The notes: generated by a model from the sequence alone, not told the origin. Positions 1-41,543 are shown, counted from the stretch's first letter. The stretch is DNA of 41,543 nucleotides from a virus (IMGVR_UViG_3300042994_000012:1-41543), one strand, 5' to 3'. Translations and numbers: made by a program.

Positions 1-1488
1 CTACACCGTTCCTCCCTCTACACGCTTCTTGTGCAAGTACTCTAAAGCTATCGATTCATCCTCTTCGATGGCAATCTCTACCGCACGCTTAGCTGCTTCC
101 AGAAGTATTTGGGCTCGTTGCCGTGCTGTGTGCCCCGCGAGAATACATGCACGAATTTCCTTTTGCTTAGTGGGGTCAAGATTGGGAATGAAGATGGACT
201 TGAGTGATGGTTGGCTGATCTCTGGTTGCACACCGCCATTGCTGTGTTGTTGAATCTGCAACCTGCCCACAGACGATGACAAGAAAGCCGCCACGAAGTA
301 TGGGTCAAAACCTGGCTCATCGATACGCACTCGTATCAAATGTGAACTGATAACCGCTGCTGACCAATGTGGTTCAACCACACCTATAACGCCTAACGAG
401 CCTGAACGTGAGACCAGTACGTCACCAACACGCAGCCTCACCTTCTCTATTTCACGTGCTGCATTTTTTGGCGCAATATATTTCAGGCCTTCTACATTAA
501 TAGAAAAGTGCTGAATGTCTCCAACGCGAAGATATGGCACGCCTACATCTTCGTATTCACGAACTTCTACGCCGTTCACAGGAGTTGGGCAAAGATCACC
601 AAGTTGAACACTGCCTCCTTTATACGTCTGTAGATGTTCAATCAAAGATGCGTATTGCGGCTGGAAATGTTCAGCGTCGAGTCGCCCAACGCTAAACGCT
701 GCCTTAAATGTTTCTTGATAGGTCAATGGCTGGGGAGGCTGCCAATCGCGTAAATTCAACTCATTCAGCAACAGTGACTCTACAGACTGATACAGATTTT
801 GCGCCTTCTCTGTTTCCTTGAACGATTCTGTGAAGCAATCCTCAATGGCTTCCTGGCAGGGTTTACTCAATAAGGGAATTTTGACCTTCTCACCATCAGA
901 AAGAGAAAGATGCATCTGCACGTTTCCTTGAAACTGACGGTTCATCAAAATCAAGCCAAGATGTGAATTAAGAAAAGCTGAGATGTAGGCTGTTGACAGC
1001 TTCGCTTTCCACTGGGGCTTTAATTGAACTGCAATTGTATCTTGGCTTACATTACACTGTTCTAAATTGACAAACGCGGCTGCTGCATACGCGGTTTTAG
1101 AAAGAACTAAATCCCCATACCGAAGTGCCGTTTTGCTTTCTGCCTCATGAACCTGTTCAGAAATATAAGCGATTTGAGAATCATTAATGATCCCTGATTG
1201 CAAATTTGAGATCCTGACAAACGGTATACCTCTCGGGGTATACGTATTGGCCTTTATGTCGAAGATGCCTTTTTTAAAACAAGACGCGACTTCACCAAAA
1301 GTTGTGTGACCACACGGCAAACTTCTAATTTTTTGCTCAGTCTGCAACGCAACTCGTGAGAAGTATTGGCTATCAATCCGCATTTTCTCGTTCTCAAACC
1401 GAACTTCACTCATCTTCAATTCTGTTGCTTCCAGCCCCTCCAACAACGCCTCATATTTGGCTTTGTCGAAGGGGCGATTTAGAAAAAA
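1..1488 (-). CDS. hsdS: Restriction-modification specificity (HsdS-like) ORF with two TRDs; probably translated as a -1 frameshift fusion to the upstream RM protein (first in-frame ATG at 1413)
   Basis: Two TRD-like blocks (GIPFVRISNL...GDLVLSKT; GVPYLRVGDI...GDVLVSRSGSLG), RLDAEHF motif, C-terminal helix LLEAAKRAVEIAIEE; no convincing start or RBS of its own. Confidence 0.85.
   Translation of the reverse strand, partial: FFLNRPFDKAKYEALLEGLEATELKMSEVRFENEKMRIDSQYFSRVALQTEQKIRSLPCGHTTFGEVASCFKKGIFDIKANTYTPRGIPFVRISNLQSGIINDSQIAYISEQVHEAESKTALRYGDLVLSKTAYAAAAFVNLEQCNVSQDTIAVQLKPQWKAKLSTAYISAFLNSHLGLILMNRQFQGNVQMHLSLSDGEKVKIPLLSKPCQEAIEDCFTESFKETEKAQNLYQSVESLLLNELNLRDWQPPQPLTYQETFKAAFSVGRLDAEHFQPQYASLIEHLQTYKGGSVQLGDLCPTPVNGVEVREYEDVGVPYLRVGDIQHFSINVEGLKYIAPKNAAREIEKVRLRVGDVLVSRSGSLGVIGVVEPHWSAAVISSHLIRVRIDEPGFDPYFVAAFLSSSVGRLQIQQHSNGGVQPEISQPSLKSIFIPNLDPTKQKEIRACILAGHTARQRAQILLEAAKRAVEIAIEEDESIALEYLHKKRVEGGTV
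1434..1488 (-). other. Putative -1 programmed ribosomal frameshift signal
   Basis: Slippery heptamer U UUU UUC (1488-1482) just before the RM stop, 6-nt spacer, then a 13-bp stem GCCCCUUCGACAA/UUGUUGGAGGGGC; the -1 frame is the S ORF. Confidence 0.75.
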
Positions 1489-3653
1489 CTTAGACCTTCG
1501 CGAGCAGCGAACTCCTGAAAGGCTTCTGCGATGCCGTCCTGCGTTAGACCTTCGTGGTTGAATAAGTCGTGTTGCACCACCCAATGACCGTGTGTGTCCT
1601 GTAAAAAATGACCGTCTTTGCGTGCAATCAACTTTTCACCGCTGTTATCTTTGGCGGGAAGTTTCTGTGTGGAGAAGAAGATGGGGTAATCATCCACTCG
1701 CTTGCAAATTGGGCCGAGTGTTGGGTCATTATTCCACTTCTGCACAAAAAGAACAGAAGTCTTGGTGCCTGTATGTGGCTTGAAGGTGTTTGGTTCTAAA
1801 CCCACAACCGCTAAAATGCGACACCGATCAGCAATGAATTCTCGCAGACGTTTATCAGTCGAATTATTGAAGCGACCTTGAGGAAGCACAACCGCCATCC
1901 GTCCTCCGGGGCGCAGGAAATCGAGATTGCGCTCTATGAACAATAGGTCGCGCCCCACCTTACTCTCTGGCTTACCGTTAGACTTATGTGCCAAGTCGTA
2001 AGACGCCAACATGTCACTTTGCCTGATGTCGCCAGCAAACGGTGGATTTGCCATTAGAACATCAAATTTAAATTTCCTATAGTTGTTTTTGGTTGAGGCT
2101 AACCTTTTGAGCCTTTTCCAACCTTCAAAATACGTATCTTGCCATTCTTCACCTTTTACCCACTCATCCCACCGCCTAAAATCCAAGGTATTTAGATGTA
2201 ATACGTTGGTTTGCCCGTCGCCTGCGATAAGATTCAAGCAGCGCGCCACACGTACAGCTTTCTCATCAAAGTCAATGGCGAAGACTTTTTCCCGCACATA
2301 TTCATAGCAACGTGGAGGCTTTTTTTCCATTGTGAAGAGATGCGATGCTTGCACACCCTCACTCTTCATGATGTCGTGCCACACCTTAAAAATGCTATGA
2401 ACAGTGAAACCTGCAGAGCCGCAGGCAGTGTCAATGAGCGTTTCATGCTCCTGTGGATTGAGCATCTTCACACACATATCTATGACCCAACGCGGTGTGA
2501 AGTACTGCCCCTTTTCACCCTTACTTGTTTGGTTAATCAGGTATTCAAATGCTTCGTCAATCACATCGAGATTAGAATTGAATAATTTGTATTCTTCGAG
2601 ATAAGAAACACATATAACGAGATGTGATCCTGTCAACTTGATGCGATCATCGGCAGGGAAGACTCCTTCCCACTCACGGCGGGCGTGGTCGAACAGGTCA
2701 TTGATCTTGACTCGCACATCGCTCTCGGTATTAGTGTTGCGAAAGCGCAGATGCTTGTGCTTGCCTCGGTAGACTGAAATTTCATCAAATAACTTCGTAA
2801 ATATCAACTTGAAAACTTCTTCAAAAACATCTACTCCTGAATTGGCAAGTACTTCATTTTCCATTTCGAGGATGATGTCTTTGAGCGGTTTATCCCGTTC
2901 ACGCAAACGAGCCTTTTTTTCAAGCGTTTCCAGTGTCCAAGGTTGATTGACTACATCCTCGATTGTTTCTGTTGCCCCGGGAAGCGCAGGTAACTCAGAA
3001 AAATAATTGGGATCGCGACGATGATAAATGGACACCTGTCCGCCATTGCTCCACACCCCTATTGGCGCACCTGTTCCATGACAATATGACTTAAGTTGAT
3101 CCTTGCCATCTTTGAGCTTGATAGCTTTGACTTCGATGATTATGTAGGGCGCGGTTGTGCGATCAGCATCCAGAACCACGATATCCGCGCGTTTTGAACT
3201 ATCTCGGCCAAAGGTGATTGGGTATTCAATGGAGATTCTATTTTTGGGATAGCTGTAGTGATAGAGTAAGCGATGAAGCCACAACTGGCGCACGATTTCT
3301 TCGGGTTTGGCGAGTCGTTCCTTATCCGTCACGAAACATTTAACAAGCAAACGATTGCTCTTCCGCACGAGTGCATTTTCTATGGATTGTATTTCCTCTT
3401 GGCTAAAAAGTTCGAGGCTGTGACGACCGCCACTTTTGCCGAAGACATCGGCCAAGGTCGGCGCGCCAGCTTCACGCGCCGCCTGTTGTGATTGGATTTG
3501 CGCTTCTAAGAGTGGCGCCACTGTGGTTGAAACTGCGCTGCCTGTTGTGGCAGGCACATCGAATCCATTACCTTCTTCTATCACCGCGTCGGTTTGAGAT
3601 AGCAAACTGTTGTTCATATTATGGTTCATTGTTGGGCCATGACAGCCCGGCAT
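1479..3653 (-). CDS. Fused restriction endonuclease (HsdR_N-like PD-(D/E)xK) / N6-adenine DNA methyltransferase (type IIB/IIG-like RM); start uncertain
   Basis: PEEIVRQ...RADIVV...IIIEVK nuclease motif, GQYFTPR, DTACGSAGF (motif I), NPPF (motif IV). Confidence 0.9.
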   Translation of the reverse strand: MPGCHGPTMNHNMNNSLLSQTDAVIEEGNGFDVPATTGSAVSTTVAPLLEAQIQSQQAAREAGAPTLADVFGKSGGRHSLELFSQEEIQSIENALVRKSNRLLVKCFVTDKERLAKPEEIVRQLWLHRLLYHYSYPKNRISIEYPITFGRDSSKRADIVVLDADRTTAPYIIIEVKAIKLKDGKDQLKSYCHGTGAPIGVWSNGGQVSIYHRRDPNYFSELPALPGATETIEDVVNQPWTLETLEKKARLRERDKPLKDIILEMENEVLANSGVDVFEEVFKLIFTKLFDEISVYRGKHKHLRFRNTNTESDVRVKINDLFDHARREWEGVFPADDRIKLTGSHLVICVSYLEEYKLFNSNLDVIDEAFEYLINQTSKGEKGQYFTPRWVIDMCVKMLNPQEHETLIDTACGSAGFTVHSIFKVWHDIMKSEGVQASHLFTMEKKPPRCYEYVREKVFAIDFDEKAVRVARCLNLIAGDGQTNVLHLNTLDFRRWDEWVKGEEWQDTYFEGWKRLKRLASTKNNYRKFKFDVLMANPPFAGDIRQSDMLASYDLAHKSNGKPESKVGRDLLFIERNLDFLRPGGRMAVVLPQGRFNNSTDKRLREFIADRCRILAVVGLEPNTFKPHTGTKTSVLFVQKWNNDPTLGPICKRVDDYPIFFSTQKLPAKDNSGEKLIARKDGHFLQDTHGHWVVQHDLFNHEGLTQDGIAEAFQEFAAREGLSFF

Positions 3654-3700
3654 GTTCTAATGGAGGATAAGTGTGTCTTGGTGAGATCAACCTGATACCT

Positions 3701-3737
3701 AACAGCCCCGCTGTGAATAATCAGGCGGGGCTGTTTT
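3701..3737. terminator. Intrinsic terminator-like hairpin
   Basis: AACAGCCCCGC...GCGGGGCTGTT followed by T residues, intergenic. Confidence 0.6.
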
Positions 3738-3757
3738 GCTGTTGGATTAAGATATTC

Positions 3758-3988
3758 TCATACCAACGGCAAGCCTTTATCCTGTCGATACCGAATCGCG
3801 CGTCCTCGTGGACAATATGACTTGTGATCTAATCCCTCACCACCACAAGTACATTCCAGTGTTTCAAGCGGCTTCAGTGGTCGTCCACCCAATTTGCCAG
3901 CCTCGCGCGCCGCCGCCGCTTTGCGTTCTGACGTGCGGCTGCCTAATATACGCATGACCTCAGATATCTTCTGCGCTTCATCACTCAT
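3758..3988 (-). CDS. Small basic protein, possible DNA-binding regulator (GGRP motif, Cys/His cluster)
   Basis: SERKAAAAREAGKLGGRP and CTC...HKSYC; divergent from the promoter at 4023-4051. Confidence 0.6.
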   Translation of the reverse strand: MSDEAQKISEVMRILGSRTSERKAAAAREAGKLGGRPLKPLETLECTCGGEGLDHKSYCPRGRAIRYRQDKGLPLV

Positions 3989-4000
3989 ATTAAGTAATTA

Positions 4001-4051
4001 TAACCGAACCGTTAGATTTTACTTGAAAAAACCCAACGGAACGATTATAAT
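4001..4051 (+). promoter_or_regulatory. Sigma70-type promoter overlapped by imperfect inverted operator-like repeats
   Basis: TTGAAA(4023)-17 bp-TATAAT(4046); TAACCGAACCGTT (4001) versus AACGGAACGATTA (4035), 10/13 inverted match. Confidence 0.65.
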
Positions 4052-4155
4052 ATATATCGCAAGACGAAAACGCCCCCAGTTGTTAGAGCAACCGGAGGCG
4101 GCCACGGAGAGTGGCAGTGAGTAGTCTTGCAACTCAAACCACGGAGAACAAGGCC

Positions 4156-4431
4156 ATGATTCACATCGAAGCCGAACCCCACTTCACCGGCACCGTTCAG
4201 CACCTGGAAACCAACGAGGGTGAGTTTGCCAACGCGTTCTATGAAATCGCACTGGCTGGCGGCTATGAAGTCGAAGCCGGTATCCACCACAACGGTGTCC
4301 ACTTCATTGATCTTTACGGTGAAGATGCCGACATTGATTGTCTCGTGCCCCAAGCGCAAGACCTCGCGTTCAATCGAATGCACAAGCGCACATCTAAGGT
4401 GTATCGCAACCAAAATACTTTAGTGGCCTAA
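4156..4431 (+). CDS. Hypothetical phage protein
   Basis: GGAG RBS before ATG 4156; first gene after the promoter. Confidence 0.6.
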   Translation: MIHIEAEPHFTGTVQHLETNEGEFANAFYEIALAGGYEVEAGIHHNGVHFIDLYGEDADIDCLVPQAQDLAFNRMHKRTSKVYRNQNTLVA

Positions 4432-4440
4432 GGAGGCACC

Positions 4441-4689
4441 ATGCAAACAGTCTCCTTAGCCGTCCCCTCTCGTTCTTCTTGTTCTGTGTTGCGCCGCCGC
4501 GTGTTGGAAACCCAACACGCGCGCCGTGCCCTCAGGCTCTTCAACGTTGCCACTCTTAATAACTTGGATTGCCGCATCGAAGCCGGGACGCGCCGCCGCT
4601 TTCGTGTGGAGTGCTGGTGTACTCGTGCCCAGTGGCGCGGTGTTCAAGTGCTGGCAAAGCGAGATTTCAAGAGCGGGGCACAGTTATGA
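4441..4689 (+). CDS. Hypothetical phage protein
   Basis: AAGGAGG RBS; ATGA overlap with the next gene. Confidence 0.6.
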   Translation: MQTVSLAVPSRSSCSVLRRRVLETQHARRALRLFNVATLNNLDCRIEAGTRRRFRVECWCTRAQWRGVQVLAKRDFKSGAQL

Positions 4690-4931
4690 GCCGCCGACAC
4701 GACGATGGAAAGCCTCACCTCTATCTGGTGCCACTTGACCCTGAACTCCAACGTCGCCAGTTAGAGTATGAAGCCGAAGTTCAGTTGGAGAGGGGTATCA
4801 TAGGCGCCACTGGTTGCGCGGAAAAAGCGGCAGAGGCAGCGCCTTACATTGGAAGAATTGATTTTCCTATTGCCTTCTGGTTGAAACGGCTCAAGAAGGC
4901 AATCAGAGCACTTGAAAAGGCTCTTAAATAA
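4686..4931 (+). CDS. Hypothetical phage protein
   Basis: ATGA translational coupling to the upstream gene. Confidence 0.55.
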   Translation: MSRRHDDGKPHLYLVPLDPELQRRQLEYEAEVQLERGIIGATGCAEKAAEAAPYIGRIDFPIAFWLKRLKKAIRALEKALK

Positions 4932-4991
4932 AGTACTTTGACCGGGCGCGGCGATAACTTCAAAGCGCCTGAAAGGAACAAACCCACCACT

Positions 4992-5651
4992 ATGAATCCT
5001 GCAAATAAATCGCGCATAAAAGAAAGGTTGACAGGCTCATGGCACCGTTGCTGTGTCTATGCAATCGCCAACAAGGAAAACGGAAAAGTTTATGTGGGAA
5101 GTACTGTAAACCTCGCAAAGCGATGGAGTGAGCATTGGAATGCACTGGAGCGTGGAAATCACCATTCAGTTCATCTGCAACGGGCATGGAACAAATCCGG
5201 TGCAGAGGCATTTGAACTGCGAGTTTTGGAAGATTGCGCTCCTGATACCGTGGTTGATAGAGAACAGTACTGGTGTGATTCGCTTCGTTCATGGGATCAT
5301 GCTTGTGGCTATAATATCCGCCTCCTCGCAGCCACAAGCAAGGGAATAAAGCTCAGTGCTGAAACACGTGCCAAAATGAGTGCCGCTCACAAAGGTCGCA
5401 AGCAAACGCCGGAACACGCAGCCCGTCAATGCGCCGCTCGCAGAGGTAAGAAACATGACTTGAGCAAGCGCATTGAGATGGGAGCAGTAAACAGACGAAT
5501 ATCGCCTGAAACCGCGAGAGAAGTAAAACGCCTGTTGCAACACGCAGACCTTACGCAAAGCCAGATCGCATCGCAATGTGGCGTGACAGACCGATTCGTC
5601 TCCAAAGTTAAATTTGGACAGATTCTTTGGGTTAAGCATCTCGACACCTAA
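4992..5651 (+). CDS. GIY-YIG homing endonuclease with NUMOD3 repeat and C-terminal HTH
   Basis: VYAI...KVYVGST..LAKRW.EH, REQYW, GYN; KLSAETRAKMSAAHKG; TQSQIASQCGVT. Confidence 0.88.
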   Translation: MNPANKSRIKERLTGSWHRCCVYAIANKENGKVYVGSTVNLAKRWSEHWNALERGNHHSVHLQRAWNKSGAEAFELRVLEDCAPDTVVDREQYWCDSLRSWDHACGYNIRLLAATSKGIKLSAETRAKMSAAHKGRKQTPEHAARQCAARRGKKHDLSKRIEMGAVNRRISPETAREVKRLLQHADLTQSQIASQCGVTDRFVSKVKFGQILWVKHLDT

Positions 5652-5670
5652 GTCGATCTTAATGCTGATA

Positions 5671-5710
5671 AAGCGGAAGTACTTTGGAAGTACTTCCGCT
5701 TCTTTCGTTT
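5671..5710 (+). terminator. Intrinsic terminator made of two AAGTACTT units
   Basis: 14-bp stem AAGCGGAAGTACTT/AAGTACTTCCGCTT, 3-nt loop, T-rich tail. Confidence 0.75.
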
Positions 5711-5714
5711 TATA

Positions 5715-5779
5715 ACTTTCCTATTTTAGTTCGTTTTCTCAACTACCAGGTACTCACACCGTAAACCCAGAGGGTGAGT
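5715..5779 (+). promoter_or_regulatory. Putative late promoter, copy 1 (terL)
   Basis: ACTTTCCTATTTTAGTTCG at 5715, TAAACC at 5762, GTG at 5774. Confidence 0.65.
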
Positions 5780-6976
5780 GAAATCCAATTAGTCCTACCC
5801 CGCCTTTATCCTGCACAACGGAAAGTCTTGAACGAAGCGCGTAGGTTCAATGTCGTCAACTGTGGGCGGCGATGGGGAAAGACAACTTTAGGCCACCACG
5901 TCTTGATTCCGCCAGCATTGAACGGATTTCCGGTGGCGTGGGCAAGTCCCACTTATCGCATGCTAAAAGAAGTGTGGCTGGAAACCAAACGCGTGCTGGC
6001 GCCTGTCACCGTCTCCAGCAATGCGTCCGATCATCGCATCGAGCTGTTGACCGGCGGCGTGCTTGAGATGTGGAGCCTGGAGAACTTCGATTCGATTCGA
6101 GGCCGCAAGTATAAGCGCTGGGTTATCGACGAAGCCGCCATGGTGGCCGATCTGGAAGAAGCCTGGCAGGCGGTTATCCGCCCGACGCTGACCGACTATA
6201 AAGGCGATGCGTTTGTGCTCTCGACACCCAAGGGCATGAACTTCTTTCACCAGGGCTTTCAGCGTGGCCTGGACCCGCTGCAGCCCGATTGGGCATCGTG
6301 GCAGATGCCCACGCTTTCCAATCCGTTTATTGATCCCGATGAAGTGGAGTCCGCGCGCCTGGAGCTGCCCGAGCGCGTGTTCCAGCAAGAATATCTGGCC
6401 GTCTTCCTGGAAGATGCGGGCGGCGTGTTTCGTCGGGTAAAAGATGCGGTGGATAATGGCCGCAGCGAAAACGAGGAGCCGGAACCCGAAACCAGTTATG
6501 TTTGCGGTGTCGACCTGGCGCGCACTCAGGACTTTACGGTGATCAATGTGGTGGATGCGTCAGGACGCCAGGTGTATCACGAGCGGTTTAACCAGATCTC
6601 GTGGCCCCGCCAGATTGCGGCTATCGAGAAGGTGGCCACCACTTACAACGCACCTGTCGTGGTGGACTCGACCGGCAAGGGTGAGCCGATTTATGAAGCG
6701 CTGTCAGCCACGGAACTGACAGTCATCCCGTTTGTGTTCTCCAACGCTACCAAGAACAAGGTGATCGATAACCTGGCGATGAAGATCGAACGCGGCGAAG
6801 CGCGCCTGATGGATATTGCCGTGCAGACCAATGAGCTGCTGGCCTATCAGTATGATGTCACGAAAAACGGCACGGTGCGCACTAATGCCCCGGCGGGGAT
6901 GCACGACGATTGCGTTATGGCGCTGTCGTTAGCTTTTCATGGCATTGCGAATCAGCGTATTTGGGAATGGGATTAG
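5774..6976 (+). CDS. terL: Terminase large subunit
   Basis: Walker A GRRWGKT, Walker B WVIDEAA, STPKG, RNase H-like GVDLAR..DFT and HDDCVMAL. Confidence 0.95.
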   Translation: MSEIQLVLPRLYPAQRKVLNEARRFNVVNCGRRWGKTTLGHHVLIPPALNGFPVAWASPTYRMLKEVWLETKRVLAPVTVSSNASDHRIELLTGGVLEMWSLENFDSIRGRKYKRWVIDEAAMVADLEEAWQAVIRPTLTDYKGDAFVLSTPKGMNFFHQGFQRGLDPLQPDWASWQMPTLSNPFIDPDEVESARLELPERVFQQEYLAVFLEDAGGVFRRVKDAVDNGRSENEEPEPETSYVCGVDLARTQDFTVINVVDASGRQVYHERFNQISWPRQIAAIEKVATTYNAPVVVDSTGKGEPIYEALSATELTVIPFVFSNATKNKVIDNLAMKIERGEARLMDIAVQTNELLAYQYDVTKNGTVRTNAPAGMHDDCVMALSLAFHGIANQRIWEWD

Positions 6977-7022
6977 AAAGCGAACGGCTTTATTTTGCAG
7001 GTCGTCTGTGAACCAATCGCCC

Positions 7023-7538
7023 TTATGAAATCGGCAATTGCAGGAAATCGCGCAGTATTCTGGCATATTGCGTAGCAAGGTCTCGGTTGCTTGTAGTGAT
7101 GTAAGTACCTTGCTCTTCTCCGTTATGCAACAGAAAGTCTACGTTGTAGTGTGGTCTTTTAACATTGCTATCGGGGTCGGATACACCTTCGACTCTCGTG
7201 ACAACAACACGAGAAATATCGCTCACGCGACCAATTCGCTTGTAGCCATTTGAGAACAAGTTTGTCCGCCTGTCAAGCAGATAAGGATTTCGGTAGCTGC
7301 GCAGATGGTGGAACAATCCATACAGACATATCCCAAAACATACCATTGCAACAGCGCACCAGAGATAGCTCCAGCCTCCCGATGATTCCGTATAAACCTT
7401 GCGTGCCCAGAGAATGCAGGTGAGCGAGAGAAAAGCAAAGATGAGCGCGCCCGGAATGAGTCCGGTAGCAGTCAAGCGATAACGCAGCGCGTGTGGCTCC
7501 TCAATAAACTCCCATGAACCAATGCGTGTGGTTTTCAT
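7023..7538 (-). CDS. Membrane protein with two TM helices (moron)
   Basis: Two hydrophobic segments; antisense insertion between terL and portal. Confidence 0.65.
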   Translation of the reverse strand: MKTTRIGSWEFIEEPHALRYRLTATGLIPGALIFAFLSLTCILWARKVYTESSGGWSYLWCAVAMVCFGICLYGLFHHLRSYRNPYLLDRRTNLFSNGYKRIGRVSDISRVVVTRVEGVSDPDSNVKRPHYNVDFLLHNGEEQGTYITTSNRDLATQYARILRDFLQLPIS

Positions 7539-7641
7539 TACAGAGGCCTCTACACTTTTACGGCGCCGCACAAAAGCTGCAAAGCTCAGCTCAAGGGTCT
7601 CTATAGTGAATTAAAAGACCCTGGTTTTGCTTTACATGGAA

Positions 7642-7854
7642 TCAACCCACCTTGCGGTAAGGATAAACGTCTTTGATGTGCTTATCGAAGTATCTTCCTA
7701 TGGATCTGGACGCCATCAGCGAGTGATAGGTCATCGTAGGCACATTCGAATATTGATAAGTGCCACCATTCTCGAATTTGACTTCAAGGTGGTGGTTTTG
7801 CATATCAAAGCCGACGCTGGCGATGTTGGATGGGCTAGCAGATGTTTGTTTCAC
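7642..7854 (-). CDS. KTSC domain protein
   Basis: SNIASVGFD...LEVKFENGGTYQYSNVP...LMASRSIGRYF pattern. Confidence 0.9.
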   Translation of the reverse strand: MKQTSASPSNIASVGFDMQNHHLEVKFENGGTYQYSNVPTMTYHSLMASRSIGRYFDKHIKDVYPYRKVG

Positions 7855-7867
7855 AATACCTCCACTT

Positions 7868-7930
7868 ACTTTCCTATTTTAGTTCGTTTTTCCAACTTAC
7901 GCGTACCCCTGCATTAAACCGCAGGGTATG
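7868..7930 (+). promoter_or_regulatory. Putative late promoter, copy 2 (portal)
   Basis: First 23 bp identical to copy 1; TAAACC at 7915, ATG at 7928. Confidence 0.65.
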
Positions 7931-9214
7931 AAATTCTTGCAGCAAATCGGGCGCTTGCTTAAACAGCCCGTCCATTCCGGCTTTGGTGGTCGCGGCGGCT
8001 GGGGCTGGCTGTCCGGTTTTCCCAGTGGTGGCGCCTTCGATTACAAACGCGAAGCCGGGCCGCTGTGGGAGTCCAGCATCCCGCTCATGTGCCTGAAGTG
8101 GGAGCAGCGCGCCACTGTCGAAGCCGAGCTTTGCATTCAGCGCCGCGACGAAAACAACAACTGGAAAGTCGAAACCGATCATCCGGTTCTCGACCTCATC
8201 AGCAATCCCAACGACTTCTTTGACATGCACCAGCTCCTGGACGCGGTGCGTTTTGATTATCACCTGTCAGGCAACGCTTACCTCTACAAAGCACGCTCCG
8301 GCTCGGGCAAAGTCGTGCAGCTCTGGTGGTTGCCCAGTTGGATGGTGGAGCCACGTTGGGAAGAAGATGGTACCTCTTTCATCGACTGCTACGAATACAT
8401 GGTGAATGGCGTCAATTACGCGATTCCCGTGGCGGACATCATCCACTTCAAAAACGGCATCGATCCGCGTTCGCATGGCCGCAAGGGGTTGAGCGACTTC
8501 GCTGCAACTCTGCGCGAAGTCTGCACCGATAACGAAGCCGCTATATTCACCGCGTCGTTGCTGAGAAACATGGGCATCCCGGGTGTCATCATCAGCCCCA
8601 AAGGCACCGCGTCCGAGGTCAAGCCGCTGCAGAAACACCAGCGCATGGAGATCAAGGAAATCTGGCAGCGCTTCACCGGCGAAGGACGCGGCGAGCCGTG
8701 GGTGCAAAGCATCCCGGTCGAAGTCAACATGCCGGGCTTCAGTCCCCAGCAGCTCCTGATCGACAAAGTGCGCCAGATTCCCGAACAGCGTTTGTGTGGC
8801 TCATTTGGCATTCCCGCGAGCGTCTTGCAGCTGGGCACCGGTCTGGAGAATTCCAACACACGCGCCGGCAAAGGCGATGACCGCGAACAGGCTTATGAAT
8901 CCTGTGTGATTCCGACATTGATGGTGTTGGCTCGCACCCTGACACGTGCATTGATGAGCGAGTTCGACAGCATCAAGGCCGTGCGCTTCTGGTTTGACCT
9001 TTCCAACATCAAGTGTTTGATGGAAGACACCAACGAGCTGCTCAAAACACTCGTGACGGCTTGCGGCGGACCATTTCTCACGCCTAACGAAGCACGCACC
9101 AAAGCCAACTACAAAGAGCTTCCCGGTGGCGATGAGCTGCGCACGGGTAAAACGGCGGACAATAACACCGACGAAAAACCCGACGACAAGACAGAAGAGA
9201 GAGAGGCCGCTTAA
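7928..9214 (+). CDS. Phage portal protein (HK97 family)
   Basis: HPVLDLISNPN, LSGNAY, DIIHFK, FLTPNEAR motifs; position after terL. Confidence 0.92.
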   Translation: MKFLQQIGRLLKQPVHSGFGGRGGWGWLSGFPSGGAFDYKREAGPLWESSIPLMCLKWEQRATVEAELCIQRRDENNNWKVETDHPVLDLISNPNDFFDMHQLLDAVRFDYHLSGNAYLYKARSGSGKVVQLWWLPSWMVEPRWEEDGTSFIDCYEYMVNGVNYAIPVADIIHFKNGIDPRSHGRKGLSDFAATLREVCTDNEAAIFTASLLRNMGIPGVIISPKGTASEVKPLQKHQRMEIKEIWQRFTGEGRGEPWVQSIPVEVNMPGFSPQQLLIDKVRQIPEQRLCGSFGIPASVLQLGTGLENSNTRAGKGDDREQAYESCVIPTLMVLARTLTRALMSEFDSIKAVRFWFDLSNIKCLMEDTNELLKTLVTACGGPFLTPNEARTKANYKELPGGDELRTGKTADNNTDEKPDDKTEEREAA

Positions 9215-9216
9215 CC

Positions 9217-10632
9217 ATGAACAACACACTCACCATGTTTGGCGGTGCCATCAAGACGTTGGGCATCGAAGAGATCAAAGGTCGCCGTGTTGGGCGTCTC
9301 GGCGGCACGCTTTGCCTGCATTCCACTGCCAACGATCCCGACGCCACCCGGGCGCGCGATTATTTCGATGCTTCGACAGATTTCAAAATGATCGACGGCA
9401 TGGAAGTGCCGGTTTATTTCCACCATGGTCTACACGAACGCATTGGCGTCAAACAGATCGGCACCGCTCGCATCTGGCGCGACGAACTGGGCGTGCAAAT
9501 TGAAGCAGAAATTTATCTCGATGATGCCGATGGTCTCAAGTCCTACAACGACGCCTGTGCGGGAAAGCTGGGCTGGTCATCGGGCACCGCTGCCCACCTG
9601 GTGCAGCGCACGCGCATCGAGACCAAATCAGGACGCGCGCACCACATTACCTATTGGCCGCTCGGTCTGGATGCCAGCCTGACGCCAACACCAGCCGAGC
9701 CTCGCAACGTGGCGACGGAAATCAAGTCACTGCTGGTTTCGCAGGAAACCGAAGAAAGTACTTTGGAATCGGCGCTGCTGGATAGTGTTGCGCTGCTCAA
9801 GATGGTCGATGAGACCGAATTCAGCATTGAGGATGGTATCAAGCGATTTGATCCCAACCAGGCGCGCGATAAAGATGGAAAGTGGTCAGGTGGCGGCACT
9901 CACAGCGGCTTGCTGCAGCACACGCATGAGCATGTGAAGCCTAAGGACTGGCACGAACGGACACAGGATGAAGCGGTCGCGATGTTTGAGCGCAGTTTCG
10001 CCGGTGCCACATTCGACATCTCCAAACGCCATCAGATCGACAACTCGCATGAGCATCGCGTCGCAATTCAGCATCCCAAACGCGATGCTCCCATTGTGGA
10101 ATCCGTGCGCGAGCCCGCTGGAGCCGATTACACGCCCGCACAGGTCCAGAAGATTGCGATCGCGCAGCTGGCCGCGAATAACCATCGCGCGTGGATTGAG
10201 AAGGCCATGGGCGAAGGTAAGCCAATTCCCGAACACATCGCCCGCTCTTATGGCCTGCATCCTGACCAGGGTGGTAATGCTTCAATCAAGCCGGATGAGC
10301 GAGCACCTTACCAGAAGTTACAAACCGAGTACGTCCTGGATAAGCAGCGCTCGCCGGTGGGACGTATCGACCAGGTGGTTTTGACGGAACAGACCACACA
10401 GAACGCTTATGAGCGTGAGCACCGCAAGCAAGTGGAAGCCGCCGTGGAACGTCAGGATTATGTGCCACGCCAGGTATTGGCGGATTACCCTGATTTAGCC
10501 GATAAGGTAGCCCGTCGCTACTCGGGCACCCGTCAGGAAATGAAGGCGCTGCAGATCAAGTACTTGCAGAGCCAACTCCTGACCGCTCAGGTGGATATGT
10601 TGCGCTCTGACTTGCAATTACAATCGCTGTAA
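9217..10632 (+). CDS. Prohead protease with a long C-terminal extension
   Basis: RDYFD...VYFHHG...IG...GWSSG...DASLTPTPAEPR protease pattern in the first ~170 aa; position after portal. Confidence 0.8.
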   Translation: MNNTLTMFGGAIKTLGIEEIKGRRVGRLGGTLCLHSTANDPDATRARDYFDASTDFKMIDGMEVPVYFHHGLHERIGVKQIGTARIWRDELGVQIEAEIYLDDADGLKSYNDACAGKLGWSSGTAAHLVQRTRIETKSGRAHHITYWPLGLDASLTPTPAEPRNVATEIKSLLVSQETEESTLESALLDSVALLKMVDETEFSIEDGIKRFDPNQARDKDGKWSGGGTHSGLLQHTHEHVKPKDWHERTQDEAVAMFERSFAGATFDISKRHQIDNSHEHRVAIQHPKRDAPIVESVREPAGADYTPAQVQKIAIAQLAANNHRAWIEKAMGEGKPIPEHIARSYGLHPDQGGNASIKPDERAPYQKLQTEYVLDKQRSPVGRIDQVVLTEQTTQNAYEREHRKQVEAAVERQDYVPRQVLADYPDLADKVARRYSGTRQEMKALQIKYLQSQLLTAQVDMLRSDLQLQSL

Positions 10633-10691
10633 CCGTGACTTAATTTAAACGTCGAATGACGTGTCACTAAAACAATTCGCCTAATTCAGCA

Positions 10692-10730
10692 ATAAAATCA
10701 CCGGGTAATTAGATTACCTGGTGATTTTAT
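10692..10730. terminator. Bidirectional terminator-like hairpin
   Basis: 18-bp arms ATAAAATCACCGGGTAAT/ATTACCTGGTGATTTTAT. Confidence 0.7.
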
Positions 10731-10923
10731 GTTTCGACTGCTGGAGTATGTTACGTGTTTAACATCTTCTTGTTTGTTCAATCAGTTACTGTACAGTGGG
10801 ATTAAGGACAGGCTGGACAAGAGAAGTTTGCGCATGCGACTCAGCTGTGTCACTATGCGACATTCCCGAGCCTCAAACCTTGAGACTTCAATACATTTGA
10901 TTTATGTTTAGAAAGAGGAATCT

Positions 10924-11514
10924 ATGGTATTACCGGTTGGAAGTATTATCGCTTACGCTGGCAATGTGGACGGGAACATTCGGAACGATCTACTCGCGCA
11001 AGGTTGGTTATTGTGCGATGGGTCCGCGATCAACAGAAACGAATACACACAATTGTTCGAAGCTCTGGAAAAGGGACGTATCTATGGACGTGGGGATGGG
11101 GCCAACACTTTCAACTTGCCCGACTTACGAGGCTACTTTATGCGCGGTGTCAATGACCCTGATATGGCTGGCGGCAGACCTGGCGGTAAAGACCCCGAAC
11201 AGGACAAACGACGCTATGTTGTAACCGGCGAGGCTTACGCAGGTGCTGGTTCTATTCAAGATCCTGGAACAGCACGGCCATCAAATGCCTTCAAATTAAC
11301 TCCACATGACGGCCATCGGCATGCATTGCCTGGTGGTGACATCACCGCTGACGGTCAGTGGAATTATGATGCAGTGCACGTAGGAATGAATCCACACATG
11401 GCCCAAAACACAGGGTTGGCAGGCGAGCACTCGCACGAAGTGAGTTCTAGCGGTGACAGAGAGACTCGTCCTATCAACATCGCAGTTAATTATCTCATTA
11501 GGGTCAAGCCGTAA
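10924..11514 (+). CDS. Phage tail collar domain protein
   Basis: LPVGSIIAYAG, GWLLCDGS, TFNLPDLRGYFMRG, ETRPINIAVNYLI. Confidence 0.9.
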   Translation: MVLPVGSIIAYAGNVDGNIRNDLLAQGWLLCDGSAINRNEYTQLFEALEKGRIYGRGDGANTFNLPDLRGYFMRGVNDPDMAGGRPGGKDPEQDKRRYVVTGEAYAGAGSIQDPGTARPSNAFKLTPHDGHRHALPGGDITADGQWNYDAVHVGMNPHMAQNTGLAGEHSHEVSSSGDRETRPINIAVNYLIRVKP

Positions 11515-11546
11515 CAAATTTTCGGATAAGCGATTTTCCTCTGATT

Positions 11547-11604
11547 GCTCGTCTTGTTTCAAGTCAACGCTTCCACGCGTGGATTAGACAAGACGGGCTT
11601 TTTT
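11547..11604 (+). terminator. Long stem-loop with U-tail (structure A)
   Basis: GCTCGTCTTGTTT...AGACAAGACGGGC followed by T6. Confidence 0.6.
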
Positions 11605-11652
11605 GTGTTTGCTCCATTATTCGTGCTATAATTGCGATGGTAGTTACAAGCT

Positions 11653-11802
11653 ATGCACGACCCTCTGCTCCTCGCCTTTATCCGTGTCATTTATTCCATC
11701 TTCTGTTTCGGAAAGCGCGAAATGGAAAAGGAATTAGGTTGCGTGAGTAAGAGCGAGCAAAAGCGGAATAGAAGCACAGAAACCGCACACACCGCCGGTT
11801 AA
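11653..11802 (+). CDS. Small 49-aa ORF with hydrophobic N-terminal helix (not in the ORF track)
   Basis: MHDPLLLAFIRVIYSIFCFGKREMEKELG...; extended -10 TGCTATAAT at 11624-11632. Confidence 0.45.
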   Translation: MHDPLLLAFIRVIYSIFCFGKREMEKELGCVSKSEQKRNRSTETAHTAG

Positions 11803-11846
11803 AATACCGGCATCAACAACTCGGCAGGGTGGCTCTTCATCGATTT

Positions 11847-11906
11847 GCCCGCACATTTGAGTCTTACGCGAAGCGACACGCGTGAGCCTGATGTGCGGGC
11901 TTTTTT
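11847..11906 (+). terminator. Long stem-loop with U-tail (structure B) upstream of the major capsid gene
   Basis: GCCCGCACAT...ATGTGCGGGC followed by T6. Confidence 0.55.
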
Positions 11907-11945
11907 GTTTTTGTATCCCAGGTATTTTGTCGCAGGAGAAAACAT

Positions 11946-13322
11946 ATGAGTAAGCCGCGTAAGCAACAACTGCGCGAAGATTTCGAGGCCAAGACGCGCG
12001 AAGCCCAAACGATTCTGGACAAGGCCGATCCTTCCAAAGACGAGATCCAGCGCGCCAAAGTCCTGATGAACGAAGAGATTCCCGCGCTCAAAGCCGACAT
12101 CGAGGATCTCAACAGCTTTGATGGTCTCAAGTCCGATCTGGATGGCTTCAAGTCATGGAACAATGACGCATCCGGCGTAGTGCATCCCACTGGCAACGCC
12201 CGTGTCACCGGCATGAAGCGTTCGGGCACCACGGTGATCGAGCGCGAAGGCGACGAGTCGGTTTTGTATCAGGATGGCGAAGGTTTGCTATCCGATGCCC
12301 AGATCAAGACGATTCAAGATCCCGAGTATGCGGACGCGGTGAAGTCCTACATCCGCAACAAGGGTGATATGAGCCGTCTGGGCCGCGATGCCGTCAAAAC
12401 GCTGTCCGAAGGCATCGATGAAGATGGCGGCGTGCTGGCACCGGCGGAAATGCTGCAGCGTATGCTGGAGCGCAAGCCCACGCCGACCCGCGTGGCCGGA
12501 TTGGTCACCCAGCTCACCACCAGCCGCGATGCCGTTATTCTCCCGCGCAACACTTACAACGCCGATGATGTTTACACCAGCGGCGTGCGTGTGACCTGGA
12601 CCGGCGAAGGCGGCAATCCCGCCAAAGCGCAAGGCCCGCAGTTCGGCACTTTCCGTGTCAGCATCTACACCGCGATGCTCGAACTCGGTTTAACCAACAA
12701 CCTGTTGGAAGATGCCGCGTTCCCCATCCAGAGCTACTGCGCCGGTAAGTTCCGCGAAACCGTCGACATCTTGCGCGATGACATGGCGGTCAACGGCAAT
12801 GGCGTTAATCAGCCGTTTGGTATGCAAGCGCGCGTGGGTGCCGGAGCAACGGCTGGCAACAGCGCGATTGATTTCGTGAAGTCGGGCGACGCCAACACCG
12901 TAACGGCTGACGGCTTGATGGATATGGCCTACACCATCCCCGAGCAATACATGGAGAACTCGCGTTGGTTGTTCAACCGCACCAACACCGAGCGCACCAT
13001 CGCCAAGCTCAAAGACGCTGATGGCCGCTATCTCTTCGCCAGTGGTCGTGAAAGCGATGTGCTGGCCACCGCACGTCCTGACGCGCTGCTAGGCTTTGGT
13101 CTCACCCGCTCGGGCTTGATGCCCAACATCGCCGCCAACAAATACCCGATCTTCTTCGGCGATATGGCCGCTTACTACCAGATCCTGCGCATCGGCTTCA
13201 CCCTGCGCGTGTTGACCGAAATCGAAGCACGCTCGAACCAGACGATCTTGTTAGGTCGTTTGCGCATGGGTGGCGACGTGGGCGAGGGCTGGAAGATGCG
13301 CGGATTGAAGATCGCCGCGTAA
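11946..13322 (+). CDS. Major capsid protein (HK97 fold, with delta domain)
   Basis: Coiled-coil N-terminus, KTLSEGIDEDGGVLAP, WTGEG, VNGNGVNQPFG, KLKDADGRYL, IFFGD; AGGAG RBS. Confidence 0.95.
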   Translation: MSKPRKQQLREDFEAKTREAQTILDKADPSKDEIQRAKVLMNEEIPALKADIEDLNSFDGLKSDLDGFKSWNNDASGVVHPTGNARVTGMKRSGTTVIEREGDESVLYQDGEGLLSDAQIKTIQDPEYADAVKSYIRNKGDMSRLGRDAVKTLSEGIDEDGGVLAPAEMLQRMLERKPTPTRVAGLVTQLTTSRDAVILPRNTYNADDVYTSGVRVTWTGEGGNPAKAQGPQFGTFRVSIYTAMLELGLTNNLLEDAAFPIQSYCAGKFRETVDILRDDMAVNGNGVNQPFGMQARVGAGATAGNSAIDFVKSGDANTVTADGLMDMAYTIPEQYMENSRWLFNRTNTERTIAKLKDADGRYLFASGRESDVLATARPDALLGFGLTRSGLMPNIAANKYPIFFGDMAAYYQILRIGFTLRVLTEIEARSNQTILLGRLRMGGDVGEGWKMRGLKIAA

Positions 13323-13347
13323 GCCTGACTCGTGTTTTCTCCTAGCC

Positions 13348-13379
13348 GGAAGTACTTGGGAGCAATCCCAAGTACTTCC
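13348..13379 (+). other. 14-bp hairpin with GCAA tetraloop, made of two AAGTACTT units
   Basis: GGAAGTACTTGGGA-GCAA-TCCCAAGTACTTCC directly after the capsid gene; no U-tail. Confidence 0.7.
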
Positions 13380-13409
13380 AGCATTCCCTAATAGTTTGCA
13401 GGTATTTCT

Positions 13410-13850
13410 ATGCATAACCTTTCCAAAATCATCAAGCCGATTCGAGTTTCCAATGCCGTCGCAGCCGGCGCGGCCAACGTAGTTTGTGCCACTGTCGACA
13501 TGCAGGGTTTCACCGGCTGTATGGTCATCGCGCGTCTGGGCGCCATAACCGCAGGCGCCACCATCGGTCTCAAGGCTCAGCAGGGCGAAGCCGCCGACGG
13601 CTCCGATAAAGCCGACTTGCTGGGCTCGCTGGTCTCAGCTACCGATGCCGACGACAACAAAGTGTTGATCCTCGACATCAACCGTCCCAAGGGCCGCTAC
13701 ATCACACCAATCGTGGTGCGTGCCGCGCAAAACACGGTAATTGATTCCGTCGATGTGATTCTTTACAACGCCTCGCAAACGCCGGTGGCCGCTGACACGA
13801 CAGTCGCCGCTGCCAAGGTTTTGAGCGAACCAGCCTTTGGCGCCGCTTAA
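13410..13850 (+). CDS. Probable capsid decoration/cement protein
   Basis: Small Ala/Val-rich beta protein after the capsid gene (VDMQGF..., KGRYI). Confidence 0.65.
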   Translation: MHNLSKIIKPIRVSNAVAAGAANVVCATVDMQGFTGCMVIARLGAITAGATIGLKAQQGEAADGSDKADLLGSLVSATDADDNKVLILDINRPKGRYITPIVVRAAQNTVIDSVDVILYNASQTPVAADTTVAAAKVLSEPAFGAA

Positions 13851-13873
13851 AGACGTTTTCCTACTAATTCCTC

Positions 13874-14584
13874 ATGTCTCAAAACCGCCCCAGCTTCCCC
13901 ACCGGTGACGACCTGCGCGAATGGATGGTGAGCAACCGGCTCATCGAAAGTTCGTATGCAGGCGACTTGCAAAGCCCCATCGACAGCACCATTGTGCGCC
14001 TGCAAAACGACACCGGCTACACGCCGTTTCTGGGCAGTGCCGTGGCATCAGCTCGCCGCTTCAATGCGCCGGGGCCACGTCTGCCCCGCCATCGCACCTA
14101 TCTCGACTTGTTGGGCGGTGCGGGCAGCGATACCGGCGGCGGCACCGGGCTCGATCTGGGCGCTGGCATCGTCGGTTCGCCTGTCTCGATGACAGTGGAC
14201 GGTGTGGCGCTGGTTGAGGATGAGGATTATTATCTGCTGCCCGAGAACAGCGATGCCGAGGGCAAGCCGTGGACAATGCTCAAGTTCACGAGACCGGTCT
14301 GGTCGAAACCACGCGGCATTGTGGTGACGGCGCGCTGGGGCTACTGCCTGGCACCGCCCGACGGCGTGGGCATACCGGGTGACATCTGGCTGGCGCTGCT
14401 GCAGGGCGCGGCCAGTTCGATTTTCTACGCGCTGCCCAACGTGGCCGATCTGGAAAGCGTGTCGCGCAACGGCATCAGCGAGTCATTCGAAATCGCCTCC
14501 ACCGTGACCGCAAACCAACGTGGCGAAGCGCTGGAGAAAGAGTATCTCCGGCTCATTAAGGACTATCGGAGGGCAGGCGATTGA
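13874..14584 (+). CDS. Head-tail adaptor protein
   Basis: EDYYLLPEN...PW, IVVTARWGY...IPGDI pattern; synteny. Confidence 0.7.
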   Translation: MSQNRPSFPTGDDLREWMVSNRLIESSYAGDLQSPIDSTIVRLQNDTGYTPFLGSAVASARRFNAPGPRLPRHRTYLDLLGGAGSDTGGGTGLDLGAGIVGSPVSMTVDGVALVEDEDYYLLPENSDAEGKPWTMLKFTRPVWSKPRGIVVTARWGYCLAPPDGVGIPGDIWLALLQGAASSIFYALPNVADLESVSRNGISESFEIASTVTANQRGEALEKEYLRLIKDYRRAGD

Positions 14585-15237
14585 AGCCATTCGACACCGC
14601 CAAGTATCGCCGCCAGCAGCAGCTCTACGGGCAGCCGGTGCGCTGGTGGAAGGCACTGCCCTGCGAGTGCGTTAATCCCATCACCGGACAGCGTGACGCG
14701 GCGTGTGTTCTCTGCGAGAAGGACGGCCATCGCTACGAAGAGCAGCAAGTTCCCGACGGTTACGACGGCCAACCGGCGCGCGTGCTGCCTTACGAAACCA
14801 CCACAGCTCAGAAGGACGAAGAGTTTGGCCTGATTCAAGTGGGGCAAACCGCTGTTTCGGTAATGCCCGATGAATTCGACCTGGCGCGCAAAGATTGGCT
14901 GGCGTTGCTGGAGATGCAGGAACTGGCCCGCCAGATTGTGGCGCGTGGGGGCGGTGACGTGGATACCCTGCCCTATCGTTCCGTGGCCAAAGTCAGTGCG
15001 ATCACGCAGGGTGCCGGGGAAAGCCTGGAGCTTTACACACCAGGCGTGGATTGGGAGCTGCAGGGCGAAAGTGTTCGCTGGCTTTCTGGTCATCGACCAG
15101 CCGAGGGCACACGCTACAGTGTGCAGCTCTGGTTTAACCCGCTCTGGGTGTGCGTCAATCTCGACACGAAAATGCAGGGCATGGGCAGCGATGACAAACC
15201 ACTGCCCCGCGAATGGATTCTCGTTTTAAAGCCTTGA
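14581..15237 (+). CDS. Head closure/neck protein with Cys cluster
   Basis: WWKALPCEC...CVLC; synteny. Confidence 0.6.
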   Translation: MKPFDTAKYRRQQQLYGQPVRWWKALPCECVNPITGQRDAACVLCEKDGHRYEEQQVPDGYDGQPARVLPYETTTAQKDEEFGLIQVGQTAVSVMPDEFDLARKDWLALLEMQELARQIVARGGGDVDTLPYRSVAKVSAITQGAGESLELYTPGVDWELQGESVRWLSGHRPAEGTRYSVQLWFNPLWVCVNLDTKMQGMGSDDKPLPREWILVLKP

Positions 15238-15340
15238 GGGCTTTTGAGCCGTAACCGATAGGGTACGCTCCCTTGTGCCGATAGTCATGCCCGTGAGTAA
15301 AAGCCGGGGTGCGTACCCTTACCCATAAATTTACATCGTT

Positions 15341-15877
15341 ATGCCCGATCCCACACCCGAAGAAGTGATGCAAGGCGCCCGGCTGGCCGGTGGCCGCTTG
15401 CGCCTGGCGCGTGCCGAGGTGATGCGGCTACAAAGTACTTTGCTGCCCGCTGTCGTCGATTACCAAAACGAGCGCGATCATCTGACGATTCCACGCCCGG
15501 CGGCATTTCGCTACGCACGCACCAATCTGGGCAAGCTGGCGCTTCCCACCGTGGTGATTGGGGCCTATCTCGATGCGCACTCGCTGGCGATTCGCACTCA
15601 GGGCAAAATCACCACGCTTTCCATTACGGTTCTGGGAGAACCCACCGAAGTCGGCGAACAGGTGGATGATCTGTGGGACATCGCGGAACTGGCGGCGCAG
15701 CTCATGAAGAAGACCAGCAATAACTGGCATCTTTCCGACGGGCGCCTGCTGTGGATTAGCTGCAAGCTGCAAAGCATCGACGATGCGCTACCCGACTACT
15801 GGAAGCAGTATGCCGGAGTGCGCGCGGAATTCATCATCAACCAGGCCGGGTGTGATCTCTGGACACCAGCCACATAA
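15341..15877 (+). CDS. Putative tail terminator/completion protein
   Basis: Size and position before the tail tube gene. Confidence 0.5.
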   Translation: MPDPTPEEVMQGARLAGGRLRLARAEVMRLQSTLLPAVVDYQNERDHLTIPRPAAFRYARTNLGKLALPTVVIGAYLDAHSLAIRTQGKITTLSITVLGEPTEVGEQVDDLWDIAELAAQLMKKTSNNWHLSDGRLLWISCKLQSIDDALPDYWKQYAGVRAEFIINQAGCDLWTPAT

Positions 15878-15892
15878 GGACTCTGAAACATT

Positions 15893-16105
15893 ATGAGTGC
15901 CACCAACGAACAACAGGCGCCCGCAAATGAGCCCGAAGCAAAGCCACGCTATCCCGGCTCATCCGGTCTGCCGTTTGGCCACGGCATCAAGATCAGCGAC
16001 CAGGCCATTGCCGAGGTCGAGGCCAAAGCTACAGCCGAGGCCGCAGCAGAGGTTTCGCACGAAACAGGCGAGACCATAGAAGACGCACCCGGAGGTGATG
16101 TTTAG
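15893..16105 (+). CDS. Small acidic hypothetical protein
   Basis: AAGGA RBS; coupled to the next gene. Confidence 0.55.
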   Translation: MSATNEQQAPANEPEAKPRYPGSSGLPFGHGIKISDQAIAEVEAKATAEAAAEVSHETGETIEDAPGGDV

Positions 16106-17067
16106 TGGCGGAGATCGAATACGAAGGCGATTACTACGAAGGCTATGAAGGGCACGTGGGCTTTGCCCTGGAAGCGGCTCCACTGTCATCGGTAGCTGCT
16201 GAATTAACCGCATCACCCACTCTGGCGGCGTTGGGCTATGCCTCTTCGCCGGAAGTCAAAACGCCCAATAACCCGATGCCGGTCGAAGGTGTGGGCGCGG
16301 CCATTCCCTTTGGCTTCAAGGGCAAGCGACGCGAGCCCTACGCTAAAGGCTCGTTTCTGCTGACGTCGGCAACCACCGGCAAGAAGCTGATACAGGCCGC
16401 TTCACGCTACTCACCCGATTCTGCTATCCCGGCTGCTGGCCGCAACAAGCAGGGGCTGGGGCTGGTGACATTGGGCGGTGGCATCGCCGGTGCGGACGCT
16501 TCGCACCGCACGCTCTGGCAAACACGCTTTGGCCTGCTGTCAATGCTCAGTATCAGCGCGGCCATGGATGAACTGGTGCGCGTGGAATACGAGGTCAAGG
16601 CGCTCACAGCAGTCAAAAGCAGTGTCGTGGCACCGTTCACCGATGTGCAAATTGCGGCGGCTGGCGGCACTCCTTATACGATGGACGAATGTTGGATGGA
16701 GTACGAGGACGATACCAATACCATTGACTTCTCATCCATCGTCGAGAATTTGCGCCTCAACATCGCCAACGTCATCAACTATCGTTTGATTCGCCATCCG
16801 CACGCCGATGGTGATATTCACCCACTCACCCGGGCCGCGCGCTACCTGACAGCGGGCAAGGAAACCAGCGGCATTGAGTTGGGATTGGCTGATGAAGTTC
16901 CGAACATTCCAGGAACGTTGAACGTGCGTTTCAGCAACGGTGCCGGGCAGGTCAACTGCAGCATTATCGGCATCGAGTTGAACGAAAACACGATGAACGA
17001 AGCCACCCCGGATTCACAATTTAGCTTTGGCACCGGTCTGGTGTCACGCCAGATTTTGATCACCTGA
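16105..17067 (+). CDS. Probable major tail (tube) protein
   Basis: GGAGGTG RBS; 320 aa; precedes the chaperone pair and tape measure. Confidence 0.65.
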   Translation: MAEIEYEGDYYEGYEGHVGFALEAAPLSSVAAELTASPTLAALGYASSPEVKTPNNPMPVEGVGAAIPFGFKGKRREPYAKGSFLLTSATTGKKLIQAASRYSPDSAIPAAGRNKQGLGLVTLGGGIAGADASHRTLWQTRFGLLSMLSISAAMDELVRVEYEVKALTAVKSSVVAPFTDVQIAAAGGTPYTMDECWMEYEDDTNTIDFSSIVENLRLNIANVINYRLIRHPHADGDIHPLTRAARYLTAGKETSGIELGLADEVPNIPGTLNVRFSNGAGQVNCSIIGIELNENTMNEATPDSQFSFGTGLVSRQILIT

Positions 17068-17117
17068 TGGTTGCTACTGACTTTCACAGTCTTTGAATAT
17101 TAGTTTCGCGAGGAAAT

Positions 17118-17990
17118 ATGAGAAATCGCATGTTGTTGGGTTTGGGATGTTTGATGTTGATGGCGCCACTGGATAGTGCGGGCACGATGGCCGGAACAAT
17201 GGCGCAGGGGCCGGTTCCAGGCGTGCCAGATGATGTGGATGTGGAAAGTGACGAAGAAGAAGTGATCGCTGCGCCCGGCGCGCTCGATGGTGCAGCGGCG
17301 ATGTATGGTTTGCCTGCAGAGGTAGTTCCTGACAGCGAAGGCGACAATGAAAGTACTTTGCCAGTACCTTATCCAACGCCATCTTCACAGACCAAAAGTT
17401 ACCCAACGCCACCATCGGAGTTGAGACGACAGGCCACGCGCGATGCTCAATTCCGCCAGTCGGTTGACGAACTCGCGCAGCCGGGGCCTGCAGCGCCACT
17501 GGCAGGCGAAATCAAGCGCGACATCTTCTCTAACCAATGGCAGTACTGTGGCACCGCAAGTGGCTACACCAACACCGTGCAGATCGACACCACGACTTTT
17601 TATATCGTGGAGGCCAAGCCCGAAGTGGAGGCCAATTTCCGTCGCCAGATCAAAGGTCTTGAGCGCGAAGCAAAAGACCTGGTAAAGTTGGCGACACAAA
17701 TTGAAGCGCAACAAGAAGCTGGCGACGTTGATGATGCGGCACTGGAAAGCCAGTTACAGGAACTCGAAAAGCGCGAGCAAAATAGCTTTGTGATGGGAGC
17801 CAAAGCGCAAGAGTATCTGATTGAGCATACAGTGCTCGGTTGGTCAGACCCTACATGGTCCGTCACACCTCCCTGCAACACCGAAACTCGCAAAGCACTA
17901 GCACCGGCGGTCAAGTCGGAATTGTGCGCCTTTATCTTTCAAGCCACTAAAGTAAAGGGAAGTGAGGCGTCTTTTTTATCTCCATCTTGA
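17118..17990 (+). CDS. Tail assembly chaperone (gpG-like) with long N-terminal extension
   Basis: Synteny; slippery T TTT TTA at 17972-17978 near the 3' end. Confidence 0.65.
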   Translation: MRNRMLLGLGCLMLMAPLDSAGTMAGTMAQGPVPGVPDDVDVESDEEEVIAAPGALDGAAAMYGLPAEVVPDSEGDNESTLPVPYPTPSSQTKSYPTPPSELRRQATRDAQFRQSVDELAQPGPAAPLAGEIKRDIFSNQWQYCGTASGYTNTVQIDTTTFYIVEAKPEVEANFRRQIKGLEREAKDLVKLATQIEAQQEAGDVDDAALESQLQELEKREQNSFVMGAKAQEYLIEHTVLGWSDPTWSVTPPCNTETRKALAPAVKSELCAFIFQATKVKGSEASFLSPS

Positions 17991-18211
17991 CGCAAGAACT
18001 CACCGGAAAGCGTGCCGCTAATACACGCGCACGCTTTCCGGTTTTAGCTTCTTACGTCGATGACTTCTACACCGCAATGCGCTTCCCCCTGGCGTTTGAC
18101 TTTCGCACTATGCCGCCCGAATGGCAGCAAGCCCAAAGCACTTTGGCTGCTGAATACGAACGCTTTAGCGGCGAGCTCAAAGTACTTTTGTTGAAGAAGC
18201 CAAGTCTATAA
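17972..18211 (+). CDS. gpGT-like -1 frameshift extension of the tail chaperone
   Basis: The -1 frame is open from the heptamer (FFISILTQELTGKR...) to 18211, just before the tape measure gene. Confidence 0.65.
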   Translation, partial: FFISILTQELTGKRAANTRARFPVLASYVDDFYTAMRFPLAFDFRTMPPEWQQAQSTLAAEYERFSGELKVLLLKKPSL

Positions 18212-18220
18212 GGAAACACA

Positions 18221-20632
18221 ATGCCAAATCGTGATCCCGTAACGGGACGTTACACCAAAACTCCTGATGCGATTATGGGCTTTAGTGCCTCTAAGATGCT
18301 GGGTAGTGTTGGCAAAGACTTGCTGTCTTTTACATCCAAATTTACTACCACTGCCACCGATGCTCTAAAACAGTTCATCGGCACCATGAAGAACTTTCTG
18401 GCACAACTCACTTCATTGTTGTGGACAGGATTAACTAAAATGCTGGGCGGTGTCGCGACTGGCATTGGTAAGATGGTTTCTCTCACAGCCAGTTTGATTC
18501 TCAAGGGCATTGGGACCTTGTCGGGAGGTATCGTGGGGGCAATGCGCGCCGTGGCCTCGTCGCTCTTGCACTCGATCTCGGCTGTGGTGTCCACCTCGTT
18601 TACCGTCCTGATTAACGGCGCCAAAGTCTTAGTCGGTGCTCTGGCTGGCATTACATTGGGGCTCACCAAAGCTACACAAGCGACTGCCAACTATGGCCGC
18701 TCTCTTACCGACTTTCGCGCATCCACCGGCATGGGGTATGGTGCTTCGGCTGGTGTGCTCAATCGCTTTGGTGCGCTCGGTATTTCGCGCGAACAAACAC
18801 AAGGTACTTTCGGTGCGCAGAACCCCGCGTTGTTTGGCCTTAAAGCTTCCATTTGGGGTTTACCCGGCTATGGTAGCCCGGATTTAATGCCGCAAGTGGC
18901 GGGACGCTACCAAAGTATGATGGGTTCTGGTTTGGGCGGTCAGCTTTTAGCACAGCAAATGCTCGGCACTTTGGGCATGAATAGCCCTGAAATGCGCCGC
19001 GCCGCCATGACCCCTGTTAGTGAAATCCGCTCTCAAATGGCATTCCAATCCAACGTCCAAAGTACTTTAGGTGTTGACCCGCGCATGATTGCCGATGTAA
19101 CGCGCCAGTTCGACACGCTCACAAATCGGCTAAAAATACTGTCTGACGCCGCATTGGTGCGACTTGGTGCGGAGGTTTTACCCAGAGTCAATGCCGGTTT
19201 AGAAGTGCTCACCAACACCTTACTAAACAACAGCGTGGCGATAGGGAGCTTCATCACCAATGCGGTAAATACCTCGTTTGCAGCGCTGGCGAATTTTGGC
19301 GCGTTTATGCTACGCTTACCCGGCGTGTTCATCGGTGCCGCTCAGGGTGCCTTAGCTTTCGCGGATAGCATCCTCGGTTTTGTCGATACGGGTTTGTCGG
19401 CACTTCCCCAACTGTTCGACACGTTTCTAACAGGAGTTTCAATCGTACAAACAGCGGTGCAGCCATTGTTTAATGGCATCGCCAGCGGCTTCGATTATCT
19501 GGCCCAAGTAGTACCACCGATTATCTCACAGGCAGTCAACGGCGTCGGCACTGTGATTACCTTGCTGCAGAACGGCATCACAGGCTTTGGCAATGCAGCG
19601 GTTACAGTGTTTGGAGCCGTAGAAGGTGCGCTAAACAAGATTCTGGCAAACCCCACACTGCAAAGCGCACTAAAGGCCGGAGAAGCCGGGGCAGACATAG
19701 CTAAGACCGCTGCGCAACTCACAGAAGGGCCACGTAACGCCATTCGTAATGGCGCTGAAAGCATGGGAGTTAAGCCGGGTAACAGTGACCTGCTTTCGTT
19801 CTTAGCACTTCCCGCAGCCGCGTTGGTGGGTAAATCAATTCTCGGTTTAGGTTCGCGTGCTATTGGTGGCGTCGGAGGTGCGGCTGGTGCTAGTGGTGCC
19901 GCCTCATTCCTACCGCAATGGATTCCCAAATTTCTACCGATGGGTTTAGCTTCCAAGATTCCCGCAAAGGGAATTGCAGGTTTGGCCTCTCGCGCACTTC
20001 TTAACCCTGTCGGGGCAGGTCTCGCCATTGGGTTGGGCGGCTACAGTGCTTTGCAGAGCCGTGGTTATCTGGGGAAAGACGCTCCCGGCGTCGGTGAAGC
20101 TATCAGTAACATGTTGGCGCGCATGACCGGCGGCGAGGTCACGCAGCAAAATGGCTACACTGCTTCGCAGAATGCGGCAAGGCAGGCACCGCGCGCCAGT
20201 TACACGCCAGTAACAGACAAAATACGCAGCGGCATAGCTCATCTACAAGGCTACTCGCACATCCCAGGTACTTTGGCCACACAATACAGCGCCGGGGTGC
20301 AGCGAGGCAAACAGGGCAATGGTTCGATTGCTCAATGGATGGGCAACAACGTAGATGTAAACCGGCTGGCTTTTGAAGGACAGCAGCAAGTTAATAAGAT
20401 TCGCGCTGATTTACGAGGCGCTGCGCAATCTGTTGAAAACAGCGAAATGCTAAAAATGCTGGCGAATATTTTGAAAGCGTTGCAAGGTATCAACACCAAC
20501 ACTAAGCCGAATCAGGCGGCCACCGAACGACTGGAACAGGCACTCAAAAACAACGGCAATCAGGTGTTGGGCCATGCCATGAATGCTGCTGCACGCGAGG
20601 GAGCGCTGGGGACGCTCAGGATGGGTTATTGA
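18221..20632 (+). CDS. Tape measure protein
   Basis: 803 aa, Ala/Gly/Leu-rich amphipathic helices, directly after the chaperone pair. Confidence 0.85.
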   Translation: MPNRDPVTGRYTKTPDAIMGFSASKMLGSVGKDLLSFTSKFTTTATDALKQFIGTMKNFLAQLTSLLWTGLTKMLGGVATGIGKMVSLTASLILKGIGTLSGGIVGAMRAVASSLLHSISAVVSTSFTVLINGAKVLVGALAGITLGLTKATQATANYGRSLTDFRASTGMGYGASAGVLNRFGALGISREQTQGTFGAQNPALFGLKASIWGLPGYGSPDLMPQVAGRYQSMMGSGLGGQLLAQQMLGTLGMNSPEMRRAAMTPVSEIRSQMAFQSNVQSTLGVDPRMIADVTRQFDTLTNRLKILSDAALVRLGAEVLPRVNAGLEVLTNTLLNNSVAIGSFITNAVNTSFAALANFGAFMLRLPGVFIGAAQGALAFADSILGFVDTGLSALPQLFDTFLTGVSIVQTAVQPLFNGIASGFDYLAQVVPPIISQAVNGVGTVITLLQNGITGFGNAAVTVFGAVEGALNKILANPTLQSALKAGEAGADIAKTAAQLTEGPRNAIRNGAESMGVKPGNSDLLSFLALPAAALVGKSILGLGSRAIGGVGGAAGASGAASFLPQWIPKFLPMGLASKIPAKGIAGLASRALLNPVGAGLAIGLGGYSALQSRGYLGKDAPGVGEAISNMLARMTGGEVTQQNGYTASQNAARQAPRASYTPVTDKIRSGIAHLQGYSHIPGTLATQYSAGVQRGKQGNGSIAQWMGNNVDVNRLAFEGQQQVNKIRADLRGAAQSVENSEMLKMLANILKALQGINTNTKPNQAATERLEQALKNNGNQVLGHAMNAAAREGALGTLRMGY

Positions 20633-20901
20633 ATAATCGTTTGACGTGTGTTGGGGTCAATCGTAACGGTAACGTTTTTCTCTGAGCCATCGGCAAAACG
20701 CGCCACTCCAACAAATTTATGTTCACCGTCCGGCACAAGTACAACCTCAGTGCATTGTGTCGGGCTTTTTGCAGCTTGCAACTGTGCGTTGTAGTTGGCT
20801 TGCACGTCCTGCTGAATCTTCTCTTTATCCCACTTAGGGCCGCTGCTACAGCCAGCCAGCGCAAGCGGAATCAAGAGCCAAAGTACTTTGAGAAGTCGCA
20901 T
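20626..20901 (-). CDS. Small lipoprotein (moron)
   Basis: Signal MRLLKVLWLLIPLA followed by lipobox LAGC. Confidence 0.75.
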   Translation of the reverse strand: MRLLKVLWLLIPLALAGCSSGPKWDKEKIQQDVQANYNAQLQAAKSPTQCTEVVLVPDGEHKFVGVARFADGSEKNVTVTIDPNTRQTIIQ

Positions 20902-21003
20902 GGCGAAATTATAAGTTGAGCAAAATTTGTGGAAGTACCGAAGAGACCTGTGTATTATTTTTTGGTACTCCCACAAAACAGTCCTTTCCTTTAATACATG
21001 TGT

Positions 21004-21870
21004 TTATTCCAGCGGTTTTAATGAGTTGAGTTTGATGCCAAGTGGTGAATTCGGCTCTTTTTCCTTCAAATCAACCCAAGTCTGTGATCCAGGAATGGAC
21101 ATAGGTGTTTGTGTGTTAGACGTCGGTCCTTGAGGCCCACTATTAACCACAGGTGTTGGAGTAGTCACTTCCAATGGGATGTAGTTTATGGAGACAATGG
21201 GATCAAATGCGTAGTTAGAAGTTGAAGAAAAATACTGTCCACCAGCACCAAACCCAACCCCTGCGAATTGGGCTTTACCGGTAATCTTCTTGAATACTCT
21301 GTATTCTACTGTCGAGTACTGGACTGATTGCACATAAAAGAAACGACGTCCTGGTTTGTTGAAAGCTGTCACCAGCCTGGTTGCAGCCTCTCTTATGTCT
21401 TCGGATGAAAATTGCTTTCCGCGAAATCTGAAAATATCTTGAACAATCAATTCCGCCTTATCATCGTTTTCGAGACTAGAAGTAAATGAGAGATATGTAG
21501 AGTCATTAACAAATTTTTTATCTACTATAGATTGATAAAGAATTTGATTCTGGAACTCTGGTTCGGGGTCTTTGCCGTCCGCTTTCACTTTTGTCCAGGA
21601 GGATTCTGCAGAACTCGTCCCAAAGTTATCAATCATTAACAGACTCTCGACAAGCTCCGACGGGTTTATAACATGATTAGGAATAATAAATCGATTCTTG
21701 AAGAGTGACAACCCCTTTTCTTTCTCTTTATTCACGGAAATTCCATCAGCCATAGGAGTCGGCGCCTTTGTCTTTGACTTAGCCACAGCAGGAGAAAAAC
21801 AACTAAATGCTACACATGACACACTTAACAGAAGCGGCCTAATGACTCCATTACTTGATACGTTTCTCAT
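21004..21870 (-). CDS. Secreted hypothetical protein (AT-rich moron)
   Basis: N-terminal signal-like segment; visibly lower GC than its flanks; AAAGGA RBS. Confidence 0.7.
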   Translation of the reverse strand: MRNVSSNGVIRPLLLSVSCVAFSCFSPAVAKSKTKAPTPMADGISVNKEKEKGLSLFKNRFIIPNHVINPSELVESLLMIDNFGTSSAESSWTKVKADGKDPEPEFQNQILYQSIVDKKFVNDSTYLSFTSSLENDDKAELIVQDIFRFRGKQFSSEDIREAATRLVTAFNKPGRRFFYVQSVQYSTVEYRVFKKITGKAQFAGVGFGAGGQYFSSTSNYAFDPIVSINYIPLEVTTPTPVVNSGPQGPTSNTQTPMSIPGSQTWVDLKEKEPNSPLGIKLNSLKPLE

Positions 21871-22018
21871 GACTCATTCCTTTACTTATTGATTTCACTA
21901 TCCACGACCAAATGTCCGATGGCCCTAATCGCCAAAAACTCAAACATTGTAACACGGAATCAAAATACTCTACAAATCCGCCCCAAAATCACTCTTAGCT
22001 TTTAGGAGGTGAGAATTC

Positions 22019-23764
22019 ATGCCAATTATCATCACAGCGCCGGGGCACGTTGCGGCTCGCTACAACAACACAACACAAAAATGGCAAACCTCGGCTATTG
22101 TAAACGGTCAGGAGGTGTGGTTTGACCCTTCGTCCTCAAGCCAACCCCCGGGCAATCCTCCTCATTTCTACACTTCTAACAGGTGGGATGGAAGGATTTC
22201 TTCTAAAACTGGTGACGGCAGCGTAGATTTGCCAGTGGATTGGATTATCGAGACTGCTGGCCCTCGCACTGGTTCTCCAAGCATCAATGATCCCCTCCGC
22301 CCCAACAGCGCTTATCCGCGCGGTGGCTCGATTGGTCCGGTCAATGTTTGGATTTCAAACTTCACCGAAAACGGAAATAGCATCACGGCGCATAATGTTG
22401 GGACGCTCGATGTTACTCTGCCGGAATCGTTCACTCCCACTCTTACCAGCATCCCTGCGCATAACGCTCAACAACCGACTGGCACCTTTCGCTCGTTAGA
22501 TGGGGCGATGCAGGCTCGTGTCGGAGGCTATGAAACCACGTATCAAGGCAATTTCGGAACGATCAACAGCAATCCATCCAGTGCGACGGTTGCCTATTGG
22601 TCATGGTCGGCTCTTCCCATGCCGTCATTCATGGCACAACAAATCTCGCCCGGCCTGGTATTCCCGTCGATACATCGTTTTACGCCAGCCGCCTACAGCG
22701 CCAATTCCCTGCAGCCTGCCGCCACAACTCTAACATGGCATTACCGGCACAACATTGGAAGCTGGGTGCCGGTTGCTCAAGGTGCCACATTTGATGTCGG
22801 ACTGGTCAAGGGGAATAATGTTGTCGAACTTCGCGTTACTGATGAATGGGGACGCTACGCGGTTTTTTATCGGACCTTCTTTTTTCAGAATTTCGCCCCA
22901 ACCGCGAACATGGTTCTGGCCGCAACACAGAACGAATCGGAGGTGCAGGCCAACGGCACCGCATCGACTGACTCGGACGGAACAGTGGTCGAGTGGGAAT
23001 GGAAGTTTTATTCAGATTGGATCACCGACACGAATTTTCCCATGCGTGGGATTTTGCGCGCTGAGTTCGCCACCGCCACGCCGATCACAACTTACCAGTA
23101 CGAAGAAGATCAAGGTGGCAAGCGCGTCAGTGTGGCTTTGCGCGTCAGAGACAATGACGGCACATGGTCAAACGAAATCCTGCAGGTTTTCGATTTTCCT
23201 GAATACGGTGGACGATTGGGACTGTGCATTGACGAAAACGGCATCATCTACACGACCGCCAAAAGCGGCACTAACCTGCTGGTTTACCGCTATGTTACGA
23301 ATGCCGCATCGCAGCAATTGGTCACCACGCTGGCCAACCACAAAGATGGTTCACTATTCCAGAACGGCAAGCCAGGCAGCGGCGGGCCGTTGTATCTGTG
23401 CGCTTACGATTCGAGCGCAAACGTGTGGCGCTTGCGCAAGAGCGATGACTTCGGGGGGACGTGGAATATTGTGGCATCACCATTAGGTTCAGATTACGTT
23501 GGCGTCGATATGACTTCCGTGGAAGAAATCATGGTTGCCGCTGGGGTTCATAAAACCAATAACACTATCGACATTTTTCGTTCGCTCGACCAGGGCACAA
23601 CCTGGACAGCAGCGGGCAATGCGGGCACGCTCTCGACCTCACCCAAGGCCGTATCAATCACCACGAAGATGGCCAATGGAGACGCGCGGGTCATTCTCAT
23701 CGCACCCGGCATCCTGAAGTACTCTGACCGGCTGGCTGAAGCCAACAGCTGGAACAATCTGTAA
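22019..23764 (+). CDS. Virion/tail protein with PKD domain and BNR/Asp-box repeats
   Basis: APTA...GTASTDSDGTVVEWEW...LRVRDNDG (PKD); SDDFGGTW and SLDQGTTW (Asp-box); AGGAGG RBS. Confidence 0.7.
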   Translation: MPIIITAPGHVAARYNNTTQKWQTSAIVNGQEVWFDPSSSSQPPGNPPHFYTSNRWDGRISSKTGDGSVDLPVDWIIETAGPRTGSPSINDPLRPNSAYPRGGSIGPVNVWISNFTENGNSITAHNVGTLDVTLPESFTPTLTSIPAHNAQQPTGTFRSLDGAMQARVGGYETTYQGNFGTINSNPSSATVAYWSWSALPMPSFMAQQISPGLVFPSIHRFTPAAYSANSLQPAATTLTWHYRHNIGSWVPVAQGATFDVGLVKGNNVVELRVTDEWGRYAVFYRTFFFQNFAPTANMVLAATQNESEVQANGTASTDSDGTVVEWEWKFYSDWITDTNFPMRGILRAEFATATPITTYQYEEDQGGKRVSVALRVRDNDGTWSNEILQVFDFPEYGGRLGLCIDENGIIYTTAKSGTNLLVYRYVTNAASQQLVTTLANHKDGSLFQNGKPGSGGPLYLCAYDSSANVWRLRKSDDFGGTWNIVASPLGSDYVGVDMTSVEEIMVAAGVHKTNNTIDIFRSLDQGTTWTAAGNAGTLSTSPKAVSITTKMANGDARVILIAPGILKYSDRLAEANSWNNL

Positions 23765-23796
23765 AGTCACACAAACACGTTTGCACCATTTAACCC

Positions 23797-23859
23797 ACTT
23801 TCCCGTTTGGGTGCGAATCCCGAGAATCACCCTCTGCAGCGCATAAACCGCGCTGTATG
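23797..23859 (+). promoter_or_regulatory. Putative late promoter, copy 3
   Basis: ACTTTCCCGTTTGGGTGCG at 23797, TAAACC at 23844, ATG at 23857. Confidence 0.6.
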
Positions 23860-26415
23860 GCTCGTAAACTCCAACCAGAACTCCGCGTAATTTGTTCTCC
23901 TAAATCCGCAATCCCCAACAAAGGCAACGCCGGGGTCGTAATCGCCCAGGCTTACACCGACCGCATGGCGTTGGGCCAGGGCGATGGCGCCGGGCTGGGC
24001 CTGCAGTCCCTCAATCCCACCGTTGCCAGCACATGGCTTTCGACCGGTGCCGCCGGGGCGTTCTCGGACGTCTCCGACACGGCGGAATTTGTGCGCATGC
24101 ACAAGGATGGCCGCGTGACCTTTGGCGCCAGTGCCCAGATCGGCCCGCGTGACGAGATCGCCGGTTGGACGCTCAAAGGCCGCGTAGTGCCGCACGACGC
24201 CCGCGTCAACAACACCGTGGCCGGAACCAGCTCGCTGCCTCAAATGATCTACACTGTGCTTTCGGGCGCCTGGCTGTGTGTGCGTGGCAGCAACGGCGTG
24301 GCGCAGTTCGTCAACAACGGTAACAACAGCAACGACGTCATCAAAAGCGCTGACCTCAAAGCCAAACAGGGCTGGCAGGGCGACCTGTATCTGTCGCGCA
24401 AAACGCCATCCAGTGCCAATGCCGGTAAAGTGGGCGAAGTGCTCCTTTCCTGGGGCGGGGACTCGCTTCGCGTGCGCCTGCTGGACAATCAACCGCTGCA
24501 GGCGCAAAAGAAGGCAAGTAACGGCCAGTGGACAAATCTGCGCCGCCTGGACGGTGCGACACCCATTCGCTTCGATGGCGGCTATCTGGGCATCATGGTG
24601 CGTCGCATTGGGGGCCGTCTGGTCATCACCACAGGCGCCGACGCTTATCACTTCCTGGACACCACAACTGAGGGCAAAGGCACCGCTTCGAACTGGCCAG
24701 CGGGGCCGGTCGTGGTGCAGGCGACCGGCTGCCGGGTGCGCGGTTCGATCTTCCCGATTGACTACAAGAACAACGACGGCACGCCGCAGACCGCGACGTT
24801 TACCAGCCGCGAGGCGCGCGCTTCTTACATCGGCGATAGTTCCACGCCCGGCTACTCCGCTGGCTGGAAACCCACACCCGAAAGCGTGCAAGTGGAAGTG
24901 ACGGCGCCCGCTGGAGCCGTGCAAACCAAAGTCACCATGACCGCGGCGAACGATGGCATCGATGCGCCGCTGGTGACCAAGACGCTGGCGCAGTTTCCCG
25001 TCTCGGTGCGCGCTTCGAGTGGCGAGGGCATCGACATCGGGCCTGCGGTCTCCTACGCCACGCTCTCGGAAGCCATGCCGCCGATTATGCCGGGTGCGGA
25101 ATTGCGTCTGGACATTGACCGTTTGATGCTGGATGAATTGTTTCCCAACAACGCCTGGCGCGATTATGTGGATGAATTCTGTCCCATCACCTTCGAGTGG
25201 CGCTGGCACTATACCTCGGGGGAACCGGGGCCGTGGATTCAAGAGTTCAAAGGCTACATCTTCATCCCCAAAGAAGACACCACGGCGCCCGATGAACGCA
25301 AGCTCAGCTTGGTCTGTTATGACGAGATCGTACGTCTCAAAGACCCGGCTTCGATCATCGATCATCGCTATCCGCCGCTGGACATCCTCTTTGCTCGCAA
25401 GCAGGCGGCGGCCATGGCTGGCGGTGCCCAAGCGTTGGCAAATCTGCGTTTGTATGGCGGCGAGTGCGTGCGCGAGATTCTGCGGCTGTGTATCAGCCAG
25501 GCCGAAGCAGACCGATTGAATACGACCGGCTACAATGACGACACGGCTCTAGGCCCACGTTTTGGCTCGATGAAGTTTTTCAGCGCTGACCATTATCCCT
25601 TGCTCGATGCGGGCAAGGACAGCACCGGACTGCTGCCACTGTCACAGATCGCCGACGGCAACCAGATACCGACGAGTGGCGGCTGGATGTTACCGGCCAA
25701 GTATGAAAGCGACGGCCTGGGCTGGATCGGCGACTTCACAGAACGAGATCAGGGAGTGTTTTTCTATGGCCACCCCAACGGCTACGATGGCGAGCGCCCC
25801 TACCCCATCTACGGCAATATCGCGAACATCATCGCGGCGCGCCAGTTCGTGCATGTGATACCGGATGCGATCTACCAGGCGGGAAGTCTGGGCGATGTGG
25901 ACGCGGACACCTTGCTGCAGAAAGTCAGCATCGATGCGCGGCCTGATGCGCACATCAACCGTGTGCTGGTACTGGCGCGGGGGCTCTTCGGCGATGGGCT
26001 GGAGGGTATTCTTCCAGCGATGCGCATGGCGGTGGCCGAAATCGGCTCGGATCATCCCAATGCCGCTTATCACACCTGGGAGCGCACCAAAGTGATCCGC
26101 AATAACCTGGCCGGTTTCCCAGGCGCGGCGGAAGCGTTAGCGAAGCTGTATATTTCGCTGTTGACCGATGTGGTGTTGCGCTGGCCGACGTTCACCTTCC
26201 GGGGCCGTGACTATCGGCCACTGTCAGGCGAGCGGCCCGTGCACTGGGGGGATCGAATAAAAACACTTCAGTCCGGCCCAGAGAGCGACACCGGGCTGGG
26301 TATTAGTGGTATCGAGTGGCGTGTGGAGCGTTGCGAGAAAGTCTGGGACATGCAGGATCAGTTCGATCACTGGACCACGGCCTGGACTCGACCACTTTTG
26401 AACAATGGCGTTTAA
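23857..26415 (+). CDS. Large tail tip/hub-like structural protein
   Basis: 852-aa ORF in the tail module; C-terminal WGDRI...WRVERC resembles tail hub ends. Confidence 0.6.
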   Translation: MARKLQPELRVICSPKSAIPNKGNAGVVIAQAYTDRMALGQGDGAGLGLQSLNPTVASTWLSTGAAGAFSDVSDTAEFVRMHKDGRVTFGASAQIGPRDEIAGWTLKGRVVPHDARVNNTVAGTSSLPQMIYTVLSGAWLCVRGSNGVAQFVNNGNNSNDVIKSADLKAKQGWQGDLYLSRKTPSSANAGKVGEVLLSWGGDSLRVRLLDNQPLQAQKKASNGQWTNLRRLDGATPIRFDGGYLGIMVRRIGGRLVITTGADAYHFLDTTTEGKGTASNWPAGPVVVQATGCRVRGSIFPIDYKNNDGTPQTATFTSREARASYIGDSSTPGYSAGWKPTPESVQVEVTAPAGAVQTKVTMTAANDGIDAPLVTKTLAQFPVSVRASSGEGIDIGPAVSYATLSEAMPPIMPGAELRLDIDRLMLDELFPNNAWRDYVDEFCPITFEWRWHYTSGEPGPWIQEFKGYIFIPKEDTTAPDERKLSLVCYDEIVRLKDPASIIDHRYPPLDILFARKQAAAMAGGAQALANLRLYGGECVREILRLCISQAEADRLNTTGYNDDTALGPRFGSMKFFSADHYPLLDAGKDSTGLLPLSQIADGNQIPTSGGWMLPAKYESDGLGWIGDFTERDQGVFFYGHPNGYDGERPYPIYGNIANIIAARQFVHVIPDAIYQAGSLGDVDADTLLQKVSIDARPDAHINRVLVLARGLFGDGLEGILPAMRMAVAEIGSDHPNAAYHTWERTKVIRNNLAGFPGAAEALAKLYISLLTDVVLRWPTFTFRGRDYRPLSGERPVHWGDRIKTLQSGPESDTGLGISGIEWRVERCEKVWDMQDQFDHWTTAWTRPLLNNGV

Positions 26416-26427
26416 CGCCGAGGATCT

Positions 26428-26664
26428 ATGAGCAACTATTCTCTGATCGACGCGCTTTCCCTGCAGCGCCAGGCAGCAGTCCTGGCTTCGCTGGGTGAGG
26501 TGCAAAAACAGTTCAGTCACCTGGACTCTTCCCGGCATGGCAGCACGCCCGCCGATCCGGTGCGAGGCGCCTTCCAGAACGAAGACGGCACCTGGACTTC
26601 AACCTTCAAAGCCGGAATGGCAGTCGGGAGCGCGCCAGTATCCAACCGCCAACGCATGGAATAA
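26428..26664 (+). CDS. Small hypothetical tail protein
   Basis: GAGG RBS, operon position. Confidence 0.55.
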   Translation: MSNYSLIDALSLQRQAAVLASLGEVQKQFSHLDSSRHGSTPADPVRGAFQNEDGTWTSTFKAGMAVGSAPVSNRQRME

Positions 26665-26684
26665 TGTTTCGCACGAAACAAAGT

Positions 26685-26751
26685 ACTTTCCGCATTGGGT
26701 TCGATTCTGCCCAAACCGCAAAGACATGGCCTAAACCAAGGCCATGTCTTT
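26685..26751 (+). promoter_or_regulatory. Putative late promoter, copy 4
   Basis: ACTTTCCGCATTGGGTTCG at 26685, TAAACC at 26732, ATG at 26744 inside a perfect 13-bp stem. Confidence 0.62.
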
Positions 26752-27328
26752 TTCGCGTGTCGAACTTCCAGACGAATACATCAACAACCAGACCGAAGTC
26801 GAAGGCCAGCATCTGGAGCGCGCCTGGGGTTATCTCAACTTCTCTCTGGTGCCGCTGTGGCTGCACCTGGGACCGGGCATCCTGCCGCGTGCGGGAGTCA
26901 ATGCTTTCAAAGTGACGGCTAACGGCACCAGCAGTGTGTCGGTGGCCGCTGGGGCCTGCAACGCACTGCATAACGACTACGGCTCTCTGCCCCTGGAGAA
27001 GAGTACTTCCACTGTTATTAGCGGTTTACCGGTCAGCTCTACGCGCTACCTTTTTGCGGCCATTGAGATCAGCGAACTCAACGATTCACGCAAAACGGGA
27101 TTACCGCTCTTTGACGCCAATGTCAGCGACACGTTGAATGGTGGCTACTTACTGGCGCAGCTCGACATTGATGGTGCTGGTGTGGTGACTGTCACCGACA
27201 AACGCCAGCTTGCTGGCATCCAAAGCCTGGCCGATGCCGACGCGCTGCCTAACATGCTGTATTACTCGACCACGATTTCTAAGCTGGCGTATAAGAGTCC
27301 AGCAGGTGTTGTGAACGCGCTCCATTAA
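26744..27328 (+). CDS. Tail/baseplate protein
   Basis: SVSVAAGAC...YLLA...VTDKR pattern of upper-baseplate-like domains. Confidence 0.55.
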   Translation: MSFSRVELPDEYINNQTEVEGQHLERAWGYLNFSLVPLWLHLGPGILPRAGVNAFKVTANGTSSVSVAAGACNALHNDYGSLPLEKSTSTVISGLPVSSTRYLFAAIEISELNDSRKTGLPLFDANVSDTLNGGYLLAQLDIDGAGVVTVTDKRQLAGIQSLADADALPNMLYYSTTISKLAYKSPAGVVNALH

Positions 27329-27330
27329 CC

Positions 27331-27537
27331 ATGAAAACCACTGAACGTGTCGTGATCGGCACCACGCTGGGCCTGTTGGCCTGGGAAGGTTTCACCTTCA
27401 TCAACCGCGAAAAGAAGGACACCATCTCCGAAATCATTTGGAAGTGGAACAAGCGGACGCCGCTGGTGGCGTTTGCGATCGGCCTGCTGTGCGGCCATTG
27501 GTTTTGGCAGAAAGCCGAAAAGGACACCAACGGATGA
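27331..27537 (+). CDS. Small two-TM membrane protein, holin candidate
   Basis: Two hydrophobic helices; DTISEIIW...GLLCGHWFW. Confidence 0.55.
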   Translation: MKTTERVVIGTTLGLLAWEGFTFINREKKDTISEIIWKWNKRTPLVAFAIGLLCGHWFWQKAEKDTNG

Positions 27538-28079
27538 ATATCCAAACCTTACAGACTGAACTCAATCATCCACAATACGAAGGCAAAACCGACGCTGAAG
27601 TACTTTCGCTGCTCAACGATCCAAGCATCGAATCTTTCGTCGAGCCCGCCACACCAGACTTGACGAACTTTCTTTTCAATAACGGATTGTACGCCAAGCT
27701 CCTGGCTGCTTATCGTAACCCGCAGGTGCCGCTACAAATACAAGTGGCGGCGGAATCCGGCTTAGACCTGGCGCAGTCGCAAATCCCCAACGTCAACCTG
27801 CAAAATCCTAATATTCAGTTGATGCTGGGCGCATTGGTTCAGGCGGGCGTATGGACTCAGGCCGAAGCCAATGGCGTGCTAAATTTCGGGAGACGCACTC
27901 ACAGCCGGGCTTCGGAGTTGTTCGGTGTTGATGTGACTCAAGCCGACCTCGACGCAATGCGCCTGCAGCAACTCTTACAGCCCAAGATCGACACTGTGCG
28001 ACAGAAACGCGCGGTGCTCGATGCGATTATCACTCAACTGGAATCTGGCGTTGATGTGGATATTGAGGAAGTAGTCTAA
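27534..28079 (+). CDS. Hypothetical phage protein
   Basis: ATGA coupling at 27534 (MNIQTLQTEL...); stop overlaps the next start. Confidence 0.6.
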   Translation: MNIQTLQTELNHPQYEGKTDAEVLSLLNDPSIESFVEPATPDLTNFLFNNGLYAKLLAAYRNPQVPLQIQVAAESGLDLAQSQIPNVNLQNPNIQLMLGALVQAGVWTQAEANGVLNFGRRTHSRASELFGVDVTQADLDAMRLQQLLQPKIDTVRQKRAVLDAIITQLESGVDVDIEEVV

Positions 28080-31000
28080 TGGCGAATTTTTATCTTGATC
28101 TCATCAACGGCAACGACGCCAACAATGGCACTGCACCTGCCACTCCTAAGAAGACGTTTGGTAGCATCACGCCTGCTGCTGGCGACGTGGTAAAGGTGAA
28201 AGCATCACCGACGCCCGTAATGGTTGGCGGCAATGCAATGGCGACGTGGAACGATTTGGCGAAGTCGATTGCGGTCACGTGGAACACGCAACAGGTCGCA
28301 GTGATTGATGAATGCAAAACGGCTTGGACGGCTGGGGCCGTGGGCTATAGCCCAGGTCTGGGCACATCGTACAAGAAAGCAACACAGAACTCAACGTCAG
28401 GCGTGAACACAAGCGGTGCAACTGGACTTGCTGCCTACCGCGCATTCGGTGCTGCGCTCGATCTTTCAGGGTTCCAAAGTGTATCGTTTTGGGTTCGAGT
28501 GCAGCATCCAAACACGGCAGGCAGTTCTCGAATGAGCTTACGCCTGTGCTCCGATCTCGCAGGTGCGGTAGTCGTTAATACGATTCCTATCCCGGCAATA
28601 ACTGCTGGCAACCGTTGGACACTTGTAACCATTGACACGGGCGGTAATCTGGGAAACAACATCAACAGCATAGCGTTTTACGTTGACCAGACTATTACTG
28701 CGAACGGCAATGTTTCATTCGACAACATTCTCGCCTGTAAGAACAACTCAAATGCTCTCACGCTTTCCAGCCTGATTGGCAAAGGCTCTGCCGGCGAAAC
28801 CTACTACGGCATTGCCTCTATTGAAAACATCACAGCGCAAGGCTGCACCATCTTTCTCGACAACCAGACCGAGACACTCGGCAATGCAGGACGCGGTTAT
28901 GCGGCCCAGACTGCAGGGCTAAACGAAACGTTGGCGCTGTGGAAGCGTGAGCCGATTACGCTGACACAGGCAGGAATTGGGCTGGTGTCGGGCACTGCAG
29001 CTATCTTCGCGCCGGGTGCAAGCGGAACGGGCGCAGATCGCATCACATACGAGTTTGGATACTCTGACTTGAACCTTTCTGCTCCTGATTCCGAGACCTG
29101 GATCGACGGCCAGAATGGACAAGGAAACTTGTTTCAACTCTCTCGCTCCTACATCACTGTGCGAGGTTTGGCAGGTGTGCGTTTTGCCAATACCTATCAA
29201 GGAACTTCTAACGCACGCCGTCAAACGATTTCGATAGCGGGTGCCAATAACTGCACAAATAATGGCGTTGCTGTCGCCAGCGCAATATTTGATTCTGAAT
29301 TTACAATCGCCGCTGCTAACAATAATGGTGGCGGCGTAAACTCTGGCACCAACTCCGGCGCACGTTTTAAGATTGCTCAGGCAAATAACAATATTTCGAC
29401 TGCGGTGGTTCTCGGTAGCTTCGACATTTTCGAGCCTGTTAGCTCGTTGATGTTACTCAGGAATACAGGGCAATGGGCAATACAGTTTACAGGGACTCAA
29501 TCTGTGATTAAGAAGGCTCAGACTTCAAACTCTGCGTCTCCATTCATTGTTGGAACAACCACGGTTGGACTTAACTACGCGCGCGATTGTTTTGCTGGCA
29601 GCACAGGCATATCGAATATCAGTGTGGCAGAGGGACTTGTTCTGCAGAACTTTAATCAGGTTGCAAACGACCACCGTATCGTCTCTGATGGCTGCGTGAC
29701 GACACCTGACGCCACGATCCGAAACTCAAACAGCGGTTACTCCTGGAAAACAGCCTTCTCCGTCACCTACCGCGACCAGTATTTGCCTTCCCGAATTTCA
29801 CTTGGTCGCCGGATATGCAAGGCTAATCGGACTGTCACGATCACGGCTCCAATGCGGCGCGATAGCCTCAACGCGGTCGGGCAGTTGATGGTGAAAGGTG
29901 GCGAGCTGGCGGGGGTGCCTAATGACGTTGTAGCCTCTCTCAGCGGTGCCATCAACACGTGGGTGAATGTGACGTTGCAATTCACACCCACCGAAGACGG
30001 CTCTATCGAAGTGTTCTGGGTCACTTATAGCACAACGGTTGCAAACGTCTGGATTGATGATGTCAAATTCAGCGGTGCCGCAACCACACGTGAACTCAGC
30101 ACGTTGGACATGTCAGACCGTGGAATGCCTGTTATCGCCAACGCCAACGGCAGCACAACAACCTATCTTTCTCTGGCTTGGAACGATGTTCAATTAGGCG
30201 AAACCATTCGCGCCACATTGCCGCTGGGCGAAGCTCCCGACGCCGCGCCCACAGCCACACTCTACAAAAACGGTGTGATTGTGCCGGGTGCGACGATCAA
30301 CATCGCGTCTGCAGGTGGCAACGACTACGACATCACGACACAGATTGCAGCGGGATGGGCAACGGGCGACAGCTACAAACTCAAAGCCAGTTGGACCGTG
30401 GCAGGTGATGCTTATTCGCAGATGATTGCCCAAGGCAGCGTGCGCGCGGTTCCGAACACCATCGCACCCGACAACGCCAAGATCACCGCCATTCATGTCG
30501 ATTACGTGCGACGTGCTGATTTGCCGACCGATTACCAGCAGCGCAATGTGCCGGTGACTTTGCCTGCTGGCGTGGCCACCGAAGCCAAACAGGACGCCGC
30601 GAAAACTGTGCTCGATGGTGCAGCCACCAAAGTGGACACCGTTCATGCAAACTATGCTCGCCGTACTGGTGACTATGCGACAAGTGAGAACGTGCAGGAC
30701 GTGCTCGATGCTCTGGAAGTCTTGAAGGGTGCGGGTTGGACAAATGAAACGTTGAAGGCCATTTTCGAGGCGCAAAGTACTTTGCAGCAAAGTGCGACCG
30801 AGATGGAAACCGATCTCGAAACCATCAAGATCAAAACTCTCACCTTTGGCAGCGGTCCGGCTGTGGTTTACTCGCCGGTCGTGAGTATCGGCAAGATCGA
30901 ACTGGTGCATGGTGGCGACTACTACCAGAGCGAAGGCCGCGCCATTGTGGTGCCCATGGCCTCGGGTAACATCATGGCGATTCGTGACCACATTGCACAA

Positions 31001-31222
31001 CTGCAGTTCGTGATCGATGACGATGATGTGTTCCTGATGCCGAATGTCGACTATGAATTGACCGATGACGGCATTGTCGCTGTTGTGGAACTTTCGGCTG
31101 CACAAACCACGGCGCTGGGCAGCAACACCAGCCACACGTTTTATTTTCGTGCCATCTTGAACAACGGGCGCAAAAACCACCTGATCAAGGGTTCGCTCAA
31201 AGTACTTCCCGGTGGCGAGTAA
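28079..31222 (+). CDS. Tail fibre/spike, putative receptor-binding protein
   Basis: N-terminal YLDLINGNDANNG..P.KT motif, Asn/Gly-rich beta-helix-like repeats, CBM-like VWIDDV, C-terminal coiled coil. Confidence 0.7.
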   Translation: MANFYLDLINGNDANNGTAPATPKKTFGSITPAAGDVVKVKASPTPVMVGGNAMATWNDLAKSIAVTWNTQQVAVIDECKTAWTAGAVGYSPGLGTSYKKATQNSTSGVNTSGATGLAAYRAFGAALDLSGFQSVSFWVRVQHPNTAGSSRMSLRLCSDLAGAVVVNTIPIPAITAGNRWTLVTIDTGGNLGNNINSIAFYVDQTITANGNVSFDNILACKNNSNALTLSSLIGKGSAGETYYGIASIENITAQGCTIFLDNQTETLGNAGRGYAAQTAGLNETLALWKREPITLTQAGIGLVSGTAAIFAPGASGTGADRITYEFGYSDLNLSAPDSETWIDGQNGQGNLFQLSRSYITVRGLAGVRFANTYQGTSNARRQTISIAGANNCTNNGVAVASAIFDSEFTIAAANNNGGGVNSGTNSGARFKIAQANNNISTAVVLGSFDIFEPVSSLMLLRNTGQWAIQFTGTQSVIKKAQTSNSASPFIVGTTTVGLNYARDCFAGSTGISNISVAEGLVLQNFNQVANDHRIVSDGCVTTPDATIRNSNSGYSWKTAFSVTYRDQYLPSRISLGRRICKANRTVTITAPMRRDSLNAVGQLMVKGGELAGVPNDVVASLSGAINTWVNVTLQFTPTEDGSIEVFWVTYSTTVANVWIDDVKFSGAATTRELSTLDMSDRGMPVIANANGSTTTYLSLAWNDVQLGETIRATLPLGEAPDAAPTATLYKNGVIVPGATINIASAGGNDYDITTQIAAGWATGDSYKLKASWTVAGDAYSQMIAQGSVRAVPNTIAPDNAKITAIHVDYVRRADLPTDYQQRNVPVTLPAGVATEAKQDAAKTVLDGAATKVDTVHANYARRTGDYATSENVQDVLDALEVLKGAGWTNETLKAIFEAQSTLQQSATEMETDLETIKIKTLTFGSGPAVVYSPVVSIGKIELVHGGDYYQSEGRAIVVPMASGNIMAIRDHIAQLQFVIDDDDVFLMPNVDYELTDDGIVAVVELSAAQTTALGSNTSHTFYFRAILNNGRKNHLIKGSLKVLPGGE

Positions 31223-31285
31223 CCCGCAGTTCGTTTTGATTCCGATAATCCAAAAGAGGGCAGGTGTTCCAGCAAAATTCTCACT

Positions 31286-32338
31286 ATGCTGGCCCTGCCC
31301 TCTTTTTCGTCTCACTCCCCTGCTCTCTCCACCACGCCGCCCGTGCCTGACGTGCTGGCGCTGTTGCTCGATGACAAGCGTTCACCCGAAACGCGCCGCG
31401 CCTACGAGTCCGATCTGCGCGACTTCTTTCAAAGTACTTTGAGCAGTGAACCGTCTCCCGAAATTGTGCGGTCGTTTCTGGCCCAGACACCGCCGCAGCT
31501 CGCGCTGCAGATTGCAGGCTACAAAAGTACTTTGCGAGGTCATGGGAAGAGTGAGGCCACGATCAACCGGCGCCTGGCTGCAATTAAGTCGCTGTTGAAA
31601 TTTGCTTACCGGCTGGGCTATTGCGCTACCGATGGGCGCGGCCTGGTGGATACGGAAAAAGCGAAAAGTTACCGCGACACGCGCGGTGTAGATCTCAAAA
31701 CGCTGCGCAAGCTGGTGAAGTTGCCGCACGAAAATTTTGCGAAGCATCACGCTTGTATAAGTACAAACGTATATATATATTCCGCAAATACATATATACC
31801 AGTGGCACAAATCAAATGTGCGCGCGATACAGCGCTGCTCACACTGTTGGCGGAAAATGCGTTACGCCGTGCGGAAGTGGTGAAATTGAACTGTGGCGAC
31901 TTCGATCCGGGCACACGCTCATTGTGGATTCTGGGCAAAGGGCGTGGCAGTCAGAAGGAGCGTATTACTCTCAGCGATGGCTGTTGTGCTGCGATTGGGG
32001 CGTATCTGGCGCTGCACGGGACGTGCGAGCCACATGAGCCACTGTTCCGCAATCTTGACCGACGCGGCGATGTGCGCGGCCAGCGGCTTACTGCGGACGG
32101 CCTCTATGCGATTGTGGGCGAATATGGGCGCGCGGTAGGCGTGCCGAACCTGACACCGCACAAACTTCGGCATAGTTCACTGACCCTTGCTTTAGATATG
32201 ACAAATGGTGACGTGAGAAAAGTGCAAAAACTCAGTCGCCATGCCAATTTAAAAACACTCCAAATTTACGATGATGCGAGAGAGGACTTTCAGGGGGAAA
32301 TGTCAGTGGGATTGTCTAAGCTATTGTCGCGGCGTTAA
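31286..32338 (+). CDS. Tyrosine recombinase (XerC/D-like integrase/resolvase)
   Basis: SPETRRAY, SEATINRRLAAIKS, catalytic LRRAE, GKG, HKLRH, SRH, IYD. Confidence 0.93.
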   Translation: MLALPSFSSHSPALSTTPPVPDVLALLLDDKRSPETRRAYESDLRDFFQSTLSSEPSPEIVRSFLAQTPPQLALQIAGYKSTLRGHGKSEATINRRLAAIKSLLKFAYRLGYCATDGRGLVDTEKAKSYRDTRGVDLKTLRKLVKLPHENFAKHHACISTNVYIYSANTYIPVAQIKCARDTALLTLLAENALRRAEVVKLNCGDFDPGTRSLWILGKGRGSQKERITLSDGCCAAIGAYLALHGTCEPHEPLFRNLDRRGDVRGQRLTADGLYAIVGEYGRAVGVPNLTPHKLRHSSLTLALDMTNGDVRKVQKLSRHANLKTLQIYDDAREDFQGEMSVGLSKLLSRR

Positions 32339-32494
32339 AGAGAAAAAATTCCCGACAATTAAAATTGTGACAATTGTCATAAGCAAATTAGTCTTTTTGT
32401 GTCCTTATTCGGCTCACAAATTGCCGAGACAATTAAGCTGTGGAAACACAATCGAGAAGCGATCCGCTTCGTTTGAAATTACAGTGAGGGTATC

Positions 32495-32680
32495 ATGAAA
32501 TTATTGTTTTTATTTAGCGTAGTCCCGTTAGCTTTCATCGCACCGTTTGTGGCCACTACTCTGGTGCTGGCCGCTATCACGATGTTTGTTTATTCGTTCC
32601 GCAGTCGGGTGCGGGAAGAAAGGTTGCTGGAAAAGGCGTATGAAGCCGAGGCACGGCGCAGAGCAAGCTTGAGCTACTAA
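32495..32680 (+). CDS. Small membrane protein
   Basis: Hydrophobic N-terminal half, GAGG RBS. Confidence 0.55.
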   Translation: MKLLFLFSVVPLAFIAPFVATTLVLAAITMFVYSFRSRVREERLLEKAYEAEARRRASLSY

Positions 32681-32697
32681 CCCGAGGTTGGCATCAA

Positions 32698-32750
32698 CAA
32701 AACAAAAGCCGCACTCTCTTCCATCTCAGAGAGAGCGGCTTTTTGTTTTG
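32698..32750. terminator. Bidirectional terminator between convergent units
   Basis: CAAAACAAAAGCCGC...GCGGCTTTTTGTTTTG. Confidence 0.75.
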
Positions 32751-32779
32751 AATGCCAAAAATCAGACCATTGTGAAATA

Positions 32780-33193
32780 TCACCTATGTGGCAAAGTGCT
32801 TTCGACTTGCAACAGTTGGCGCACTTCTTTCATCGCCTGCAGCGCCTCTTCAGCCGAACGAATCACGCGGATGCGACCGGCTTGCTCCAGGTGCAACTGG
32901 GCAGGTGAAACCACAGTGCGAGGCCCCTTCACTTCCAGACCGGCAAACAAATAGCGAGGGAACTGGGGATGCGTGACGATCAGATCGGGCACACCTGGTG
33001 TGGTTCCCCTACCTGATGACGGCGTGAATATCCTGGTGCAATGCGGGCAACGCTCGGAGCTGCGATGTTCGCTGGTCGAGAGCACCATAAAGCCAAAGGT
33101 TTGTAAGGTGTTGCAGATGGCCTGCTGCACGTCATTCTCCTGGCGTTTACTGGCCGCATGTTTCAGAAGGTCAGAAATGGGACGTGTTTTCAT
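32780..33193 (-). CDS. VRR-NUC-like nuclease
   Basis: E..VQQAI...GVPDLIV...LEVKGP...SPAQ. Confidence 0.85.
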   Translation of the reverse strand: MKTRPISDLLKHAASKRQENDVQQAICNTLQTFGFMVLSTSEHRSSERCPHCTRIFTPSSGRGTTPGVPDLIVTHPQFPRYLFAGLEVKGPRTVVSPAQLHLEQAGRIRVIRSAEEALQAMKEVRQLLQVESTLPHR

Positions 33194-33205
33194 AAGTGCT
33201 TTTTC

Positions 33206-33274
33206 TTTGCGGACATTGCGAAGTTAGAACTCCGTAAAGTCCGCAAACTCCGCAATGTCCGTAACTCCGCAAAA
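33206..33274. repeat. 9-bp iteron-like array (TCCGYAA-core units), five direct plus two inverted units
   Basis: TCCGTAAAG TCCGCAAAC TCCGCAATG TCCGTAAC TCCGCAAAA. Confidence 0.8.
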
Positions 33275-33279
33275 GCGTT

Positions 33280-34842
33280 TCACTCTTCACTTTCCGGTGC
33301 CGGTCGGTTAGGTAGATCCAGAAACCATCGCCCATTGTCGCCACGCTCTTTATAGCTGCGCAGCTTGAGCGAACTGATCGCATTTTCCAGCGTGCGACGA
33401 GAGCACAGCCCGGATTCTTCGGCTTCTTTGAACACTTCCTGCGATGGACGTGGGCCGCTCTTCAACTCTTCCAACAGAAAAGCTCGGGCGGCTTCAATCG
33501 CTTTTTGCGGTCGTGGTGCTTCCGGCGCCGCGCCCCAGGCCAGACCGTGATCGGTGATCTGGTAGCCGAGCGGCTCCGGTTTCTTGGCAAAGTTCGACTT
33601 GATGACGTCGATGCGCCGCAGTTCCGGTTGGGTTTTGTCGGGGATGCCCAGACCAATGATCGAACGGGAAAACTGCGTGATGGCCGAAGCACCGCGCACC
33701 TGGTCAATCGTAATCGGCCAATCGTTTTCGCCCGGGCCGGACTTGCGTAAGTGATGGATCGCCACGACAGCAATCTTGTGCGCCTGCGCCAGTTGCGAGA
33801 GCCGCTGCAGGATCACCTTCATCGAATCGTTGTCTTTTTCCTCGCCACGATGGCCACCCGACAAAGCATCGATGACAACCAGCGGCGGGCGAAACTTCGC
33901 GACCGAGCCTTCGATCCACGCCCAGTCCGTTGGATTATCGAACTGCAAGACATGCAATGGGTCACTGGGCAGAATGAAGCGGCCACGCGGCAGGCCCCAG
34001 TCGACGACACGATCACGAAACCCGGCCAGCGCCAGTTCGGTGTCGATCCACAGCAGGCGGGTTTCCCCGGGATCGACGCTGGTGGGTGTGCCGTCCGGCC
34101 AGGCGCCACAGGTGAGCAGGCGCCCACATAAATCGAGTGCGAAGTTGGACTTACCGGCTTCCTGACGCGCCACAATGGTGGTCACCATGCCACGCGGCAC
34201 CCAGCCCGGCCACAGCCATTCAATGCGGCCCAGAAGATCATCCAAATCTAAATCGGTGGAATAGCGCAGCGCCTGGGCGCGAGCGGCTTGCTCCTCGATG
34301 TGCTGCAGATTCTTCAGCACCTGTTTGGCGGCTTCTGCAGGGCCCACACAGTTGCGCGCCTGCTGAAGCCCGTTTTGCAGCGCAATCACACGCTGCCGGT
34401 CATAAGATTGCTTGCGCACCTCGGAAGCGTAAGTGGTGATGTTGGCAGCAGAGGGACACGCCTCAATCATGGCTGTGAGATAGGCCGCGCCACCAGACTC
34501 CTCGTAGTCGCCACGATTGCGCAACTCAGCACAGGTGGTGATGAGATCCACCGGCTGCTGGGCAAAATACAGCGCCAGAATCGCATCGAAGATTTTGCGA
34601 TGGCCGTCCCGGTAGAAGTCGTCACGCTCTAAGATTTCAGCCGCGCGCGTGATGGCATCGCGTTCCAACATCATCGCTGCCAGAGTACTCTGCTCAGATT
34701 CCAGTGACTGGGGCAGTCCCACCGCTGCAGGCGATGAGCGTCGCGCACTGTGAAAATGACTTGCGGAGTTTGCGGACTTTACGGAGTTTGCGGACTTTAC
34801 GGAGTTTGCGGACATTGCGGAGTTCCGAAGATCGTTGTTCAC
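33280..34842 (-). CDS. Replicative helicase: DnaB N-terminal domain fused to an AAA_25/RepA-like ATPase
   Basis: LPQSLESEQS...DDFY..GHRKIF...PVDLIT; IEWLWPGWVPRG..ARQEAGKS; LVVIDAL; IHHLRK; RGASA. Confidence 0.85.
   Translation of the reverse strand: MNNDLRNSAMSANSVKSANSVKSANSASHFHSARRSSPAAVGLPQSLESEQSTLAAMMLERDAITRAAEILERDDFYRDGHRKIFDAILALYFAQQPVDLITTCAELRNRGDYEESGGAAYLTAMIEACPSAANITTYASEVRKQSYDRQRVIALQNGLQQARNCVGPAEAAKQVLKNLQHIEEQAARAQALRYSTDLDLDDLLGRIEWLWPGWVPRGMVTTIVARQEAGKSNFALDLCGRLLTCGAWPDGTPTSVDPGETRLLWIDTELALAGFRDRVVDWGLPRGRFILPSDPLHVLQFDNPTDWAWIEGSVAKFRPPLVVIDALSGGHRGEEKDNDSMKVILQRLSQLAQAHKIAVVAIHHLRKSGPGENDWPITIDQVRGASAITQFSRSIIGLGIPDKTQPELRRIDVIKSNFAKKPEPLGYQITDHGLAWGAAPEAPRPQKAIEAARAFLLEELKSGPRPSQEVFKEAEESGLCSRRTLENAISSLKLRSYKERGDNGRWFLDLPNRPAPESEE
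34760..34825 (-). repeat. 9-bp iteron-like array, seven units, inside the 5' end of the helicase gene
   Basis: TCCGCAATG TCCGCAAAC TCCGTAAAG ... on the minus strand; encodes SAMSANSVKSANSVKSANSAS. Confidence 0.85.
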
Positions 34843-35450
34843 GCGGAACTCCCTTCACCAGAAGCGAATGCTTCTCCGGCAGCAATTAAAGTACTTTGAG
34901 CGGTGTCATCATTCTCAAATTCATCGTCGAACGCCTCGTCGTCGCCCGGAGCATAAGCGTCGGTTTGGGGCATCGGCACCGCCGCCAGGTGTTGTTCCAT
35001 GGTGAGCGCCATCTGACGCGCGTCCGGGCGCCACAGCCCATGCCGGTCGATCTCTTTTTGAAAGCCTTCGAAGTCGTGCCCGACAATAGAGAGCTTGGTA
35101 TTACCCTCTTCGTCTTCTTCGGCCCAACAGTGCATCAGTTCGTGATCGATCAGAGCTTCGCGCTGTTCAGGGTTGAGGCCATTCCAGATCGGGCTGGAAA
35201 TCACAATCACAAAGAACGGTTCGTTTTGTTCATCGATGTCATCGTGCTGGTCAACATTGGCTAAAAATGCGTTGAGGCTCGACACTTTGCGTGCCGTGCC
35301 CCAGACTTCGCGCCCGGCCTTGCTGGGCACATCATCGCGAAATATGAATTCGACGCGCACCGCATAGCGAAGTAGATGCTCGTGATGCTTGCGAATCAGC
35401 GGTTGCGCCAGGCGCCTGACTTCGGACGCAGAGGAATATTTAGCTGGCAT
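34839..35450 (-). CDS. Putative phage metallopeptidase
   Basis: FVIVIS..IW..L..EQREALIDHELMH...HDFEGF...RHG. Confidence 0.8.
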   Translation of the reverse strand: MPAKYSSASEVRRLAQPLIRKHHEHLLRYAVRVEFIFRDDVPSKAGREVWGTARKVSSLNAFLANVDQHDDIDEQNEPFFVIVISSPIWNGLNPEQREALIDHELMHCWAEEDEEGNTKLSIVGHDFEGFQKEIDRHGLWRPDARQMALTMEQHLAAVPMPQTDAYAPGDDEAFDDEFENDDTAQSTLIAAGEAFASGEGSSA

Positions 35451-35580
35451 TGTTCACCTCGCCTGGTGTGAAAGGTTGTGTATTCATAGTGCTATTTGAA
35501 ATGCAGGAAAAAGCGGAGACGCGCAACGAGGAAAGTGCTTCGATGGGGCTGTAACCTTGCGGCGAGCGCGTCCCCTCACA

Positions 35581-37083
35581 TTAAGCGGCCACCGGACGTC
35601 GAACGTCGGCCTGCACACGTAAATCCACCAGGCCCGCTTTCAAATCATCGACGAACTTATGCACCATTTCCGGCGTGGCATCCCCACGGCTTTTGATGGC
35701 CGGAAAGCGCGTGCCCTTGAAATGATGGTTGATGATGGCGCGCATGCGGGGACCATCTTCGGTGTCGATGCCATGTTCGGCACACACCGCGAACAGTTGA
35801 TTTAGGTGCTTGGCGCGTCCCGAGTTGCTGGCGGGCGCATTGTCGGCAGGAGTGTTAGACGCCGGTTTGTCGCGGCGGAACTGGCTGGCTTGGGTGCAGT
35901 TGCCCCAGTGAGCGGTGCCGTCGAGATTGACCGGCATGGAGCCACCAGCTTTGGTGCGCACGAAAGCGATCTTTTGCCCGCAGCCGCGACACTCCGAAGT
36001 GGGAGTGCCCGCCGGAATGGTGTAGATGATGGCGTCGGGTTTGACGGCATGCTTATCGAGTGCGCAAGGCTCCTCTTCAGGCACCAAAGTACTTTGTGGC
36101 TCGGGTGTTGTCCGGGGAACTGGTGGCACGGTCGGGGGAGCTGTAGTGGTTGTCCCGGCAGGTGGTGTTTCGAGATGCGGATTCTTACGACGCGCGATGG
36201 CGTCGGATAAGCTGCGAAAGTACTTTTCAACGGTTTCCAGGTCAGCATCTGGCGGCAATTCACGGCGCTTGATACCCAGTTTTACACCCTGCTCCAACAA
36301 ATCTTCATAGGCTGCGGTCGCCGCTTCCAGTTGGCTTTCTTCGGGGCTGGGCAGTGTGGGATCAATGGGTGGCGGCGTGGCCATATCGTCGTTGATCCAG
36401 TCCAGAAGTACTTTGGCGAGCTGGCGCCCGGGCTGGGGGATGATCTGGTCGGCAATCAGGCTGCAGCGCGACTTGGTGACAATCAGTTCGTGTTCCTGGG
36501 TGATGTCACCCACGATGTCGAATTCATACTCCATCTGATCGCGTTGCACCGGCGCCAGGCCGACTTTGCGCACCACGGTTTTGCCGGTGCGTTCATCCTT
36601 TTCCTGCACATGTTCGGTTTTGGCGCGCATCGTCGCGATAACGTGAATCTTAGCGCCTACAATGGCATCGATAAGCTGATTGTGAAGTGGTGTGACATTG
36701 CGCCAGGCGCCAAAGCTGTTGCCGCTCTGGGAGCGTTTACCAGCTTGATCGACCATTTCGAGTGCGCCACCCTTGCCGGTCCAGGCATGGGAAAGCGAAT
36801 CGAGAATGATGACATCGTAATTCTGTTCCTGCGCGATTTCGATGCAGCGAACGTAATGGAGAGGATTGAAGTTCTCCAGTTCGATAGTGTCGAAATTGAA
36901 CTCCGCATACTTGGAAGCGCTGCCGTGCTCGGTATCAATCACCAGCACATTGTCGCCCAAGCCTTTGGCGATGTTGAGCGCCGAATAGGTTTTGCCGCTG
37001 CCGGCAATACCGATCAGCGCCATTTTGAGTTTGGTGTTGCGGCGCGTGGCCCGTTTGATTTGAAAGTTCACTTGTGAGGTCAT
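35581..37083 (-). CDS. Sak4-like (AAA_24) recombination ATPase with C-terminal extension and Zn finger
   Basis: GIAGSGKT, VIDTEHGS, IILDSLSHAW, EYEFD; CRGC...H...C; GGAG RBS before ATG 37083. Confidence 0.82.
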   Translation of the reverse strand: MTSQVNFQIKRATRRNTKLKMALIGIAGSGKTYSALNIAKGLGDNVLVIDTEHGSASKYAEFNFDTIELENFNPLHYVRCIEIAQEQNYDVIILDSLSHAWTGKGGALEMVDQAGKRSQSGNSFGAWRNVTPLHNQLIDAIVGAKIHVIATMRAKTEHVQEKDERTGKTVVRKVGLAPVQRDQMEYEFDIVGDITQEHELIVTKSRCSLIADQIIPQPGRQLAKVLLDWINDDMATPPPIDPTLPSPEESQLEAATAAYEDLLEQGVKLGIKRRELPPDADLETVEKYFRSLSDAIARRKNPHLETPPAGTTTTAPPTVPPVPRTTPEPQSTLVPEEEPCALDKHAVKPDAIIYTIPAGTPTSECRGCGQKIAFVRTKAGGSMPVNLDGTAHWGNCTQASQFRRDKPASNTPADNAPASNSGRAKHLNQLFAVCAEHGIDTEDGPRMRAIINHHFKGTRFPAIKSRGDATPEMVHKFVDDLKAGLVDLRVQADVRRPVAA

Positions 37084-37105
37084 AGGAGTTCTCCGAATCA
37101 AAGGA

Positions 37106-37474
37106 TCAGCAGCGGCCACCAAAAACGCGCAGATGCATGGGAAAACTTTCGCCCAGGTGGATCGGCTCGGCGCTTGAAGCGTTCGCTTTCAAAGGCTGCG
37201 CTTCCACGGTGCGCGGTTCCAAATGCGCCTGGATCAGGAGCAATTCCTCGCGGCTCTGTTCCTCGGCCCGATTGGCCAGCAAGCGCATCAGCAACAAGCG
37301 ATCACAGCGATATTCGGTCAAGGTGATGTCCAGCTGGGATTCGACCTGCTGACGGCGCTGACGCTCATCCCGAGCGGCCTGGCGTGACAACCAAGCATCG
37401 AGAGCCAGAGCGAGAAAAAGAATGACGAGGAGCGTGCCCCACGTCCATAACTGCACACTAAGTTGAGTGTTCAT
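37106..37474 (-). CDS. Hypothetical protein with one TM helix and a coiled coil
   Basis: Hydrophobic N-terminus, GGAG RBS. Confidence 0.55.
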   Translation of the reverse strand: MNTQLSVQLWTWGTLLVILFLALALDAWLSRQAARDERQRRQQVESQLDITLTEYRCDRLLLMRLLANRAEEQSREELLLIQAHLEPRTVEAQPLKANASSAEPIHLGESFPMHLRVFGGRC

Positions 37475-37487
37475 ACGAGATCTCCAT

Positions 37488-37706
37488 TCAAGGTATTGGG
37501 TCAGAGGCCAAAGTACTTTCGGGCTGGGTTTCAATCTCCAGATGTGACAGCGCACGGCGCAGCTTGGTCAGTGCCCGCTTCTCGATTTGTTGAACGCGTT
37601 GCAGGCTGATACCCATCCGCTCCGCCACCTGCTTTTGTGTCATCGCAGGTGGCGGCAAGGAAGAATAATGGGGTGAGCGTGATGAAGATTGGGCTATACT
37701 TTTCAT
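37488..37706 (-). CDS. Stand-alone sigma70 region 4-like HTH protein
   Basis: MTQKQVAERMGISLQRVQQIEKRALTKLR. Confidence 0.8.
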   Translation of the reverse strand: MKSIAQSSSRSPHYSSLPPPAMTQKQVAERMGISLQRVQQIEKRALTKLRRALSHLEIETQPESTLASDPIP

Positions 37707-37768
37707 AATTCCTGCCTGGGAATTGTCGTTGGCGGCTCGCGTGTTGGCTCACGTGAGCCGTTTTGTTT

Positions 37769-38029
37769 TTAGTGCGTGGTCTTACGTAGTTCGTTCATCG
37801 CGAAGTGCTCCGCTTCCTCGCGCAACACCTCAGTCAAAATCTCGACGTGCTCGCGCACGATTTCATTAAGCGGCCTGTCGAGCGTGTTCCGGTATTCCTC
37901 GGCGGCGCTTTGCCCGATGGCTTTGGCGGCGTGGTGCAGGTGAATCGAGGTCGTTATGTCCGCGTCCGGCTGGCGATTCGGTTGGCTGGGCACTAACAGT
38001 GCTGACAGCAACTGGTTGGGAATCAACAT
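37769..38029 (-). CDS. Hypothetical phage protein
   Basis: AAGGA RBS before ATG 38029. Confidence 0.5.
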   Translation of the reverse strand: MLIPNQLLSALLVPSQPNRQPDADITTSIHLHHAAKAIGQSAAEEYRNTLDRPLNEIVREHVEILTEVLREEAEHFAMNELRKTTH

Positions 38030-38153
38030 GGTTTTGTTCCTTCTGGATACGCGCGTAAATCTCATAAGCGCGGCTGATCGTGTGCGCCATGCCTTCCAGA
38101 AGTACTTCGTCCTGGGCGGCATAGGCAACAGCAGTGGGATCAAGATCAAGCAT
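37866..38153 (-). CDS. Hypothetical phage protein (3' part overlaps the next ORF)
   Basis: GAGGA RBS before ATG 38153. Confidence 0.4.
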   Translation of the reverse strand: MLDLDPTAVAYAAQDEVLLEGMAHTISRAYEIYARIQKEQNHVDSQPVAVSTVSAQPTESPAGRGHNDLDSPAPRRQSHRAKRRRGIPEHARQAA

Positions 38154-38460
38154 GGTGGGTTCCTCGGGGCGAACCATCGGCACGGCGTGGCGAAACAACC
38201 ATCACCACGTTGTGCTTATCGATCAGAGTAGTCAGCCCCTGCAGTGCATGGCGGTTGCTGGGAAGAGCTGGCAATTGAATGCACTTGGCGCGCGGATGCT
38301 CGGTTAACCAGGCATCGAGTTCGCCCAGTGTTCTAGCTGTCCAGGGAAACCCTAATCGAACCTCGGTGCCGCACTCAGTCGGTGTAAGATTCTCACGGCG
38401 ACGGCGCATGTATCCGGTTTGAATCCGTAAACCCTGGCTGGTCAATTGAACAATATTCAT
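38146..38460 (-). CDS. Hypothetical phage protein
   Basis: GGAGGTG RBS. Confidence 0.6.
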   Translation of the reverse strand: MNIVQLTSQGLRIQTGYMRRRRENLTPTECGTEVRLGFPWTARTLGELDAWLTEHPRAKCIQLPALPSNRHALQGLTTLIDKHNVVMVVSPRRADGSPRGTHHA

Positions 38461-38488
38461 AGATCACCTCCATTAAGAAAAATGCAGA

Positions 38489-38920
38489 TCAGCGGCGCAC
38501 ACCGCGTCGCAAGTCGCAACGCCGGGCGCCGTGGCGCTTCAGGAAGCCCAGGCCATCACCTGTGGCCGCTTTGGGCGGTGTAGCCGAGAAAGTCACGGTA
38601 GCCGTGTCGGACGTGCTGGCTGGAGTTGTGTCATCAGCCACCGGCAACATGCCCAGCTCGGCTAATGCGGCAGAGATGTGATAGCAGTGATGTTCGGCGT
38701 TGGCGATCTGGGCACTGTGCCCGAAGTTCAAACTCTGGCTAATCGCCTTGAACGAAGGGCAGGTGCAGCGACAGGTGCCGTTCAGGACATGCACGCCGAT
38801 ACTGTGAAATTCAAGGGGCTGGTTGCCCCACTGCACGGCCCATTGAGAGGTGCCGTCGCCCATTACGCCGCTGTAGATCAAAGGAACGTCGATCTGCTCG
38901 TTTCCAAGTGCTCTCATCAT
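38489..38920 (-). CDS. SWIM zinc-finger protein
   Basis: CTCPSF...CYH; ATGA coupling to the upstream HTH gene. Confidence 0.65.
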   Translation of the reverse strand: MMRALGNEQIDVPLIYSGVMGDGTSQWAVQWGNQPLEFHSIGVHVLNGTCRCTCPSFKAISQSLNFGHSAQIANAEHHCYHISAALAELGMLPVADDTTPASTSDTATVTFSATPPKAATGDGLGFLKRHGARRCDLRRGVRR

Positions 38921-39117
38921 GAGGCTTGTACCTCCAGTTCTAATTCGCCCGCTGCGATGAGCTGGGCCTTGAAGTCCATTACCTCGGAGCGCACAAATTT
39001 CTTTTTGGAGCCAACTTGCTCCTGGCGCAGCAATCCTGCGTTTCGCCAGTTGTACACCGTCGAGACCGAACGCTTTAGTTCTACTGCCACCTCTTCTGCG
39101 CTCATGTGCGTCCGCAT
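38917..39117 (-). CDS. Excisionase/Cro-like HTH protein
   Basis: MSAEEVAVELKRSVSTVYNWRNAGLL; AAGGAGG RBS. Confidence 0.8.
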   Translation of the reverse strand: MRTHMSAEEVAVELKRSVSTVYNWRNAGLLRQEQVGSKKKFVRSEVMDFKAQLIAAGELELEVQAS

Positions 39118-39129
39118 AGCGCCTCCTTA

Positions 39130-39190
39130 ATACCATGTTATGTCATGACATAACTGAAGTACTGGGAATTATACCATGACATAATATGGT
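39130..39190. promoter_or_regulatory. Operator region of the divergent switch
   Basis: Perfect 18-bp palindrome GTTATGTCATGACATAAC (39137-39154); half-site CATGACATAA at 39175; ATACCATG at 39130 and 39171. Confidence 0.7.
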
Positions 39191-39297
39191 TGCAACAAAA
39201 AATTCCAAAAACATACAATTTTTTTGAACGGACAAAACCGGGTTGCGTACAAGATGGCACGATGATACTTACGCGACCCACTTATCGAGGGCCACAA

Positions 39298-39741
39298 ATG
39301 GGCAGGCCGCACAAATTTGGCGAGCCAACTGTAAAAAAAGAGGTGCGACTGCCGGAAAGCCTTAGTGGCAAGCTCACGGAGTCCGCTATTCAGCAGCGCA
39401 TGGACATGTCGGATGTGTTCCGTGAGGCATTGGAGTGCTACATTAACGGTGTCGCGTTCAAATTGCCAGCCGGTGAGGATGAGGATTTAGCCGAAATCGC
39501 TGAATCAATGGGCTTCGACGATACCAACGCTTTCGCGCGGTTGCTCATCCGACGTGCCCTGGATCGCAGTCCGAACGTGATCCGCGAATTTCTCTACGGT
39601 GACATCGACCGGGAAGTCGAAGCGGTCATCGAAGCCGAAAACAACGAACTGGCTAAGGAAGGTATTGCTGAATTTAAAAAGCAAAACACCGAAGCCGATA
39701 AAAAAAGAGCCACTCGTAAATCGAAGCGCGAAGCAGCCTAA
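39298..39741 (+). CDS. Ribbon-helix-helix regulator, likely the repressor (alternative start 39262)
   Basis: MGRP...KEVRLPESLSGKL...MSDVFREALECYI and a second RHH-like segment. Confidence 0.7.
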   Translation: MGRPHKFGEPTVKKEVRLPESLSGKLTESAIQQRMDMSDVFREALECYINGVAFKLPAGEDEDLAEIAESMGFDDTNAFARLLIRRALDRSPNVIREFLYGDIDREVEAVIEAENNELAKEGIAEFKKQNTEADKKRATRKSKREAA

Positions 39742-39771
39742 AGCACTTTCTCTTGCCGGGGAAAGGCCAAC

Positions 39772-40512
39772 ATGTTTCAAAGATTCATCATTCTCGCAGT
39801 GCTATTCAGTGCCGCCTTCCACACCACTGTTGTTCAAGCGGCTAAATGTTCCGGCGGCGCCTTTTGTAACGCCTGCACCAACTGCTCAAGCTGCGGCCAC
39901 TGTGGCAAAGGCGGCGGCACCTGCAGCGTGTGCCGCCCCGACTTGTATCGGCAAAGTAGTTACACGCCGCCGCGCACCTATACACCACCGCGTAGTTACA
40001 CACCACCACGCGTTTACACACCACCAACCTACTCGGCACCGTCCGTCAGCCGCGAACCTGCACAGCCTACTCGCCCACGTCGTGTTACCGTCACGGTGCC
40101 CGGTCAGTTCTCCGGCAAGGTTATCGGTGTAAGCGACGGCGACACGATCAAAGTACTTTATCAGGGGCGTTACCCGGTCACGATCCGGCTGTATGGCATC
40201 GACACACCCGAGTCGCGCCAGGCGTTTGGAACGCAGGCCAAACTCTTCACCTCGCAAAGTACTTTTGGCAAGACTGTCACGGTCTATAACAAAGGTGGTG
40301 ACCGCTACGGGCGCACCTTAGGCTGGGTATTTGTCGGCAAATCGTGCGTCAACACGGAACTGGTGCGCAATGGTCTGGCGTGGTGGTATCGCCAGTATTC
40401 GCCCAATGAAGCGAAGCTGCGCGATCTGGAAGTGCAGGCGCGGGCACGACGTGTGGGATTGTGGCGCGATACCAATCCGGTGGCACCGTGGCAGTGGAGA
40501 CGAAGCCGTTAG
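39772..40512 (+). CDS. Secreted thermonuclease (SNase family) with Cys-rich domain and Pro-rich repeats
   Basis: Signal peptide; VSDGDT, IRLYGIDTPE, DRYGRTL, VNTELVRNGLAW, GLW. Confidence 0.92.
   Translation: MFQRFIILAVLFSAAFHTTVVQAAKCSGGAFCNACTNCSSCGHCGKGGGTCSVCRPDLYRQSSYTPPRTYTPPRSYTPPRVYTPPTYSAPSVSREPAQPTRPRRVTVTVPGQFSGKVIGVSDGDTIKVLYQGRYPVTIRLYGIDTPESRQAFGTQAKLFTSQSTFGKTVTVYNKGGDRYGRTLGWVFVGKSCVNTELVRNGLAWWYRQYSPNEAKLRDLEVQARARRVGLWRDTNPVAPWQWRRSR
39958..40029 (+). repeat. 18-bp coding tandem repeat, four copies
   Basis: SYTPPR TYTPPR SYTPPR VYTPPT. Confidence 0.75.
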
Positions 40513-40544
40513 CCATCTGGCAGCATTGAGGGCCTGAGTCGTTT

Positions 40545-40940
40545 ATGCATATCTTGTTTTCCGATGACAATCTGGACACCCGCAGCTTTTACCAGATGGC
40601 CTTCGAAATCGCCGGGCATCAGATGGTGCTGGCTCACAATGGGCAGGAGGCGGTGAATCTCGCGGCAGTCGGGTCGTTTGATGCCATTGTGCTGGACATG
40701 GCAACTCCCGTCATGGATGGCGAGCAGGCGCTCCAGCAGATCCGGCAACTGCCAGGCTACGAGCGTGTCCCCATCGTCATCTTCACAGCCTTCCCTGTTC
40801 CGCATAGGAAAGAGGCTCTCACACATGCCGGTGCGGACATGGTATTGCATAAGCCAATGTTTCCCCACGAACTGTTAGGGCATTTAGATTATCTGGTAGC
40901 TCGCCGGGCCGCAGAAGCAGAGATCGAGGAAATCTCTTAA
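40545..40940 (+). CDS. Single-domain response regulator (CheY-like receiver)
   Basis: SDD, VLDMATPVMDG, FTA, HKP. Confidence 0.92.
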   Translation: MHILFSDDNLDTRSFYQMAFEIAGHQMVLAHNGQEAVNLAAVGSFDAIVLDMATPVMDGEQALQQIRQLPGYERVPIVIFTAFPVPHRKEALTHAGADMVLHKPMFPHELLGHLDYLVARRAAEAEIEEIS

Positions 40941-40988
40941 TGGCCCTTCAAACGAAGTCTCTTCATCGACTTTCAGAGAAAAATTGTT

Positions 40989-41543
40989 ATGCCTGTCGGA
41001 AGTTGTGCCCATCTCTATGAACCTGATCCACCGACCCAGCTTTATCTGGTGGATGACCAATATAACGCCGACTGGCATTCGCGCAGCCGGGAAGTCACTG
41101 TTTTTCGTGAAATCATATTAGACGAATTTGCAACACAAGCTGAATATATTTGTCAGTGTGAGCGCTGCAGGGAATTGCGAGAGGAACAAGGCACTGAGCC
41201 ACCTGCAGTTGATGTTGTGGAGCTGGCAATAGATGCCGAGCTTAAAGAGAAGCCATACATACGCGCGCTGGGGCCGATTGAAACCGGACTGCCATCGCCA
41301 GCTCAGGCTCCGGATGCTGTGCAGGAACGCCGCGAGCCTTTCAAATTTCTTTCGGGCGGCGAAACTTATAAAGAGGAACGGGCCAAGCAGCGCCGCCAGG
41401 CGGCGCAGTGGGAAGCGGCAGCGTGTTATGTAGAACGTGCCCGGCAAAGTACTTCAGATGTCGAACCTGACGAAGTGACACTGCATTGCGTAGACCGAAT
41501 ACTGCGGGCGGCTGGCTCGTTGCGCACGAAACCAAAATCATGA
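40989..41543 (+). CDS. Hypothetical protein
   Basis: 184-aa ORF ending at the window edge; CQCERC. Confidence 0.5.
   Translation: MPVGSCAHLYEPDPPTQLYLVDDQYNADWHSRSREVTVFREIILDEFATQAEYICQCERCRELREEQGTEPPAVDVVELAIDAELKEKPYIRALGPIETGLPSPAQAPDAVQERREPFKFLSGGETYKEERAKQRRQAAQWEAAACYVERARQSTSDVEPDEVTLHCVDRILRAAGSLRTKPKS

Follow-up and report, generated by a model that had tools for sequence, protein, structure and literature searches.

Sequence-specific DNA uptake has, according to PMC3630211 and PMC7811141, been documented in two bacterial families. The DUS and USS elements exist as dialects with a shared core, occupy permissive protein sites, occur in terminator pairs and as overlapping dyads, are spaced at ~1 kb and are matched in dialect by prophages (PMC3630211, PMC2397512, PMC6776037); islands of Neisseria generally contain few DUS (PMC7371117, PMC2397512), and the DUS receptor of Neisseria is ComP. 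After 30 years there is still no agreement on the purpose of the cyanobacterial element HIP1 (PMC13756078), while the chromosome-binding protein SlmA has ~50 sites in Escherichia coli and none in Ter (PMC3116907).

The tag described here, carried by a 41,543-nt window (the whole stretch of viral DNA analysed) and by genomes of the Abditibacteriaceae, resembles DUS and USS in its thousands of conserved copies at ~1 per kb, its lineage dialects around an invariant core, its use of permissive protein sites, its inverted pairs in hairpins (terminator hairpins in DUS/USS), its presence in prophages in the host dialect and its stray foreign dialects in islands, and its palindromes can be likened to the overlapping dyad forms of DUS in Simonsiella and Kingella. 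It differs in being of unrelated sequence and phylum, the core being (A)GTAC(T) and not GCCGTCTGAA / CTG or the USS core, in taking the form of strict, perfect palindromes in six of the seven tagged genomes, in its patchy occurrence in the family with erasure of the core in sister lineages, and in being denser in at least one mobile element than in the host. The likeness is offered by analogy, as a works-like claim only, for a tag known from sequence alone.

As HIP1 (GCGATCGC) and alternate cyanobacterial palindromes are described in PMC4390886, PMC5861425 and PMC13756078, they share with the tag a genome-wide distribution in and between genes and in all frames, conservation beyond background, non-random spacing and palindromic extensions particular to a species; an orphan methyltransferase as possible partner is a further likeness. 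The tag departs from HIP1 in its core (GTAC, not GATC), its phylum, the lack of a shared C5 methylase, extensions that exclude one another and are all but obligatory, an asymmetric dialect, co-option into hairpins, and a regularity of ~1 kb (in 20-kb samples) against HIP1 periods of 10-90 kb; 'gtac' is absent from the main text of PMC4390886. The SlmA site GTGAGTACTCAC is also a palindrome with an AGTACT core and lies mostly in coding DNA (PMC3116907), a shared core that may be coincidence, whereas the tag comprises thousands of evenly spread sites rather than ~50 excluded from Ter. No description of the tag was found in the papers searched; genome-wide word surveys may list it in their supplements.

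The window is a temperate tailed prophage with genes for terminase, portal, capsid, tape measure, tyrosine integrase, DnaB-N/AAA_25 and AAA_24 proteins and a ribbon-helix-helix protein, and with a type I-like restriction-modification (RM) cassette at positions 1-3653; no tRNA was found in it. Two window proteins are recorded on a contig of 293,574 bp. A search by capsid protein revealed no close relatives among viral contigs, and capsid homologues (33-42%) were present in nine of 301 phylum genomes. The ten-letter palindrome AAAGTACTTT occurs exactly 17 times (dinucleotide shuffles: mean 0.01, maximum 1), each at the coordinate given in the original prediction and with no additional copy, while a one-mismatch search returned 27 matches against 0.86 expected, among them all five near copies named earlier (5676, 27597, 31199, 36405 and 41446). 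The unit is graded, with 38 AGTACT, 28 AAGTACTT, 17 AAAGTACTTT and 5 CAAAGTACTTTG; the proposal that it often extends to CAAAGTACTTTG holds for at least one side (16 of 17 copies) but for both sides in five of 17. The individual sites are as follows, a strand being assigned to the hairpins only.

4930..4939, exact AAAGTACTTT, overlaps the stop codon of the ORF ending at 4931
9755..9764, exact AAAGTACTTT, gene after portal, read E-S-T-L
15432..15441, exact AAAGTACTTT, ORF 15341-15877, Q-S-T-L
17350..17359, exact AAAGTACTTT, ORF 17118-17990, E-S-T-L
18179..18188, exact AAAGTACTTT, intergenic, ahead of the tape measure gene
19059..19068, exact AAAGTACTTT, tape measure gene, Q-S-T-L
20880..20889, exact AAAGTACTTT, minus-strand ORF 20626-20976, K-V-L
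26680..26689, exact AAAGTACTTT, intergenic
30774..30783, exact AAAGTACTTT, 1047-aa ORF, Q-S-T-L
31431..31440, exact AAAGTACTTT, tyrosine integrase gene, Q-S-T-L
31524..31533, exact AAAGTACTTT, tyrosine integrase gene, K-S-T-L
34888..34897, exact AAAGTACTTT, phage metallopeptidase-like gene, Q-S-T-L
36086..36095, exact AAAGTACTTT, AAA_24 gene outside the Pfam domain, Q-S-T-L
36217..36226, exact AAAGTACTTT, AAA_24 gene outside the Pfam domain, K-Y-F
37510..37519, exact AAAGTACTTT, 5' end of ORF 37106-37555, K-V-L; gene call uncertain, maybe upstream of the true start
40150..40159, exact AAAGTACTTT, SNase-family nuclease gene, K-V-L
40256..40265, exact AAAGTACTTT, SNase-family nuclease gene, Q-S-T-F
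2847..2854, core AAGTACTT, in the RM cassette
10558..10565, core AAGTACTT
38100..38107, core AAGTACTT
27597..27606, near copy GAAGTACTTT, E-V-L
31199..31208, near copy AAAGTACTTC, K-V-L
36405..36414, near copy GAAGTACTTT, K-V-L on the minus strand
41446..41455, near copy AAAGTACTTC, Q-S-T-S
5671..5701, plus strand, 14-bp hairpin 3' of the GIY-YIG gene, one AAGTACTT per arm (5677, 5688), z = -4.7; a T-rich run follows, terminator-like
13348..13379, plus strand, 14-bp hairpin 3' of the major capsid gene, one AAGTACTT per arm (13350, 13370), z = -5.7; no T run after it

The motif is thus seen in and between genes and in all frames. Fourteen of the 17 exact copies lie within the 36 called window genes and are read as x-S-T-L/F (10), K-V-L (three) or K-Y-F (one), in agreement with the readings originally reported, and the remainder (4930, 18179, 26680) fall on a stop codon or between genes. 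In 500 synonymous-codon shuffles there were 0.18 copies in genes (maximum 2) against the 14 observed, so that the enrichment persists under a codon-aware null, the condition that the original prediction had set for its refutation. The word occupies 14 of the 18 sites in window genes that can encode it, and since codon-shuffled genes offer only 1.9 such positions it follows that window proteins have been altered to hold AAAGTACTTT. The reported absence of an exact copy from the RM cassette is real, although none in 4 kb (P = 0.16) is not significant alone, and one AAGTACTT is present there (2847).

In G001, an Abditibacteriaceae genome of 3.1 Mb, AAAGTACTTT occurs 1,987 times over many contigs (0.64 per kb, against 0.41 in the window), the reversed-word control occurring once, and this was the only AAAGTACTTT-rich genome among 251 phylum genomes sampled. 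The flanks of the window sites score +119 bits under the G001 matrix and -261 to -731 under those of three other dialects. The AAA_24 protein of the window was found at 57-66% identity in two of two family genomes and in none of three outside Abditibacteriaceae, and its DnaB N-domain at 60-64% within the family versus 42-50% outside; by sequence, the window genes point to Abditibacteriaceae as the host family. An earlier step, a scan of the genome collection for motif pairs, covered 10 of 64 parts, with G001 and G002 alone checked whole, and yielded 120 loci, of which only the two of G001 led to a tagged genome; a match in Capsulimonadaceae (six copies) was dismissed as chance. The view of the motif as a host-wide, HIP- or DUS-like signal in a resident prophage is therefore supported, as the codon-aware null was survived and G001, a relative standing in for the window's own host, is rich in the word. 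Based on these findings, with host evidence from that relative, we conclude that AAAGTACTTT is very probably a host tag carried by the prophage.

Seven of the 27 family genomes are tagged, in lineage-specific dialects around (A)GTAC(T), the dialect word being the top over-represented word in samples of each tagged genome. Besides AAAGTACTTT there are GCAAGTACTTGC (2,567 copies in G118, none in G001), TCGAGTACTCGA (2,770 in G049, 2,510 in G163 and 2,261 in G254), GAGTACTC (G127) and the asymmetric TCGACCGTAC of G022, making five dialects. The core positions are nearly invariant among near-sites, and in the palindromic dialects the two halves are each conserved independently. The G022 unit, with 1,508 and 1,473 copies in its two orientations, balanced within each region, is single inside genes and forms inverted pairs that are mostly intergenic; strand skew of the Chi or KOPS type is absent from these counts, and palindromes are incapable of it. 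Three changes, rather than a single one, are required on a quick RpoB tree to account for the six AGTACT genomes. A further word, CAGCCACG, is present in G086, G136 and G145. Repeats in G231, confined to one region and one orientation, were set aside as local. Genes in relatives were called with a purpose-built codon model and not a standard caller.

Positional conservation in orthologues was confirmed: the site core is common to 14 of 19 and 12 of 16 aligned sites, against 5.4 and 4.4 expected, and third-position identity inside sites is 0.86 and 0.93, compared with 0.59-0.60 overall. The sites are maintained rather than neutral. The congeners G001 and G118 share two of 17 sites, and by eye many sites adjoin alignment gaps in orthologues. 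Spacing in G049 is even near 1 kb, 29 of 421 gaps being shorter than 300 bp versus 109-128 under two nulls, with random behaviour of six control hexamers, and each of 20 evenly placed 20-kb samples of its 3.83-Mb contig holds 11-28 AGTACT. Tag hairpins like the two of the window occur in L107, L040 and G118, and paired sites are rare (9 of 445 in G049, 1 of 69 in G001, 1 of 82 in G127).

Other mobile elements carry the tag, each in a single dialect. Phage L040 has 15 copies of the window motif in 17.4 kb and no tblastx match to the window, and sites are randomly rather than evenly spaced in both. This phage was the one motif-rich locus of 45 in a viral-contig scan by pair pattern; scans with three single words found none among 86 loci. 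A satellite-like contig bears 25 AAGTACTT in 9.6 kb, about three times the G001 density, a figure biased upward because the contig was picked by motif search; compared with host density, the window lies near it and L472 above it. Around homologous capsid genes GTAC occurs 0 times in 3.2 kb and 4.3 kb (GTAC-poor G247 and G145) and 10 times in G207, prophages of GTAC-erased sister genomes being likewise nearly without it.

The explanation that we favour, at a little short of even confidence, is that the tag serves self-DNA recognition in uptake or recombination and was absorbed by a long-resident prophage, whose stay in the host would have led it to take on the AAAGTACTTT dialect. The reader would be a sequence-specific protein, probably two-fold symmetric, with a strict requirement for the core and more tolerance in the flanks. 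Fragments bearing a single site would be at an advantage, to which another site a few hundred bases away or less would contribute little, and therefore, we propose, spacing would even out; should the reader come to prefer other flanks, a new dialect would arise and its lineage would be isolated. ComEC is encoded in 27 of 27 family genomes, a ComEA-type HhH protein (HhH_3) in 25 of 27 and DprA in four of five searched, in tagged and untagged genomes alike, so that neither ComEC nor ComEA follows the distribution of the tag; in G001, a fragmented genome, searches revealed neither ComEA nor DprA. No reader protein or candidate receptor was found for the tag. The RM cassette was rejected as reader because it is type I-like; type I RM enzymes read bipartite sites. 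Counting against uptake, we infer that strict palindromes would be a better fit to an intracellular dimer than to a receptor of the pilin type, and, by analogy, the satellite-like contig is denser than G001, unlike DUS-poor neisserial islands; the random spacing in the window and L040 and the three changes on the RpoB tree also speak against this explanation, and uptake alone leaves GTAC erasure in sister genomes unexplained.

That erasure, which leaves many untagged sister genomes nearly devoid of GTAC, would be accommodated by a methylation-centred, HIP1-style tag, a somewhat unlikely reading that is compatible with, and not exclusive of, uptake or recombination. An orphan methyltransferase would mark GTAC for a methyl-reading repair, recombination or defence step, marked sites being of benefit in certain lineages, which keep them at 1 per kb together with their flanks, and a burden in others, which erase them. 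An orphan beta-class adenine methyltransferase (56-75% identity) is intact in 20 of the 27 family genomes, broken or partial in two and not found in five, with no orthologue above 36% in four class genomes outside the family. As a gene co-occurring with the tag, which the original prediction had proposed to seek, it is found in each of the seven tagged genomes, but 13 genomes without the tag have it too, and no DNA-binding reader emerged. GTAC observed/expected, judged by Markov expectations because the reversed-word control lacks a TA step, lies at 0.00-0.13 in eight genomes that are untagged and have the gene or a remnant, against 0.86, 0.73, 0.60 and 0.30 in four without it and 0.74-0.84 in three genomes outside Abditibacteriaceae, although the four genomes that regained GTAC form a single clade, G136 stands at 0.03 despite lacking the gene, and G199 and G061 stand at 0.53 despite having it. 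Over the 200 bp upstream of the methyltransferase gene there is an excess of non-motif GTAC (7 vs 0.82 expected in five tagged genomes), as for a self-regulating methylase, in a post hoc test with four of the seven sites from one genome. HIP1, according to 10.1101/2024.09.10.611283, raises transformation, an effect that depends on methylation. The enzyme is a candidate GTAC writer; its nearest solved relatives are RsrI, MboIIA and CcrM, its annotated matches reach at most 36% identity, no conserved neighbour gene was found, and no C5 methylase is common to the tagged genomes (not found in five of seven). Moreover, a methylase site of 4-6 bp cannot itself explain lineage-specific flanks of 10-14 bp.

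An abundant dimeric chromosome-organising protein (SlmA/MatP-like), with ~1 binding site per kb, might bring about compaction, looping or pairing of the chromosome; the prophage, as a segment of it, would then gain sites as well. This would fit the strict two-fold symmetry with independently conserved halves, the exclusion of close pairs and the AGTACT core of the SlmA site (PMC3116907); PMC5861425 proposes a structural role for HIP1. We consider this reading improbable, given that there is no terminus gap in the samples round G049, that thousands of sites are swapped fast between congeners, that absence from most of the family is awkward for an essential role and that the asymmetric G022 unit occurs singly. 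A neutral mutational ratchet, in which biased repair turns near-sites into the palindrome in resident DNA without function, has been proposed for HIP1 (PMC4390886) and agrees with prophages that mirror their hosts both ways and with random spacing in mobile DNA. It is very unlikely, being already weakened by the four-fold deficit of short gaps, which site-by-site conversion does not predict, by proteins changed to hold the word, and by flanks that at most positions have no extra left-right matching of the kind expected from hairpin repair. Least probable, and largely refuted, is a phage-specific operator or packaging signal for a window-encoded protein: the ribbon-helix-helix protein and the motif-rich L040 and satellite-like contig speak for it, but the copies in G001 spread over many contigs, window density is at or below that of G001, L040 has no match to the window, and most window copies are inside genes.

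Returning to self-DNA recognition, a bolder and unlikely extension would make the tag a third independent uptake system after those of Neisseriaceae and Pasteurellaceae, in which a methylated GTAC core plus flanks acts as a species password, readerless lineages purge GTAC, and phages and satellites copy the word and sometimes overshoot. Were this true, phages and satellites would ride on or hide from host self-DNA recognition, and the DUS and HIP1 phenomena would join as one mechanism. The dialect also serves to place phages, plasmids and islands with a host lineage, the window prophage being a case in point. The Abditibacteriaceae represent a natural experiment, in which one family combines genomes with the tag, without it and with the core erased, as well as five dialects, the asymmetric one looking like a DUS and the palindromic ones like HIP1; a cultured member of the family exists, and comparison of the gene sets of tagged and untagged genomes should expose the reader.

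The original prediction had placed at least 17 exact copies of the ten-mer AAAGTACTTT in the window; exactly 17 are present, at the stated positions, against an expected mean of 0.01 (100 dinucleotide shuffles); with one mismatch allowed, 27 copies were present where 0.86 were expected. Counts fall outward from the centre of the word, from 38 for AGTACT through 28 for the eight-mer AAGTACTT and 17 for the ten-mer to five for CAAAGTACTTTG. As had been claimed, the word lies within genes in all three frames (14 exact copies in the 36 called genes, split 10/3/1), and the excess persisted under a codon-aware null, since synonymous-codon shuffling of the window genes left 0.18 copies (maximum of two in 500). 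Protein positions capable of encoding the word number 18, of which 14 carry it, while shuffling codons within genes reduced such positions to 1.9 (30 shuffles, maximum of five), which shows that the proteins have been reshaped by the DNA word. The absence of the word from the restriction-modification cassette is real but non-significant (P = 0.16). This low-GC, type I-like cassette (window 1-3653) lies at the prophage edge, and encodes a protein in which HsdR_N and an N6 methylase are fused as well as a separate Methylase_S subunit; type I enzymes have bipartite recognition sites.

The window, a virus record of 41.5 kb, carries genes for terminase, portal, capsid, tape measure, tyrosine integrase and replication functions, and two window proteins are recorded on a contig of 293,574 bp, which indicates that the window is a prophage. 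Two 14-bp hairpins with the core in each arm follow the GIY-YIG gene and the capsid gene, and further repeats were located as follows.

34761-34825: run of 9-bp repeats within the 5' end of the DnaB-N/AAA_25 gene, coding for S-A-N-S-V-K repeats
33206-33264: inverted repeat run just beyond the 3' end of the DnaB-N/AAA_25 gene
5715-5767 and 7868-7920: intergenic stretches similar to each other, immediately upstream of the genes for terminase and portal

The two runs around the DnaB-N/AAA_25 gene, which lie 1.5 kb apart and match at up to 28/28 positions, are possibly iterons of a replication origin, and the two intergenic stretches are possibly late promoters.

Scanning for two close AAAGTACTTT copies led, through two loci of a record titled Abditibacteriota bacterium, to genome G001, in which the word occurs 1,987 times in 3.1 Mb and its reversed form once, which supports the proposal of a host signal carried by a prophage. 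G001 alone is rich in the word among the 251 genomes of the phylum that were sampled (next highest, 46) and among all 31 genomes of its class. The flanks of the 38 window cores score +119 bits on the G001 matrix and fit none of three other dialects, and densities per kb in the window and in G001 are 0.41 and 0.64 for the ten-mer and 0.67 and 0.88 for the eight-mer. For the window AAA_24 protein, each of the two family genomes tested has a match at 57-66% identity and none was found in the three tested outside the family; the DnaB N-domain shows 60-64% identity within the family against 42-50% outside. We infer that the host is a member of the Abditibacteriaceae (the family name being that of the source labels) close to G001.

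Six of the 27 family genomes contain hyper-abundant AGTACT (2,813-4,733 copies each), which is scarce in many others (at the lowest, a single copy in 4.1 and in 6.0 Mb), and its flanks are lineage-dependent and mutually exclusive. Thus G118, of the same genus as G001, has 2,965 copies of AAGTACTT yet only 46 of AAAGTACTTT, and GCAAGTACTTGC occurs 2,567 times in G118 and never in G001. Genomes G049, G163 and G254 hold 2,770, 2,510 and 2,261 copies of TCGAGTACTCGA, and G127 uses GAGTACTC with looser flanks. The seventh tagged genome, G022, carries the asymmetric TCGACCGTAC (1,508 copies on one strand, 1,473 on the other), single in genes and in tail-to-tail pairs that are mostly intergenic, according to 66 listed rows in which two overlapping regions count some sites twice. 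A quick RpoB tree covering 30 genomes places the six AGTACT genomes in two adjacent groups and requires three changes. G231 and G061, which belong to these groups, are untagged.

Other words were also observed. In the genome samples CTAG, too, is almost missing, both from the majority of family members and from genomes outside the family, with a partial return in G022, G118, G127, G172 and G207. G086, G136 and G145 (loci L216, L217, L230 and L302-L304) share the word CAGCCACG, which lacks GTAC, is dispersed and has flanks that differ by lineage; in G136 it frequently forms inverted pairs approximately 30 bp apart. It may be either a repeat of the REP kind or another family of tags. A Capsulimonadaceae genome with only six copies of AAAGTACTTT has a hairpin pair (L050:5001-5023) nearly like that in locus L107 of G001.

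Mobile elements resemble their hosts in these words. On a small plasmid-like contig of G118, 15 kb examined contained seven copies in the G118 dialect and none in that of the window. Homologous capsid loci are devoid of GTAC over 3.2 and 4.3 kb in the GTAC-poor G247 and G145, and one such locus in G207 has ten. A phage fragment unrelated to the window (L040:1-17351) carries the ten-mer 15 times over 17.4 kb, with A/T as an additional flank; it is a head module written in yet another dialect, (C)AAAAGTACTTTT(G), and its host lineage is absent from the genomes sampled. Core spacing is random in this fragment and in the window. The satellite-like metagenome contig L472:1-9618 (genes for primase, excisionase and small terminase), which was picked by motif search, has 25 copies of AAGTACTT in 9.6 kb, about three times the G001 density. 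The untagged G231 bears islands of two foreign dialects (L299:1-7600, designated C59; also C30 and C63), one with six copies of AAAGTACTTT in 7.6 kb, for which transfer and bin contamination are indistinguishable.

A site specific to the phage is very improbable as an explanation, being contradicted by G001, and a neutral ratchet, itself improbable, is contradicted by the spacing of sites. The 3.83-Mb contig of G049 was sampled at 20 evenly placed positions, and every 20-kb sample contained 11-28 cores, leaving no terminus gap; 29 of 421 gaps were below 300 bp, against 109 expected under uniform placement and 128 with genic and intergenic counts held; the coefficient of variation of gaps was 0.71 against approximately 1.0. 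Six control hexamers were randomly spaced, and G127, G001 and G118 showed the same trend with fewer gaps. A nucleoid-protein site, an unlikely reading, would match the symmetry of the word but not the rapid turnover of sites. Within a dialect, 14/19 and 12/16 cores were common to both genomes against 5.4 and 4.4 expected (75-77% nucleotide identity), and third codon positions were 0.86 and 0.93 identical, compared with 0.59-0.60; between dialects, G001 and G118 had 2/17 in common (2.4 expected) and G127 and G049 7/28 (3.9 expected), so that conservation holds within dialects and mostly not between them.

Methylation, a somewhat doubtful reading which may belong to the same system as a tag, would account for the erased GTAC core: observed/expected ratios were 0.00-0.13 for nine family members without the tag, compared with 0.74-0.84 for three genomes from outside it (20-66 kb samples). 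An orphan beta-class adenine methyltransferase, the candidate writer at GTAC, is intact in 20 of the 27 genomes of the family, among them all seven that are tagged; two have a broken or partial copy, and in five it was not found. Four of these five form one clade with GTAC at 0.30-0.86, the fifth, G136, standing at 0.03. Methylase genes can have their own target sites in promoters, and upstream of this gene seven non-motif GTAC sites were counted against 0.82 expected in five tagged genomes, a post hoc comparison with four of the seven sites from one genome. The homologues compared did not reveal its target, and for five of the seven tagged genomes the search found no C5 methylase. The methyltransferase of G154 (L597) is 75% identical to that of G118, those of its close relatives being 58-61% identical, which suggests replacement via transfer.

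No tag reader was found, and genes for ComEC, ComEA-type proteins and DprA are widespread in the family irrespective of the tag. The motif in these bacteria had no description in the main texts and abstracts of the published literature searched. Sites are over-represented in intergenic DNA in every orientation class (by our own gene calls), and 18 of 49 intergenic sites in G118 centre a stem of at least 10 bp. We tentatively favour AAAGTACTTT as a self-DNA tag that would act in uptake or recombination, on account of its dialects with a fixed core, conservation at permissive protein sites, spacing of approximately 1 kb, hairpin co-option, an asymmetric form in inverted pairs and dialect-matched prophages, which in combination are traits of the DUS/USS uptake sequences; dialects with a fixed core, permissive protein sites, ~1 kb spacing, hairpins and dialect-matched prophages are described for these in PMC3630211, PMC2397512 and PMC6776037. 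If the benefit of a tag were to saturate at one site per fragment, even spacing would result. The tag would work like DUS and like the cyanobacterial HIP (HIP1; PMC4390886, PMC13756078 and PMC5861425), although by sequence it is a member of neither. The AAAGTACTTT signal itself is real and host-derived.
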